Below, one piece after another: positions 1-64,000 of a DNA stretch of 64,000 bases (position 1 is its first letter; each line of letters begins with the position of its first letter). Source of the stretch: Candidatus Sericytochromatia bacterium (GTDB lineage: Bacteria; Cyanobacteriota; Sericytochromatia; S15B-MN24; JAQBPE01); contig JBBAPZ010000005.1 in assembly GCA_040400605.1 (NCBI GenBank), positions 64,001 through 128,000 on the forward strand. Reading direction: 5' to 3'. The notes beneath the pieces are model-generated. The model did not search any database. It was given only the letters and a program-made list of their open reading frames with translations, and was not told the DNA's origin. Made by a program: the position numbers and the translations under genes.

Positions 1-1
1 T

Positions 2-274
2 GGTTACTCTGCGGGCTGTGTACTGATTGAGTTGAAACAGTATAAAGAAGCGATCAATGAGTTGAGAGGCCTTCGTTTTCCGCCTCAAGCGGAACCCTTG
101 CCTTCTTTGGCGTTGCTTAAATTGGGTGAATGCTACGAGCAAATGAATCGCTGGCGCGAGGCGGTTCCCATTTACACCCGCCTCACACGCGTTGCACCGG
201 AGCGCGAGCGTGGCGAGGCGCGTGAGCGGCTCAACTGGATCGAGCAGAACATTCCAAAGGAGATGCGGTCTTGA
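2..274 (+). CDS. Tetratricopeptide-repeat protein, C-terminal part (5' truncated by window edge)
   Basis: Frame is open from position 2. ALLKLGECYEQMNRWREAVPIYTRL is TPR-like. Stop overlaps the start of the next gene. Confidence 0.7.
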   Translation, partial: GYSAGCVLIELKQYKEAINELRGLRFPPQAEPLPSLALLKLGECYEQMNRWREAVPIYTRLTRVAPERERGEARERLNWIEQNIPKEMRS

Positions 275-1902
275 TGTGGTTGCGCGATGGCTGCTTCTGT
301 CTGGCCTGGTGTGCGGCGATCGCCGCACAGCCCGTTTTTGCGCAGACAAAACAAACGGAAAGCCAGGATGGTTCCGCGGCGGTTTCACCGGACGACAAAT
401 TGCCGGCTCAGTTACCTTCCATCACGGTCCAAGGCAGAGATTTAAGTGGCTCGGACCCCCATGGCAACGCCAAGATTTTGCCATCAGCCAGTGGCCAAGG
501 CATCCCGATTCGCTTGCCAGAACCTGCTCAGATTCGCGCGACCAGCGATGATAATCGTCGTTTGGTCGTGAATGTCACGCCTTCCACCGTTGAAGCCTTG
601 CCAAACCGGGGAGGGCCCCGCTTGCCTTACACCTTGCTTGAAGGCGGGTTAGGTGTATCAGGCGGGCAGTCCATCGGAAGATTGTACGATGCGCGATACC
701 TTGGTGCCGGTGTGCTGGGCACCGAATTGAACGCGATGTCTGGTTTGGGATGGGCGAGGTGGCGCGCAAAGGAATGGTTTGAGTGGCCAAAGTTGGGTCG
801 GGTTGATTTGCAAGCGGAGTCTCTGGCTTGGGCGCAGCCTTCCGTGCGTGGTAATCAGTCTGTGTACCACGCTGCCTATGATTATGGCGAAACCGATGAT
901 TGGCTGGCAGGTATCAGCCTGCAGCGAGCCTTTAATCGCTCTTTTGTGGGTGGTGGATCCGACCCCTTGCCCATGCCGATCTTGAATGAAGCAGGCCATC
1001 TGGAGGCCAGTGTTCTGCAGGCGCGTTTTCAATTTCGGGGCCAGCGTGCCGAGGCGCCCGCACCGCTTCTCAAAGGACAATTGCAGCATCGGATTTGGGG
1101 TGTGCAGTCAGGCTTCGAAGGATATTTTTCGGCATCCGACTCTTGGTCACTGGCTGAACCATGGCGTCTGGAGGGGCGATTGGGCGGTGGTTTTTGGGGT
1201 CGGGAATGGATCGTTGACCCTGGACTGATGGTTCATTACCGACCGAACCCAAGCGCTCACGCATTTCTCGGGATGAAGGCGCAGAGTGTGCTTCCGGATT
1301 TTCGTGATCTTTACATGCTGCGTCTTGCCGCTGCATCGAACCTTGATTTGCAGGCTGAGCGCATTTTGGGCTGGGCGGAATTGGGTGGTTCCCAGCGTTT
1401 GTCGGAACGGGTGTGGCTCAGCGCCGCACTCGATATGAAGCCGACCTGGCGGCGTGTGTATTGGGCTGACCCTGACCAGGATGGCTTGTGGATGCCAGTG
1501 AACGCTGACCAACAGCAGTGGTGTCCGGCCGGTCGCGTGCGTGCTCAACTTCAATGGGCGCCTATGCTACAGCATGATCTTCATTATCAGTGGGAAGCGT
1601 CTTATCCACTGGGGTGGAGTGAACACAAACTCGGTACGACGTTGGAAGCCAGTTTGGCAAACACGTTGCTGGGTGTGAGTGTTGGTGCCGACTGGCGTCT
1701 CGCGACGCTTTCCAGTCTGCAAACCCCTAGAGGTGGCATTGGTAGCGGTTTTTTTGCCTCAACCGCACTGCGCTACCGTTGGACGCCGGATTTGAGCCTC
1801 ATCCTCATGGCCTCAGAGTTGCCCTTGGCGGTGACTCAACCCGCGTTGAACTATTTTATGCCCTTGCCTGTCTTGACCTTGAATGCGCAGTACCAGTTCT
1901 GA
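271..1902 (+). CDS. Putative outer-membrane beta-barrel protein, possibly TonB-dependent-receptor-like
   Basis: N-terminal signal peptide (..PVFA-Q), a SITVQG segment resembling a TonB box, Trp-rich amphipathic strands and C-terminal LNAQYQF (BAM-type aromatic end). Lies directly upstream of tonB. Confidence 0.55.
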   Translation: MMWLRDGCFCLAWCAAIAAQPVFAQTKQTESQDGSAAVSPDDKLPAQLPSITVQGRDLSGSDPHGNAKILPSASGQGIPIRLPEPAQIRATSDDNRRLVVNVTPSTVEALPNRGGPRLPYTLLEGGLGVSGGQSIGRLYDARYLGAGVLGTELNAMSGLGWARWRAKEWFEWPKLGRVDLQAESLAWAQPSVRGNQSVYHAAYDYGETDDWLAGISLQRAFNRSFVGGGSDPLPMPILNEAGHLEASVLQARFQFRGQRAEAPAPLLKGQLQHRIWGVQSGFEGYFSASDSWSLAEPWRLEGRLGGGFWGREWIVDPGLMVHYRPNPSAHAFLGMKAQSVLPDFRDLYMLRLAAASNLDLQAERILGWAELGGSQRLSERVWLSAALDMKPTWRRVYWADPDQDGLWMPVNADQQQWCPAGRVRAQLQWAPMLQHDLHYQWEASYPLGWSEHKLGTTLEASLANTLLGVSVGADWRLATLSSLQTPRGGIGSGFFASTALRYRWTPDLSLILMASELPLAVTQPALNYFMPLPVLTLNAQYQF

Positions 1903-1929
1903 AGAGGCTTGGGCGGAAGGCGACGCTTT

Positions 1930-2817
1930 ATGACATACTCCGACTTTTTTCAAGGTGATCAGCGTGGACGCCTGTGGGGCGATCTCGGTTCCGTCGCATC
2001 CAAACGAATGCCTGTCCGAACACTACGGAACGATGTCAGTCGACGAGCAGGCTTGTGGTGGTCCAGTGGCCTTCATTTGCTCTTTATCACCGGCCTTTTG
2101 TTGTTTGCGCCCACCATCACACAGCCGATTAAACCCGAAATCCTGCCCATTGAGGTGGCATTTGTTGATGACACGACAAATACGGGGCTTAATCCCGCGC
2201 CCCCACAACCCAATAAAACGTTGCGAGCGGCATCGCCAGTCAAGGCACCGACAGAGACATCCGTGCGGCCGCGTCCCCAAAGGGCTCAGGCCGTTTCGCG
2301 CCTGGTTGATCGCAAGCAGAGTCCGACGCGCCGCATGGCGGCCGTGACCCGCCAGAAGTCTGTTGAGGCGCCAAAGTCTGCGGATCTCAATGCCTTGTTG
2401 CAAGCGCGGCTGCAGTCGAGCCAGGCACGGGATGATGCGCAATTACGTGCGGTCAAAGAACGCTGGCGGCAAGGAACCCCCATCACCGAGACGCAACCCG
2501 GTAGCGGCACATTCGTGGCGAACGCCAGGATTGGCGGCTCCGGCCTGTCAGGCGCACTTGCCGCGCGCGCCTCTGTTCGTTCTTTGTACCCGGTTTATCC
2601 CGCGGAAGCCCAACGGATGGGCGAAGAAGGGGAGGTTTGCGTGCGGCTTTGGGTTACCGCTAGCGGTGACGTGCAGCGCGCAGAAGTTGTCCGCAGTTCT
2701 GGACGCCCCTATTTTGATGCAGCAGCAACGCAAGCGATACGACAATGGCGTTTCACCGCACTTCCTGGAACCGGCGAGCAATGGGGCGAAATCACGCTGT
2801 CTTTTCGCCTGGAGTGA
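1930..2817 (+). CDS. tonB: Energy transducer TonB family protein
   Basis: TM anchor SSGLHLL (SxxxH), Pro-rich linker and C-terminal YPVYPAEAQRMGEEGEV...SSG..FDAAA..AIRQWRF. Start codon uncertain (ORF track gives 1909). Confidence 0.85.
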   Translation: MTYSDFFQGDQRGRLWGDLGSVASKRMPVRTLRNDVSRRAGLWWSSGLHLLFITGLLLFAPTITQPIKPEILPIEVAFVDDTTNTGLNPAPPQPNKTLRAASPVKAPTETSVRPRPQRAQAVSRLVDRKQSPTRRMAAVTRQKSVEAPKSADLNALLQARLQSSQARDDAQLRAVKERWRQGTPITETQPGSGTFVANARIGGSGLSGALAARASVRSLYPVYPAEAQRMGEEGEVCVRLWVTASGDVQRAEVVRSSGRPYFDAAATQAIRQWRFTALPGTGEQWGEITLSFRLE

Positions 2818-3237
2818 ATTGTCCTGCACACGCGACGCCTACGCAAACAGCCATCACAGCAGTGCTGCAAGCATCCTTTCAATGGCACGACGTCTCGGTG
2901 ATGGAAACGCATTAATTGAGGATCGGAATTTTAGCTGGCTTGGAATGGCAGCAGTTGATTTCCTGTTGTTGTGCATTGACTTCACGGGTTGTGAACAGAA
3001 AACTGTACGAGACTGAACAATAGGCATTTGATAGTTCCCGGGAAAAATCCTGGATACCAAGGCATTGCCTGATTGACCATAAAGATTCGATCCATAAGAC
3101 GATATGAGGCCGTTTGAAAGCAAGGTGTATTGAAACAGGCGTCCCAAGCTTGTTTAAAGCCGTATCTGACTTTATGAAGTGTCGAGCAGTCCGATACGCT
3201 ATGTACTCATTGCTCCAAACATCAGAATGATCGATTG

Positions 3238-3345
3238 TTTGTTAAATGGTTTTAGCATTCGGCGGGCGTTGGCACCATTGCGTGGTCTTTTTGCGCCATG
3301 ATGGTGCCGGAATCCGGGAGCCCGATCGGTCAATCTGATGGTTCC
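3238..3345 (-). repeat. Dispersed 108-bp intergenic element, copy C
   Basis: Reverse complement aligns without gaps to 38913-39020 (93/108) and 53908-54015 (90/108), counted by hand. Confidence 0.9.
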
Positions 3346-3368
3346 CTCATTGCTCTGAAACCAGGTGA

Positions 3369-3647
3369 TTAAAATTCCCCTTCCTCTGCGGCTTTCTTCG
3401 CGGCTGCATCAGCTTCCGCCTTCTTTTTGGCACGATCTTTCGCGTAAGCAAGGTAAATCGCCATGCCTTCACGGTACGTTTTTTGGGACCAAGCCCAAGC
3501 TGCCTTGAAGGGTCTAGGATCATGCTGATAGGCAACCCAGCCAGGAATGGCAAGAAACGGCAGACTGAAAATCCACAGAATAAAGACACTTTTCCAGCTT
3601 AAAACCGGCTTGGGGGCTTGATTGGCATTCGGTGCGCGACGAGCCAT
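3369..3647 (-). CDS. Small hypothetical membrane protein downstream of phnE
   Basis: 92-aa ORF with ATG, one hydrophobic segment and a charged helical tail. Co-oriented with phnDCE. Confidence 0.6.
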   Translation of the reverse strand: MARRAPNANQAPKPVLSWKSVFILWIFSLPFLAIPGWVAYQHDPRPFKAAWAWSQKTYREGMAIYLAYAKDRAKKKAEADAAAKKAAEEGEF

Positions 3648-3683
3648 TTTCGAAAACGTCCTGTCAAGATTGTGGTGGTGTTA

Positions 3684-4622
3684 TCAACTCACCAGGCGCC
3701 TGAGGCGGGCACTTGCGTAGTCAACGATCATGACCAGTAAAATGAGCACGGTGACGGTCATCGCGGCTTGCTGATATTGAAACATTCGAAAATCGGAATT
3801 CATAATAAAGCCAATGCCGCCGGCTCCAATCAACCCCAATACCGCTGCAGCACGGATGTTCGTTTCGAAACGATAGAGCAAAAATGAAACAAAAGCGGGC
3901 ATCACCTGTGGCACGACCGCGAAACTGACAATTTGTATGTAACGTGCACCCGTCGCACGGAGGGCTTCAACCACGCCTTCATCGATGCCCTCGATATTTT
4001 CAGCGAAGAGCTTGATCAATACAGTCGTCGTATGAAAGGCCAATGCCAAGGTGCCAGCAAAGGGACCGAGGCCAATGGCTGCAATCAGGATCAAACCCAC
4101 CGCAAAATCCGGTATGGTGCGTAAAAAGTTGGTAATCAACTTTAGCGAATGGTAGATCACAGGATGCGGACTGGTGTTTTGCGCAGCCAAAAAGGCTAAG
4201 GGGAAAGCGACCATCGCTGCCAAAAAGGTTCCAGCCAGAGCCATCTGGATTGTTTGGACAGTCGCGCCAATAATGGTTTGTGGAAAGGTGTTGACCCACC
4301 AGTAATCCTTGGCTGACATTTTTTCGGGGGAAAGTGGCATCGGGAGCATTAACTCCACGAACCCCAGTTCCTCTGGAACGTCGTAGACTTTAGGGTCGGT
4401 CACCCGCGTGTGGTCTGGCGGCAACATTCGCGACAAAGTGTCGACCATATTCGGTACACCCTTGGCGAGTTCTGTCAAATTCACTTGTACGCCTGAAAAA
4501 GACCAGACCAAGCTCCAAAGGATGATAGCGGCCAGTGCGATACGGCGTGCCCAGTCAATTCGAGGTGGTCTGGGCGGCGTTATTGCACGCGATTGGAGCG
4601 AATCGGTTGATGTTTGTGGCAT
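3684..4622 (-). CDS. phnE: Phosphonate/phosphite ABC transporter permease
   Basis: TIQMA..GT, RTIP, EAA-like EALRATGA and LYRFETNIR..AVLGLIGAGGIG motifs typical of PhnE. Confidence 0.9.
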   Translation of the reverse strand: MPQTSTDSLQSRAITPPRPPRIDWARRIALAAIILWSLVWSFSGVQVNLTELAKGVPNMVDTLSRMLPPDHTRVTDPKVYDVPEELGFVELMLPMPLSPEKMSAKDYWWVNTFPQTIIGATVQTIQMALAGTFLAAMVAFPLAFLAAQNTSPHPVIYHSLKLITNFLRTIPDFAVGLILIAAIGLGPFAGTLALAFHTTTVLIKLFAENIEGIDEGVVEALRATGARYIQIVSFAVVPQVMPAFVSFLLYRFETNIRAAAVLGLIGAGGIGFIMNSDFRMFQYQQAAMTVTVLILLVMIVDYASARLRRLVS

Positions 4623-4643
4623 GGTGATTGAGTTGACTCCTGA

Positions 4644-5495
4644 TCACGTCGCGCGTGCTGGTGCATCACCTTCACGTTGATAAATGGTTGCAAGGTTGTC
4701 ATCGGTGAGGGCACCGGGAGGCCCGTCAAAAACGACGCGACCACCCTGAAAACCGACAATACGATCAGCAAAACGTTTTGCCAGTTCAACCACATGAAGG
4801 CTGACCAAGACTGTGATGCCATCTTCTTTGGCAATTCGCTGCAGTGTTTCCAAAATGGTATTGGATAAACGCGGATCCAGTGAGGCCACCGGCTCATCCG
4901 CCAATATCAGCGCGGGACGTTGCATCAGCGCGCGCGCAATTGCCACCCGCTGTTGCTGACCACCTGAGAGGGTATCTGCGCGCTGATAGGCGTGTTCAAG
5001 CAAGGCGACACGATCCAGGTTTCGCATCGCTTCCATTCGAACATCAGCGGGAAACCATCGACAAGTTGTTGTTAACCATGCTTGCGATCCCAAACAGCCA
5101 CTCAAAACATTGTCTAAAACACTCAAACGACGCACCAAATTGAATTGCTGAAAGATCATGCCAACCCGTTGACGCCACCGACGCAATTCCGAATTGCGTA
5201 GTTGACAAACATCCATCGCTGCGACGCTTTCGTGACCGAGTACGTGCCCCGGAACGTTGATTTGTCCGGACGATGGTTCGACCAGCCGATTCAAACAGCG
5301 TAAAAAGGTCGATTTGCCAGCACCGGATAGCCCGAGGATGACGACAAACTCGCCCGGATAAAACCTGAGGTCAATGCCATCCAAAATGATGGGGCCCATG
5401 CCGTAAGACTTGCGTAGACCCTGAATGGTCAGCAAAGGACTGTGGGGATCGATCAAATGATTCACGGATGCGGGTGCTCCAAAGGCGATACTCAA
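4644..5495 (-). CDS. phnC: Phosphonate/phosphite ABC transporter ATP-binding protein
   Basis: Walker A GLSGAGKST, GMIFQQFNLV, LSGGQQQRVAIARAL, ADEPVASLDP. Confidence 0.92.
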   Translation of the reverse strand: MSIAFGAPASVNHLIDPHSPLLTIQGLRKSYGMGPIILDGIDLRFYPGEFVVILGLSGAGKSTFLRCLNRLVEPSSGQINVPGHVLGHESVAAMDVCQLRNSELRRWRQRVGMIFQQFNLVRRLSVLDNVLSGCLGSQAWLTTTCRWFPADVRMEAMRNLDRVALLEHAYQRADTLSGGQQQRVAIARALMQRPALILADEPVASLDPRLSNTILETLQRIAKEDGITVLVSLHVVELAKRFADRIVGFQGGRVVFDGPPGALTDDNLATIYQREGDAPARAT

Positions 5496-6403
5496 TTGAC
5501 GTGTAGTCCAACTTTGTCGAACGCTTCGCGCACCGGTTCGAAGTCCTCAGGCGATGCATCGACAAAAGCATCGATCTTATAAAGATCCATCAACTGCTTC
5601 CGCCCTTCCGGAGACTGCCCCATGCCAATGAAAACTTTCCTGATTTTTGCTTTCAGCTTTGCATCCAACTGCCGATGAACTGCTATGTTATCACTTGGAA
5701 TCGGCTTGGAAAATGCCAAAGGTATAATTTGGCCAGACTCTCCTCGCCGCGTCAAAAACTGTGTCCACGCTGAATCCTCCCCACGCGTGTCGTTAGTGAA
5801 CGTCGCAGCGGCATCCACTTTCTTGTTCAAAACCGCCAGAACCGCCGCATCGTGCCCACCAGCGTAAATCACGCGTGAGAAATCACGCTCCGGATTGATG
5901 CCGATATTCATAAACATCACTTTGGGATAGATGCCACCGGAGGTCGATGCAGGATCGACATAGGCAAACGTCTTGCCTTTCAGATCCTGTAATCGCCTCA
6001 AACCGGAATCCCGATGCGTGATGATGGCGGAATAAAAATAGGCCCGTCCCTTGCGCGACGCTTTTAAAATCACCTGCGCGTTCGCTTTTGTTTCCGCGAT
6101 GACATAGGCGCCTGGCGCAAAAAACGCCACATCCAGTTTGTTCGCCCGCATCGCTTCGATCACACCCGTATAATCGGTCGCAACAAAAGGTACCACCTGT
6201 AGACGCAGTTCCGCCTTCAACGCATCGATCACAGGCCGCGTTTTATGTAGAATGGCCTGCAGATTCTCTGATGGCACAAACCCGACCCGCAGCACCTTCG
6301 GTGCGTAGGCTTCGGCAGTGACCACCGGAATGAATACCGACAGAAGCAAACAAGCGGTGCAGACAATACCTTGAACGCCAGCAATCAAAGAAACCTCCCG
6401 CAA
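5492..6403 (-). CDS. phnD: Phosphate/phosphite/phosphonate ABC substrate-binding protein
   Basis: Signal peptide, DYTGVIEAM, DPASTSG and GGHDAAVLAV motifs of the PhnD/PtxB family. Confidence 0.88.
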   Translation of the reverse strand: MREVSLIAGVQGIVCTACLLLSVFIPVVTAEAYAPKVLRVGFVPSENLQAILHKTRPVIDALKAELRLQVVPFVATDYTGVIEAMRANKLDVAFFAPGAYVIAETKANAQVILKASRKGRAYFYSAIITHRDSGLRRLQDLKGKTFAYVDPASTSGGIYPKVMFMNIGINPERDFSRVIYAGGHDAAVLAVLNKKVDAAATFTNDTRGEDSAWTQFLTRRGESGQIIPLAFSKPIPSDNIAVHRQLDAKLKAKIRKVFIGMGQSPEGRKQLMDLYKIDAFVDASPEDFEPVREAFDKVGLHVN

Positions 6404-6509
6404 CCCTATCCCGATACGCCAATTCGACTTCGTGCAGTCAATTCAGCCATAAAGTGAACTGAACTGCTCTTACCCAAGCACGTGACATTTTTACCAAACT
6501 GGCAGTCAG

Positions 6510-6619
6510 GGAATCACCAGTTTCGCTGTTCAGACAACCGCCACCAGACCCTGACACCACGGTAACGAGACCGATTTCCACTGCTAAAACCCGCTTTACT
6601 GAAACAAACATTTAACGAA
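6510..6619 (+). repeat. Dispersed intergenic element, diverged copy D (ends conserved, middle different)
   Basis: Left end CAGGGAATCACCAGTTT vs copy B CAGGGAATCATCAGATT. Right end CAAACATTTAACGAACA vs CAAACGTTTAACGAACA. Length 110 vs 108. Confidence 0.65.
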
Positions 6620-6765
6620 CAAGCCGCGAGCTTGCTGAATGGGCTGTCAGGCGACGTCAAAAATGGCTTAACCGCAGCAATGGAGTCGTCTGATCTTCGC
6701 GTCTGCACCCGGAAACCTGGTTGGTTCATACCCTCAAGAACAGCACCTTGGACGTGCCGGTTTGC

Positions 6766-6821
6766 CCACCTTGCACACTGGACCCACTTTGAAGTCAAAG
6801 TGGGTCCAGTGTGCAAGGTGG
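6766..6821. repeat. Perfect 27-bp inverted repeat with 2-nt spacer (56-bp palindrome)
   Basis: CCACCTTGCACACTGGACCCACTTTGA-AG-TCAAAGTGGGTCCAGTGTGCAAGGTGG, read directly. Confidence 0.97.
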
Positions 6822-6875
6822 TTTAAAAACGTAATGACGATAACCGTTGCCACCGCAATAATCTGGTGAGCGCGC

Positions 6876-7319
6876 CTAAGAAGCGATCGCGTGATCCAGG
6901 TGACTTGCGATTTCATCGATCAGTGCCGCCATACCAGCATCACCATAGGCGAATTTGCGCGCACGTTCCAGTGCCGCCATTGCCTCCTCGTCGTAAGCTT
7001 CCGAATGGCACGCCAGAGCGACCTTGATCATGCTGGCCGGGTCGATCGCACTCGCGACCGCCCGCTTGAATGCCAGCAAGGTCTGCTTCGGCTTGTCATC
7101 CAGCAAATGCAAAAGTGCTTTTTCCAAATGCCGACACGTCAGCGTCGGCATCGGCGTGTCCACCACCACCGATGGCAACAAATACTGCCTCCGCCTGAAA
7201 AATATGGGCTTCAAGTCAGCATCGCAACCCGCAAACCCGAATGACAAAACATCATTCGCCTGATGGACCTCAATCGTTACTGTTCCGGTTGCTACCGTGT
7301 TCAGTGCCTTGATCTGCAT
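6876..7319 (-). CDS. Hypothetical protein with helical, TPR-like C-terminus
   Basis: ATG at 7319, plausible composition, DEEAMAALERARKFA helix. Confidence 0.55.
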   Translation of the reverse strand: MQIKALNTVATGTVTIEVHQANDVLSFGFAGCDADLKPIFFRRRQYLLPSVVVDTPMPTLTCRHLEKALLHLLDDKPKQTLLAFKRAVASAIDPASMIKVALACHSEAYDEEAMAALERARKFAYGDAGMAALIDEIASHLDHAIAS

Positions 7320-7515
7320 AAACGACGCCCCCAATCTCACATTCGCTGTGTTTCAAGTTTTGATTTTGAATATTTCCACGCTCGCTTAATCTGTCTTATA
7401 CCAAAGGCGTCAGGAATGTTTCGTGATTTGATAATGATTTTTCAACCAATTAATACTCTATTAACAAAATAGCCTGGGACTTGACCGGGGTGGGCGCTGG
7501 GGCGGAACATGCGCC

Positions 7516-8796
7516 TTGATGGGTGTGATGCGAAGTTGTCAAGAACTGTCTTCATTTGCGATGTCTGACCCACTGTGTGTGGCGTTGGCCGATGTGGCCA
7601 AGGCCAGTGGGGTGCGTGTCGCTTTGGTTGGCGGGTTTGTTCGCGACTGGTTGTTGGGGCGCGATGCCTTGGATTGGGATTTGGTCGTGAGTGGAGATTC
7701 CGAGACCTTTGCGCGCGCGTGGTCGAGGCGTCACGGTGGTGGCTGGGTGACGCTGGATGCAGATTTTGGGGTGGTACGCCTGCGTCTGGATGGGGGTTTG
7801 ACGCTGGATATTTCGCGCACGCAAGGGGACAGTCTGGCAAGTGATCTTTCAAGGCGCGATGTCACCCTCAATGCGATTGCCTGTTCGCTGGAAGATGGCG
7901 GCATTCATGATCCATTGAATGGCTTGCGCGACCTCGGTGCGGGTGTTGTCCGGGCAGTTTCCCGGAGCAACCTGGTGTCTGACCCGGTGCGATTGTTACG
8001 GGTGTATCGCTTCGCGGCCGTACTCGATTTTGCGATCGCGGATTCAAGCCGCGTCTGGGTGCGAGAATTAGCGGATCAACTTGACACGGTTGCGGGGGAG
8101 CGCTTGTGGACCGAACTATGCAAACTCGTTGCAGGTCCAGGCGCGTGTCGGGTGCTGAAGGACTTGCAACTCGACGGCTTGCTTGAACCTTTGCTGATGC
8201 AGCCACAGGATGCCTGCCGTGCAGGCCTTGCGCTGCACGCGTCATTGATCATGTGTCTTGCACGTGATTCCCGGACGGCTGGCTGGTTGTCGGGCGATGT
8301 TGGCGGTGCCTGCAGCCGCTCGGTGGTCTTGAGCGTGATGGCATTGCTTGGAGGCGCAGGGGTCGCATCCCCCGGGATCGCACGATTTGCCGCGCGCATG
8401 CGTCTGAGTCGACGGGAACAACGCCTGCTTTTGGGTTTGGCTGGTGGATTGAGGGAAAACTGGCCAGACGCGCTGAGCGAGCCGGTGGCCGCCTATCGGA
8501 TGGTGCGTCTGATGAATGAGGCGTGTGTGGGTGTCGGGTTGTTGGCGTTGGCCTGCGGCATGGCCGAGGGCGAACGCTTGATCACCGAATGTTTGCGTTG
8601 GGAGCGTGCGCCGTTGCCGCGGGTCGTAACGGGTGATGTCTTGCGCAGGGTGTTTTCATTGCCTCCTGGACCATTGGTTGGACATTTGTTGGCACTGGTT
8701 GAGGCTGGCCAAGTGGAAGGCGTGGTGGTTGATGAGACAACGGCCTTGGCGTACTTGCGTGCACACCGGGGTGAGTGGGGTGTAACCGTTGGCTGA
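7516..8796 (+). CDS. CCA-adding tRNA nucleotidyltransferase / poly(A) polymerase family
   Basis: LVGGFVRDWLLG..DWDLVV, DLSRRDVTLNAIA, DP.RLLRVYRFAA and ER.WTEL motifs. Start may be ATG 7561. Confidence 0.88.
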   Translation: MMGVMRSCQELSSFAMSDPLCVALADVAKASGVRVALVGGFVRDWLLGRDALDWDLVVSGDSETFARAWSRRHGGGWVTLDADFGVVRLRLDGGLTLDISRTQGDSLASDLSRRDVTLNAIACSLEDGGIHDPLNGLRDLGAGVVRAVSRSNLVSDPVRLLRVYRFAAVLDFAIADSSRVWVRELADQLDTVAGERLWTELCKLVAGPGACRVLKDLQLDGLLEPLLMQPQDACRAGLALHASLIMCLARDSRTAGWLSGDVGGACSRSVVLSVMALLGGAGVASPGIARFAARMRLSRREQRLLLGLAGGLRENWPDALSEPVAAYRMVRLMNEACVGVGLLALACGMAEGERLITECLRWERAPLPRVVTGDVLRRVFSLPPGPLVGHLLALVEAGQVEGVVVDETTALAYLRAHRGEWGVTVG

Positions 8797-9958
8797 CGAG
8801 GACAAGAAACACGACCCGACGCCGCACAAACTGGATGAGGAGCGAAAGAAGGGCAACACGCTCAAGGTTCAGGACCTTTTGAGTGCGGCGGTATTGTTCG
8901 TGTCGGCCTATGCGTTGGTGTGGAGTGGCCAGCTGGTTTATGAGTACGTCTTGAAGTTCGTGATTGAGACTTTGGAGACAATACCGACTTATCGAACGCT
9001 GACGTACATTCAGTCTCTGCAATTGCTGGCGCGCTTGATAATTACGGTTGTTATTGCTTCAGTGCCGTTTATCTTGATTATCACCCTGACCATTTTGGTG
9101 GTGTTGTACGCACAGGTTGGTTTTTTGCTGACATTCAAGCCGTTAGAACCGAAATTTGAAAAGATTGACCCCATCAAGGGTTTCAAGAACAAGATTAACC
9201 CGTTCAAGCTGAAACAGCTTTTTAATCTGCTCAAGACGGGTGTTTTGGTCAGCGTCATTGGCTACCTGGTTTATACGACCCTGCGCGATCAAATGGGCAC
9301 CATTTTGCAAAGTCTGAGCTTTACTCCGGCGGCGGGAATGGTTTTGATTGGCGGCTTGATGATTCAGCTGGCCAAAAAGGTGGCGCTGTTCATGATCGCG
9401 GTCGCCTTCATTTCGTACCTGTTCGAGCGATGGCAGTGGTACAAGGGTTTGAAGATGTCGGACAAGGAGATCAAAGACGAATACAAACAACTGGAAGGCG
9501 ACCCCCACATCAAGGCGAAACAAAAACAGAAAATGTATCAAATGGCACGCGGTGCCGTTGCGGAGGCGATGCCCAATGCAGATGTGGTGGTGACCAACCC
9601 CACGCACTTTGCCGTCGCATTGGAATACAAGCCCCAGCGTGGGATGAAGGCGCCGGTTGTGATTGCGAAAGGTCGCGGCGAATTGGCGCTGTACATTCGC
9701 CGGTTGGCGGAAGACCAGTTTATTCCGACCGTTGAGGACCCACCAACAGCCAGGGCTTTATATGACCAGGTCAAGGTTGGGCAACAGATTCCAGCAGAAT
9801 TGTTCGAAGCGGTTGCCAAAATTATTGCCACGATCATGCGACGTCGGCGCCGTTTGGCACCGGATTTGACGCAGTTGTCAGGTGTGCCAGGTGCCATGCC
9901 AGGACCCGAAACGGGGGGTGACACCCTATCGGATTCATCGGGGCAAACGGCACCATAA
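8789..9958 (+). CDS. flhB: Flagellar/T3SS export switch protein FlhB (EscU/YscU family)
   Basis: KKHDPTPHKLDEERKKG N-terminus, four TM segments, LKMS.KEIKDEYKQLEGDP and the autocleavage motif NPTH. Confidence 0.93.
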   Translation: MADEDKKHDPTPHKLDEERKKGNTLKVQDLLSAAVLFVSAYALVWSGQLVYEYVLKFVIETLETIPTYRTLTYIQSLQLLARLIITVVIASVPFILIITLTILVVLYAQVGFLLTFKPLEPKFEKIDPIKGFKNKINPFKLKQLFNLLKTGVLVSVIGYLVYTTLRDQMGTILQSLSFTPAAGMVLIGGLMIQLAKKVALFMIAVAFISYLFERWQWYKGLKMSDKEIKDEYKQLEGDPHIKAKQKQKMYQMARGAVAEAMPNADVVVTNPTHFAVALEYKPQRGMKAPVVIAKGRGELALYIRRLAEDQFIPTVEDPPTARALYDQVKVGQQIPAELFEAVAKIIATIMRRRRRLAPDLTQLSGVPGAMPGPETGGDTLSDSSGQTAP

Positions 9959-10246
9959 CGCGCTTCTTGCCGTTCAGTGCGCGAGAAAAGGGACAAGACA
10001 GGCTTACCGTTTCACAATGTTTTATCCAGAAAACGGGCCGCCCGGGTCTCCATTTGAAGCACACTCAATTCATTCGTTGAAACATTTTTTTGGGGTACTT
10101 TTTGAATTCGATGGAAATTGACCCGCCTATCGCCGCCAAGGAGTGGTCGGTAACACTCCTTGCGCGCTCACCGGGCCTTGTGGCGCCCGTTCGGTGTGCG
10201 TGCTATTCTGCTTGGCCGACGTCTGTCGCGTTGTGTGGAGGTTTGA

Positions 10247-11995
10247 ATGCGCTACACTGCTTGGATGACCCTGGTGTTGACTGGTTGTTGCCTGGTTGGC
10301 ATCACACCCGACGAAGCGGCAGCCGCTGTGAACGGGTCTGCCTCAGAGTCCCTGTTTCGTGATGTCCCGACGGATCACTGGGCTGCAGCTGCGGTTCAGG
10401 CACTGGCAGCGCGTTACCGGGTGATGGAGGGGCAAAACGACGGCACGTTTCGCGGCGCCCGAACGGTGACCCGATATGAATTGGCTGCCGTGCTGGCCAA
10501 GGTCATGGTCCGTGTCGAAGAATCGTTGAATTCCGGAAGCTTGTCCTCCCGTGCCCTGGATAGCGGCATTTTGCCCGAGGATTTGCGCACCATCGCCCGC
10601 TTGCAGCGCGAGTTTCGTGATGAACTGGAGGTTTTGACAGGCCGCTGTGACACACTTGAAACCCGGGTGACGAGCTTGGAAAAGCGCGTGCGGGTTGGTG
10701 GTGAAACAGAGACGACCTGGCGTGATTTTAGCGGTTCGGCGCCTCAGGCGCGTGCGCCCTTGACCGAGTTTCGGGTGCGAAATCGGGTCAATCTTGAAGC
10801 TTCCGGTGCTGATAACCTGCTGATTCGTGCAAGCGCCTTTTGGGACCTTTATGGCCCGCGCGCCCAAGGAAACGCTTTTGCGCTGAACCCGTCCGGCTCC
10901 GAAGAATTATCTGAGTTTTACTTGCAGCGGGCATATGCCACCTATAGTCCGGATGGCATGACCCTAAGCGGGGGTATCGTCAATTTGAGTGAGGTCTTGA
11001 CCTTGGGAAGCACCTTGCCGCACGCCTTTGGTACGAACCTGTGGCGAGAGGGTGTGGGTGGTTACGGGTTTGTTGGAACCCCGGGTTTGGTTCGGGGTGA
11101 TGCCGGGTTGTCGATGGCACGCCTGGGCGGTGCGGAGTCAGCGGCCACGGCGCCTGTATGGTGGTTGCCGGGTACGGATGTGGTGAATCAGGCACTGGAT
11201 CCCAACGCGGCCCAGTGGTTGTACCCACGCGGTAATTTGACCGTGTGTGCGAAAGGCGATGCAGGTCCTTTCACGTTTGCCTTGGGGTGGTACCAGCCGG
11301 GCTTGACGGGACGAGACGTGAAGCGTCTGTTGGGTTTGGGTGCGCCGGGTAATTTTCATGGTCCTGAGCTTTATGTTGCCGGCCCTCAGATGGTCGGTCG
11401 TGTTGGAGCAGATTTCGGTTGGTTTCGCGCGCAGGTGGCTGCGAAGTCGCCGGGACATTTGTTGGATCAGCCCGGGCGTGCGGACAAAACCTTGAGCGCT
11501 TCGGTCGATCTGGGGAGTGACGCGTTCGGTTTAAATGTTCAGTCGGTGGCAAATTCAGCGTTTACAGGTCAATTTCAGTTGACGCAGACTGCGATGACCT
11601 TTGGCAGCACGGATTTGTGGGGTACGGGAATTGGACTTGCGTTGGCTGCCAATACCGGGGTGACGGTGTCCGGTGCCTCGGAGGTGCGCAACCTGTTTGA
11701 GGGTGGTTTGGCCGGCACGGATTATACATCCTACGGGTTATATTCGCGTTGGCCTGGGTTTAGCGGGTTGCCCTGGTTTGCGGTGGCTTTGCAGCAAACG
11801 GCCGGCGCGCAGTTTGGAAGCACGATCGGTTCGGGCGTGACCATTCAGACGGCCCTCCAGTTGTGGCGTTTGCCACAGCTACAGTTGGAGTACTCGCTGG
11901 GTAAATTCACGCCAGGTTTGGACAATGGTTTGATGAATAATGCTTCGGTGCAATCGCACGAGCAGTTGAGTGCGCAGATGGTGTTTCCGTTTTAG
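10247..11995 (+). CDS. S-layer-homology (SLH) domain outer-membrane porin-like protein
   Basis: Signal peptide, FRDVPTDHWA..AVQAL..RY, GTFRG..VTRYELAA, coiled coil EDLRTIARLQREFRDEL, C-terminal Phe. Confidence 0.85.
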   Translation: MRYTAWMTLVLTGCCLVGITPDEAAAAVNGSASESLFRDVPTDHWAAAAVQALAARYRVMEGQNDGTFRGARTVTRYELAAVLAKVMVRVEESLNSGSLSSRALDSGILPEDLRTIARLQREFRDELEVLTGRCDTLETRVTSLEKRVRVGGETETTWRDFSGSAPQARAPLTEFRVRNRVNLEASGADNLLIRASAFWDLYGPRAQGNAFALNPSGSEELSEFYLQRAYATYSPDGMTLSGGIVNLSEVLTLGSTLPHAFGTNLWREGVGGYGFVGTPGLVRGDAGLSMARLGGAESAATAPVWWLPGTDVVNQALDPNAAQWLYPRGNLTVCAKGDAGPFTFALGWYQPGLTGRDVKRLLGLGAPGNFHGPELYVAGPQMVGRVGADFGWFRAQVAAKSPGHLLDQPGRADKTLSASVDLGSDAFGLNVQSVANSAFTGQFQLTQTAMTFGSTDLWGTGIGLALAANTGVTVSGASEVRNLFEGGLAGTDYTSYGLYSRWPGFSGLPWFAVALQQTAGAQFGSTIGSGVTIQTALQLWRLPQLQLEYSLGKFTPGLDNGLMNNASVQSHEQLSAQMVFPF

Positions 11996-12104
11996 GTGTT
12001 GTGGCTGCCGTAGGATGCGCACGGGATCGGGTGTCTGTTGAACGGGTGTACTGTTGCGGATGGGGCGACGTTTGGCTGTTTGGTTGGTTGGAGGAATGAA
12101 GCGG

Positions 12105-13292
12105 ATGTCAGACGATTCGATTTATCTGGTTGCGGGAGCGCGGACGCCGTTTGGAAGTTTCATGGGTGATTTGCGGCATTTTTCGGCGGCGGAGCTTGCG
12201 ATCGTGTGCGGGCAGGCAGTGTTGGAGCGGGCGCGGGTGGATGCTTCGGCGATCGATTCGATTATTTTGGGCCACGTGATGGGGTTGGAGCGGGAGAGTT
12301 ACTACCTTGGCAAATATGTCGGTGTGCGTCTGGGTATGCCGGACACGGTGACGGGAATGACGGTGAATCGCTTGTGTGGTTCGGGTTTGCAGTCAGTTGT
12401 CAGCGCGGCTCAGGCGATGCGTCTGGGGGATGGGGCGGTGATTCTGGCTGGTGGTACGGAAGCGATGAGTCGGGCGCCATTTTTGCTGCGTGGGGCGCGC
12501 GAGGGTTTGCGGGGTGAGCAGGCTTTGGAGGATCCGTTGCTTGGTGCGCACTCGGTTTTTGTTGACCCGGCTGTGGGGTTGATTATGGGTGCAACGGCTG
12601 AAGAAGTGGCGGATGATCGTCAGATTTCGCGTGTGGCGATGGATGAGTATGCATGTTTGTCGCAGGCGCGGGCGGCTCAGGCGATCGCCACGGGGGTTTT
12701 CGCGGAAGAAATTGTGCCCCTGGCGCTTGCGACCCGGGCAGGCACTCGGATGCTTGGTTTGGATGAGCATCCGCGAGAAACGTCGCTTGAAAAACTGGCC
12801 ACCTTGAAGCCGGCATTTCGCCAGGGCGGGCGTGTCACACCAGGCAACAGTTCCGGGATTAACGATGGTGCGTGCGTCTTGTTGCTGGCGACTGGGGAAG
12901 CGGTATCCCGTTTGGGGCTTAACCCTTTGGCGCGTATCGTGTCGTGGGGTGTTGCGGGTGTGTCGGGGCGCTTGATGGGTTTGGGGCCTGTACCTGCTGT
13001 CGAGCGTGCACTTGGTCGTTGTCAACTTCAACTGTCGGACATCGATCTTTTTGAAATCAATGAGGCCTTCGCGGCGCAATATCTGGCTTGTGAAGCTGGG
13101 CTTGGACTGGATCGCGAAAAGGTGAACATCAATGGTGGTGCGATTGCATTGGGACATCCGATCGGCGCGTCCGGCGCGCGGATTCTGTTCAGCCTTGCGT
13201 TGTCGTTAAGACGACGTAAAGAACGTTATGGCGTCGCTTCGGCGTGTATTGGCGGCGGCCAAGGCATTGCCGTGGTGATTGAAAGGGTATGA
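12105..13292 (+). CDS. Acetyl-CoA C-acyltransferase (thiolase)
   Basis: [29 protein letters not shown] and CIGGGQG motifs. GGAGG lies 10 nt upstream of ATG 12105. Confidence 0.95.
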
Positions 13293-13346
13293 ACTGAGCG
13301 CGTGATACAATCTTTTTGCACCTGAGTACCCGATTGGGAAGGTTCT

Positions 13347-14255
13347 TTGTTGATGTCTTTTTTGACAGGTAGTCGATTTTCACGGCCGAGGCGCGCGTCA
13401 AGTGAGTCGTGTGTCAGAAAGCGTTTGAAGGAGACGGTGTGGCAGTTTTGTCCGCAGTGTCGTTGCCTGGTTGCTCGTGACGCTTGGTTTGGTGCAGGAA
13501 AGGCGTGCCAGGCGTGTGGTTATCATGCCCGGATTGGTTCGCGCGAGCGGATGCGCCAGTTAGTGGATGTTGGTAGTTTCGTTGAATTGAATGCGGGCTT
13601 GCGCGCACAGGATCCACTGCGGTTTGTGGATACGCGGCCTTATGTCGAGCGCTTGCGCGAGGCTTATGACGGGGGTCGACGTGATGAAGCGGTGCTGACG
13701 GGGACTGGTTGTATCGGCGGAATTCCGGTCGCTTTGGCGGTGATGGATTTTGATTTTCTCGGTGGGTCCATGGGGTGCGTTGTTGGCGAACGGGTGGCGC
13801 GATTGATTGAGCATGCGACCGCGCACGCGTTGCCGTTGGTGATGGTCACGGCTTCCGGCGGTGCTCGAATGCAAGAGGGGGTCTTGTCATTGATGCAGTT
13901 GGCCAATACCACAATGGCGTTCACGCGTTACCGGGCGTGTCGGCGCTTGGCGGTGGCGGTTTTGACGGATCCCACGATGGGGGGGGTAACCGCGAGTTTC
14001 CCTTCGCTCGCGGATGTCATTCTGGCAGAGCCTGGTGCTCGGATTGGTTTTGCGGGGCGGCGGGTGATTGAGCAAATTTTACGGCAGTCCTTGGGTGCGG
14101 ACTTTCAGGTTGCAGAGGCATTGTTAAGAGATGGTTTGATCGATCAGATCGTCCCACGTTGGCAACTCAGGGGCGAACTGATGCGCTTGTTGCGTTTGCA
14201 CGCTCCTAAACCGGTCGGTGCGGGTTCGTTGGCGTTAGTGGGTACCGTGCAATGA
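13347..14255 (+). CDS. accD: Acetyl-CoA carboxylase carboxyltransferase beta subunit
   Basis: Zn ribbon CPQC..CQAC, GGSMG, SGGARMQEG, PTMGGVTASF, IGFAGRRVIEQ. Confidence 0.95.
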   Translation: MLMSFLTGSRFSRPRRASSESCVRKRLKETVWQFCPQCRCLVARDAWFGAGKACQACGYHARIGSRERMRQLVDVGSFVELNAGLRAQDPLRFVDTRPYVERLREAYDGGRRDEAVLTGTGCIGGIPVALAVMDFDFLGGSMGCVVGERVARLIEHATAHALPLVMVTASGGARMQEGVLSLMQLANTTMAFTRYRACRRLAVAVLTDPTMGGVTASFPSLADVILAEPGARIGFAGRRVIEQILRQSLGADFQVAEALLRDGLIDQIVPRWQLRGELMRLLRLHAPKPVGAGSLALVGTVQ

Positions 14256-15220
14256 ACGACGCTTACGTGTTGCCCTTTGAATGGCCAGTGGTTGAATTTG
14301 AGGCGCGGATTGCCCAGATGCGGGCGTTTGCGGAAGGGCAAGGTATGGATGTACCTGAGGCTTTTGAGCCGTTGGACCGTGAAGCCGCTGCGTGGCGCGC
14401 GCGTATTTTCGGGTCATTGAGCGCGGGTGAGCGGGTGCAGTTGGCCAGACATCCCCGGCGCCCCACTGCGCGTGATGTGATTCAGGCGCTCAGTGATGAC
14501 TTTTATGAGTTGCGCGGTGACCGGCATGCCATGGATGATCCGGCGATTGTCGGCGGTATCGGTTCATTTGGGGGAGTGCCAATTGTGTGGCTAGGTCATC
14601 ATAAGGGCTCCGATGCCCAGGATCGAAGGCATTGTAACTCAGGAATGCCGCATCCTGAGGGTTATCGCAAGGCGATACGCCTGATGCGGCACGCTGCCCG
14701 TTTCAACATGCCGCTGGTGAGCCTGATTGACACACCGGGTGCGTATCCTGGTGAGGATGCGGAACGCCACAACCAGGGGGGTGCGATCGCCAATGCGATT
14801 GTGGAGATGGCATCTTTGACGGTGCCCACTGTCAGTATCGTGATCGGCGAAGGGGGGAGTGGTGGTGCGTTGGCACTTGGCGTGGCGGATCGGATGTTGA
14901 TGCTCGAACATGCTTACTACTCCGTTATCAGTCCGGAAGGCTGTGCCGCCATTTTATGGAAGAGCGCCGCCAAAGCGCCATTTGCGGCGCAGGCGCTCCG
15001 CCTCACCGCCGAAGACTGTCATGCACTCGGCGTCGTTGATGAAGTGATACAAGAACCCCCTTGGGGTGCTCATCGTGACCCTGCTGCCAGTGCCGCGTTC
15101 ATTGCTGAAGCGCTTCAGCGGCATCTATCCTGGCTCTTGGCGCTGTCCCGTTCTGAATTGTTGCAACGCCGTTACACGAAGTACCGAACCATGGGTTCTT
15201 TCAGTGAGGTGCAAGAATGA
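14252..15220 (+). CDS. accA: Acetyl-CoA carboxylase carboxyltransferase alpha subunit
   Basis: ARHPRRP, PEGYRKA.RLM, IDTPGAYPG, GEGGSGGALA, YSVISPEGCAAILW. ATGA overlap with accD. Confidence 0.96.
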   Translation: MNDAYVLPFEWPVVEFEARIAQMRAFAEGQGMDVPEAFEPLDREAAAWRARIFGSLSAGERVQLARHPRRPTARDVIQALSDDFYELRGDRHAMDDPAIVGGIGSFGGVPIVWLGHHKGSDAQDRRHCNSGMPHPEGYRKAIRLMRHAARFNMPLVSLIDTPGAYPGEDAERHNQGGAIANAIVEMASLTVPTVSIVIGEGGSGGALALGVADRMLMLEHAYYSVISPEGCAAILWKSAAKAPFAAQALRLTAEDCHALGVVDEVIQEPPWGAHRDPAASAAFIAEALQRHLSWLLALSRSELLQRRYTKYRTMGSFSEVQE

Positions 15221-16191
15221 AACGCTTGGCTGTCTTGACCAGTGGGGGCGACGCGCCCGGTATGAATGCGGCCATTCGTGCCGTGGTGCGCAAGGCGCTT
15301 CACGAAGGCTGCGAAATCTTTGGGATCAACTACGGTTACAATGGTCTGTTGCAAGGCGATATGCGTTTGATGGACTACGAACACGTTGGAAACATCATTC
15401 AGCGAGGCGGGACGATTTTAAAAACGGCTCGCTCCACGCAGTTTCCAACCCCGGAAGGTCAAGAGGCTGCCATGTTCGAACTGACGCGGCGCGGTATTGA
15501 GGGGTTGGTGGTGATTGGTGGCGATGGTTCGTTTCGTGGTGCGCAGTTGCTCGGGAAAAAAGGTATTCGGATTTGCGGTGTTCCGGGCACGATCGACAAC
15601 GACATTTACGGTACGGATTACACCATTGGCTTTGATACCGCATGCAATACCGTGCTTGACGCTGTGAACAAGATTCGTGACACCGCCAGTTCGCACAAGC
15701 GCATCGTCATCATTGAGGTGATGGGCCGAGATTCTGGCTGGATCGCATTAACGGCAGGTCTGGCTGGCGGCGCCGAGTTCGTGATCGTGCCAGAGATTCC
15801 TTACGACCTGGATGTCGTCACTGATAAAATCATCCGTGGCATGAAACAAGGGAAGGAGCACTCCATTGTTCTCGTCGCTGAAGGTGCCGCCCACGGCTTT
15901 GATGTGGGCGAACGTCTGCGGGTGGGAACGGGTTATGATACGCGGGTGACCGTGCTCGGTCATATTCAGCGCGGTGGCAGTCCCACGGCCTTTGATCGCG
16001 TCCTTGCAACCCGCCTCGGTGCCGCGGCGGTGGATGCGCTGCTTGGCGGGCAATCCAACATCATGGTCGGCGTGCAGGGGGCAGCAACCGTGGCGTGTGA
16101 GCTTGACTCCGTGATTTCCCAAAAACGCGGTCTTGATGTCAGTCTTTACGAACTTGAAGCAGTGATGTCAACCAGACTTGTTTCCGTCTGA
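15217..16191 (+). CDS. pfkA: ATP-dependent 6-phosphofructokinase
   Basis: LTSGGDAPGMNAAIR, GGDGS, PGTIDND, EVMGR, LGHIQRGG. Confidence 0.97.
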   Translation: MKRLAVLTSGGDAPGMNAAIRAVVRKALHEGCEIFGINYGYNGLLQGDMRLMDYEHVGNIIQRGGTILKTARSTQFPTPEGQEAAMFELTRRGIEGLVVIGGDGSFRGAQLLGKKGIRICGVPGTIDNDIYGTDYTIGFDTACNTVLDAVNKIRDTASSHKRIVIIEVMGRDSGWIALTAGLAGGAEFVIVPEIPYDLDVVTDKIIRGMKQGKEHSIVLVAEGAAHGFDVGERLRVGTGYDTRVTVLGHIQRGGSPTAFDRVLATRLGAAAVDALLGGQSNIMVGVQGAATVACELDSVISQKRGLDVSLYELEAVMSTRLVSV

Positions 16192-16428
16192 TTGACTTGA
16201 CGGCTTGCCATCTGATCCGCCCGCTTGGGCTGCGAGTGCGTCGCATGCACTGTGAAGGCCAAATCGCCATTGCGAGTGGGGAGTGGTAACGATTTGGCGA
16301 GAATGTGCTCAGGGCGATTGGGGTGAAGTGAAGCATTGAATGGCCGGTCCATCATTTCAGTGTTGTAATCAGCCAAAACTGTCCGACGGCTAAATGCTCA
16401 CCGTTTGCCTGGTTAGGTCAACTGTCCC

Positions 16429-17169
16429 TTATGATGCGGCTAATTCGTTGGTCTGGGACGCGGGCAGGCTTTCAAGTGCGTAGAGAATTTCTTTACGTAC
16501 GGCGTCACTCAGTGCTTCGAGGTTGTCTTTCGTGTAAAGACTGGCGTCGATAGGTGGTCTGAATATCACGTCGATTGTGCCAGGTTTTAACTGAAAACGC
16601 CCGGTTTGTTGAATTGCATAGGCGCCCTTGAATGCGTAAGGGATGATGAGCGCACCGGTTTCAATTGCGAGATGAAAAGGCCCTTTTTTGAACGGTTGCA
16701 ATTGTCCATCCTTGGTGCGGGTGCCTTCTGGCATGATGGCGATCGACACACCGTCAGCCAAACACGCCTGCGCCCGCGCAAGGGATGCTTTCGCTGCTGC
16801 CAAATCACTGCGATCAATCCCGATATTGCCCCACCGTCGAATAAACCAACCATAAATCGGGAGCCGAAAATTTTCAATTTTTTCTATGGCGACAACCCAA
16901 CTCGGCACACCATGAATCCCGATGAAAGGTTCAAAGAGGTTGACATGATTCGACGCAAAAATCACGCCACGTCCCAGTGGAATATGCTCCACCCCGTGTA
17001 CGACAACCCGTATGCCAAACGCCCGCAGTATCCATCCACAAGCCCAACGATGAAAACCGTGATGATCCCGGATCGGTCTGAATACACTCAGCAACAACGT
17101 CAGGAACATCCAGGGGATTAACAGTGCGAATCCCCTTAACCAGTAAAAGGTACTCCAAAGATACGACAC
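16429..17169 (-). CDS. plsC: 1-acyl-sn-glycerol-3-phosphate acyltransferase family
   Basis: NHxxxxE variant of the catalytic NHxxxxD motif, IDR, PEGTR, FKKGPF. Confidence 0.85.
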   Translation of the reverse strand: MSYLWSTFYWLRGFALLIPWMFLTLLLSVFRPIRDHHGFHRWACGWILRAFGIRVVVHGVEHIPLGRGVIFASNHVNLFEPFIGIHGVPSWVVAIEKIENFRLPIYGWFIRRWGNIGIDRSDLAAAKASLARAQACLADGVSIAIMPEGTRTKDGQLQPFKKGPFHLAIETGALIIPYAFKGAYAIQQTGRFQLKPGTIDVIFRPPIDASLYTKDNLEALSDAVRKEILYALESLPASQTNELAAS

Positions 17170-17185
17170 GACAAACCTTTACATC

Positions 17186-17214
17186 AAAAAAAAGAGGGGC
17201 AATTGCCCCTCTTT
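17186..17214 (-). terminator. Intrinsic terminator after tRNA-Met
   Basis: AAAGAGGGGC-AATT-GCCCCTCTTT hairpin running into a T tract on the minus strand. Confidence 0.85.
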
Positions 17215-17217
17215 GAG

Positions 17218-17291
<74 letters not shown>

Positions 17292-17296
17292 AAACT

Positions 17297-17325
17297 AGTG
17301 TATCAATAAATTTTGCGATTGTCAA
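17297..17325 (-). promoter_or_regulatory. Sigma70-type promoter of the tRNA
   Basis: Minus strand reads TTGACA-17 nt-TACACT with an extended TGn before the -10 element. Confidence 0.75.
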
Positions 17326-17789
17326 AGGATTTTTAAACAAATTTTTACGGGCAGTCGACATTTCATAGCGAAAAATCCCGAAAATCAAGTTATCGCTTGA
17401 TCGTTAACAGTTTTCGAGCCTCAAAACAATTTGGCGCAGTCGTGGAGGCAACGTGCATTGAAACAAGCATCCAGGGGGTGTTTCAAGCACATTTTGATTT
17501 TATGGATTGTCGAACAAGTGTTTTTCATCGTTGGGGATTATTGTCGGGCACAATGGCACAGCGAGCACACCAAGCGGCTCACAATCCAAAATGCCACACG
17601 CGCCCATCCATCAAATTTACTGCTTGTTTGTAAAAGTTTCGTTTCATTCAGCGGCCGGTGACACCAACGTTGCGCCTCTTTTGGGTCACCGAGCCATCGT
17701 AACCAGCCCGCCTGACCAGTGAAATTGGTGGTTCCCTCACGCGCTCAAGTGTTCGACACGATGATGGTGGCGGGTAGTATACTGGTGAT

Positions 17790-18128
17790 ATGCGATACAT
17801 GTTGTTGGCTTGGCTCTGGTCGGCACTGGCGTTTTTATTGGCAGCCCTTGTGGTTCCTGGGTTCCGTGTGGATGGTTTCTGGCACGCTTTGTTGGCCGCT
17901 TTGGTTTTGGGTTTCTGCAATGCGCTGGTGCGTCCTGTGATCATCTTGCTGACCTGGCCGTTAACCGTTTTAACGCTGGGTTTGTTTTTGCTTGTTGTAA
18001 ACGGTCTGGTGATGACGTTGGTGGTGTGGCTGGTGCCGGGGGTTGCGGTTGCAAACTTTGGTGTCGCGATTGTGGTTGCGATAATCATTGCCCTCGTCAA
18101 TGCGATCGCGGGGCGTCTGCTTGGCTGA
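17790..18128 (+). CDS. Four-TM membrane protein, YvlD/'phage holin family' (DUF360-like)
   Basis: ALLAALVLG..NALVRP.I.LLT.PLTVLTLGLFLLVVNG pattern. Confidence 0.85.
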   Translation: MRYMLLAWLWSALAFLLAALVVPGFRVDGFWHALLAALVLGFCNALVRPVIILLTWPLTVLTLGLFLLVVNGLVMTLVVWLVPGVAVANFGVAIVVAIIIALVNAIAGRLLG

Positions 18129-19035
18129 TTTCCGTCGCGTGTGGCCTTATGGCTTCCTGATTTTTTCGGTGATGTGTTGGGGCGGCTCGTTTATTGCCAC
18201 GCAAGTTGCCCTGCGCGGCGTTCCACCCTTTGCCTGCGCGGTTTTGCGTTTTGCCATGGCTTCAGTCGTGATGCTTGCCTTGCATCGCGTGCTGGGACAA
18301 ACGCTGCATCTGCCGCGCCGTGCCTGGCGACGCGTCGTGTGGGCGGCATTCACGGGTGTCACGATGACCTACGCACTTGAGAATTGTGCATTGAGCCTGA
18401 CAACGGCACTTAATGGTTCGCTTTACATTGCGGCGATGCCGTTGTTGACTGCTGTGGGTGCCATTTATCTGTTGGGTGAACGCATGTTGCCACGGCAATG
18501 GCTTGGCGCCATTTTGGCTGCGACTGGCCTGATGTTGATGAGCGGTGCCAATTTTGCGGTCACCGGCATCGGCGATGCGCTCATGGCACTCACGTGCGTG
18601 ATGGGCGCAATTTTTGGCTGGCTCACCAAGTCGCTGGTGGATGATGGCATTCCCCATCTGGTTTGCGTTACCTGGACGTTCTTGCTCGGGCTGTCGGGTT
18701 TGATGCCGCTGGCTGTCGTTGAAGCGCTATGGCGCACGGAGCCGTGGCAAACCGGTTATGCGCAGTGGAGCGCCTTGGCATACCTGGCTATCTTGTGCAG
18801 TGCTTTGTGCACGTGGATGTGGCTACGGGCTCTGTCGTACGTATCGGTTTCCGTCGCGGGACTGTTTTTGTACGCCATGCCCGTATTCACCCTGATTTTT
18901 TCTGTACCGCTGCTTGGAGATGGTATAAGCTGGTGGGCGTGCGTTAACGGGGTGATCATCCTTTTTGGCGTGTGGCTTGCGACCGACGCGGCAAACTGGC
19001 AGGGAAATACCCTTAAAGAGCCGGCGTCTGCCTGA
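18088..19035 (+). CDS. DMT/EamA family transporter
   Basis: WGGSF.AT, PP...A.LRF and about 10 TM segments in two repeats. True start is probably slightly downstream. Confidence 0.85.
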   Translation: MPSSMRSRGVCLADFRRVWPYGFLIFSVMCWGGSFIATQVALRGVPPFACAVLRFAMASVVMLALHRVLGQTLHLPRRAWRRVVWAAFTGVTMTYALENCALSLTTALNGSLYIAAMPLLTAVGAIYLLGERMLPRQWLGAILAATGLMLMSGANFAVTGIGDALMALTCVMGAIFGWLTKSLVDDGIPHLVCVTWTFLLGLSGLMPLAVVEALWRTEPWQTGYAQWSALAYLAILCSALCTWMWLRALSYVSVSVAGLFLYAMPVFTLIFSVPLLGDGISWWACVNGVIILFGVWLATDAANWQGNTLKEPASA

Positions 19036-19049
19036 CAGGAGGGTGTTTC

Positions 19050-19418
19050 GTGTTTTTACATGTACGCTTGAAGGTCCGGGACCTTGAGACTTCGATAGCT
19101 TTTTACGAACGTCATTTCGCTGCAACGTGTGAGGGGCGGCAGCGTTCACCGCGTGGCAGTCAGCTGGCTTTTCTTGGTTTTCCGGGCACGACAACACAAC
19201 TGGAGTTGGCTTTTTTGCCGTGGGATCCCGACTTTGTCCTGAACGAGGATATTTTTCATTTGGCGTTTGAAGTTGAGAATATGGATGCCAGCTTGACCGC
19301 CTTGCGTGCGGCTGGTGTCAAGGTGACCGAGGAGCCGAGCGAACTGGGACGGGGCGGCTACATGGCTTTTATTGAAGATCCTGACGGTTATGAAATTGAG
19401 TTGCTTTCGCGCGAGTGA
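19050..19418 (+). CDS. VOC family protein (lactoylglutathione lyase-like)
   Basis: FLHVRLKVRDLE.SIAFY, HLAFEV, AFIEDPDGYEIEL. Confidence 0.88.
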   Translation: MFLHVRLKVRDLETSIAFYERHFAATCEGRQRSPRGSQLAFLGFPGTTTQLELAFLPWDPDFVLNEDIFHLAFEVENMDASLTALRAAGVKVTEEPSELGRGGYMAFIEDPDGYEIELLSRE

Positions 19419-19459
19419 TCGTGCTTGCTTGTCCCGGTGACTGAATAAGGAGACTACTG

Positions 19460-20935
19460 ATGGGTGTGCCTTCCTTGCGCGTATCGTCGGTTGATCCTGA
19501 TTCGCAACGGTCTGTCAGTGTTGATGGCGATTATGTGTTGTACTGGATGATCATTCATCGGCGTCTGCGTCATAATTTTGCGCTAGAACGTGCGGTGGAA
19601 TGGGCCAATCGTCTCGGCAAGCCGTTGCTGATCCTCGAAACCTTGAAACTTGATTATCCGCACGCGTCTGTGCGGTTTTCTTCGTTCATGGTGGATGCGA
19701 TGCGTGAGCATGTCGCGGAAGTGGCTGGGCTTGCCGGGTTGCATTATTACGGCTTTGTCGAACGTGAAGTAGGTCAATCGGATGCCTTGTTGGCGGAGTT
19801 GGCCAAGCGGGCGTGCGTGGTTGTGACGGATGAGTATCCGGCATTCATTTTGCCAGCGATGGTTGCGCAGGCGGCGCGGATGGTACCGGTTCATTTCGAG
19901 AAGGTTGATGCGTGTGGTGTGTTGCCTTTGCGTGCGACATCGGGTCCGTTTGTCAGTGCGTATCTGTTTCGGCGTCATTTGCAGAAAGTCTTGCCTGAAC
20001 ATTTGATGGCACGATCATTGCGTGAGCCGCTGCGTGCCCTGGTTCTTCAACATTCGGAACTTGATTGCTCGGCGTATGAGGCGCGCTGGCCGAATCTTGC
20101 TCGGGATCCAATGGCGTTGAACGTGTTGGATTTGCCATTGAGCCGTTCGGTTGGGGTGGTTGAACAGACACGGGGGGGGGCCTCCGTGGCGCAGGGATTG
20201 TTGAAGCGGTTTGTGGCAGAACGTCTCTCAGCTTATGCTGATGAACGGCACGATGCGACGCGGGAGTTTACAAGCGGCTTGGCGCCGTACCTGCATTTTG
20301 GTCAGATTGCGTCAGAGGAAGTGCTGTGGGACATTTTGACGGTGCAAAACTGGCATCCGGGGTTATTGGCCGCCAAGGTGAGCGGAGCCAAGTCCGGCTG
20401 GTGGGGGCTTGGTGCCGGGGCTGAGGCTTTCTTGGATCAATTGGTTACCTGGCGTGAGTTGGGTTTTGTGACGGCATTTCATTGGCCGGACCGTTACGAC
20501 CGGTATGAGAGCCTGCCCGATTGGGCGCTGGAGACTTTGGATAGGCATGCGCATGACCCGCGCCTGTATTGTTATTCGCTTGCGCAGTTTGAGCAGGCCC
20601 AGACGCACGATCCAATCTGGAATGCGGCGCAGCGCCAACTTTACAAGGAAGGCCGCATTCATAACTATTTGAGGATGTTGTGGGGGAAGAAGATTTTGGA
20701 GTGGAGCCCGACGCCTGCGCAGGCATTGGAGACCATGTTGTTGTTGAATGATCGGTATGCCTTGGATGGACGTGACCCCAACTCCGTTAGTGGCATTTTT
20801 TGGTGTTTGGGCAGATACGACCGCCCGTGGGGGCCGGAAAGGCCGATTTTTGGCAAAGTACGCTACATGTCCTCCGATAACACGGCTCGGAAAATGGATT
20901 TGTCGGGTTATCTTTTGCGCTATCGGTCGTTTTGA
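19460..20935 (+). CDS. Deoxyribodipyrimidine photolyase, class II CPD type
   Basis: YVLYWM, SGLAPYLHFGQI, THDPIWNAAQ, GRIHNYLRMLWGKKILEW, LDGRDPN, DRPW..RPIFGKVRYM. Confidence 0.88.
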   Translation: MGVPSLRVSSVDPDSQRSVSVDGDYVLYWMIIHRRLRHNFALERAVEWANRLGKPLLILETLKLDYPHASVRFSSFMVDAMREHVAEVAGLAGLHYYGFVEREVGQSDALLAELAKRACVVVTDEYPAFILPAMVAQAARMVPVHFEKVDACGVLPLRATSGPFVSAYLFRRHLQKVLPEHLMARSLREPLRALVLQHSELDCSAYEARWPNLARDPMALNVLDLPLSRSVGVVEQTRGGASVAQGLLKRFVAERLSAYADERHDATREFTSGLAPYLHFGQIASEEVLWDILTVQNWHPGLLAAKVSGAKSGWWGLGAGAEAFLDQLVTWRELGFVTAFHWPDRYDRYESLPDWALETLDRHAHDPRLYCYSLAQFEQAQTHDPIWNAAQRQLYKEGRIHNYLRMLWGKKILEWSPTPAQALETMLLLNDRYALDGRDPNSVSGIFWCLGRYDRPWGPERPIFGKVRYMSSDNTARKMDLSGYLLRYRSF

Positions 20936-21104
20936 TCCGTTCGGATGCCCTCCGATCGTTGCTCCACTGTCGCGATTGATGCGATTGCCCGATTTTCAAG
21001 ATTTTAGCAAATGAACTGTCGAATGCTCATTCAAGCATGATGGCTGAACACGCCTGTGACCGAACACACTGCGTGGGATGCATTATGTTTACTAGGATGG
21101 CGTT

Positions 21105-21956
21105 ATGACAAACCAAGCACTGAACCCACAGACAAAACACCAGCACAACGGCCAGGAAGCGGCCCCCTTCGTTAAGTGGGTGGGTGGCAAACGGGCATTG
21201 TTACCTGAGTTGGCAGCACGTTTTCCCAGGCGTTACAACCGCTATCACGAACCATTCGTTGGTGGGGGGGCGGTGTTCTTTTACCTGCAACCGGATCGCG
21301 CACGGTTATCGGATTATAACGCCGAGTTGATTACGACCTATCAAGTCATTCGTGACCGCGTTGAGGACCTCATCGCACACCTGCGCGGCCATCGGCACGA
21401 TGAAGAATACTACTACCAGGTACGTGCAGTCGATACATCGCAATTGGACGCCATTGAACGCGCCTCGCGGATGATTTTTTTGAATCGCACCTGTTTTAAT
21501 GGTCTTTATCGTGTCAATGCCAAAGGTGGCTTCAATGTCCCCTTTGGCAAGTACAAGAATCCCACCATCTGCAATGCCGACGGCCTGCGCGCCGCAAGCG
21601 ACGCGTTGCAAGGGGCGTACATCGCTCACGCCAGCTATACCAGCATTCTCGATACGGCTCGACCAGGTGATTTCGTCTATTTTGACCCACCTTACCATCC
21701 ACTCAATGCCACGGCTAAGTTCACGAGTTACACCGCGGACTCGTTCACGGAACGAAACCAGCGAGACTTGGCTGACACTTTCCGGGTTCTGGCCAATCGC
21801 GGATGCAAAGTCATGTTGAGCAATTCTGATACGCCGCTGATTCGTGATTTGTACGCAGACTTTAACCTTGAATTGGTCTACGCACCAAGACAGGTGAATC
21901 GGGATGCTTCCAAGCGGGGGCTAATCAGCGAGGTTCTCGTCCGTAATTACCGTTGA
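21105..21956 (+). CDS. dam: Dam-family (D12 class) DNA adenine methyltransferase, orphan
   Basis: KWVGGK, EPFVGGGAV, FNGLYRVN..G.FNVPFG, DPPY. Confidence 0.9.
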   Translation: MTNQALNPQTKHQHNGQEAAPFVKWVGGKRALLPELAARFPRRYNRYHEPFVGGGAVFFYLQPDRARLSDYNAELITTYQVIRDRVEDLIAHLRGHRHDEEYYYQVRAVDTSQLDAIERASRMIFLNRTCFNGLYRVNAKGGFNVPFGKYKNPTICNADGLRAASDALQGAYIAHASYTSILDTARPGDFVYFDPPYHPLNATAKFTSYTADSFTERNQRDLADTFRVLANRGCKVMLSNSDTPLIRDLYADFNLELVYAPRQVNRDASKRGLISEVLVRNYR

Positions 21957-22273
21957 CCTGAGCGGTCAAGTTAGCCAAAACGCTTCAGTCAGGCACCGTG
22001 ATGCTCGGGGTTCAAAAACGTGTTCAGGCTGTTCGCGTTGTTGATTTGTTGCTTGGTTGCTCTTGAACCAGACACGCGAGCGGTATTGCAAAATAGGTAT
22101 GCATTGGGCTGCGCTGTCTGGAGAATCCGGCGGTTTAAGCAGGTAAACCTCAGAGTCTGTTCAGTTATTGTTGAACGTTAATGCCTGTTAATAAAATAAT
22201 GACAAATTTTATACAAACTGTTGAAGAAAGCTTGTCAGATGCTTGATACAACTGTGCAACCCTTGTAGAGGGG

Positions 22274-22795
22274 ATGCATAGGGGTTGCCAAACGATGGGA
22301 CAGCGTACGACGAACAGATGGCGCGCGCTTGCCGTACTGATCGGGGTCAGTCTGGCTGGTTGCAGTTTGATGAGTCAGGTATCGCGGGAGACGGAGACTT
22401 ATCCGACGCGTAGCAGTCGGTTTGGCTTGTTTGACTGGGCCGGCTTGCTTGAGCCCACCCAAACATTGCGGCCGGGTGTCGGTCTTGTTACGGTACAGTC
22501 TGTGGGATGTGATCGAACACGGATCTCTTGGCGTTCACCCTGGCCTGGCAGCAGTGTGGTGCGCTATGGTCTGGAACACCGACTGTTGCCCCATGCCAGC
22601 CGAGAAACCCTGCCGACCGAACACACAACTGTGGAACTGCCCTATCTGGCGTCCGGTGTCAGACACTTTTTCCAAGTTGAAACCGTTACGGCCTTGGGTG
22701 GCGCGCGCTCGGCCATTTGTTCCTTTTTGGCACCCACAGGCCGTGGTGTCACACCGCTCTCAACGGCTCAATCGACACAGTCTGCGCCTGACTGA
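22274..22795 (+). CDS. Putative lipoprotein with a fibronectin-III-like domain
   Basis: Lipobox SLAGC and an ISW.....SVVRYG....H..VEL..L..G.R.FFQV pattern. Start may be ATG 22295. Confidence 0.55.
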   Translation: MHRGCQTMGQRTTNRWRALAVLIGVSLAGCSLMSQVSRETETYPTRSSRFGLFDWAGLLEPTQTLRPGVGLVTVQSVGCDRTRISWRSPWPGSSVVRYGLEHRLLPHASRETLPTEHTTVELPYLASGVRHFFQVETVTALGGARSAICSFLAPTGRGVTPLSTAQSTQSAPD

Positions 22796-22885
22796 AGCGG
22801 TCACTCCTGCCATCAGGGAATATTTCTGGCTAAATGGTCGCGTGGCCAGCAGGCAGCCGCGCTCAAACCGAAAGGGCACCGAGCG

Positions 22886-23617
22886 GTGCCCTTGGATGGG
22901 TGTTGTGTTGTGTCCAACGCGCATGCACCATGGTCCAAGGAGGTGGCCATGGATGTGCCAATGTTGGGAATGCCCGTATGGTGTCACCGTGAATTGGCTG
23001 GCCGGGTATGGCGGCTCACGGTAGAGACCGTTACACACAAGCCTGTTGCGGTGGTGGTAAAAGCGCCCACCTGGTTTGGTTGGGATCGCATGCTTCCAAT
23101 CAAGGCACTTGGCGTGCGACCCGATCACTCATTGTCGCTCAGGCTAAGCCGCGCGCAATTCGATCGACTGCCGCGCTACGACCGTGCCACAAGCGACCAT
23201 TCAACCCTCATGAGGCCCTTGCCAGTTATCGTGCCAATGGGCGGCGTCATCTGGCCCTCTTTCACACCATTGTTCGATTCAAAAATCAACAGACTTCCCG
23301 CGCGAAACCACCATCACATTTGGGTGTTTGACCACCACGCACCCGTTTTTGCAGGCGGTCAGGAATGGGGCACACTGAGTCAAGCCTATGTGTCAATGAA
23401 CAGCAAGCGCCTGAGTAGCCTGATAATCACCCATAAAGGATTCAACCCGGTTTCACTGGAAATTCCTCCGAGTTGGGTCATAGACGCCAAACCCGCCGGC
23501 ATCTCCCTAAAACTTGATGCCACACAAGTTGATAAAGCCGCCCGATTTTTACAGGCAACACCTGCTTCAACGAGCGCAACGAACAAGTCGTGCTCCACGC
23601 TTAACTTCGTCACTTGA
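22886..23617 (+). CDS. Hypothetical protein, possibly PRC-barrel-like
   Basis: Two similar segments (G.V....V....K...VVVK..WFG..R.LP and G.L....V....K.L..LII) plus LRLSRAQFDRLPRY. Confidence 0.45.
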   Translation: MPLDGCCVVSNAHAPWSKEVAMDVPMLGMPVWCHRELAGRVWRLTVETVTHKPVAVVVKAPTWFGWDRMLPIKALGVRPDHSLSLRLSRAQFDRLPRYDRATSDHSTLMRPLPVIVPMGGVIWPSFTPLFDSKINRLPARNHHHIWVFDHHAPVFAGGQEWGTLSQAYVSMNSKRLSSLIITHKGFNPVSLEIPPSWVIDAKPAGISLKLDATQVDKAARFLQATPASTSATNKSCSTLNFVT

Positions 23618-23703
23618 ACAAATTTTAGTGAGAAGTTAAGCTTTTTGAATCAAGTGTTGTGTGGGAGCTTGCGATAAGTGTTGCAGAGTAGGGGGCAGGC
23701 GTC

Positions 23704-23928
23704 ATGGTGATACGAGTCGCGCTTGGACTGATGATTGGCTGTTCGTTGACCGCTTGCGGGCGCCCAATTGAGCCTGCGCCTGAGGTGATTGATTCAGTTT
23801 TCACGCGCTTGCCGCAACGGAGTGCGTCCAAGAAGTTACGACGCGAGGAACAGACGCAACGGGAGTCGCAACCCAAGGCGACGGATACATCCAAGATTGG
23901 GGTACCCACGCCGGATGGGCGGGGATAA
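23704..23928 (+). CDS. Small putative lipoprotein
   Basis: Lipobox SLTAC after a hydrophobic stretch; purine-rich RBS-like sequence upstream. Confidence 0.55.
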   Translation: MVIRVALGLMIGCSLTACGRPIEPAPEVIDSVFTRLPQRSASKKLRREEQTQRESQPKATDTSKIGVPTPDGRG

Positions 23929-23933
23929 GCGAC

Positions 23934-24173
23934 TTGCACGAGAAAACGGGGGAGGCAAGGGGGTTGGGATCAGGTTTGGCGGAGGCATATCAAGAACTCC
24001 AAGAGCGGGTAGCGGCAGTTCCGCCTGAGCATTTGCGTGTTCTGGCTGCGACGGACCGACTGTATGCGTGTTTACAAGAAGAGGAAAGCACCTTGACGGA
24101 TGCGGAATATACGCAAATCAAAGTGCTTTTGGCGCACGCGGAGTCGTTGCTTACCCGTTATTTTGGCATGTGA
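23934..24173 (+). CDS. Small helical hypothetical protein
   Basis: 79-aa ORF immediately after the lipoprotein, converging on the ETF-QO stop. Confidence 0.45.
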   Translation: MHEKTGEARGLGSGLAEAYQELQERVAAVPPEHLRVLAATDRLYACLQEEESTLTDAEYTQIKVLLAHAESLLTRYFGM

Positions 24174-24179
24174 ACGAGG

Positions 24180-25868
24180 CTACATGCCCAGGTAAACGGG
24201 CCCGCCGCCCCCCTCAGGTGCCACCCATGTGATCAATTGGTACGGGTCCATGATATCGCAGGTCTTACAGTGGACACAGTTAGAGGGATTCAGCTTTAAC
24301 TCGGTGACGCCCTGTCCTTTGAGATCCACCATTTCGTAGACGGCCGCTGGACAAAAATACTGACACGGGTTTCCATACTCTTCCTTGCAGCGGGTGTTAC
24401 AGATATTCGTATCGGCGAGTCGTAAGTGGGCCGGTTGATTTTCTTCGTGTTTGGTCCCAGAACGATAGACATCATCGAGCTTGGAAAACGTCAACTTTCC
24501 GTCGAATTTGAAGGCCTCTGCCGACTGGCTTGCGCCGCGCGCGCGTTGTTCCTTCAGGGTACGCATCCGGGTGTGACCTGGGTGCGCCAAATAGCGATCC
24601 CGGATGCCACGTCCCTTGGTGATCATCTGCAACGGGATGTGAAAGGCCATCGCGGGCAACAGGCCGTGCTCGAACGCTTGGTGGAAATTACGCGCCAGTC
24701 GGAGTTCCTGTCCAATGCTGCCTGTCATGACACGGGTGCCGTAACTTTCCAGGCACTTTTCACTGAAGTCATTGGCCAACAGCGCTTCGAATATTGCTTC
24801 GGCGGCTTGAATGCCTGACTCAATGGCCAAATGGATGCCTTTAAGACGCATTGGATTCAGCAGGCTTGCCGAATCACCGATCAGCAAGGCGCCATCCACG
24901 TAAAGTTTTGGAATCGACCAGTAGCCACCCTCAGGGATTGTTTTCGCCCCGTAACGCACCATTTCTCCACCGTCAAGCATCGCTGCGATCGCCGGGTGGG
25001 TCTTGTAACGTTGCAAGGCAAGGTGCGGGTCAAACGACGGATCGCGATAATCGAGGCCACTGACCATGCCAACATAAGCCAAGTTGTCATCAAGATGGTA
25101 AATGAACCCCCCACCAAACTCTTCGAACTTTAAAGGAAAGTTCATGGTGTGAATCACACGACCTTTTTTGTGATTCTCGGGCTTGAGCCGCCACAACTCC
25201 TTGACACCAATGGCCCAAATCTGTGGATTGCGACCCGCATCCAACGATTTCTTCTGGATCAGTGATTTGGTCAAGGTGCCGCGCGTTCCTTCCCCCAAGA
25301 CCGTCACCTTTGCATGAAAATCCATCCCCGGGCTGTAGGATGGACGCGGTTTGCCGTGGTGATCCAAGCCCTGTTCGGTGGTGCGTGCGCCAATGACGCG
25401 ATCATCTGCATCATAGAGCAACTCAGCCGCCGGAAACCCTGCTGCAACAGTCACGCCTTCCTCTTCAGCCTTGGTTGCCATGAATGCAACCAGCTTTTGC
25501 AAACTGATCACGTAGTTGCCATGATTGTTCATCGGTGGCGGCGTGATCGGCGCCTTTATACGATGCCTGGCTGTCAGCCACCACAATTCATCTTCAGTGA
25601 CAGGACTCTCCAGTGGCACCCCCGCAGCCTCAAGATCGGGAAACAGTTTTCTTAGACTGGACGGGTCCAGCACTGCGCCGGAAAACCCGTGATAGCCCAC
25701 CTCAGCACTCTTTTCCAGTACCGCGATCACGGGCTCAGCCAGCACATTGACCCCTTTGGCATTGTGCGCCTTCACCAGCCGTGCAAGGTGAATCGCACCC
25801 GCTAAGCTGGCAGGACCCGCACCCACGAACAAAACATCCACAGGGTTGACTTCGCGTGTGATGGTCAT
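24180..25868 (-). CDS. Electron transfer flavoprotein-ubiquinone oxidoreductase
   Basis: DVLFVGAGPA FAD motif, YGAKTIPEGG, KGIHLAI.SG, C-terminal FCPAAVYE..NCVHCKTCDI.DP..I.W..PEGGGGP.Y. Confidence 0.95.
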   Translation of the reverse strand: MTITREVNPVDVLFVGAGPASLAGAIHLARLVKAHNAKGVNVLAEPVIAVLEKSAEVGYHGFSGAVLDPSSLRKLFPDLEAAGVPLESPVTEDELWWLTARHRIKAPITPPPMNNHGNYVISLQKLVAFMATKAEEEGVTVAAGFPAAELLYDADDRVIGARTTEQGLDHHGKPRPSYSPGMDFHAKVTVLGEGTRGTLTKSLIQKKSLDAGRNPQIWAIGVKELWRLKPENHKKGRVIHTMNFPLKFEEFGGGFIYHLDDNLAYVGMVSGLDYRDPSFDPHLALQRYKTHPAIAAMLDGGEMVRYGAKTIPEGGYWSIPKLYVDGALLIGDSASLLNPMRLKGIHLAIESGIQAAEAIFEALLANDFSEKCLESYGTRVMTGSIGQELRLARNFHQAFEHGLLPAMAFHIPLQMITKGRGIRDRYLAHPGHTRMRTLKEQRARGASQSAEAFKFDGKLTFSKLDDVYRSGTKHEENQPAHLRLADTNICNTRCKEEYGNPCQYFCPAAVYEMVDLKGQGVTELKLNPSNCVHCKTCDIMDPYQLITWVAPEGGGGPVYLGM

Positions 25869-26355
25869 ATCTTCGCTCCCTCGTTATCGTCTGCCTCCAT
25901 TATACGGACTTTAGACATACCGTGAAACCAAAAACACGCGCGGTGTGCTTTTTTGACGCCTGCGTGCGCCACCCGGTCCGGCAAGCGAGTGGAACAAGGC
26001 GCCCCCCAGCGTGTTTCAACAGCAAACAGCACGGACTTAAGACGGATGCATTGTTTGTCTTGCCCCGCATGTTCCGCTCGCTGCGGTACTGTCACTCATT
26101 CCGAGACATTCAATTTCAACGAATCGAACCAAGTGCCACGGAACATTTTCCGACCGGCAAATGGCACAGACATGATGGGATAATGTTGCCTTCGATCCAC
26201 AGTCTGCACTTGCCACTCTATCCTGAACAGTCAATTTTAACTTGATGAGAAACTATTGATAACGCAAGTTTGACAGACGGATCAACGATAGCTGAATGCA
26301 TAACGTGGCAGATGCGATGGATATCTTGTGTTTGAATAACTTGTAAAAGGGAGCC

Positions 26356-27816
26356 TTGGACGTGATGTTTCAGAGCTTGGGTTCTAGCGGTTCAAGCCGT
26401 GCATTAATGGGGCGAACGGTTTGTTTGATTACAGGTTTGGCGCTGGCCGCCGGTTTGCTGGCGTCTTGCGGGCGGGCGCCTGTTTCTGTGCGGGCGCTAT
26501 CAACTGCGGTTCGGGCAGCGGGTACACCGAATGAATTCATGTGGGGTGTTTCGACCGCTGGTTATCAGTGGGAGGGGCACGATAAATCGAGTCAATGGGC
26601 GATATGGGATCAACAGGGTCGCACGGCTGAGCGGAACACCCATGCGGCTAACGGTTTGGAATTGTATCCCGAGGATGTCCGGCTGACCCGTGGTATGGGT
26701 TGCAATGCGATGCGCACGAGTATTGAGTGGTCGCGTATCGAGCCAACCAAAGGCGTTTACGATCCAAAGGCGATCAAGCACTATCACGACGTGCTGGATG
26801 AAATGCGGAAGAATGGTTTGGAACCGATCATGACGTTGATGCATTTCACGTATCCCGCATGGTTGGATCGCGAGGGTGGCTGGGAAGACGGGCGAACACC
26901 GGCAAAATTCGCCAAGTTCGCTGCATTCGTAGCCAAAGAGTATGGTGCCAAGATCCGCTATTACATCACCTTCAATGAGCCCAATACCTACCTGATTGCC
27001 GGTTGGTTGGCACGCGTCATGCCGCCTGGGAAAGCGGATCCCCTGGCAGGACTGGCTGCGATGCGCAACATGTTGAAGGCACACGATATGGCCTATGATG
27101 CAGTGCACGCCTCAGACCCTGAGTCGCAGGTGTCATTCAATATGTACACGGCGGAATGGCCGTGGGCCAACACGCGTGATGAACTCAACCACAACGAGTC
27201 GCCGTCCCCCGGTTCGGAATCGGCGCGTGACAAGGTTTACAAGCAATTGGCAACGGTAGATACAGGCGACGGCAAGTCGGCCAAGCTCGATTATGCTGCG
27301 CTGGATTATTATTGTCGTTTTCGCACGGTTCCTGTGCCCTTTCCTTCGCCGGATCGCTGGGAGGTTTATCCGGAGGGTTTGTACAATGCCATCAAACGCA
27401 ATTATGCCCGCTACCGGTTGCCGATCCTGATTGCAGAGAATGGTCTCGCAACCCGCGACAACCAACCACGGGCGGATCGCTGGACCCGCTCCGCATACCT
27501 CGTTGCGCACATCAGGCAGATGCAACGTGCCATGAGCGAAGGTTATCCCGTGATGGGTTACATCCATTGGTCCATTACCGACAATTATGAATGGGGTTCG
27601 TTCTCCCCACGCTTCGGACTCTACACCGTGGATTGCCGTAATCGCGACTTCACACGCGTGCAAGCCGACGGCGTCGACGCGTTTCGCGCCATCATTGCGA
27701 CAGGTGGCGTCAGCCAAGCGCTGCTCAGACAGTATCCCTCGCCCCAAACGTTGCCCCTGCCGGCGCCATGGGTCGGCGGCGGTACAGGCTCACCTGTCGG
27801 CATCAATGACAATTGA
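26356..27816 (+). CDS. Glycoside hydrolase family 1, predicted lipoprotein
   Basis: FMWGVSTAGYQWEG, R.SIEWSRI, TFNEP (acid/base), IAENG (nucleophile), DNYEW; lipobox LLASC. Confidence 0.9.
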   Translation: MDVMFQSLGSSGSSRALMGRTVCLITGLALAAGLLASCGRAPVSVRALSTAVRAAGTPNEFMWGVSTAGYQWEGHDKSSQWAIWDQQGRTAERNTHAANGLELYPEDVRLTRGMGCNAMRTSIEWSRIEPTKGVYDPKAIKHYHDVLDEMRKNGLEPIMTLMHFTYPAWLDREGGWEDGRTPAKFAKFAAFVAKEYGAKIRYYITFNEPNTYLIAGWLARVMPPGKADPLAGLAAMRNMLKAHDMAYDAVHASDPESQVSFNMYTAEWPWANTRDELNHNESPSPGSESARDKVYKQLATVDTGDGKSAKLDYAALDYYCRFRTVPVPFPSPDRWEVYPEGLYNAIKRNYARYRLPILIAENGLATRDNQPRADRWTRSAYLVAHIRQMQRAMSEGYPVMGYIHWSITDNYEWGSFSPRFGLYTVDCRNRDFTRVQADGVDAFRAIIATGGVSQALLRQYPSPQTLPLPAPWVGGGTGSPVGINDN

Positions 27817-28053
27817 GCGAAACTGACCCTAAGTTGACGCGTGACAAGGTAGAACAACGCATCGCAACGATCAGTGTCGCAAAACGTCGCTTTCCCTGTC
27901 ATCGCTAGAATACCCTGAGATGTCAAGTCGCGTGGCCAAGACCATGATGACAGTCGGCCAATGGCAGTTATCGTCGCGGTTGCAATGCTTTGGGCTTATA
28001 GGCACTTGACAGCGGCTTCAGCAGGCGGTTACATGGTGTTGTTTACTTGGTGC

Positions 28054-28188
28054 AAGCAGAAGTCACACCTTCTCACCCGGCAGCCGTTTATGTGTTAGCT
28101 GAGGTTTCCATGCCAAATGTGTTTGTTGCATTGCGATGTTCCAACATAGGCTGGTTGAGCAGGTGTCATCAGGCGCCTGCTCGCTTTG
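28054..28188 (+). promoter_or_regulatory. Probable L20-binding leader RNA with terminator/antiterminator
   Basis: AGCAGAAGTCACACCTTCTCACC resembles the Bacillus-type L20 leader 5' motif. Hairpin GAGCAGGTGTC-ATCA-GGCGCCTGCTC at 28157-28182, whose 5' arm can alternatively pair with ACACCT. Directly upstream of infC. Confidence 0.65.
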
Positions 28189-28204
28189 TATGGAGGAAAG
28201 AGCG

Positions 28205-28723
28205 ATTAACAAGGACACGGCGTTAATCAACGACCGCATTCGTGCGCGCGAACTGCGGACGATCGATGACAGTGGGGAGCAGCTTGGCATATTGCCTGCG
28301 CGTGAAGCATTAAGAATTGCGCAGGAAAAGGGGCTGGATCTGGTTTTGGTTGCAGCGGACGCAAATCCGCCTGTTGCCAAGATAATGGATTATGGTCGGC
28401 ACAAGTTCGAGACCGAAAAGAAACTGCGCGAAGCAAAGAAAAAGCAGCATGTGGTGACGCTGAAGGAACTGACCTTGAGCTACAAAATCGGTGAACACGA
28501 CTACCAGGTGCGCTTGCGGAGTTTGCAGAAATTTTTGAAAGAGGGCGATAAGGTCAAGGTGACCATTCGTTTTCGTGGTCGAGAGGTTCAACACAGTGGC
28601 CTTGCATCGGATCTTTTGATGCGTTTTGCTCGGGATGTTGAGGAGAACGCGGTCCTTGAGCGGGAACCTCGACTGGAAGGTCGCACCTTGTTTATTATTC
28701 TGGCCCCCAAGAAGGAGAAGTGA
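28205..28723 (+). CDS. infC: Translation initiation factor IF-3, non-canonical ATT start
   Basis: [40 protein letters not shown] precedes the in-frame ATT at 28205. Confidence 0.95.
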
Positions 28724-28728
28724 TCCCA

Positions 28729-28938
28729 ATGCCCAAGATGAAGACCCACCGCGCTTCCGCGAAGCGGTATTCAGTTAGTGGATCTGGTAAATTGATGCGT
28801 CGCAAGGCAGGCAAGAAGCACCTGTTGGTTGGCAAGTCGTCTAGTCGCAAACGTCGACTGGAGGGGAACATGGCGGTCAATGAGGCGGATCAGACTCGCG
28901 TGAGTTTGTCTTTGCCGTATCCGCAGTACTTGCGTTGA
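28729..28938 (+). CDS. rpmI: 50S ribosomal protein L35
   Basis: [19 protein letters not shown], followed by rplT. Confidence 0.96.
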
Positions 28939-28976
28939 ACCGCCCTGAACGCACTAGTTTTTAAGGAGTCTTTGAT

Positions 28977-29336
28977 ATGCCTCGCGTCAAACGTGGTGTT
29001 GCCAACAAGAACAAGCACAAGAAAGTGTACAAACTCACCAAGGGATTTCGTGGTTCCTTGAGTAAAGTGTTTCGCGCGGCGAATCAAGCGATGATGCGCG
29101 CATTGCGATACGCATATCGCCATCGTCGAACCAAGAAACGCGAATTCCGTTCGCTGTGGATTCAACGTATCAACGCAGCGGCGCGTTTGGAAGGATTGTC
29201 TTACAGCCAATTGATTAACGGTCTGAAACGGTCGAATATAGCGGTCAATCGGAAGGTTTTGGCTGATCTCGCGGTGAACGATGCTTCAACTTTCAATCTG
29301 CTGGTTCAATCGGCCAAGAAGAGCTTGAGCGCGTAA
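28977..29336 (+). CDS. rplT: 50S ribosomal protein L20
   Basis: MPRVKRG, KGFRG, KKREFRSLWIQRINAAAR, NRKVLADLAV. Confidence 0.97.
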   Translation: MPRVKRGVANKNKHKKVYKLTKGFRGSLSKVFRAANQAMMRALRYAYRHRRTKKREFRSLWIQRINAAARLEGLSYSQLINGLKRSNIAVNRKVLADLAVNDASTFNLLVQSAKKSLSA

Positions 29337-29358
29337 GCGCCGGTTTTGGGTCGCATCG

Positions 29359-29383
29359 GCGGGGCTTGGGCCCCGCTTTTTTT
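29359..29383 (+). terminator. Intrinsic terminator after rplT
   Basis: GCGGGGC-TTGG-GCCCCGC followed by 7 T. Confidence 0.8.
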
Positions 29384-29395
29384 GATGGGGGAAAT

Positions 29396-30190
29396 GTGTT
29401 GAAGGCCGTCAGCAGTGTTTCCAATCCAATGGTGAAGCGTTTGCGGGCGTTGTCTGCACGCAAGGGACGTCAGGCTGAAGGCGCTTTTTTGATTGAAGGA
29501 ACCAAGTTGTTGGCGGAGGCTTTGCAGTCCGGTCAGCATATTGAGTGTGTGATGGCGTCGGATGCGTGGTGGCAAGCGCATGGTGCAACGCTTCCGTTGA
29601 GTGAGGCGGGAGCAGCATGTTTTGATGTGAGCCAGGCGGTTCTGGAGGCGATCGCGACGACCCGCACGCCGGATCCCGTCGTTGCGATGGTGCGTTTGCC
29701 CCAGCCCGTATATCCTCAATGGAAGGCTGGCGAGTGGATTGTCATTGCGCATCAGTTACAGGATCCTGGCAACCTGGGCACGATTATACGCGCCGCGGAT
29801 GCTTCAGGCGCATTGATGGTGGTTGTCACGGATGACAGTGTGGATCCATTCAGTCCCAAGGTGGTCCGTGCCAGCATGGGCTCATTGTTTCACTTACCGG
29901 TTGTGCGCCTGTCCATGCCGGCGTTTCGTGCACATTATGCGACGTGTCCCATTTATGCGCTCGTTCTGGACGGTGATGCCGCGCTGTATGATTGCGACTT
30001 GCGCGCCGGGGGGGCATTTTTGGTCGGCAATGAAGGGTCAGGATTGCCTCCGGCTGAACGCCAGTTGTCAACGCGCCGTGTCAGTATTCCAATGCCCGGT
30101 CAGTCTGAGAGTTTGAATGCAGCCATGGCGGCGACAGTCTGTCTGTTCGAAGCAGTGCGACAAAAACGTGCTGGTGCAAAAGTTTGTTAG
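29396..30190 (+). CDS. TrmH/SpoU family RNA methyltransferase
   Basis: S..NP.VK, LQDPGNLGTIIRAADA, PKVVRASMGSLF, GNEGSG, ESLNAAMA. Confidence 0.92.
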   Translation: MLKAVSSVSNPMVKRLRALSARKGRQAEGAFLIEGTKLLAEALQSGQHIECVMASDAWWQAHGATLPLSEAGAACFDVSQAVLEAIATTRTPDPVVAMVRLPQPVYPQWKAGEWIVIAHQLQDPGNLGTIIRAADASGALMVVVTDDSVDPFSPKVVRASMGSLFHLPVVRLSMPAFRAHYATCPIYALVLDGDAALYDCDLRAGGAFLVGNEGSGLPPAERQLSTRRVSIPMPGQSESLNAAMAATVCLFEAVRQKRAGAKVC

Positions 30191-30232
30191 AATGGAAACG
30201 GTCCTCGTGGGCTTGCAGCGTTGGGGTGAGTA

Positions 30233-31192
30233 GTGCGCGTCACGTATTTGGATGACCCTTGGAAAGATTTGACCCCGTTGTTTGCTGGGTCGGTTGTGGC
30301 CATTGGCGTGTTTGATGGCTTGCATCCGGGGCATATGACGGTTCTGGAAACGGCACGCGAACTGGCTCGGGAGCGTCAGTGTCCGTGTTGCGTGTTCACG
30401 TTCGTCGAGCATCCGCGTACCGTCTTGTTCCCTGACAATCCGGTGCCCCTCCTGACACCGTGGCCTGAAAAGCTGGCGTTGTTGGAAGCGAGTGGCGTTG
30501 ATGCGTGCGTCGCGGCTCATTTTACAGAGGCGATCGCACGAATGAGTCCGGAGGAGTTTGTCCAACGGGTGTTGGTTGAATGGCTTCAGGTCAGGGCTGT
30601 TGTGACGGGTTTTAATTTCCGATTTGGGCGTGATCAAGCCGGGGTGCCAGCCCGATTGGTTTCTTTGGGTGAACGGGCGGGATTTGATGTTGTGATCGTG
30701 GAACCGCAGCAGGCATTTGATGGGGATGCCGCGTGGCTGCTAAGTTCGTCGCATTTGCGACACCTGCTTGGTGAGGGCGAGGTTGCGACCGCGGCGCGTT
30801 TAGCCAAGCGGCCTTATTGTTTGGCGGGTGAGGTTGTCCATGGGGACAAGCGCGGACGGCAGATTGGATTTCCGACCGCCAATTTGTTGATTGACCCCCA
30901 GAAGTTGTTGCCGGCACACGGGGTTTACGCTTGTTGGGTGTGTTGGGCGGGCCAGAGAAGGCCGGGTATTGTAAATATTGGCGTGCGTCCCACCTTCGGT
31001 TCACCGCGCTTGGTGATTGAAGCGCACGTGTTTGATTGGTCCGGTGATCTCTACGGGGCAACGTTGACGCTTGAGTTGGTCTCCCGTATTCGTGCTGAGC
31101 GTGCGTTTTCTGGCATTGCCGAGCTGGTTGAGCAAATCACCCAGGACTGTGACATTGCCCGAGCGTCTCTTGGCACGTGTCACGTGGTGTGA
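30233..31192 (+). CDS. ribF: Bifunctional riboflavin kinase/FAD synthetase
   Basis: IGVFDGLHPGH, GFNFRFG, SSS..R, GRQIGFPTAN, NIGVRPTF. Confidence 0.95.
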   Translation: MRVTYLDDPWKDLTPLFAGSVVAIGVFDGLHPGHMTVLETARELARERQCPCCVFTFVEHPRTVLFPDNPVPLLTPWPEKLALLEASGVDACVAAHFTEAIARMSPEEFVQRVLVEWLQVRAVVTGFNFRFGRDQAGVPARLVSLGERAGFDVVIVEPQQAFDGDAAWLLSSSHLRHLLGEGEVATAARLAKRPYCLAGEVVHGDKRGRQIGFPTANLLIDPQKLLPAHGVYACWVCWAGQRRPGIVNIGVRPTFGSPRLVIEAHVFDWSGDLYGATLTLELVSRIRAERAFSGIAELVEQITQDCDIARASLGTCHVV

Positions 31193-31560
31193 CCGGCTTG
31201 CTGCCTGTTCGTTGATTTGAACTGGCGTGTTTATGGCCACGGCACTGGGTCCAGGCAATTCGATTGAACGCAGTGATGGCGTCCCAGGCAACTAAAAGGT
31301 GCCTATCTTCATCGCGTTGGTAAAGCGAATAAAACCAAGCGATACGCACCATATTTCAAGCGCAAATAGCGTGGACACGAAGGGACAACGTCACTTTCGA
31401 CCCGCAGTCTGCGCTGGCTGCGTCATGCTTCCCGAGTTGGCTGTTTTTTATCTTAATTAAGTTTTAACAAATGCTTAGTGTTTTTGGAACTAATTTGTAA
31501 CGCGACGTGGCGAAAAGCGTTGGGTGAGTGTGTCAGGGTGACAGGAAGTGAGGAAGACTG

Positions 31561-32457
31561 ATGATTAAGGCGAACTTGTTGGCGGTGAAGCCGGTGAATC
31601 AAATGGTCACATCGCAGCGTCAAGTGAGTGTGGGTGTTAGCCCGTCGAAGTCGAAGCAGGATGAATATCAGCCGGGTGCTGCTTCTCAGTTTTATTACCG
31701 TGGTATCAGTCAGGGGTATCAGGTGAATTGGAGCAGCGATGATTTAAGCGCTGGGCGGGCCCAGGATATGTCTCAGACCGAGCCGTCCTACAGTGCCAAG
31801 GAGTCGCTGGAAGCGGTCTGCAAGAAACCGGGTGGTGATGACTGGGCGTGCACGGGTGAGCGTCGCAGCCTTGTGAAGCTGGCGGCACAGGTTGGGAAGT
31901 ATCTGAGTGTTGACCAGTTGGACACGGGGTACGTGCCGGGTGCTGCGCATGATTGGAGCACCCGTTATTTGCAGACCATCAATCTGGATACGGGCAAGCC
32001 GGTTGCGTTGACGGATCTCTTTCCGGAGAAGGCTATTTTTAGCGCGTTGATGAATGACCCGGTGATTAAACAGGCACTGGCATCCGAGCGTGTGAAAGAA
32101 CGTCTGAATGGCAAGTCTCCCGCGAGCCTAACAGAACTGAAGCAGGCCGTGGCGGGGTGGGTTTCGCCAGATGGGCGATTTTCTTTGGATGGGTTGGGTG
32201 ACCACTTCACGTTCCATCACTTGAAGGGGGAGCAAGTGGCGGTGCGGCTATCGTTGCCCTACGGGGTTGAAGCTTATCGGGGGACGATGTCTCAACTGGG
32301 ACTATACTTGCCAATTCCTGCCGGCTTGGAAACTGAGCTCAAGCGGGCGGCTGCGACGGAGGACGGCACGGGTCGCAAGGCTGGCATGCTGTGGTCAGAA
32401 GCGGAACAAAAATTTGGCAATCGCGAAACCTACTTTGAACTGCCGCCCGCCCGATAG
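31561..32457 (+). CDS. Hypothetical protein, weakly resembling RsiV/DUF3298 (PdaC-like) domains
   Basis: GY..GAAH and TINLDTGKPVALTDLF motifs; GAGG-type RBS; no classical signal peptide. Confidence 0.5.
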   Translation: MIKANLLAVKPVNQMVTSQRQVSVGVSPSKSKQDEYQPGAASQFYYRGISQGYQVNWSSDDLSAGRAQDMSQTEPSYSAKESLEAVCKKPGGDDWACTGERRSLVKLAAQVGKYLSVDQLDTGYVPGAAHDWSTRYLQTINLDTGKPVALTDLFPEKAIFSALMNDPVIKQALASERVKERLNGKSPASLTELKQAVAGWVSPDGRFSLDGLGDHFTFHHLKGEQVAVRLSLPYGVEAYRGTMSQLGLYLPIPAGLETELKRAAATEDGTGRKAGMLWSEAEQKFGNRETYFELPPAR

Positions 32458-32669
32458 CTGGACTCAGCCACAATCTCGTCACTTCTTGCTGGGCGGTGGT
32501 GCAAGGTTGCAGCCATCGCCTGCGTTTTTAAGCCCCACTTCGAGAGTTCACCATAAAAACGCAAGCACTGACCGAATCGTCCCATTACACAACACCGCTT
32601 TATCGCAGACCTTTGCTGTACAGGTTTTAAGCGAACCCCGTGCGTCACTGTACCGCGCGATTTTAAGTG

Positions 32670-35573
32670 CTAGTCAGGCAACGGAACACGCTTGATTTGG
32701 TTGTTCCAGATGTCGCCGATTACCAGGTGAGATTGCGCGTCCACTATCATGCTGGATGGCACACCGAGCGCATTCACACCGTAACGGTCACTCAGTATGA
32801 CTGCTCCCGGACCCGCGAGGTAATCAACCATCGGTTCGCTTGCTTTAAGGTCAATGCGTTGGATAGTCGGCATAATCGGGGGCAGTCCGGTAGGGAACTC
32901 GATACCGAGAGAACCCGCCAAACGGGTGAGGATTGTTCCAGCAGAGCCAATGTAGAGCCGATCCTCAGCGTCAACATGCACTGAAAATGGCAGGACCACG
33001 GCATCTTGGAGTGGTGTTCGCGCCGACGGCTTGAAGTCAGGGGTTTGCGTGACGATCGCCAGCGTCTCAATCAGTGCCTTGCCGATCAACGTTCGGGTCG
33101 TGCGTTGCGGATCATTCATGGCGACTCGCAACACCCGCATATTGCCTGTATCAGCGACATACAGATTACCTTTGCTGTCGAAGTCCAATCCCATAGGCGC
33201 ACGCAGTCGCATATCCCTGGCCGGACTCACAGCGCCCCCATCCGCCAAGGTACTGGATTGGCGTCCCGGTTCACCCACAATAACTTCAATTTGGCCATCG
33301 GGGTTGAGACGACATACGACGTTGTAGGTGAAGTCTGTCCAATAAGGGCGATCGTCTGATCCCACCACCATACTCCGCGCGTTACCAAAGCTTACTTGGG
33401 TAGCCGGCTTGCCAACGACATCAAATGGTTTGGCGGTTGCACTTAGTCCGTCGCCGGCCATCACATCGATCGCACCTTTGGGGTCGATGCGGAACAGGCG
33501 CGGGCGGTCCCCTGCCAGTACCCACAAGTTGCCCTGTCTGTCGTAATCCAACGCGGCGGGCGCTTGCAACTCGGTCAAGCGAGTTTCACCACCAAGACGG
33601 GCCTGTATCTCACCGCCATGCAGGACATCGACTTGGGCCCCTCGCAGGGCTTTGATCGTTCCCCCAGCCACCTCGGTGAACAAGAGTGTCTGGCGATCAG
33701 GCGACAAAGTGAGCCCCCCCGGCGCATTGACCGCCAAGGCCTGCGCCTGCCCAATCTGATTCAGGGCGAGAGAACCTGCCACTATGCGCGGTGGTGCATT
33801 TAAAGCGCCCAGATCGTATTCGTACACCAAGGCTTGCGCAGCAGCACACGCGATCAGCTTGTTCCCAAGGCCCAACACAGTGCCATTCAATGATTCATTC
33901 AACAAAAGCTGACGCGTTCCGGATGGACCCACGCGCCAGAAACGTTTGTTTCTTCCGGATTCGGCCACATACATGCCCCCCGCATCGTCCGGTCTTAAAT
34001 AGCCGCCGAAATCGGTGGTGATATAAATCTGATCAAGCATGACTTGCCAGGCTTTACTGATGGGATCAAGGCGCCACAGTGCGGCTTTGTTAAGGACCCA
34101 GAGTGCACCATCCGATGCAACGCCAACAGACAGGAATAATTGACTGGTCAGGGCAGGCGGGCTGTCCACGCGATGCATCAAGCCATCTGTATCCAAACGC
34201 AACAAACGGTTCTCGTCTGTCAGATAGATGGTGCCATCTTCAGCCAACGCCACGCCCCTTGGATTGTTAAGTGGGCTCTCCGTGGCCCGAGCAGGAAGTT
34301 CGCCCTGCCCGGCTTGTCCGGTGCCTGCCAAAATCTTGACCCGTTTGTCCGGCGTGATTCGAATCAGCCGGTTGCCCTGTGGCTCACTCAAAACCAGGCT
34401 GCCATCCGGTTGCGCAATCAAATGCTGAATGCCAGAAAAACCCACTAATTCAGCATCTGCATCCTGCGTGGCCGTGACCTCCCACCGTTCGCCAGCATAA
34501 GTCGAGATAACGCCCGCTGGTGTCACTTTGCGAATGCGTCCGACCGCCTCGGCGATGTAGAGATTGCCTTGCGCATCTTGTGCAACATCGACTGGCAGAC
34601 CCAAGGGAACCTGGTTTGCAGGCAGGCCTGAACCCAGGTTTTCTTGACCCAGTAGCAACAGGGCTTTGACGGTTTCGAGCGTCTGATTGAGGCTTTCATC
34701 CGCCCGGCGCAAATCGGTCACCGCACTGCGGATGTTGTCCTCATCGTAGTTCGGTCGTGTTTTCAGCAACTTTCGCGCCGCATTCACATCACGCAATAGC
34801 GCCGTATTGACTTCCGCCGACATCCGATTAAGGACCGTGTTGTTGCCCTTCACGTATTCGCCGAGCACATAACCACTTGCCAGCGAGCTGCTCGTATCGA
34901 TGGGAACGTTCAGCTGCGCCTGATTGGGAATCAATAACGCACGCAACTCGCCTTGTTCGCCGCCGACATCACGCAACAGGCGCACACGCAACACGGCGTT
35001 TGCTTTGGGCAAAGTGGCACTCAGCGTGTATTCACCATTTTGATTCGAAACTGCCTGAATCGGATTGCCATCGGCAGCCTTCAGCGGTTGGCCTGACGCA
35101 TCGACGACCTCGATCAGTGCTTCTGCCAAACGGTCTTCTGGCGCCGCGTTTTGAGACAACAGGCGATATGCCTTATTCAAGGCGCCTGCACCATTGTTGG
35201 ATATGAGACCAGTGCCTTGCGTGACCAAACCTGCCCCGTTGTTTGAGATCAAGTTGCCACTGTTGTTGGAGATGATCCGCCCGGTTTCTTGGGGTATTCC
35301 CCCCGCGCCATTGTTTGCCAGTAGTTTGACGCCAAAGTCGGTCGTCAGTCGCACCACTCCCCGCACCGTTAACTGGATGCTTGCTTGATTGGGGTTGTCC
35401 AAAGGGTTTACCTTGACGGTCGAGGTTCCGTTGCCAGCCGATTTCGGCAATTTGCTCACGCCAGGCAAAGCATTTTGGCAGCCAAGCAACAATAGGCACG
35501 AGAGGATCGCAACACTGCCCAGGCGCCTGTTGCGTGATTGGGGCAGGCCAGGAAACTGTGATTCTCGATTCAT
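32670..35573 (-). CDS. Large NHL-repeat beta-propeller lipoprotein with Asn/Gly repeats (paralog 1)
   Basis: Lipobox LLLGC, IISNNSGNLISNNGAG repeats, many NHL blades (P.GL.FDSKGNLYVADTGNMRVLRV). Confidence 0.85.
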   Translation of the reverse strand: MNRESQFPGLPQSRNRRLGSVAILSCLLLLGCQNALPGVSKLPKSAGNGTSTVKVNPLDNPNQASIQLTVRGVVRLTTDFGVKLLANNGAGGIPQETGRIISNNSGNLISNNGAGLVTQGTGLISNNGAGALNKAYRLLSQNAAPEDRLAEALIEVVDASGQPLKAADGNPIQAVSNQNGEYTLSATLPKANAVLRVRLLRDVGGEQGELRALLIPNQAQLNVPIDTSSSLASGYVLGEYVKGNNTVLNRMSAEVNTALLRDVNAARKLLKTRPNYDEDNIRSAVTDLRRADESLNQTLETVKALLLLGQENLGSGLPANQVPLGLPVDVAQDAQGNLYIAEAVGRIRKVTPAGVISTYAGERWEVTATQDADAELVGFSGIQHLIAQPDGSLVLSEPQGNRLIRITPDKRVKILAGTGQAGQGELPARATESPLNNPRGVALAEDGTIYLTDENRLLRLDTDGLMHRVDSPPALTSQLFLSVGVASDGALWVLNKAALWRLDPISKAWQVMLDQIYITTDFGGYLRPDDAGGMYVAESGRNKRFWRVGPSGTRQLLLNESLNGTVLGLGNKLIACAAAQALVYEYDLGALNAPPRIVAGSLALNQIGQAQALAVNAPGGLTLSPDRQTLLFTEVAGGTIKALRGAQVDVLHGGEIQARLGGETRLTELQAPAALDYDRQGNLWVLAGDRPRLFRIDPKGAIDVMAGDGLSATAKPFDVVGKPATQVSFGNARSMVVGSDDRPYWTDFTYNVVCRLNPDGQIEVIVGEPGRQSSTLADGGAVSPARDMRLRAPMGLDFDSKGNLYVADTGNMRVLRVAMNDPQRTTRTLIGKALIETLAIVTQTPDFKPSARTPLQDAVVLPFSVHVDAEDRLYIGSAGTILTRLAGSLGIEFPTGLPPIMPTIQRIDLKASEPMVDYLAGPGAVILSDRYGVNALGVPSSMIVDAQSHLVIGDIWNNQIKRVPLPD

Positions 35574-35616
35574 AATGTACGTATACCCGCCATCGGTAAA
35601 ACCTTAAACGGTTACA

Positions 35617-35725
35617 CGAACCATCAATGTCACTGCTCGGTTGAACTGTCTCGAGTGGACGTTCAAAGCAGATGCACCACGGCCCGCCGATACGAACCGC
35701 TTTTTTGAAACGAACAGTTAACGAA
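35617..35725 (+). repeat. Dispersed intergenic element, diverged copy E
   Basis: Starts CGAACCATCA and ends AACAGTTAACGAA, 109 bp. A 32-nt block at the right end matches copy D at 27/32. Confidence 0.6.
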
Positions 35726-35793
35726 GAACCGACAAAGATTCTTGACGGCTGATTGAATGCAGGCATGTGATCAAGAAGGCAGTGGTCAGTGGA

Positions 35794-38700
35794 TCAAAAC
35801 CCTGCTGGCAGCGGTGCCATTTTGATCTGGTTATTGAGGATGTCAGCCACAACGAGCCGTGATTGCTTGTCAATGAGCAACGCACCGGGCGCACCGAGAC
35901 TGTTCAGTCCGTAGCGTTCCTCAAAAATTTTGCCGTTGGGGCCAGCGAGCAATTCGAGCGTGGGTTCATTTGACTTGAGGTCAATCATGCGCACGCACGC
36001 ACTGACCAGCGGCAATTTGATGGGGAAATTGAATTTTGCGAGGCTGGAGGCCTGGTCGAGTCGAACGGTACCCAATTCACCCAAAAACAGGCGATCGCGC
36101 GCATCGATGAACATCGGACCGGGTACGACAATGAGTGCGTCCTTGGCAGCGATACGGGCTGGAATCTGAACCGCGCCATCTTGTTGCAGGCTGCCCAGTG
36201 TCTCGAACAATGAGCGGCCGACCAGTGTGTTCACCAGCCGTTCCGGGCTTTGCATTGACACTTTCAGTACCCGCATGTTTGCGGCATCGCTGAGATACAG
36301 GTCGCCCTTGCTGTCAAACCCAAGGCCATAAGGCATATTGAGTTGCATCTCGCTTGCAGGCTTGTTGCTGCCGTCATTGCCGGGTTTGTTGGGCAGGCTG
36401 CCGTTAGCGCCAACGATCAACTCGAGGCGACCATCCGCGTTGAGGCGACAAACGTGATGATAAACCATGTCCGTCCAGTAGGGCAGGCCATCTGGTCCGA
36501 GCTTGAGCGCAACCGGTTGGCCTAAAGGAACGTCGAGGGCGGACTTGCCTTCGATGTTGAATGCGACACCACGGTAGGTGGTGCCACTGCCCGCCATCAG
36601 GGTGGCTCGTCCTTGGGGATCGATGCGCACCAATTGCGGATCGTCACCAATGAAAGCCCAGAGATTTCCTTGGGCATCATAATCGACGGCGACAGGCGCA
36701 ATGGTTGTTACGGTGCGTTCAGCACCGTTAGCATTAACCGTTAAGGTGTTGCCCAGAATCGTGCTGACCGTTTGATTCTGAAATCGCTTGATGACGGCCC
36801 CCACCACTTCCGTGTAGAGCAACCCTTGCCCGTCCGGCGTCGATGCCATGCCACCCGGAGCATTGACGCCCAATGCCTGCGAAGAACCTGTTACAAAAAC
36901 GCTTTGGGTACCAGCTACCGTACGGGGTAACGTATTGGCGTCGTTGAGATCGAATTCGCGGATCAACCCACCCGCGTCACAAACCAACATCTTGTTATCG
37001 GGTCCGATCCAGAAACCAAACGGTTGCACGACACCACGAAGCGTTTCCAGGTTGGTTGGTTCACTGCCGGTCAGGCCAATCGGCGCAAGCGTTACATTGG
37101 TTTGGGCATCTGGGGCCACGTGCAAAATTTTGAGTTGGCCGGCCATCGACAGATAAACCCCACCTCGCGAATCCGGTTGCAGGTAGCCACCCAAACCCAA
37201 GTCCAAATCGACTGCCATCTGACGCCACGTCAAACTGGCTGGATCCCGTCGCCACAAGCTATAACCGTTCGCAGCCCACAACGCGCCATCTGAACCGAAA
37301 CACAGACACTTCGCACCGGTTTTGTCACCGTCGAAAGGGTTGCTGACAAAGTGCAGGATGCCACTGCGATCCAGACGCAACACACGATTCTTTTCTGTCA
37401 GGTAGATATCGCTATCCGGTGACAGCGCAAGCCCTTCCGGGTAAAGCAGACGGGTCTGCTTAGCCGGCGCAGGCAGCGTGTCTTGGCCTGGTTCACCGGT
37501 TCCGGCAGCGAATTTGACCCGTCCGTCGCTTGTGATGCGAATCAGGCGGTGCCCGAGTCGCTCAGTGAACAAGAGGCTGCCATCCGGTTCGATGACCAGG
37601 CGGTGGATATTCTTGAAACCGACTTCATTGGCACTCACACCTTCTTGCACGGGTTTATCCCATTGCTCGCCCGCATAGGTTGAAATGATGCCATCTGAGC
37701 CAATCTTGCGAATCCGGCCGACTTGCTCCGCGATCAATAGATTGCCGGCGGGATCGCGAACCACATCCACCGGCAAGGTCAACGGCACACGCGTCGCACT
37801 CATACCACTGCCGAGATTCTCTTGCCCCACCAGCAATAGCGCTTTGACCTTCTCAAGGGTACGATCCAGCGTCGCATCCGATTGCCGCAAGTTTGCCACC
37901 ACGGAACGCAAGCCGCTTTCATCATAATTCGGTTTGTCTTTCAACAATTGCCGTGCAGTGTTGACATCACGAAGCAACTCGGCATTGGCATCCGCTGGAA
38001 GCCGGTTGAACACCTCCTGACGACCCTTGACGTACTCACTTAACACATAACCGGTGGCCAAGGAACTGGCCGTATCAATGGGTGCATTGATTTCACGGGG
38101 CTCCGTGCCCGGTACCACCATGGTTCGCAGCTCACCATTGGCGCCTCCAAGTTTGGCCAGCAAGCGCACACGCAAGATGAAGTTGTCTTTGGGCACCGTG
38201 GCGCTGAGCGTATACTCACCGGTTTTGGACGTTTGAACCTGGATTGGTTTTTTGCTCGCGTCCAGCAGCAACTCGCCACTGGCATCAACCGCTTCCACCA
38301 GCGCTTCCGCCAACCGATCCTCCGGTGTCACCGCCTCGGACAGCAGCCTGAACGGTCTGGCTGTCAAACCACCACCGTTGTTGGAGACCAGCCCACCACC
38401 GTTATTTGAGACCAAGCCGCCACTGTTGTTGGATACCAAGCCACCGCCGTTGTTTGACACCAGATTGCCACTGTTGTTCGAAATGATGCGTCCGGTTTCA
38501 CCGGATACGGTGCCGCCGCCGTTATTGGAAACCAGATTGACCCCAAAGTCGGTGGTTAACCTTACCACCCCGCGCAAAGTCATGCGAACGCCATTTTCAA
38601 CCACCCGGCCACTCAGACTTTGGGTCGAGACGCCTTTGGCTTGGGCGCGAACGGCTGATGGCCGCGATGCCTTTACAACCGCCATTTGGGTCTGACACCC

Positions 38701-38811
38701 ACTCAGCGCCAAAAGTGCAGCCAGCCAACCTGTTAACCAACGTTTGCTCGCTTGCAAGGGGGTTCCTCCACGGATCACGATTGCGCGTAACGCTGTCCGC
38801 ATCCACGACAA
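35794..38811 (-). CDS. Large NHL-repeat beta-propeller lipoprotein with Asn/Gly repeats (paralog 2)
   Basis: Lipobox ALSGC. Colinear with paralog 1 (RGVVRLTTDFGV, PEDRLAEAL, GQENLGSG, DI.NNQIK). Confidence 0.85.
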   Translation of the reverse strand: MSWMRTALRAIVIRGGTPLQASKRWLTGWLAALLALSGCQTQMAVVKASRPSAVRAQAKGVSTQSLSGRVVENGVRMTLRGVVRLTTDFGVNLVSNNGGGTVSGETGRIISNNSGNLVSNNGGGLVSNNSGGLVSNNGGGLVSNNGGGLTARPFRLLSEAVTPEDRLAEALVEAVDASGELLLDASKKPIQVQTSKTGEYTLSATVPKDNFILRVRLLAKLGGANGELRTMVVPGTEPREINAPIDTASSLATGYVLSEYVKGRQEVFNRLPADANAELLRDVNTARQLLKDKPNYDESGLRSVVANLRQSDATLDRTLEKVKALLLVGQENLGSGMSATRVPLTLPVDVVRDPAGNLLIAEQVGRIRKIGSDGIISTYAGEQWDKPVQEGVSANEVGFKNIHRLVIEPDGSLLFTERLGHRLIRITSDGRVKFAAGTGEPGQDTLPAPAKQTRLLYPEGLALSPDSDIYLTEKNRVLRLDRSGILHFVSNPFDGDKTGAKCLCFGSDGALWAANGYSLWRRDPASLTWRQMAVDLDLGLGGYLQPDSRGGVYLSMAGQLKILHVAPDAQTNVTLAPIGLTGSEPTNLETLRGVVQPFGFWIGPDNKMLVCDAGGLIREFDLNDANTLPRTVAGTQSVFVTGSSQALGVNAPGGMASTPDGQGLLYTEVVGAVIKRFQNQTVSTILGNTLTVNANGAERTVTTIAPVAVDYDAQGNLWAFIGDDPQLVRIDPQGRATLMAGSGTTYRGVAFNIEGKSALDVPLGQPVALKLGPDGLPYWTDMVYHHVCRLNADGRLELIVGANGSLPNKPGNDGSNKPASEMQLNMPYGLGFDSKGDLYLSDAANMRVLKVSMQSPERLVNTLVGRSLFETLGSLQQDGAVQIPARIAAKDALIVVPGPMFIDARDRLFLGELGTVRLDQASSLAKFNFPIKLPLVSACVRMIDLKSNEPTLELLAGPNGKIFEERYGLNSLGAPGALLIDKQSRLVVADILNNQIKMAPLPAGF
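38368..38487 (-). repeat. Five tandem 24-bp coding repeats encoding (L/I)(V/I)SNN(G/S)G(G/N)
   Basis: Units start at 38368, 38392, 38416, 38440 and 38464 and differ mostly at synonymous sites. Confidence 0.9.
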
Positions 38812-38912
38812 TCAAACCGGAATGGCAGGGTTACCCTAACCAGGTTTGCCTGCTTCCAACTTTTTATACCACTGTTGGATGTTTTCTAAGCGTGTGAGGA
38901 CGTGGGGAAACC

Positions 38913-39020
38913 GGAACCATCAGATTGACCAATCGGTCTGCCTGAGTCCTGCACTTTCATGACGGAAAAAGACCACGCAATGGTGCCACCGACCGCCGAA
39001 TGTTAAAAACATTTAACGAA
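38913..39020 (+). repeat. Dispersed 108-bp intergenic element, copy A
   Basis: Ungapped alignment to copy B (87/108) and copy C (93/108). Confidence 0.9.
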
Positions 39021-39135
39021 TGGCTGCCTATGGCTGGCTAAACCCATTGCTGGCTGCAATCACCATGCCGTTGAGCGCCTTGGCGGTCATTTTACACACC
39101 GGGCGCTTGAAACAGTTTCGAGAGGGAAGCTAACT

Positions 39136-39300
39136 TTGGGGCTGACCATTTTGATGATTCTGACCATGCTGGCAACGGCTCTCGGTGTCATGGCGTTGTT
39201 TGCGTGGGCTGTTCGTGCGGGTCAATTTGAGGATTTGGATGATTCGGCCCAGCGAATGCTACACGACGACAATCAATCCCGTTCTGATATTCAACGGTGA
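39136..39300 (+). CDS. ccoS: cbb3-type cytochrome oxidase assembly protein CcoS/FixS (54 aa, absent from ORF track)
   Basis: Translates to MGLTILMILTMLATALGVMALFAWAVRAGQFEDLDDSAQRMLHDD..., with the CcoS WA...GQF.DLD..A.R.L.DD signature. GAGGG upstream of the TTG start. Confidence 0.85.
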   Translation: MGLTILMILTMLATALGVMALFAWAVRAGQFEDLDDSAQRMLHDDNQSRSDIQR

Positions 39301-39404
39301 AGACCGGAACAGGACCGGTCTGTTGTGCTAAACGCGTCGACTTAGCCCCTCAATGCGACTGATTGGGTGACTATGAGACGAATGAGGCGCCCTCGCGCGG
39401 GCGT

Positions 39405-40676
39405 TCAGGTTTCACTGGATGGGTCATAGCGTCTGAAGATGAGGCTCGCGTTGTGACCGCCAAAGCCCATGCTGTTGCTCAGCGCAAATTGAATCGAACC
39501 AGCCCGTGCGTGGTGTGGGATGTAGTCGAGGTCACATAACGGGTCCGGTTCATCGAGGTTGATGGTGGGGGGGATGATCTGATCCCTTAAGCAGAGGATG
39601 GTGGCGATCGCCTCAACCGCTCCCGCCGCCCCAATCAAATGGCCAATCATTGACTTGATGGAGGACACCGCCAATCGGGCCGCGTGGTCGCCAAAAACCT
39701 GTTTGATTGCCAGCGTTTCGCTGTGATCATTCAACATTGTTCCCGTTCCGTGCGCGTTGATGTAGTCGACTTGTGACGGCTCAATTGACGCCTGAGTCAA
39801 GCCCAGGCGCATGGCTCGTTGGCAACCGTCCGCGTCAGGCGGTGGCTGGGTCATGTGATAGGCGTCGCCGGTGGCGCCGTAGCCGACAATCTCGGCCAGG
39901 ATGGGGGCGTGACGGGCGCGAGCACGTGCCAGACATTCGAGCACCAGCACGCCGGCACCTTCGCCCATCACGAACCCGTCACGATCCTTGGCGAAGGGAC
40001 GAGATGCTTTGGTTGGATGACCTTGATAGGTTGAGAGTGCGCGGGCGGAGGCGAAGGCCGCGATGCCCAGTGGTGTGATCACAGCTTCCGCACCGCCTGC
40101 GAGCATGGCATCCGCTCGGCCATCCAGAATGGCTTGATAGGCTTCACCGATCGCATGGGTGCCGGATGCACAGGCCGTCACCGTACACAGATTGATGCCC
40201 CGCGCGCCGGTACTGATGGCAACCTGCCCACTCGCCATGTTGGGAATCAAAAGCGGTACCGTAAACGGGTTGACCCGCTGAGGACCCCGGTCGCGCAGCA
40301 CGGCCACCTGCTCTTCGATGACGCCCAATGCACCCATGCCAGACCCAATGTTGATGCCGATAACATGGCAGTTTGCTGGCGTGATGTCCAATTGCGCATT
40401 TTTAAGTGCTTCACGCGCCGCAGCTACCGCAAACTGGGTAAACCGTGCCATTCGACGTGCCTCTTTGCGATCCGGTATATGCGCATCCGCATCGAAATCC
40501 TTGACCTCAGCAGCAATCTGAACGGGAAATGCCGACGCGTCAAACAAGGTGATCGGACCCACACCACTGCGTCCCGCAAGCAAACCTTGCCAAAAGGTCT
40601 CGACATTCAACCCAATGGGGGTGACCGCACCCAGGCCGGTGACCACGACCCGCTTCGGTTGTGTTCCTCTGACCAT
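39405..40676 (-). CDS. fabF: Beta-ketoacyl-ACP synthase II
   Basis: RVVVTGLGAVTPIG, TACASG, NAHGTGT, KSMIGHL.GAAG, SNSMGFGGHN. Confidence 0.95.
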   Translation of the reverse strand: MVRGTQPKRVVVTGLGAVTPIGLNVETFWQGLLAGRSGVGPITLFDASAFPVQIAAEVKDFDADAHIPDRKEARRMARFTQFAVAAAREALKNAQLDITPANCHVIGINIGSGMGALGVIEEQVAVLRDRGPQRVNPFTVPLLIPNMASGQVAISTGARGINLCTVTACASGTHAIGEAYQAILDGRADAMLAGGAEAVITPLGIAAFASARALSTYQGHPTKASRPFAKDRDGFVMGEGAGVLVLECLARARARHAPILAEIVGYGATGDAYHMTQPPPDADGCQRAMRLGLTQASIEPSQVDYINAHGTGTMLNDHSETLAIKQVFGDHAARLAVSSIKSMIGHLIGAAGAVEAIATILCLRDQIIPPTINLDEPDPLCDLDYIPHHARAGSIQFALSNSMGFGGHNASLIFRRYDPSSET

Positions 40677-41135
40677 TTACAATGTCACCATCAGTGATTA
40701 TCAGCCTCTATACCCACCGGTTGTCGCCACGCAACGTGTCGTGTGAGACGTGAGCGGCCACGCGCGCTGGGGTGATGTGCCATGCGCAGCTTACCACGGT
40801 CGAATCAAGCGACACCAGTCGGTTTTGCCGCGGCACAAATCATGGTCAGATGCTGACGTTCTAAAAAAGGAATCCAGTCAGCGCAAGTGTTCATTCAAAG
40901 ACGTTCAGACAATGTTTTTGGCACTGTGACGGGTATTTTTGGTTTTTCACGACGGGTTGAGCAGATGTTATGACCACCGTGGCTGCTTGAGGGTTGCGTT
41001 TGTTGCGTGGGTGGCCAAGGTTTTGAATCCGGTGGGTTACCTTTGTTGGCTTGGCGATCGCCTGTCGGCGATTGTAGTAAAATCATGTGAGGTGTGGGGG
41101 CGATCGCTCCCACCAACGGATAAGGAGGCGCCAAC

Positions 41136-41669
41136 ATGTTTTCGCTCTTTCAGTCTTCAAAAGACCCTCAGGCGGCTGCGCGGAGCGCCTACGAGTTTTC
41201 TTTCAAAACCTTGGGTGCTGGCGAAACATTGCCGCTGAAGCAATTTGCCGGCCAAGTCATACTGGTCGTGAACACCGCGTCAAAATGCGGGCTCACGCCA
41301 CAGTACAAAGCGCTGGAAGAACTGTATTTGACCCATCGTGATCAGGGTTTGGTGGTGCTAGGCGTGCCAAGCAATGATTTTTTGGGGCAGGAGCCAGGCA
41401 GTGATGCTGACATTGCCGCATTTTGTGAGCGGCGGTTTGGCGTGACCTTTCCGCTTGCTTCGAAGGAACGGGTGGTAGGAGATGATGCGCACCCGTTTTA
41501 TGTCTGGGCGCGCCAGGTCTTCGGATTTTTGGGTGTTCCGCGTTGGAACTTTCACAAGTATCTGATCAACCGACAAGGGCACCTGGTTGATTTTTTTGTG
41601 CCCACGACCGGTCCGGATAGTGCGCGGGTGAAAGAGGCGATCGAAAAAGCCTTGGCGGAAGCACCTTGA
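41136..41669 (+). CDS. Glutathione peroxidase family
   Basis: VNTASKCGLTPQY, GVPSNDF.GQEPG, WNFHKYLI. Confidence 0.93.
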   Translation: MFSLFQSSKDPQAAARSAYEFSFKTLGAGETLPLKQFAGQVILVVNTASKCGLTPQYKALEELYLTHRDQGLVVLGVPSNDFLGQEPGSDADIAAFCERRFGVTFPLASKERVVGDDAHPFYVWARQVFGFLGVPRWNFHKYLINRQGHLVDFFVPTTGPDSARVKEAIEKALAEAP

Positions 41670-43201
41670 CGACTCTGCGTCTGGTTTTGGGTGATCAGTT
41701 GTCTGCTGATCTCGCCACGTTGCATGATTACCACACCGACGATGTCGTACTCATGTGTGAGGTCTCAGATGAAACCACCTACGTGAAGCATCATCCCAAA
41801 AAAATCGCGTTTGTCCTTGCGGCCATGCGCCATTTTGCGGCTGAGTTGGCCTCGCGGGGTTGGCAGCTCCGTTACGTTACGCTGACGGATCCCGCGAACA
41901 CGGGCAGCTTCACGGGGGAAGTGTCGCGAGCCGTACGGGATCTTGGCATCACGCATTTGATTGTCACCGAGCCTGGTGAATACAGGGTGCGTCAGATGAT
42001 CGATGCCTGGTCAACATGTTTGGGCATCACGGTCGAATGCCGCGCGGATGACCGGTTTTTATGCAGCTCGGATTGGTTCAAGCGTTGGGCGCGTGGCAAA
42101 AAGCAGTTGCGGATGGAGTATTTTTATCGCGCGATGCGTGAAACCCACGGTATTTTAATGGAAGGGGATGGTTCGCCATCGGGTGGGGCTTGGAACTACG
42201 ACAAAGAGAATCGTAAGCCGCCAAAGCGCGGCTTGACCTCACCCCAGCGGCTGCAACATCCACGGAGCACCATTTTGGACGCGGTCATCCAGTTGGTTGG
42301 GCAACGGTTCGCCGAGCACTTCGGCCAGCTCGAACCGTTTCATTTGGCCGTGACGCGCGAGCAAGCCCTGCGCGAACTGGACGACTTTGTTTCACGCATC
42401 TTGCCGCACTTTGGCGATTACCAGGATGCGATGGTGCGTGGTGAAGCGTTTCTCAATCATTCGCTCCTGTCCACCTACCTCAACGCCGGTCTGTTATTGC
42501 CCCTTGAGGTGTGCCGTCGTGCCGAACGGGCTTACCGCGAAGGCCAGGCCCCGCTACCGGCGGTGGAAGGTTTTATTCGCCAGATATTGGGTTGGCGTGA
42601 GTTTGTGCGGGGCATTTATTGGTTGCACATGCCCACTTATGGAACCCTCAACGTTTTACAGGCCGTCAGACCGTTGCCCGATTTTTATTGGGGTGCACCA
42701 ACCCATATGGCGTGTATGGCCGAAGCGGTTTCGCACACACGTATGCACGCCTATTCTCATCACATTCAGCGCTTGATGGTGACCGGCAATTTTGCATTGC
42801 TCGCAGGGTTGGATGTTAAGCAGGTTCAAGCGTGGTATCTGGCTGTATACAGTGATGCCTACGAATGGGTAGAGATGCCCAATACGCTTGGTATGGCGCT
42901 GTTCGGTGATGGGGGGATTGTGGGTAGCAAACCGTATGCGGCGAGCGGCAAGTACATCAAGAAGATGAGCAATTTTTGTGAGCAGTGTCGCTATGATCCA
43001 GACGAAACCGTGGGGGAGCTCGCTTGTCCCTTCAATGCCCTGTATTGGGATTTTATGGCGCGTCATCGTGCGCAGTTTGAGACGAATCCGCGTGTGTCGT
43101 TGGTGTTTGGCACGTGGGAGCGCATGGGTGAAACGCGCCAGGATGGGATTCGGCAGCAAGCGGCGCTGACGCTTGAGCGGATGCAACGGGGTGAATTGTA
43201 A
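41666..43201 (+). CDS. FeS-BCP cryptochrome / bacterial (6-4) photolyase (PhrB/CryB-like)
   Basis: LVLGDQL, HHPKKI, RMEYFYR, HHIQRLM and four Fe-S cysteines (MACM, FCEQC, ACPF). Confidence 0.92.
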
Positions 43202-43405
43202 TGCCGCGTGGTGTGCAAAAGGCGCATTTACCGCAAAAGATCTGCATTGGCTGCGGGCGGCCGTTTACCTGGCGCAAAAAGTGGGCAAAAGTCTGGGATG
43301 CGGTGAAGTATTGCTCAAGGCGTTGCAGTGGCAACAAGCGCTGAAACCCTCGCTAAGGTACGCGTGTCGAGGCTATGACCACGCTGCTTGAGCGGATAGA
43401 TATTT

Positions 43406-44197
43406 TTATTCCCCGGTGAAAACGGGTTTGCGTTTCTCGCGAAAGGCTGCGAGGGCTTCGAGGCGATCGCGCGTCGGGATGGTGACTTCGTAAGCTTTCG
43501 CTTCGATGGCGAGACCGGTTTCCAAGTCAACTTCCAAACCGTGGTCGATGGCAAACTTGGCTTGGGCGATCGCAATCGGCCCCGTGTTGTCCACAATGCG
43601 CCTGGCCAATGCCCGCGCCGCATCCAACAACTCGGCAGCCGGTGCCACCTGCTCCACCAGTCCGATTTGCAATGCCTCTTGGGCGTCTACCCGGCGGCCA
43701 CTAAAGATGAGTTCCTTGGCTCGGCCTTTGCCGATCAAGCGCGGCAGCCGTTGGGTACCGCCCGCACCGGGTATGATGGCAAGCGTGGTCTCCGTCAGTC
43801 CCAATTTGGCGACGTCCGCCGCCACGCGCAAGTCGCAGGCCAAGGCCAGTTCACAACCACCACCCAAAGCCACCCCATTGATGGCTGCGATCACAGGGCA
43901 AGGCAAGCGTTCAATGCGCGTCATCAACGCGCGAATGCGGCGCAAGAAGCGACGCACCTCGGATGGCGCCATCCCCGCACGTTCCTTAAGGTCCGCCCCG
44001 GCGCAGAACGCGCGATCGCCCGCTCCCGTGATGATGACCGCCCGCACATCAGGCCTGTCATACAAATCGTCAATGGCTTCGCTTAATGCGTCTAGCAAAG
44101 CCACACTCAATGCATTCATTTGCTCCGGGCGCTGCAAAGTCAAGACGGCCACCCCGTCTGCGAGATCAACTGCCAGCGATTGCATCAGCATCTCCAT
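43406..44197 (-). CDS. Enoyl-CoA hydratase/isomerase (methylglutaconyl-CoA hydratase-like)
   Basis: AFCAGADLKER, ALGGG.ELALACD, IIPGAGGTQRLPRLIG. Confidence 0.93.
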   Translation of the reverse strand: MEMLMQSLAVDLADGVAVLTLQRPEQMNALSVALLDALSEAIDDLYDRPDVRAVIITGAGDRAFCAGADLKERAGMAPSEVRRFLRRIRALMTRIERLPCPVIAAINGVALGGGCELALACDLRVAADVAKLGLTETTLAIIPGAGGTQRLPRLIGKGRAKELIFSGRRVDAQEALQIGLVEQVAPAAELLDAARALARRIVDNTGPIAIAQAKFAIDHGLEVDLETGLAIEAKAYEVTIPTRDRLEALAAFREKRKPVFTGE

Positions 44198-44206
44198 CCC
44201 AGCGCC

Positions 44207-44824
44207 CTACAAACCAACCACAATGCCTGCAACCACTGCCGGATCCTCGGCTTGCGCATCCAGCATCACAAAAGCCAGATTAGCCTCGGGATACACCCAC
44301 GCCTCGACGTTGCCCCACGGCTTTTTGATTGGCGGCACACCATATTTGGCCGTAATACGAATGGCCGGATCCAATGGCCGAATCATTCGAGCGCTCAGCT
44401 CACGCGAGGGCGCCCACACCTGAATCTGCTCCACCCGTCCAGGATTTTTCTCTACCATCGAAAAACCAACCCGACTCGTCAAATGGGCTGCATTGTCGTG
44501 CTCATTCTCGGTAAGCTGCGACTCCGTGATCACTTCATATTCCCACCAGATGCGCCCTGCAAGCTGAAGGGATCTTGTCGGCGTACCCAAGTGACGCTTG
44601 ACCGTTTCAGATTCCTGCCCCAGCGTGATACCAGCCAAGCGTGATTCGCGCTCAACCATCGGGTTGATGCGATCGCTCGCACACGCGCGCAATAACGCAT
44701 ACGGCGTCTCCACACGCGCCAGTTGCATGACTCGCACCAACGGCGACACATCCTTGGGCGTCCCGGCACAACCGGCAAGCAACCCCATCACCACAGCAAT
44801 CCCAACGATACGCGCGGCCATCAC
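44207..44824 (-). CDS. Hypothetical lipoprotein
   Basis: Lipobox LLAGC; ATGA overlap with lspA. Confidence 0.7.
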   Translation of the reverse strand: MMAARIVGIAVVMGLLAGCAGTPKDVSPLVRVMQLARVETPYALLRACASDRINPMVERESRLAGITLGQESETVKRHLGTPTRSLQLAGRIWWEYEVITESQLTENEHDNAAHLTSRVGFSMVEKNPGRVEQIQVWAPSRELSARMIRPLDPAIRITAKYGVPPIKKPWGNVEAWVYPEANLAFVMLDAQAEDPAVVAGIVVGL

Positions 44825-45375
44825 GCATCCCCCGGCCGGGTGTCAAGCGTCGCCTCCGCTACCAAGGCAGCCTTTTCCTGACGACCCGCCATAAAACTAT
44901 ACAGCAACAAACACGCCACCCCAATATCAATGCAGATATCCGCAACGTTGAAAATCGGAAAAATGTTGCGGCCCCCGTACTGCAAATCAAACATGTCAAT
45001 CACATAACCCAGTCGGCTACGGTCCAACAAATTCCCCAATGCACCCCCCAGCAAAAATCCCAGCCCAATCATCTGCAACCACGCGCTGTGGCGCTCACGT
45101 ATGGCGTACAACACAATGCCACAAGCCACCAAGCCCGCAATTCCAATCAATAAATGTGTCTGCGACCAGAGCATGCTCCACGCGGCCCCAAAATTGCGCG
45201 TGTAGGTCAAGGCGAAATACCCCGGTATAAGCGGAATCGACGGATAGTGTAAAGCCATGTTGTTAATGACCCAAAACTTGAGCCACTGATCCAACCACAA
45301 CGCAAGAGCAGCACACGAAAACATGCTACCCAGCTTTAATCCAGTCTTGGAAATCACCCGGAGCCCCCACTTCAA
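44821..45375 (-). CDS. lspA: Signal peptidase II
   Basis: LDQWLK, N.GAAWS, GGALGNLLDR, VIDM, FNVAD. Confidence 0.93.
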   Translation of the reverse strand: MKWGLRVISKTGLKLGSMFSCAALALWLDQWLKFWVINNMALHYPSIPLIPGYFALTYTRNFGAAWSMLWSQTHLLIGIAGLVACGIVLYAIRERHSAWLQMIGLGFLLGGALGNLLDRSRLGYVIDMFDLQYGGRNIFPIFNVADICIDIGVACLLLYSFMAGRQEKAALVAEATLDTRPGDA

Positions 45376-45593
45376 ACCTGCACCAACATTCTAACACAAC
45401 CCCGTGTCGGCACGACGCATCAGCTTGCTGGTAATCAAGATAATATTTTTATCAGTTTTTTCGGTAAGCTTCCAAGGCGTGTGTCGGGCACGGTTTGATG
45501 CTATGAGATGTTGAATCAGCGTTTGTGTGATGTTGAACAGAAAAAGCCGCAGCTTGGTTGGCTGCGGCTGAAAAGGTTTTGCCCTGCTCAAGC

Positions 45594-46331
45594 TTAGCGC
45601 AATGGCGTGCTTGCTACGATGGTGCGGAGTTGTTTCTCGGCTTTTTTGAGGCGTCTGCAGACTTCCATTTGGGAGATTCCGAGGCGTCTTGAGAGTTCGG
45701 CTTGGGTGAGGTCGTCGAAATAGCGCATTTTGAGCAGTTCACGTTGGCCGTCTGGGAGCAGGTGCATGGCTTCGGTGAGGACAAGGCGTTCATCGCGGTC
45801 ATTCACCTGAGCCAACGAAGACGATGGATCCGCCAGCGTGCTTAACAATGAACGCTGTTCGTCTTCATCGCCGTCACCGCTTTCCTGGTCAAGCCACATC
45901 ACGGTCACGCGGCGATCATACACCCGCGCTTGATCGATAAGCTCCGTGGTGACATTCAGGGCCGCAGCCAATTCCTGATTGCTGGCTTCGCGGCCCAGTC
46001 TGTGCGACAACTCCTGCGTGACTTGCCGTAAGCGATAAGACAATTCCTGCAAGGCACGCGGACCCCTCACCAGTGTCTGGCGATCGCGCAAGTAATGACG
46101 AATGTGCCCTGTGATGAAATGCACAGCATACGTCTTGAATTCTGTGTTATGTCCAAGTTCATAACGATTGATCGCCTCCAGCAAGCCAATCGAACCCACT
46201 TGAATCAAGTCATCAACGGGGTCCGTACTCCGACGAGCCAGGCCACGAGCAATCTTATGAACAAGGGGTAAGTAATCATTAACCAATCTCTCTTTGACTT
46301 TAGGACTCGCGTCAGCGTACACCTTGTTCAT
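45594..46331 (-). CDS. Alternative sigma-70 factor, SigF/SigB/FliA-like
   Basis: DDLIQVGSIGLLEAINRY, F.TYA...I.GHIRHYLRD and region 4 HTH TQAELSRRLGISQMEVCR. AAGGAG precedes ATG 46331. Confidence 0.9.
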   Translation of the reverse strand: MNKVYADASPKVKERLVNDYLPLVHKIARGLARRSTDPVDDLIQVGSIGLLEAINRYELGHNTEFKTYAVHFITGHIRHYLRDRQTLVRGPRALQELSYRLRQVTQELSHRLGREASNQELAAALNVTTELIDQARVYDRRVTVMWLDQESGDGDEDEQRSLLSTLADPSSSLAQVNDRDERLVLTEAMHLLPDGQRELLKMRYFDDLTQAELSRRLGISQMEVCRRLKKAEKQLRTIVASTPLR

Positions 46332-46759
46332 TGAAGTCTCCTTTGATGAGCCACGATGTCCGGAATTTAATCCGAATTTGATCCTAGCCCATTCTTGACG
46401 CTGCTTCCAGTCAAGATTTGTGAAGCAAGGTGCTTTTTTATTAAGATAGTTTAAGCATTCCGGTGAGCGACATCCCAAGTTCCCCTGCATCGCAAGGGTT
46501 TTAGGCTGCTTTGAGCAAACAGCTCGTGAACATAAATCGAGCGTGTCATCAAACAAAGTTATTTTATGTTTAGATCCATGCTGTTTCTGGGGTTAGGGGG
46601 GGAGGTGCTCCTGATTCTGGCTGTTTGTGGCGCATTCATCATCAACGGATTGAGCCCAGTCGAGAATGACCGACCATGAAGGGCGCACCGTCTTTCGATG
46701 GCGTTGATAAGCGTTTACAATACGTTACAGGCGTTGGACCGGGCGTTTCCGGCGGTGTG

Positions 46760-47935
46760 TTACGGTTTTTGGATTGTCACCTCGACGGTGTTGGTTTGGT
46801 TTGCTAGCAGGCTGACGGTTTGTTGTTGGGGAATGAAACCCTTTGCGCGCGTGAAAAGGGTGTAGTCGCCCGGGTTGAGATCCGGGGCACGGTAGTTACC
46901 TTCGCTGTCGGTTTTGGCGTTGATGACGGGTAGCATGTCGTTGGCTGGGACCCATTCGAGGTTTGCGCCCATAACGGGTTGATTCTGAGGGTCCGTCACG
47001 TGGCACACAACGCCTGCGCGATTGAGTTTGGGTTCAATTATTGGCAGCGATTTTTTGGGCTTGATGCGGCTTGGGGGTTCCTCTTGCGGCACTTGGTGTT
47101 GTGTTTGATCTGACACGTCTAACCTGGGGGTCGCGATGTCGCCCTGGCTGCTTGGTGTTGGTTTGCGTCGCGTTTCAGGCTGGGTGTGATCACCCGTGTG
47201 CGTGTCAGGTGGTGCCTTGGGTGACGGCTCCGCCGCTGGATGACTCGTTTCACCGGTCAGTGGGTGTGGGGCATCCTTTGGGTGAATTGTTGCACGGGGT
47301 ATCGGGTGCGGGGCGCTCGTTGGAACGTTCTGCTCACGGGTAATGCTGCTGGCGTTTCTTGCTTGTGGTGGGAGTGGCAGGCCGTTGTTGTTTGGCGCGG
47401 CTTCTGGCTGGGCGAAAACGGGTAGCCCGGCGAAGGGTGATCGGGGGGCTGTTGGCGACGTTGCAAGTGGCGCGGTGTTGTCCTTTGCATTTGATTTAAG
47501 GTTTTGGATACTGGCTTGGTGGGCAGCCCAGGTTTTTTGTACGGCACGGTTGGCGCTGGAAGCATCTCGCCCGGGGCCGACCAGATGGCTGGTGCCTTTA
47601 AGGAGGAGCGGCAAGGGGCCAGAGGGTGCTTTGGGTGGCGGTGATGATGGGGCGGCGGGTGTTGGCACGGTTTCCCATGGCAGGCTTTCATTAAACAGGT
47701 TGTCCAGCGGTGTGGTGCGACGATGACGCCAGAACGTGTCGCTGCTGAGGCTGCGGGTGTCGGGTGGCGGTGGTTGGGTTGGCGGTGCGGTCGTGGTGGG
47801 TGTTGTGTCTGGATCAGACTGGGTGCCAGATTGGCCGCGCTGGCCTTGTTGGTCGTAGCGACCGATGACCCCCTCACCGGTGAGGGGGTTGGGGCGGTTG
47901 GACGGATTGAGGGGTGTGAACTCCGTGGACATCAA
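46760..47935 (-). CDS. Pro/Thr-rich protein with C-terminal carboxypeptidase-regulatory-like (CnaB-type) domain
   Basis: Long low-complexity region, then VTDPQNQPVMGA...TDSEGNYRAPDLNPGDYTL...AKGF. Confidence 0.7.
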   Translation of the reverse strand: MMSTEFTPLNPSNRPNPLTGEGVIGRYDQQGQRGQSGTQSDPDTTPTTTAPPTQPPPPDTRSLSSDTFWRHRRTTPLDNLFNESLPWETVPTPAAPSSPPPKAPSGPLPLLLKGTSHLVGPGRDASSANRAVQKTWAAHQASIQNLKSNAKDNTAPLATSPTAPRSPFAGLPVFAQPEAAPNNNGLPLPPQARNASSITREQNVPTSAPHPIPRATIHPKDAPHPLTGETSHPAAEPSPKAPPDTHTGDHTQPETRRKPTPSSQGDIATPRLDVSDQTQHQVPQEEPPSRIKPKKSLPIIEPKLNRAGVVCHVTDPQNQPVMGANLEWVPANDMLPVINAKTDSEGNYRAPDLNPGDYTLFTRAKGFIPQQQTVSLLANQTNTVEVTIQKP

Positions 47936-48044
47936 TGCGCCTCAAGTGGTCTTCGTGTGATTGCTATTCCTCATCACGAGGTCGTTTCATTCGAGTCTAG
48001 GCCCTCCACCGCGACGATTGTTCCATCGAAATGCCTGGCGGCCT
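47832..48044. repeat. 213-bp direct repeat, copy 1
   Basis: Matches 49520-49732 without gaps (offset 1688), about 8 mismatches by hand count. Confidence 0.95.
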
Positions 48045-48084
48045 GCTCGACAAGCTGGTCCTCAGTGTATGCGTTGGGGCTCAT
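47974..48084 (-). pseudogene. Chimeric 36-aa ORF: HsdR-like N-terminus fused to the duplicated C-terminus of the 82-aa gene
   Basis: MSPNAYTEDQLVEQ|AARHFDGTIVAVEGLDSNETTS with an ATGA overlap on the yhcG stop. AYTEDQLVEQ recalls type I HsdR N-termini. Confidence 0.65.
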
Positions 48085-49184
48085 GCATCCTCCACTTGGG
48101 TTTCGTCTGCCAATGCCTGCTCGATTGATTCGATACTGGGCAGGCTTGTTTGCAACTCAGCCGGGAGCGCACGGGTCAGTTCAAACGCCGAGACGCCGAT
48201 CGGTTTGTCGATGCCACGCAGCGCATATTCTGCCAGCACGCGATTGGGCTGTTGGCATAAAATCAGGCCAATGGTCGGTGCATCGCTCGAATGGCGCAAG
48301 TGGTCATCAACCACATTGCAGTAAAAGTTCACCTTCCCTGCGTATTCAGGTTTGAAATCGCCGCGTTTTAGATCAATCACCACAAAACACCGCAACTTCA
48401 AATGGTAGAACAACAGGTCGATATAGAAGTCTTGCCCGCCGAGATCCAAGTGGTACTGTCGGCCGACAAAAGCAAAACCTTGCCCAAGTTCAAGCAGAAA
48501 CTTTTCCAGATGGACAACGAGGCCAGTCTCAAGCTCCTTTTCGTGGAAGCCTGCGGTGAGCGTGAGAAAGTCGAAAATGTACGGGTCCTTGAGCGTTTGT
48601 TGGACCAGATCGGACTCAGGCGGCGGCAAGCGCATAGCGAAGTTGCTGGTGGTCTTACCCAGCCTGTGATGCACAGCCGACTCGATTTGCATCACCAAAA
48701 TGTTGCGGCTCCAGCCATGCTCGACGGCGGCCTGCATGTACCAAAGTCGCGTTACGGGGTCTTTTACCTTAGCCATCAACTCGGCGTGATGGCCCCAGGG
48801 CAGCGCCATTAGGAGATCCGTCGAGAAAAGTGCCGCTGACTGTGGCACTTTTACAGCCGACTCCGTTTGTGCCACAGGCTGTGGCACAAAGTTCAAGTAG
48901 GAATACTCGCGGTAGAAGGCCAGCATGCGCTTGATGTTGCGCTCGGAAAACCCTTTTTCCTCAGGCAGTTCGTTATGAAGGTCGCGGGCAAGACGGGGAA
49001 TCACGCCCGAGCCCCAACCTTCCTGTTGCTGGCGCTGGTGAATCAGGCCACCAATGTCCCAGTACAGGCGGATCAGCTCCGCATTCACTGCCAGTACGGC
49101 ACGTGATTGGGCATACCGCACACGCGTCTTGATTTCCGCCAGCAACGGACCGTAAACAGCGGGTAAGGGGGTTGCGTCAGTCAT
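48081..49184 (-). CDS. YhcG/DUF1016 family PD-(D/E)XK nuclease-like protein
   Basis: VNAEL..LYW.IG, GFSERN...M..FY, KDPYIFDFL, FLLELGQGFAFVGRQ, IDLLFYH..LRC.VVIDLK. Confidence 0.93.
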   Translation of the reverse strand: MTDATPLPAVYGPLLAEIKTRVRYAQSRAVLAVNAELIRLYWDIGGLIHQRQQQEGWGSGVIPRLARDLHNELPEEKGFSERNIKRMLAFYREYSYLNFVPQPVAQTESAVKVPQSAALFSTDLLMALPWGHHAELMAKVKDPVTRLWYMQAAVEHGWSRNILVMQIESAVHHRLGKTTSNFAMRLPPPESDLVQQTLKDPYIFDFLTLTAGFHEKELETGLVVHLEKFLLELGQGFAFVGRQYHLDLGGQDFYIDLLFYHLKLRCFVVIDLKRGDFKPEYAGKVNFYCNVVDDHLRHSSDAPTIGLILCQQPNRVLAEYALRGIDKPIGVSAFELTRALPAELQTSLPSIESIEQALADETQVEDA

Positions 49185-49356
49185 AACAATGCCCTTTAGC
49201 CAGATTCGCGCCCAATTCGGAGGGGATCCAACAAACTGTCAGACGATTTTGCAAAATGTACAAGTCTTCCCTTATACCAGTGCGTCTGTTAAGTGATCAG
49301 CCAGATAGCAGCCTGCGCAACAAGTTGGCCTGCGGTGTCGGCGTGGTTCATCTTTT

Positions 49357-49620
49357 TTAGCTTCCCACGATTGCAACAAAAAAGTCGCTATTGCTCCCGT
49401 AAGATTCACTGCCAATGCTACGCGCCTCTTCGCGGGCTTGGTTCCGGCTGAGCTTGCCCCGATTTGGTGGACAGATGATTAAGCAACTTGCCGGATGATT
49501 CCGACGTTCTTTACCACAATGGCCGCGCTGGCCTTGTTGGTCGTAGCGGCCGATGACCCCCTCACCGGTGAGGGGGTTTTGGCGGTTCGACGGATTGAGG
49601 GGGGTGAACTCCGTGGACAT
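49357..49620 (-). pseudogene. Truncated duplicate of the 5' end of the 46760-47935 gene
   Basis: First about 33 codons nearly identical (MSTEFTPLNPSNR.NPLTGEGVIGRYDQQGQRG), then unrelated sequence beyond the repeat boundary at 49520. Confidence 0.75.
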
Positions 49621-49732
49621 CGCTGTGCCTCAAGTGGTCTTCGTGTGATTGCTATTCCTCATCACGAGGTCGTTTCATTCGAGTCTAGGCCCTCCACCGC
49701 GACGATTGTTCCATCGAAATGCCTGGCGGCCT
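49520..49732. repeat. 213-bp direct repeat, copy 2
   Basis: Matches 47832-48044. Confidence 0.95.
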
Positions 49733-49910
49733 CCAGTGCCACACCGACTGTGACATTCGGAAAGTGCGACGGCACGGCGTGCCGGAAGGTAGGGGTGAGG
49801 GTTGTGAGGGCTTCATGGCGGGCCGGGTCTTCACACTGCCAGGTCAGTCCTGCGCTGTTACTGGATGTCAACACGGCTTCTTGAGCGCCAAACCTGAGTC
49901 GAACACGCAT
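49662..49910 (-). CDS. Small protein coupled to the 1245-aa gene; candidate immunity protein
   Basis: TAATG stop/start overlap at 49908-49912; 82 aa; no recognised motif. Confidence 0.6.
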   Translation of the reverse strand: MRVRLRFGAQEAVLTSSNSAGLTWQCEDPARHEALTTLTPTFRHAVPSHFPNVTVGVALEAARHFDGTIVAVEGLDSNETTS

Positions 49911-52900
49911 TAATGTTCCTCCTGGGCGCGCAGCAGTTTCCAGATGATGCGGAAGTGTTCCGGGTGATCGCGAATGAACGCGAATGGGTCACGGTGCAAC
50001 TGCTCCATGCCCATGCTCATGACTTCCGTGGCATGCAGATCATCCAGTTTTTCTGCTGGCTGATTACTGCCATCCTTGCGATAGGCCCTGGCGAGATAGG
50101 GATCCCAGATTGCCTTGGTTCCGGGCTTGATGACCCGGGTCATTTCGTCATCGCGATAACCAAGCGACACACCGGGGGCGACATGGCCGTAGGCGTCATT
50201 TAACGGGATCGCTTGGTCAAGGGTATGGTCGAGCACGAATTGTCCTGTCTCCCTGACGATGTCTGGCGCCTCAAGCTCAAGCCCGTGAGCCATTTCATGG
50301 ACCATGGTCTGGATTTGTCGTCTGGCATCACCCGATGCTCCCGGGTCCATCGAGATTGTCATTGTCGCGTTTGAATGGTTACTCCGCTCGTTTGCATTGT
50401 CAGGGTGTTTTCGCACGACGACGTGGCGATGGCCCGCCCGCGCACCTGCAATGGCCGCATAGGCTTCCAACCCTGCCTGATAAGCCTGTCTATCGGAATC
50501 GGGGATTTCAGGGTCAAAGTGCGCTGTGTATTGGGCCTTACCCGAGCTGGTGATGAGACTTTTGATCTCTGTCCGCGCGTCGCGTTGAAGCTGCTCAAAC
50601 TGTGCCTGCAACCGTTCAGAGCGACGCCGTAATGCCACCAGTTCGGGGGTCTGCTGTAAAGCGGAGTTTTCCATGGCATGATCGTTTGCACGGTGCGTGT
50701 CGGAATGGCTGGCAAGTTCGCTTTGCAGCGCGGTTATTCTTTGTTCCAACGCTTTTTTTTGTGCTTCAATGCGCACAAAACGGTCGTGATGGCGCTTGAC
50801 CGCATTGATTACCGCATTTGCCCCCTCTCCAGCGGGCAGTTTCGGACCCTTGGCAAACTCGAAATACTGGTTCAGGACCTCATCGGGGATGCGTTCGCCC
50901 TTCGCAACCGCTTGACGCACGAAGTCCCGATGAGAAGCCAACAATCCTCCCAGCTGTTCAATGGTGGCATGCTCGCGCCACAGCCCTAAAAACTCCTCGA
51001 TCGTTGTGGTGGGCGGCTTGAGAAAACTTTTGGCTTTCGTTGTTCCCCAAAGGCGTGCAAGGACTGGCTCACAGTCGGCTAGACTTCGCGACTCGAAGTC
51101 CTGTAACACTTTTATGGGCAAAGCCGCTGTCCCATGTCCCGTTTTTTTCGCTCGTTCAATTCTCAGGCCAACCATGTACCGATGGTTCGAGATGAGATCA
51201 ATGACCTTGAATTGAGACGTGCCCTCTGGAAAATGCGCCAGGTACTCAGCCAGCGTTTGATTGGTCATCTGGCGACTCAAGCTGTCAATCGCATGCTTTT
51301 CCTTGAGGTCGCCGACCAAATGAGCAAGTTCTTTTCGTTGCAATTCGGGGAATTCCTGCGCAGCAAAAGCAAGCAAATCTCGCTTAGCCGCCTCAAAGCG
51401 TCCTTGTGCCTGGGTTTGTTCCAGTCGCATGGCTGGCGTGCGATTTTGGTACAATGTCGCCCGTGCCTCGGCTTGCTGCATCCAAGCGGACTCGTAGCGT
51501 TCGACCAGGTCCGTGTAGTGGTCTTGCCAGTCAAATTCTTTTTTGTTTACAAGATTTTTGTAGGTGTTTTTCAACGCGGGTGGAGAATTGTGCAGTTGCT
51601 GCAAGCCTGAGTCGTCATAGAAAAAGTATTGTAAGCCCCTCAGATCATCGCCATTCGAATATGCGCGCATATACTCACGCAGTAGCGTTTTCCTTACATT
51701 AGCAGGCGCGAGCGCCAGCTGTGCCGTCATATCCTGACTGCCGGTCTGCTTGACCAGTGCCTTGACTCCTTCCCTGACGGCACTATGGATGGCTTTCTGT
51801 TGCTCAAGCAGCCGTTTCGTCTCGTTTCGGAGTCGATCCAGCTCGGGTGGTCGTTGTGGCTCCGGGTCCTGGGCGCTTCTGGTTCCCTGTGGATTCCGCT
51901 CTCGCCACCCACGATGCCGTTCGTCAAATTGGGCCGTCATCAAGCTGATTGTTTGCTCGATTTCGTTCCGCTGTGTTTGAATGTCTTGAATCTGCGATGC
52001 CTTGGCAGCCAATTCGTTGAGCGAACGACTGCCAGTGGCCCTGCCAGTGTCTGGCTGTCGGTCAATGGGCGATTTTTTTGCCCGTCCTGGCGCCGTCGCC
52101 TGCTGCGCAGACGAGCGCTGCTTGTTGTTCTGAGGCCCAGTTGGGAAGGAATCTGTCAGTGGCGCTTGGTTGTTGGGGGCTGTCTCGGTGGGGGGGTTTT
52201 CACGTGCGGGATTGCCCGTCCTGGGCGTTTCAGCCAAAACGCCTGCGTCATTATTCGCATTGCTTCCGGGTGGATGCTCCTCGGTGGGCGTAACGGGAGC
52301 ACTTTGCCGCAAGCGGCCTGCGATCGCACGCCCCGCGCCAGACGTCACGCCACCTTGCAGTGCGCCAGCCACGATCTGGTTCCGCAGGGATGCAGGGTCA
52401 AGCGCCTGTCCCGAGGCGAGCTGGTTCACGGCTGCTGCGGTTCCACCGGCGCTCGCGCCAGCCACGCTGCCTGAGGCCACCGTGCCAGCTGCGCGTCCGA
52501 GTCGACTTTGGCTCGCTGCGATGGCACGCGCGAGTGTGTCGTTGTGAACCGCACCGCGTGAAAGGGCACTGGCGCCGCGGGACAGTCCGGCGCCAACACC
52601 GGTTGCCGCGACGCCGCCGACGGCACCGCCTGCCGCGCCAAGCGCGGTTGCCCGTAACACGCCGTCCAGTTTTTCGCCTGAGGCGATCGCCTGGGCCCCA
52701 CTGGTGGTGCCGCCGAACCCTGCCCCCACAATGGCCTGGGTGCTCGCCCCAATCACAGCACGCCCAACACTGCCTTCCACGGCCTGTTGACCCACCATCC
52801 GCGCCGCCTGCCTGGCCACGCCTGAGGTCACAGCCGAGGATGCGCCACCTGTCACTGCGGCACCCAACCCACCTACCCCGCCAACCGCAAAAACTGCGAG

Positions 52901-53647
52901 GCCTTCCCGTTTGAGATCGAACTGATTGTCAAGCACGGCGCGCGCACCCAACGACAAGGTGCCGCCCCCCACAAAAGCCCCCGCTGCCAGCAACGGAACC
53001 CCAATCGGTGCACCAATGCCCGAGACGCTCAAGGCCACGCCAGCCATGACCGCCACGCCTGCCGCCATATCGCCCGCTACACCCGACCAGAACTTGTTGC
53101 CTGCAGACGCCTCTCCAAGCGCCTTGTCATAGGCGTTCACCCTGGTTTGTGCCTTTCGCAGGGCGGATTGCAACCCTCGCTCGGCATCCGGTTGACCGGA
53201 GGCAACCTGCTTCCGGTACGTGCGCAACGCATCGGATAACTCGTGTGCCATCGCGGATTGGGCTGCTGCGCGGGCTAGACCCAGACGGTCCTGCTGACCT
53301 CCAAACCGATTGACGACCTGGTTGAAACCCCGGGCCACGGCGTTACCGCTCAGGACCTTGCGATTCGCTTCATTCAGTTGGGCCACTTTGGCCTGCAGTT
53401 CGGCTGCCTGCCGTTCGAGATCAGGGGTATCAGATTTTTTTGCTGGTCTGCCGGCGACCGGGTAGGTCGCCACGGGATCGCGTCTGGCGTGTTGGTTGCG
53501 GGTTGTTCCTGCGAAGTGGTCGGCCACGCGACTGGATGCGGACTGTACGTGGCGGTTGACCACCACCGAAGGACCAACCACCATTGAACGGCGGTCGGGA
53601 ACCTGGCCCAGTGGTCTTTCAACCTTGCTCAAACGCCCTTCCCCCAA
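49910..53647 (-). CDS. Large candidate polymorphic toxin with C-terminal zincin metallopeptidase
   Basis: N-terminal coiled coil, long Gly/Ala-rich hydrophobic region, polar linker, helical region, HEMAH (HExxH) at 50285-50299 and downstream TEVMSMGME. Start codon uncertain. Confidence 0.7.
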   Translation of the reverse strand: MGEGRLSKVERPLGQVPDRRSMVVGPSVVVNRHVQSASSRVADHFAGTTRNQHARRDPVATYPVAGRPAKKSDTPDLERQAAELQAKVAQLNEANRKVLSGNAVARGFNQVVNRFGGQQDRLGLARAAAQSAMAHELSDALRTYRKQVASGQPDAERGLQSALRKAQTRVNAYDKALGEASAGNKFWSGVAGDMAAGVAVMAGVALSVSGIGAPIGVPLLAAGAFVGGGTLSLGARAVLDNQFDLKREGLAVFAVGGVGGLGAAVTGGASSAVTSGVARQAARMVGQQAVEGSVGRAVIGASTQAIVGAGFGGTTSGAQAIASGEKLDGVLRATALGAAGGAVGGVAATGVGAGLSRGASALSRGAVHNDTLARAIAASQSRLGRAAGTVASGSVAGASAGGTAAAVNQLASGQALDPASLRNQIVAGALQGGVTSGAGRAIAGRLRQSAPVTPTEEHPPGSNANNDAGVLAETPRTGNPARENPPTETAPNNQAPLTDSFPTGPQNNKQRSSAQQATAPGRAKKSPIDRQPDTGRATGSRSLNELAAKASQIQDIQTQRNEIEQTISLMTAQFDERHRGWRERNPQGTRSAQDPEPQRPPELDRLRNETKRLLEQQKAIHSAVREGVKALVKQTGSQDMTAQLALAPANVRKTLLREYMRAYSNGDDLRGLQYFFYDDSGLQQLHNSPPALKNTYKNLVNKKEFDWQDHYTDLVERYESAWMQQAEARATLYQNRTPAMRLEQTQAQGRFEAAKRDLLAFAAQEFPELQRKELAHLVGDLKEKHAIDSLSRQMTNQTLAEYLAHFPEGTSQFKVIDLISNHRYMVGLRIERAKKTGHGTAALPIKVLQDFESRSLADCEPVLARLWGTTKAKSFLKPPTTTIEEFLGLWREHATIEQLGGLLASHRDFVRQAVAKGERIPDEVLNQYFEFAKGPKLPAGEGANAVINAVKRHHDRFVRIEAQKKALEQRITALQSELASHSDTHRANDHAMENSALQQTPELVALRRRSERLQAQFEQLQRDARTEIKSLITSSGKAQYTAHFDPEIPDSDRQAYQAGLEAYAAIAGARAGHRHVVVRKHPDNANERSNHSNATMTISMDPGASGDARRQIQTMVHEMAHGLELEAPDIVRETGQFVLDHTLDQAIPLNDAYGHVAPGVSLGYRDDEMTRVIKPGTKAIWDPYLARAYRKDGSNQPAEKLDDLHATEVMSMGMEQLHRDPFAFIRDHPEHFRIIWKLLRAQEEH

Positions 53648-53907
53648 CGTAAGCCCCAGCTTGACGGGTCTTCCAACTAACGCTTCCCTGACTGGTATTC
53701 TCGTGACGGCGTTTGCTTGATGACAGCGAGGCGCAGCCTGATAAACTGGGTTGCCACCAAATCTTGAACAGAAACCGATGCGTTACCGTGTCGCTTGCCA
53801 GGGCGCGGCAGAGTCCGTTTACCGCTTTTCAAGGGCGGGGGGCTCACAACGTGCCTCTTTATTTTTTACCCTTGTCAAAGATGGGCAAAACGAGGCACCA
53901 TGCTCAG

Positions 53908-54015
53908 GGAATCATCAGATTAAGCGTTCGGTCTACCGGATTTCGGCACCATCACGACGCAAGAACACCACGCAATGGTGCCAGCAACCGCCGAATGCTA
54001 CAAACGTTTAACGAA
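53908..54015 (+). repeat. Dispersed 108-bp intergenic element, copy B
   Basis: Ungapped alignment to copies A and C; the core ACCACGCAATGGTGCCA is invariant in all three. Confidence 0.9.
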
Positions 54016-54174
54016 CATCGGATGGGTGGGTGTTTTGGTTGCGGTGCGCGACTGCGCGTGTTAACCAGGTGCGCCCCGACATTGGAATGCTTGCCTGTAC
54101 CGCTGCAAGCCTGCTACCAAAGGTGCGCGGTATACTAAGCACGTGGATGTGGCAGTGTAAAGGGGGGGTGCTGT

Positions 54175-54786
54175 ATGGCGATGGATACCGAGCGACCGTT
54201 GGTGGATTCGTGCTACCTGGAGCGATTGGGTGAAGGCACCATGTCGGTTTGTGTCGGTGACACACGGTTTGAGCTGAAGGTTGGCATGCAAGGTGTGCGT
54301 CTGTTTGAAGGGGGCCGGGAAGTGGGTGGTTCCGGTTGGGGGGCCTTGCAGGGATTTCTCGTTCATCAGCAACGGCGGATGGCGTCGCTGGTGGGCGATC
54401 GCCGGATTAGCAGCTCCTTGGGAGAGCATCCAGAGTTTAAAAATACAATTTTGCCCTACCTGTATGTGAATACCTATCCACAGGATCGCCTGGTCAGGGG
54501 TGGCACGCGGCGGCGCATTGAAGTGCGTGTGCCCAGTCTGCAAGAAGCCGAACGTTTGATGGGAATTGAGATTGCGTGCGCCAATCCTGAATGCTTGCAT
54601 GCCATACGGCCGTTTCGCCCGCGCGCGAAGGGCAACCCCTTAAGACTGTTCGTGGGTTTCACATGTCCGATTGAGGAGTCAGTTGCGTGTGCGCGTACCC
54701 GTGGCGCCAAGGAGGCCATGGAGACCCTTGCCACATTGATTGAAGCCGCAGGGCAATTCTGCGCGAATGATGTCACCCGGCGCTGA
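54175..54786 (+). CDS. Hypothetical protein with C-terminal Cys cluster
   Basis: 203-aa ORF with CANPEC.H and later TC......C; G-rich RBS-like sequence upstream. Confidence 0.6.
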   Translation: MAMDTERPLVDSCYLERLGEGTMSVCVGDTRFELKVGMQGVRLFEGGREVGGSGWGALQGFLVHQQRRMASLVGDRRISSSLGEHPEFKNTILPYLYVNTYPQDRLVRGGTRRRIEVRVPSLQEAERLMGIEIACANPECLHAIRPFRPRAKGNPLRLFVGFTCPIEESVACARTRGAKEAMETLATLIEAAGQFCANDVTRR

Positions 54787-55031
54787 TGGCCATCGACTTG
54801 ACAGGTTCAGCGATAGCGATGACGAGCGACGATACAGAACCGCGTTGCTTGGCGATTGAATTTTGGTTGCCATCAAAGGTAGCGAGTGATTGGTTGATGT
54901 TTTGGGTTTGCTGCAAAAGCTTTGAACAAAAACCCAAGTGTCATCATATCGTGGTGTGCCAATCGACGATGGGCGGTATGTTGCCGCTGGTTTAGATACA
55001 ATGGTTTTTAAGCAGTTTTTTTGAGATACGT

Positions 55032-55376
55032 CTAGCCACGCCGGTGTTCCGTGATACGCTCGCGTTGGGGAGTAAATGCGGCACGCAAGACGGGCAGCGC
55101 GAGGTGAGGGTCACTGTTGCCGCATGTGAAAACATCGGCAGCGAGGTAGCCTACTTCTGGCCAGGTATGGATGCTGGCGTGTGATTCCGCGAGCAAAGCG
55201 AGTGCGGTCACCCCACAACCGGGGCCAAAATGGTGTACGGTAACCGCGAGTACGTTGACATCGCACGCGTGGGCCGCCGCACGCAGCGCCTGCTCGACCG
55301 TCATGGCATCCCCGAGATGGCTCGCCCCCCAAAAATCAATCAGAATGTGGGTTCCCGGCTTGATCATCTCGGTCAT
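55032..55376 (-). CDS. speD: S-adenosylmethionine decarboxylase proenzyme (short class)
   Basis: GTHILIDFWG, LLAESHASIHTWPE (E-S self-cleavage site), ADVFTCG. ATGA overlap at 55373-55376. Confidence 0.92.
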   Translation of the reverse strand: MTEMIKPGTHILIDFWGASHLGDAMTVEQALRAAAHACDVNVLAVTVHHFGPGCGVTALALLAESHASIHTWPEVGYLAADVFTCGNSDPHLALPVLRAAFTPQRERITEHRRG

Positions 55377-56485
55377 CGTGGCAGGTTCGCCTGATAAAAC
55401 AAAATGTGTTTCCATGCGTGATGTTCCTTGGTCATTCTCCAGATGTAGGCATCGAGGACATAGTGTGTGGCCTGAGGTACCGCGAGCAAGGGCACCAGCC
55501 ACGCGAGCGTGATCTCGGATGTGATCGCAGGCATGGCAAAAAAGTCCGTAAAGAACTCGGGGTGTTCGCGCCATATCAGTCCATCCCATACCCCTTCCTC
55601 GATGAACGCCAGCACCACCAGGATCCCTAAGTACACAGGCCACGCCCGGGGTGTGAACAGCCGGTCGCCGATACTGAAGGCCACCGGCCTCAGGCTGGCG
55701 CGCCACAGGGTGCGGTTGCGTCCATACAGCCAGATCAACGCCAGATAGGGAATACCGTGCGCACAGACATTGGTGGCGGTAAAAATAAGGTCATTATCAA
55801 AGACCACGATCCCCAACAGCCAGGACAGGGCTGTCCCACCAAGCAGAAGATTCTTGGGCACGTTCAGATATCCTGTCTGAAACGCGCCAACTGTCTCTTT
55901 CCCCAGGTACAGCAAAACGAGAACGGCATAGATGGTCGCACACACGGGGGTGAGCAGTGGCCAGTCAAACTGAACAAAATCATCGGCTATGAACCAGGCA
56001 AACTGTCTGGGTTGCAAATGCCAGAAAAGAAGCGGAAACATTGTGGCTGCATAGATCACGCTCGTGTCGAGCAGGCGCGCAAAACGCCCGTTTCGCGCGT
56101 CGTGGCGGGCATAGATGGCGAAAAGGCCGTATTGCTGGCGCACGAAGTGAAAAACGGCAAGGTATGCCAGGGCCCGCCAAAAGAGCAAAGCCCCCAGTTG
56201 ATACAGGGCGATACCGGCAAGCCAGGTCACAAGCGGCGTCAACAGGTACAGTACACGGCGTGTACGCCACTCATCGGTATCAAGGTAGGTGCGAAAAAGG
56301 GTCCCATACACGTGAGCGACATCCACGCCCACCACCAGCACGAGCCAGGCCCAGGCTGGCAGGAACGGCAATCCCAGCAATGTCTCGCGCCAGAACAGAA
56401 CGACTGCGCAGATGAGGAATGCTGGTGCGAGAATGAGGGTGAGGTCAAAACGGGCGGAGTGAATCCACGGTTGGGGTTGACTCAT
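55373..56485 (-). CDS. Multi-pass membrane protein with conserved His motifs
   Basis: VDVAHVY.TL.RTY.D, HFVRQQYG, HGIPY, PQATHY.LD..IW. ATGA overlaps at both ends. Confidence 0.75.
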   Translation of the reverse strand: MSQPQPWIHSARFDLTLILAPAFLICAVVLFWRETLLGLPFLPAWAWLVLVVGVDVAHVYGTLFRTYLDTDEWRTRRVLYLLTPLVTWLAGIALYQLGALLFWRALAYLAVFHFVRQQYGLFAIYARHDARNGRFARLLDTSVIYAATMFPLLFWHLQPRQFAWFIADDFVQFDWPLLTPVCATIYAVLVLLYLGKETVGAFQTGYLNVPKNLLLGGTALSWLLGIVVFDNDLIFTATNVCAHGIPYLALIWLYGRNRTLWRASLRPVAFSIGDRLFTPRAWPVYLGILVVLAFIEEGVWDGLIWREHPEFFTDFFAMPAITSEITLAWLVPLLAVPQATHYVLDAYIWRMTKEHHAWKHILFYQANLPR

Positions 56486-58113
56486 GCGCGCCCCTCGCGG
56501 CTCGCCTGAAGATGTTTGATGACCTGCAAGGCGGCCAGATGTCCCTGGGTGAATGCTTCCTCGAAAAGGGACAGTCCTGCCAGGTCCGAGTGGGCGGTAA
56601 AGACTGGGGGATGCTGACGCCGGGCTTTGGCACGTGTCTCGCCCCAGATGAAACCCGGTGTGGGACGCACCATCGCATGACCCCATAGCCAGATGTCCAC
56701 CTGTTCGATCGCCCCTGCCAGGTCAGGGTGGATGCGCAGAAGTTCATCCAAAAAGATCCGTTGCCACTCCTCGTAAGGCCGTGCCATCGCCTCTTGCCGT
56801 GCGGTAGTTGGTTCGGTATGACTAAGTGGCCAGTAGTAGGTGAGCACCGTCTTGAGTGGGTGCATCTGTGGCGTCTGGTGGGAGGCCACCACATAACCGA
56901 GCAGGGGACTGTCGTACACGACATTGTCCCAGGCGAGTGATGCTTGGCCTGTGTCTGGCAGGCGCGACAGCGTGATGTTAGCAACGGCCCACGGTGCGTA
57001 ACTGAAGCCTTCGCTTGAAAGTGTGAAACGCTCCGATTGCACGAGTCGTGATGCGATAAAACGCGGGGTTGCGACAATCGCCGCGCGGGCTTCAATCCGG
57101 CAGGCAAGTTGCTGTTGCGTGTTCCAATAGTCGACCCACACGTGGTCTCCGCGATCCAGCACCCGATAGGTCAGCGCCTGGGTGATCAGGTGGTCCCGTT
57201 GGGGTTCAAGCAAACGCTGCACCAGGTAGCCATTGCCCTCGGGCCAAGTCAGAACATTGGCATCTTCCGCATTTGCAGCGTCGCTACGGCGGGAGGCGAA
57301 ATAATGCAGTCCTGCCCAGGCGGAAGCCGTCGTGATCGGGGTGCCGTAGTCATCACGGCAGGCGTAATTGATGTACCAGAGCAAGCCGGGCGCATCATAA
57401 CCCTCCCGTTTGAGCCAGGCCTGCATGGTCAATTGGTCAAGGGCAAGCCATTCGGGGTCCTGGGAGCTGTGATCGACCGGAATGGTGAAGACCCGCCGAC
57501 CATCTCGGCCGCGTCGGTGTCGGAGTGTCTGAACGTAGGCCATAAATCGCCTGATTTGGGCGGTTTCAGCCGGGGTTTGCCCACTGACCGGAATGAGGCC
57601 CTCTTGCCAGCGACCGTAAATGTACAGGCGTTCGTGCGGGGCGGCGCACAGGTGGTAGTCGTTGTAGATGGAGCGCCCGCGTTCATCCTCACCCGTGATG
57701 ATGCCCACATCCTTGAACCATTGTCGTAGCGCGTGCGCCTCGTCATTGAGCAGTGGCACGTAATGGGCGCCCCAGGGATATGCGCTGACGGCATTGTGAC
57801 CATACGCCGAATTGCCGCCAGCCGTGGCTTCCAGTTCCAGTATCTGATAGTCCCTGTATCCCGCGCGCCTGAGTTGATCCCCTGCGGTCAGGCCCGTGAT
57901 TCCGCCCCCCACGATCACCACATCCGTCGTGGTCATTGGGCCTGTCACCTCAAAATGACTGTGACGCAATTGATGCCCCAAGGCCGCGTTGGCACCCACA
58001 ATTCGGCCGGGAATCCGCACTGGCGCGGCGGTTGGCCTAAAAAAACGTCCGACCGCACCCAGGCCCAGGCCCCCCAGACCACCCATCAGTAACTGTCGAC
58101 GCGATATCTTCAC
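56482..58113 (-). CDS. FAD-dependent oxidoreductase (flavin amine oxidase-like) with twin-arginine-like N-terminus
   Basis: SRRQLL, DVVIVGGGITGL, GGNS, PWGAHY, WGHAMVRP, SLFEEA. GTG start at 58113. Confidence 0.85.
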   Translation of the reverse strand: MKISRRQLLMGGLGGLGLGAVGRFFRPTAAPVRIPGRIVGANAALGHQLRHSHFEVTGPMTTTDVVIVGGGITGLTAGDQLRRAGYRDYQILELEATAGGNSAYGHNAVSAYPWGAHYVPLLNDEAHALRQWFKDVGIITGEDERGRSIYNDYHLCAAPHERLYIYGRWQEGLIPVSGQTPAETAQIRRFMAYVQTLRHRRGRDGRRVFTIPVDHSSQDPEWLALDQLTMQAWLKREGYDAPGLLWYINYACRDDYGTPITTASAWAGLHYFASRRSDAANAEDANVLTWPEGNGYLVQRLLEPQRDHLITQALTYRVLDRGDHVWVDYWNTQQQLACRIEARAAIVATPRFIASRLVQSERFTLSSEGFSYAPWAVANITLSRLPDTGQASLAWDNVVYDSPLLGYVVASHQTPQMHPLKTVLTYYWPLSHTEPTTARQEAMARPYEEWQRIFLDELLRIHPDLAGAIEQVDIWLWGHAMVRPTPGFIWGETRAKARRQHPPVFTAHSDLAGLSLFEEAFTQGHLAALQVIKHLQASREGRA

Positions 58114-58132
58114 TGGCGTTTCCTGATGACGA

Positions 58133-59650
58133 TCAGTTGTAAATGATGTAGCGGGACCATTCCTGGTCAAAATAGTGAATGAGTGCCTGATCGTCCAGTC
58201 GTTGGATGCGGGTATCCACCGAAGACATATCCGGCGGAAAATGCAGCATCTGCTGCAAGGTGTCGGCGGAGAGGAACCGTAGACCAGTCGGAAAGTTGGT
58301 CGGAGGATGGTAGGGAGTGCGCCCCGCGATGATGAAGCCCCATTCACCGAACGAGGGAACGTAGGCGTGGTAGGGTGTTGGAACCCAGGCGGCTGCTTCG
58401 AGGGTATGGTTGACACACCAGAAGGATTGTCTCGCAATGAGTGGTGAGGTGCTCTGGATAACGGCGAGTCCCTCAGGGGCCAACACGTGGTGCAGGAGCT
58501 TGAAAAAACTGACGGAGTAGAGTTTGCCGACCGAAAAATTTGAGGGGTCGGGGAGGTCGATCACAATGGCATCGTAGCGGCGCGCATTCAGGTTGCTTTG
58601 CTGGTCACGCAGCCATCGATACGCATCCTGATTCAATACCGTGACCGACGGATGTTCAAGCGACCGCGAATTGAGTGAGGAGAGCATGGGATTTGAGCGA
58701 AACAAACGGGTCATTTCCGGGTCGAGATCGACCAGGGTGACGCTTTGAATCGAGGGGTAGCGCAGGATTTCCCGCAAGGCCAGCCCGTCACCGCCTCCGA
58801 TGATCAGGACGTGACGGGGCTTGGCAATGGCACTGAGAATCGGATGCACCAGGGCTTCGTGGTAGCGGTATTCATCCATTGAGCTGAATTGCAGGTTGGC
58901 GTTGAGATAAAGGCGAAGGTCCTGGGCTTGTCGCGTCACGACGATGCGCTGATACGGGGTGGTTTTCGCCAGAACGACCTTGCCTGGGTAATGGGAGGCG
59001 TCTGCGAGGCCCATCATCGGTTCGGCAAAGGCGAATCCTGCGATGAGCAGCGATAAAACGGCAAATGCAGCCATTTTCTGGAGGGGATGAGGCTTGAATT
59101 CCTGGGGAATGGCATACATGGCCCAAACAGCGACCAGGGTATTCAGGATGCCGAACAGAAATGCGGTCCGGAGCAGTCCGAGTTGTGGCACCAGTATCAG
59201 GGGAAACAGCAGGGACGCGAAGAGGGCGCCGATGTAGTCAAAGGTGAAGACGCGCGACACCAGGTCGCGAAACTCGAAGCGATCCTGGAGAATCCGTAGC
59301 AGGACCGGGATTTCGATGCCCACGAGGATGCCGATGATGGCGACGGTGGTGTAGAGCAGGAGCCGGAAATGCTGGATGTGCTCGAAACCCAAAAACAGCA
59401 AGGCGGCCGAGGAACCGCCCACCAGACCGACCAGAATTTCGACATGAATGAAGAACCCCAGCAAATTGCGGGTGATGTAGCGTGAAAGCCAGGAGCCGAT
59501 GCCCATGGCGAACAGGTAGCAACCAATGATGGTTGAGAACTGGGTCACCGAATCACCCAGCAGGTAACTGGCGAGTGTGCCTGCGATCAGTTCATAAATC
59601 AGCCCACACGTGGCGATGATGAAGACCGAAATCAGCAGCAGGATTTCCAA
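58133..59650 (-). CDS. speE: Membrane-fused polyamine aminopropyltransferase (spermidine synthase-like)
   Basis: About 7 N-terminal TM segments, then TPYQRI, LQFSSMDEYRYHEALVHP, VLIIGGGDG, VDLDP, IDLPDP, VPSFGEWGF. Confidence 0.92.
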   Translation of the reverse strand: MEILLLISVFIIATCGLIYELIAGTLASYLLGDSVTQFSTIIGCYLFAMGIGSWLSRYITRNLLGFFIHVEILVGLVGGSSAALLFLGFEHIQHFRLLLYTTVAIIGILVGIEIPVLLRILQDRFEFRDLVSRVFTFDYIGALFASLLFPLILVPQLGLLRTAFLFGILNTLVAVWAMYAIPQEFKPHPLQKMAAFAVLSLLIAGFAFAEPMMGLADASHYPGKVVLAKTTPYQRIVVTRQAQDLRLYLNANLQFSSMDEYRYHEALVHPILSAIAKPRHVLIIGGGDGLALREILRYPSIQSVTLVDLDPEMTRLFRSNPMLSSLNSRSLEHPSVTVLNQDAYRWLRDQQSNLNARRYDAIVIDLPDPSNFSVGKLYSVSFFKLLHHVLAPEGLAVIQSTSPLIARQSFWCVNHTLEAAAWVPTPYHAYVPSFGEWGFIIAGRTPYHPPTNFPTGLRFLSADTLQQMLHFPPDMSSVDTRIQRLDDQALIHYFDQEWSRYIIYN

Positions 59651-59665
59651 GCGGCGATCCTTGTG

Positions 59666-59893
59666 TTAACCGTGAATGGCTGCAGCGATGATGGTGGCGA
59701 TCCCATAGGCGATCGCCCCCAGGAAGATGGCAACCGCCACATTCTGCTTCTCAACCAGTTCTTCCCAGACGGCGAACCGTGGCTTCAGCCAATCCAGCAG
59801 CAGAAAGTAGACCGTGTACGTCAGCACCCCGAGTGCCGAATAGACAATCGCCGCAACCAGGTTCTTGATTGGGATGATGTCGTGCAATTCCAT
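59666..59893 (-). CDS. DUF350 family membrane protein
   Basis: YSALG....W.ELVEKQNVAVAIFLGA..GIA.IIAAAIHG; AAGGAG RBS. Confidence 0.85.
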   Translation of the reverse strand: MELHDIIPIKNLVAAIVYSALGVLTYTVYFLLLDWLKPRFAVWEELVEKQNVAVAIFLGAIAYGIATIIAAAIHG

Positions 59894-59903
59894 CCTGAAC
59901 TCC

Positions 59904-60047
59904 TTACTTGTGCCAGTGAGCCGTGCGCATGTCAACCTTGCTGTATCCACTACTCAGCCCGGTATAGACACGCCCGCCATAATTGGATCCTGCCATCAAA
60001 AGGACCACGCTGATGCAGTAGACAATGAATATCTTGACACTGTTCAC
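59904..60047 (-). CDS. Small 47-aa membrane/secreted protein (absent from ORF track)
   Basis: MNSVKIFIVYCISVVLLMAGSNYGGRVYTGLSSGYSKVDMRTAHWHK. Its TAA stop overlaps the RBS of the DUF350 gene. Confidence 0.65.
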   Translation of the reverse strand: MNSVKIFIVYCISVVLLMAGSNYGGRVYTGLSSGYSKVDMRTAHWHK

Positions 60048-60195
60048 GGGCACCACGCTTCACCATGTGTATCGGCAGGGCAACGGCAACATCAACGACC
60101 TTGTTATTCAGTCCCGCCAGTGGCAACCCGACCATGGCAACGTCACCCACTCTCTGATGATAACAAAGTTAACCAACATGCACGAGTTTGGCGAC

Positions 60196-60235
60196 GGCTT
60201 CTCCTGAGTCGCAGGGATGCGATTCAGGAGAAGCC
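60196..60235. other. 18-bp-stem hairpin overlapping the DUF4178 stop codon
   Basis: GGCTTCTCCTGAGTCGCA-GGGA-TGCGATTCAGGAGAAGCC, one mismatch, no T tract. Confidence 0.75.
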
Positions 60236-61522
60236 TTGGTGGCGGCGCGACTCGTGGTAAAAGTGCAGGATGAGGCCGAAAATCGGTACGATGAGCAGGG
60301 CTAGGACGGTGAGACCCAGATTGCTCCCGTTGACGCCACCAGAAGTGAGCCTGAAGTCCCAGTTAACTGGTGCCTGGCGATCGAAGGTGCTCGAATCCGT
60401 GTCGATGAGGATTCTGTAGGTGCCCGGGGGCAGGGCTGAAATCCAGGTGTCCGCCTTGCGATCGCCTTCAGCCCAAAATTCGCCATCTTCTGTACCGCTA
60501 TAATATTCCAGTGTTTGCACCACCCGGTACTCGCGTTGATCCCGTTCATTGCGCAGGGAGATGCCCAGTTCAGCCCAGTCGTTGCTGAGATCAGCGGTCG
60601 TGATCAGGTGAACCGGGGTCGTGCCACGCACCTCAAAGGGCTGTGATATGTAAGTGCGTTCCTTATCCGCCACGTTCACCGTCACGGGCAGATGGCAAAG
60701 CTGGCGTACGGGAGAAGCGAGGGCGCAAAGGGCGTGAATCATCATCGCGACTGTGACCGCGACCACCGCGATGCCCGTCAGCTTGAACACCGAGGGCACG
60801 GGCGATGGCTGATGCGGCGCCACCCCACTGCGATACGGCATCTCCCTGTTAGACAGACCGAACGCCTTTGCCACGTCGCCGGCTGGCAGGTATTCGCCTC
60901 TGGTGACGACACCTGAGGCTTCGTCCTCGTCATCGACACTCAAGAAATAGGGGGGATGTGCGAAATCACTGGTTGATTGTGGTTTGCCAATCGGTACACG
61001 CCAGTTGAATTCCCCTCTCACGTCGGTGATCTCATAGTCGGTGGTTGCAACGCGCGTAAATTTGGTTTTATCCACCGTTACGGTCGACTCATGGCGCACG
61101 GCAAAAAGATCGAGCGCCACTTCTTCTACGAGACTCCAGTGCCCGGCCACCTCGATCAGAAAACGGAAGCCTTCCTGTTCGTTGTAAAGCAGGTACTCAT
61201 TCCAGCCCGCATCATGGTCACTGTTTTCACGACAACGGAGATAACCAACCACCAGCCACGCCACGCCCTTCAAGATGCCCGATGCACCAAGACGGGGGCG
61301 AGGGACGAACGCCGAGTGGGTGGCAATTTTGCTCACAACCCGTAACGGGTTCTCTGTCACGTCGATAATGGCGCGGCAACGGTCACAGCATACGTAAACC
61401 GATTCAGGTGGAACCCGCAGTTTGATTGCGCCTGTGCATTCGGGACATTGATGCCTTCGCAGGCGCCGCTTTGCCGTGCGGTTTTTTTCTTCAACGGGGT
61501 TCTGTGTAGTGTCGTCATTCAT
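60224..61522 (-). CDS. DUF4178-domain protein with N-terminal Zn ribbon and two TM segments
   Basis: CPEC...CCDRC, G....W.VVG, WNEYLLYN...GFRFL.E..GHW, V.GEFNWRV, YYSG.EDGE.W.EG. Confidence 0.8.
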   Translation of the reverse strand: MNDDTTQNPVEEKNRTAKRRLRRHQCPECTGAIKLRVPPESVYVCCDRCRAIIDVTENPLRVVSKIATHSAFVPRPRLGASGILKGVAWLVVGYLRCRENSDHDAGWNEYLLYNEQEGFRFLIEVAGHWSLVEEVALDLFAVRHESTVTVDKTKFTRVATTDYEITDVRGEFNWRVPIGKPQSTSDFAHPPYFLSVDDEDEASGVVTRGEYLPAGDVAKAFGLSNREMPYRSGVAPHQPSPVPSVFKLTGIAVVAVTVAMMIHALCALASPVRQLCHLPVTVNVADKERTYISQPFEVRGTTPVHLITTADLSNDWAELGISLRNERDQREYRVVQTLEYYSGTEDGEFWAEGDRKADTWISALPPGTYRILIDTDSSTFDRQAPVNWDFRLTSGGVNGSNLGLTVLALLIVPIFGLILHFYHESRRHQGFS

Positions 61523-62403
61523 GCTCGTTCACCTGATCGCGAACCCTGGTCATCACCGCTGTTATGATACACCGAACCACGCGATGTTTGGCTCACGGCA
61601 CCAGCCCGTGCACCAGTGTCCGACATGCTGCAGGGTTCTCCATGTCGCCACGATTGCCGGACGGTGTGGCGTGCGATGCGTCCCATACCACGGCCGTGCG
61701 GCTACACCACCAGGTCAGACTCGACTTCGTGTGCACGACGACACACGGCCATCGCGGTGACGCGATACAGACGTCACCGAGTGAGACGCCGAGCAGGGCG
61801 TTACCGATTTTTTAAGGGTGCCGCCATTGAATACCATCAATTATCACAAGGTGTAAGTGGATGCCGCAGCAACGAAAACCACTCGAAACGCCTCGCCGCA
61901 TTATCTGGAGAATAAGGCTGGCTTTTGCGTACTCCTTTCGCTTTATCTGGAAAGCAGTGCAAACACCCCACGCAGTGACGCCCTTTGCGCCACATCAATA
62001 GATAATACTGATTATCTTGAATTCCGGTCGCGCCGGATTGACTGCCAAGTACTGGCTGGATTGGTGCCAAGGCCGGGGTCTTGAAAGTGACGCTGCTTCA
62101 ACGAATCGGCGCGAACCGTTCGCGGGTGTTTTGTTTGCTCCCATTCAGTTATCCACGGTTTGAGTGCCAGTGTGGTTTCTTGACTTTGGGGCACCCTGCC
62201 TCTGATTGTCCATTTATCAAATCGAATGATTGTTCGTCATTCGTCGTTGTATCCGGAATCAGTTTTGTTACCCTTGTGTCTTGGTTTTGCGGTTGTTTGA
62301 CAGGTGAAATGGGTGGTTCCTTGGACTGATGCAATAGGTGACACGTGCGCGGACTCGGGGTACAAGTGCAAAGCGATCACGACCATTTTTTGTGAGGTCA
62401 GGC

Positions 62404-63633
62404 GTGAAGGTATTGCATACATCGGATTGGCATCTGGGCCGTCAATTGAATGGCCGCACGCGCTACGCCGAGTTTGAGGCTTTTTTGAACTGGCTGGGTG
62501 AGACCATTCAAACCAACCAGGTGGAGATGCTGCTGGTGGCCGGTGACATCTTTGATACCGGTACCCCGAGCAACCGCGCGCAGGAGTTGTATTACCGCTT
62601 CTTGGACTCCTTGGGTGCAGCGGATTGTCGTCACGTCGTCATCGTGGCAGGCAATCATGACTCCCCCAGTTTTCTTGACGCACCCAAAACCCTGTTGCGC
62701 TCCCGTGACGTGCACGTGATTGGCCAAGCATCCCAAAACCCCTGCGATGATGTTCTGGTTCTAAAAAATGCAGCCGGTGAACCAGAACTGATCGTCTGCG
62801 CGGTGCCCTACCTGCGCGATCGCGACCTTCGCCACGTCGAGGCAGGCGAAAGTGTCGACGACAAAGAACGCAAACTGCTCACAGGCATCCGCCAACACTA
62901 CACAAGCATCGCCGACTTCGCCGAACAAACGCGGCAAAACCTCAACCCCAACATCCCCATCATCGCAACGGGACACCTCTTTACCAGCGGTGGACAAACC
63001 ATCGAGGGTGATGGCGTCCGGGACCTCTACGTGGGCACCGCCGCGCACATCAACGCCAGTATCTTTGCGCCTTGCGTCGATTATGTCGCTCTCGGCCACC
63101 TTCACGTGCCACAATGCGTCAACGGTCTCGACACCGTCCGTTACAGCGGTTCACCCCTGCCGATGGGCTTTGGGGAGGCCAAACAGCAAAAAAGCGTGTG
63201 TCTGGTGCAATTTGCGCATCGCACGGCAACGGTGCAAACGGTACCGGTGCCGGCCTTTCAACACCTGGGACGCATCAAGGGCAACCTTGACACCATTTTT
63301 GAAGCAATCGACAGGCTCGTGGCCGCTGATGCGAATGTGTGGCTTGAGGTTGTCTATGACGGTGCGGAGTTGGTTGGCGATCTCCGCGAACAGCTTCAAT
63401 CCCGCACCGAAAACACACCCCTCGAGATTCTCCAAATCAAATACCCGCGCCAAGTCAACGCGGGACTCACAGCTGATGATGGCCTCGATGATCTCAAACA
63501 ACTGGACGTCACAGAAGTATTTGAGCGCTGCATGCAGACACGTGGGGTTGAGGCTGCACAGCAACCCGTCTTGCGATTTGCCTTTGAGGAAATTCTGCAA
63601 TGTCTGCAGGATCGTGATCCCTTATCGTTGTGA
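62404..63633 (+). CDS. sbcD: Exonuclease SbcCD subunit D
   Basis: LHTSDWHLG, VAGDIFD, AGNHDS, ATGHLF, DYVALGHLH, RYSGSP..MGFGE. GTG start at 62404. Confidence 0.93.
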   Translation: MKVLHTSDWHLGRQLNGRTRYAEFEAFLNWLGETIQTNQVEMLLVAGDIFDTGTPSNRAQELYYRFLDSLGAADCRHVVIVAGNHDSPSFLDAPKTLLRSRDVHVIGQASQNPCDDVLVLKNAAGEPELIVCAVPYLRDRDLRHVEAGESVDDKERKLLTGIRQHYTSIADFAEQTRQNLNPNIPIIATGHLFTSGGQTIEGDGVRDLYVGTAAHINASIFAPCVDYVALGHLHVPQCVNGLDTVRYSGSPLPMGFGEAKQQKSVCLVQFAHRTATVQTVPVPAFQHLGRIKGNLDTIFEAIDRLVAADANVWLEVVYDGAELVGDLREQLQSRTENTPLEILQIKYPRQVNAGLTADDGLDDLKQLDVTEVFERCMQTRGVEAAQQPVLRFAFEEILQCLQDRDPLSL

Positions 63634-64000
63634 GGGAAAGGCTCCGTCACCACACGGCCTGCCGCGCGGTATGTAATCCACCCCGCAGACCGTCGATTCC
63701 ACACATCACAAGGGTGATGGTGATTGGTCACCAGCACTGTCTTGTCTGAACAACACGATGCACACCGACCTGCGGGTGTATGGGTGCGTTTTTTGTGTGA
63801 CTGATTATCACCAAGCGCCACGGACCATGTTTCAAGCACCAAATTGCACAGAGACAAGGAGATATCGCCGCTTGCAACCCGCAGTTTGCGCTTGCTGCTC
63901 CATGCTTACTTTTTTAATGTAGTCGGCCGTTAATAAGTATTTAGTTTAATGATAAGAAACTTTCTCATCACATGTGTCGATATCCTCAGTGCGTATGCAT

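Follow-up and report, generated by a model that had tools for sequence, protein, structure and literature searches.

Three close copies of an unannotated 108-bp intergenic repeat lie within a 64,000-nt stretch of a Candidatus Sericytochromatia genome (hereafter called the window), and they raise the question of what kind of element has been dispersed there. An earlier note on this DNA proposed that the repeat is either mobile but non-autonomous or a family of structured RNAs. The mobile identity is borne out by inverted ends, 9-bp target-site duplications, and many copies, whereas the RNA identity finds neither an Rfam match nor a consensus fold. We conclude that the repeat is very probably a 133-bp MITE with imperfect 21- to 23-bp terminal inverted repeats, likely moved in trans by a DDE-type transposase that was not found in the assembly.

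Several of the initial observations are reproduced. The three copies align without gaps over 108 nt at 81 to 86% identity (nhmmer E ~1e-38), with values of 86% for the pair 3238-3345/38913-39020, 81% for 38913-39020/53908-54015, and 84% over 112 nt for 3236-3347/53906-54017. Copies 1 and 3 carry a perfect internal palindrome, GGCACCAT...ATGGTGCC, which in copy 2 is partial, as had been described, and a comparison of 55 ORFs of the window with Pfam revealed no transposase domain. However, the 3′ boundary had been placed about 23 nt short, and both the terminal inverted repeats and the target-site duplications were therefore reported as absent. Approximately 21 to 23 nt past the 3′ limit of the 108-nt unit, the 5′ end is repeated in inverted form. 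Two of the three copies helped to hide this repeat, given that truncation has left copy 2 without it, while copy 3 has lost part of it by deletion.

When this sequence is included, the whole unit spans about 133 bp, corresponding to 131 model positions plus 2 outer nucleotides. The terminal inverted repeats are imperfect and 21 to 23 bp long, and the 21 nt that follow the original 3′ boundary correspond to the reverse-complemented 5′ end in nearly every copy listed. For copy 1, the last 23 nt form an imperfect inverted copy of the first 23 nt. Watson–Crick pairs occupy 1151 of 1832 cells when 23 end positions are compared in 82 copies. The 5′ end reads (GG/CC)AACCATCA(AT/GA)TT(C/G)AC(C/T)GATC and the 3′ end reads ATC(A/G)GTCAATCTGATGG(A/T)TGG, with a conserved GATC in one end only (52 of 82 copies). 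Copies fall into subfamilies whose interiors barely align, and conservation among them is limited to the ends and a subterminal block, ATTTAACGAACA. At 133 bp the unit is too short to encode a transposase, and single-base gaps between subfamilies disrupt any common reading frame. The sole scanned window ORF that spans a copy (53713-54138) has no Pfam match.

A search with the nhmmer model identifies seven copies in the window, rather than the three to five previously estimated (Table 1). Two of them lie near the starts of paralogous NHL-repeat genes: the copy at 35619 is 46 nt from the start of the gene at 32670-35573(-), and copy 2 is 104 nt from the start of the gene at 35794-38811(-).

Table 1. 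Copies of the element and their flanking 9-mers in the window.
Feature	Position	Strand	Model match	Score	Remarks
Copy 1, full length	3215..3345	-	1-131	77.6 bits	5′ terminal inverted repeat 3323-3345; 3′ terminal inverted repeat 3215-3237
Copy 1 target-site duplication, 3′ side	3206..3214				9 bp; AGCAATGAG on minus strand; exact 9/9 repeat of 3346-3354
Copy 1 target-site duplication, 5′ side	3346..3354				9 bp; AGCAATGAG; exact 9/9 repeat of 3206-3214
Full-length copy	6511..6642	+	1-131	86.3 bits	Another subfamily than copy 1
Flanks of 6511..6642	6502-6510; 6643-6651				GCAGTCAGG; GCTGTCAGG; 9-mer match 8/9
Full-length copy	17604..17735	-	1-131	67.6 bits	Boundary ambiguous by 1 nt
Flanks of 17604..17735	17736-17744; 17595-17603				GCGCGTGAG; GCGCGTGTG; 9-mer match 8/9
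Diverged copy	35619..35735	+	1-118	36.9 bits	Without 3′ inverted repeat
Copy 2, truncated	38913..39020	+	1-108	52.1 bits	Without 3′ inverted repeat
Copy 3, extended	53908..54029	+	1-131 in 120 nt	53.1 bits	3′ inverted repeat partly deleted (ends ...ACATCGGATGGGTGG)
Old, shortened copy	62210..62320	-	1-131 in 109 nt	33.4 bits (E 1.3e-7)	Both ends kept

The exact duplication that flanks copy 1 is part of a genome-wide pattern. Among the 78 full-length copies, 50 are bordered by a 9-mer direct repeat with at most two mismatches, compared to a mean of 3.3 in 100 shuffles of flank pairs, and 31 carry a repeat with at most one mismatch (mean of 0.67 in 100 shuffles). An independent k-mer test recovers a common 7-mer in 30 of 78 copies against a mean of 3.1 and a maximum of 9 in 200 shuffles. 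The dominant offset is constant. The 31 best duplicated 9-mers have a G+C content of 58%, close to the genome value of 56%, and present no target consensus. Thus, the preference for AT-rich targets that is typical of many MITEs does not hold here.

A duplication left by a 9-bp staggered cut, in combination with inverted ends, points to cut-and-paste or copy-and-paste movement of the DDE type. This result bears on the proposal that the word GTTAAAY at one end resembles the core site of a tyrosine recombinase. That word is located within the subterminal block ATTTAACGAACA rather than at the terminus, and the link to tyrosine recombinases is not sustained. A related possibility is that the repeats are recombination sites for a tyrosine recombinase or an integron, given that a word similar to the RYYYAAC of attC sites (ATTTAAC) is conserved near one end. 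However, the word is subterminal and has no inverted partner, since the 5′ end carries ATTTCAC in direct orientation. Moreover, the copies do not form arrays with cassettes but are spread across many contigs, and their flanking duplications vary in sequence, such that we find this identity scarcely credible.

The expectation that many more copies exist genome-wide proved accurate. A converged nhmmer search with the 131-position model yields 122 copies in the 3.71-Mb genome, dispersed over many contigs, and these copies of about 130 bp amount to approximately 0.4% of its sequence. The end motif, when searched with up to two mismatches, occurs 200 times, compared to 4 times in the reversed genome. 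Even though ORFs of at least 90 amino acids account for 87% of the genome, 92 of the 122 copies overlap such ORFs by less than 30 nt. For several contigs a copy is found within a few hundred bases of the start, and the repeat may therefore break the assembly at these points.

Copies are distributed unevenly among intergenic spacers and relative to one another. Promoter-side spacers are preferred, with 47 copies located in divergent spacers versus 15 in convergent ones, whereas the genome totals of such spacers are nearly equal (446 divergent and 439 convergent). Where two copies are adjacent, the pair is arranged head-to-tail in 14 of 14 cases. The identity between adjacent partners is only 44 to 67%, and a separate 9-bp duplication borders each of them, which indicates that they are separate insertions. 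In several instances the duplicated 9-mer is itself a piece of the neighbor's 5′ end: ATCAGATTC (contig C11, position 10393), AGGAACCAT (C3, 49736), and GGCGGAACC (C5, 39038).

One mechanism consistent with these footprints is that a transposase would bind both ends and excise or copy the unit, which would then be inserted at a 9-bp staggered cut whose repair yields the duplication. New copies would preferentially insert next to or within the 5′ end of a copy already present and adopt its orientation, creating head-to-tail arrays.

The positional bias could also be read as a sign that the repeat is a structured non-coding or cis-regulatory RNA, either as its primary identity or through later use of a MITE, in which the strand opposite to the orientation used in the earlier note would be transcribed and form a long hairpin that affects neighboring genes. 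The preponderance of divergent over convergent spacers agrees with this reading, as does the orientation of copies in co-directional spacers, where the opposite strand is sense with the genes in 37 copies and not in 18 (p=0.014). The opposite strand also folds better, with z values of -4.02 versus -2.45 for copy 1, whose ends pair in the predicted fold, and -1.87 versus -0.05 for the copy at 17604. Likewise, A.C combinations, which would become G.U pairs on the opposite strand, account for most mismatches between the ends (233 cells, against 60 of G.T). However, roughly four alignment columns that are inherited within subfamilies give rise to this A.C excess, which is hence not independent evidence, and the copy at 6511 folds no better than shuffled sequences (z of +0.35 and +0.44). 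Rfam returns only a tRNA for the window at gathering score, and the element has no match even at E<=1. The structure predicted by RNAalifold for 82 copies is empty on both strands, with only the terminal stem appearing within subfamilies, and the mutual information is dominated by subfamily structure and reveals no helix. Scans for promoters and terminators found none inside the two copies scanned (3215 and 6511), and RNA genes do not make 9-bp target duplications. Given these findings, we regard an RNA identity or RNA reuse as quite unlikely.

High copy number, intergenic location, hairpin formation, and clustering are also expected of palindromic elements of the REP/REPIN type or derived from IS200/IS605, which are mobilized by a Y1 (HUH) tyrosine transposase. 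Indeed, the genome encodes one Y1_Tnp protein (C105:1929-2261; 50.7 bits), and its gene is flanked by a 26-nt inverted repeat. However, this 26-nt repeat is confined to its own contig and is unrelated to the MITE, whose model finds nothing on that contig (best E 0.32). Y1 transposition is not known to leave a target-site duplication, whereas 9-bp duplications are present here and their 9-mers lack a consensus. In addition, the clusters are uniformly head-to-tail, in contrast to the alternating arrangement described for BIMEs (PMC2817692). An origin of this type is therefore very improbable.

The properties of the repeat instead correspond to those by which MITEs are defined in a review (PMC10969869), namely a length below 500 bp, inverted ends of roughly 4 to 30 bp, flanking direct repeats, multiple copies, and intergenic location. 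Small size, inverted ends, direct repeats, the lack of an internal transposase gene, multiple copies, and mostly intergenic placement are all observed, and together they underlie our assignment. As MITEs constitute a well-known class by that same account, the implied novelty of the repeat falls away, and the element is ordinary selfish DNA rather than a new kind of element.

One close counterpart is MITEAba12 of Acinetobacter baumannii, which PMC6382973 describes as short (113 bp versus 133 bp here) and non-coding, with imperfect terminal inverted repeats and a 9-bp duplication, based on the same three criteria. In contrast to the present family, MITEAba12 is 78% A+T, prefers AT-rich targets (targets here are 58% G+C), has 16-bp ends instead of 21 to 23 bp, and is present in few copies per genome rather than 122. 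It resides with a parent, ISAba12, whose ends match, and a jump has been seen, whereas we found no such parent and observed neither a jump nor an empty site (5 of 122 loci).

Other MITE families resemble this one in abundance and location. As outlined in PMC10969869, the Correia elements (NEMIS) of Neisseria and the ERIC elements of enterobacteria exceed 100 copies per genome, are intergenic and often just upstream of genes, comprise subtypes with common ends, and give transcripts that form long hairpins. They have no sequence relation to the element reported here and occur in a different lineage, and Correia elements carry sigma-70-like promoters and an IHF site, whereas the two copies scanned here contain no promoter-like site. 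QMITE2 of Coxiella burnetii, from the same source (PMC10969869), is similar in having direct repeats of 7 to 9 bp, inverted ends of 23 to 29 bp, a core of 113 to 145 bp, 78 copies, and many truncated copies. Its host and sequence differ, and it is found mainly in 3′ untranslated regions, whereas promoter-side spacers are preferred here. The tandem arrangement recalls the IS30 tandem dimers and inverted-repeat targeting covered in PMC9333248, which are likewise head-to-tail with abutted ends. However, those dimers consist of identical copies and arise by a copy-out-paste-in route, unlike the diverged, separately inserted neighbors seen here.

A MITE of this kind implies a transposase acting in trans, yet no parent insertion sequence with the same ends was found in the assembly, in 40 relatives, in 400 genomes of the phylum (end motif), or in one metagenome scan. 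The assembly does contain IS4, IS5, IS1634, and ISH3 transposases, an IS256 fragment, and a weak rve match. The element ends are absent from the inspected transposase loci (three small transposase contigs and a locus on C10), and models for IS1, ISL3, DDE_Tnp_4, and DDE_3 have no match in the assembly. Likewise, no orphan end pairs at the spacing of an insertion sequence occur in the genome. Because the assembly is 94.6% complete and consists of 174 contigs, the parent could be unassembled.

One candidate, an IS3-family element, was rejected. In a genome of the same family (G007), an end resembling the MITE 3′ end at 27 of 33 positions lies 175 nt past an rve transposase gene. However, full copies of this insertion sequence in two other genomes (G009 and G011) end about 105 nt earlier and lack the motif, such that the two sequences are coincidental neighbors. 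Furthermore, the genome under study has no homologue of the G007 transposase (best E 0.35).

Comparisons among copies and with relatives suggest that the family is old. Identity reaches 92% for the most similar pair of copies and has a median of 83% between nearest neighbors, and no near-identical copies are present in the family. In a relative that is approximately 93 to 95% identical, all five examined loci of the 122 are occupied (one judged by a single junction only), and this sample contained no empty site. Taken together, the family looks old and inactive, and it is probably no longer moving. With neither empty sites nor near-identical copies, mobility is inferred from footprints rather than observed.

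The family also appears to be specific to this one lineage. Its end motif occurs 109 times in this genome compared to 0 to 8 times per genome in 400 others of the phylum. In a genus of the same class (g17), whose genomes have 5 to 8 end-motif matches each, none of 30 loci contains an element according to the MITE model, and the end motifs are never paired in an element-like arrangement. Two genomes of the same family hold related sequences that are not amplified, which are a unit of about 58 nt with similar ends as read by eye (G006) and a partial unit (G007). No similarity was detected in a plasmid collection, and a metagenome scan with a 28-nt 3′-end pattern returned eight loci, all 99.5 to 99.97% identical to contigs of the same genome, and therefore these give no new context. 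An exact 17-mer produced 104 single matches in unrelated phyla, but we estimate this to be about chance level, and the MITE model finds nothing there beyond the seeded word.

We also considered a more elaborate scenario, in which the family is a self-targeting, methylation-gated MITE that has been reused as a 5′-leader element throughout a lineage of non-photosynthetic relatives of cyanobacteria. The transposase would have directed insertion specifically to the 5′ end of copies already in place, giving rise to the uniform head-to-tail pairs, and the host would have kept copies on the promoter side in one orientation, with the opposite-strand transcript serving as a regulatory hairpin. Through the GATC present in one end, transposition would have been tied to both Dam methylation and replication, in the manner of IS10. 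We view this combination as unlikely, but if it is true, then the family would be more than decayed selfish DNA.

As far as literature searches went, no MITE family had been on record for this uncultured lineage, and the repeat provides one. For annotators of this genome, short ORFs across copies are probably spurious. Finally, the head-to-tail order of clustered copies and their bias toward promoter-side spacers provide a modest, testable entry point to how targets are chosen and to possible regulatory reuse of the element.

The three intergenic copies of the 108-bp repeat claimed in the earlier note align without gaps at 86% identity (copies 1 and 2, 3238-3345(-) and 38913-39020(+)), 84% (copies 1 and 3, 3236-3347 and 53906-54017), and 81% (copies 2 and 3, 38913-39020 and 53908-54015). 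A profile built from these copies recovers each of them from the genome (3.71 Mb, 174 contigs, 55.9% G+C) at E ~1e-38, along with 25 further places at E<=1e-3. The repeat is genuine and could not have arisen by chance. However, its boundaries were first drawn too short. When the DNA past the 3' boundary is listed for all copies, an extra block, ATC(A/G)GTCAATCTGATGG(A/T)TGG, appears beyond the conserved ATTTAACGAACA. Read as its reverse complement, the block matches the 5' end, (GG/CC)AACCATCA(AT/GA)TT(C/G)AC(C/T)GATC. Therefore, contrary to the initial description, the element has terminal inverted repeats, which comprise 21 model positions and a further two bases on the outside and carry fixed mismatches at about five positions.

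A 131-position nhmmer model of the extended unit finds 115, 121, 122, 122, and 122 copies over five rounds and so converges at 122, of which 78 are full-length; seven copies lie within the window. The 17-nt end motif (<=2 mismatches) occurs 200 times in the genome versus four times in the reversed genome. The 82 copies with few gaps sort into four subfamilies (39, 16, 10, and 6 copies) and 11 clusters of a single copy. The subfamily interiors are barely alignable, and the first ~25 nt and last ~40 nt are common to all, as expected if constraint acts only on transposase-binding ends. The internal palindrome GGCACCAT...ATGGTGCC is present as reported previously and is confined to one subfamily.

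Target-site duplications, said earlier to be lacking, are evident in the flanks of most full-length copies. A 7-mer is common to both flanks at a fixed offset in 30 of the 78, compared to a mean of 3.1 and a maximum of 9 in 200 shuffles of flank pairs. Edge 9-mers are repeated perfectly in 9 copies, with one mismatch in 22, and with two in 19. This amounts to 50/78 at <=2 mismatches (3.3 in shuffles) and 31/78 at <=1 mismatch (0.67 in shuffles). In the dominant register, the left repeat lies two bases ahead of model position 1, with its right counterpart immediately past position 131, and the full element is therefore 133 bp. No consensus emerges from the duplicated 9-mers, whose G+C content is 58%. 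Copy 1 provides a clean example (see table). Both the ends and the duplications escaped the first reading because copy 2 extends only to model position 108 and the 3' repeat of copy 3 is partly lost.

These duplications contradict the proposal that the repeat is a structured RNA family, for which there is also no Rfam match, even at E<=1, and no consensus structure from RNAalifold on either strand. They likewise contradict an attC-like site, as do the dispersal of the copies and the direct orientation of the AAC/CAC words. The element is small and multicopy, ends in inverted repeats, duplicates its target at a fixed length, and is too short to contain a gene; it is also mostly intergenic: 92/122 copies overlap by <30 nt with ORFs of >=90 aa, which make up 87% of the genome. 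The same features define MITEs, the miniature transposable elements with inverted-repeat ends, in PMC10969869, and MITEAba12 (PMC6382973) was recognized by these criteria and likewise has 9-bp duplications. Given the inverted ends, fixed-length duplication, and many copies, the earlier suggestion of a mobile element was right, although the repeat belongs to a well-known class and its supposed novelty does not hold in that sense. In the likely mechanism, both ends would be recognized by a DDE-type transposase provided in trans, which would insert the unit at a 9-bp staggered cut. Duplications of 9 bp are typical of the IS1, IS4 (IS10, IS50), IS5/IS903, IS256, and ISAs1 groups.

Locations of transposase loci and other features (window coordinates unless a contig is named)
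Feature	Location	Remark
MITE copy 1	3215-3345	GGAACC...GTTTGG; flanked by AGCAATGAG at 3206-3214 and AGCAATGAG at 3346-3354
D12-class adenine methyltransferase gene	21105-21956	
NHL-repeat genes	32670-35573(-), 35794-38811(-)	tandem paralogues
MITE copies upstream of NHL-repeat genes	35619-35735, 38913-39020	without 3' repeat
219-nt direct repeats	47826-48044, 49514-49732	95% identical
DUF1016/YhcG PDDEXK nuclease gene	48081-49184(-)	between the direct repeats
IS4-family transposase	C147	own inverted ends, unrelated to those of the MITE
IS5 transposase	C161	
IS1634 transposase	C10	
ISH3 transposase	C158	
IS256-like fragment	C28	36 residues
Weak rve match	C3	
Y1 (HUH) transposase	C105:1929-2261	~230 aa, single in assembly; 26-nt inverted repeat on both sides, only on that contig

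The MITE ends are absent from every inspected transposase locus of the assembly, models for IS1, ISL3, DDE_Tnp_4, and DDE_3 have no match in it, and no pair among 47 orphan end motifs lies at insertion-sequence spacing. Because the assembly is 94.6% complete, the parent may simply be unassembled. A Y1-transposase (REP-like) origin is contradicted both by the target duplications and by the repeat around the sole Y1 gene, which is unrelated to the MITE. That gene has a RAYT-like layout, though without an amplified REP family to go with it. An IS3-family parent was also considered, based on a 33-nt match to the MITE 3' end located 175 nt past a transposase gene in the same-family genome G007. This lead was rejected because the same insertion sequence in genomes G009 and G011 ends ~105 nt earlier, without the motif.

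Fourteen pairs of copies are <=200 nt apart, 12 of them within 30 nt, and all 14 are arranged head-to-tail. The partners are only 44-67% identical and thus represent separate insertions, not local duplications. An end motif occurs within 45 nt downstream of 18 of the 97 copies whose 3' end is intact (background 1.6% per such window), and three of the duplicated 9-mers derive from the 5' end of a neighbouring copy. Therefore, new arrivals tended to land at the 5' end of a resident copy or within that end. The two NHL-repeat genes each have an upstream copy at about the same place, and these copies probably arose by duplication of gene and copy together, not by two insertions. Elsewhere in the window, the direct repeats and the nuclease gene that they enclose (47826-49732) have the appearance of a small module that was inserted or duplicated.

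By spacer type, 47 copies are divergent, 55 co-directional, and 15 convergent, compared to 446, 1575, and 439 spacers in the genome as delimited by crude ORF picks. Orientation within co-directional spacers is biased (37 versus 18, p=0.014). The favoured strand folds better, and on it most mismatches between the ends become G.U pairs (233 A.C versus 60 G.T cells), an excess traceable to a few inherited positions. GATC, the Dam site, is found in the 5' end of 52/82 copies and in no 3' end. Across the genome, the observed/expected ratio is 0.11 for CTAG, a strong avoidance, and 1.26 for GATC, a slight enrichment. The spacer, strand, and 5'-end GATC features allow for a regulatory or methylation-linked role, without showing one.

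Full-length copies have a mean pairwise identity of 68%, a median nearest-neighbour identity of 83%, and a best pair at 92%. Three public freshwater runs (X5, X6, and X9) contain contigs of a relative that is 92.8-95.5% identical, as judged from the longest pieces of X5. In this relative, both junctions are covered at window sites 3215 and 17604 and at C18:19618, the whole copy plus 20 nt beyond at 6511, and the right junction only at C18:14314. All five loci examined, including two of the best-conserved copies, are occupied, and no empty site was found among them. The family is older than the split from this relative, and there is no sign of recent movement. Beside copy 1, 233 nt (2914-3146) are swapped for 64 other letters in the relative (X5), and the 97-aa ORF at 2854-3147(-) is therefore variable and perhaps no gene. 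At C18 ~11732-11852 (L175), many contig ends and short joints accumulate in the relative's runs, which suggests another repeat family; the MITE model has no match there. Several contigs of the assembly start within a few hundred bases of MITE copies (C5:79-199, C25:77-208, C46:218-345, and C33:316-444), and thus the repeat probably adds to assembly fragmentation.

When one copy was compared by BLAST to 40 relatives, a sample without another member of the genus, only two short end-like matches were obtained. The end motif (<=1 mismatch) occurs 109 times in this genome (0 for a backwards-pattern control), versus 0-2 times per genome in 26 others of the order and no more than 8 times in each of the 400 phylum genomes sampled; the genus with 5-8 matches has no element. 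A 28-nt 3'-end pattern retrieves eight contigs from metagenomes, each with 99.5-99.97% identity to this genome. A full-text literature search returned nothing relevant on inverted-repeat transposable elements of Sericytochromatia or on the MITE end words. Two same-family genomes carry related pieces, namely a ~58-nt unit with similar inverted ends in G006 (L002, C7 ~1496-1553) and an incomplete element directly beside an IS3-family copy in G007 (L116, C94 1497-1600). Relatives of the MITE ends thus exist outside the genus, unamplified. As a family, the repeat itself is new and restricted to its lineage, and the class to which it belongs, the MITEs, is well known.
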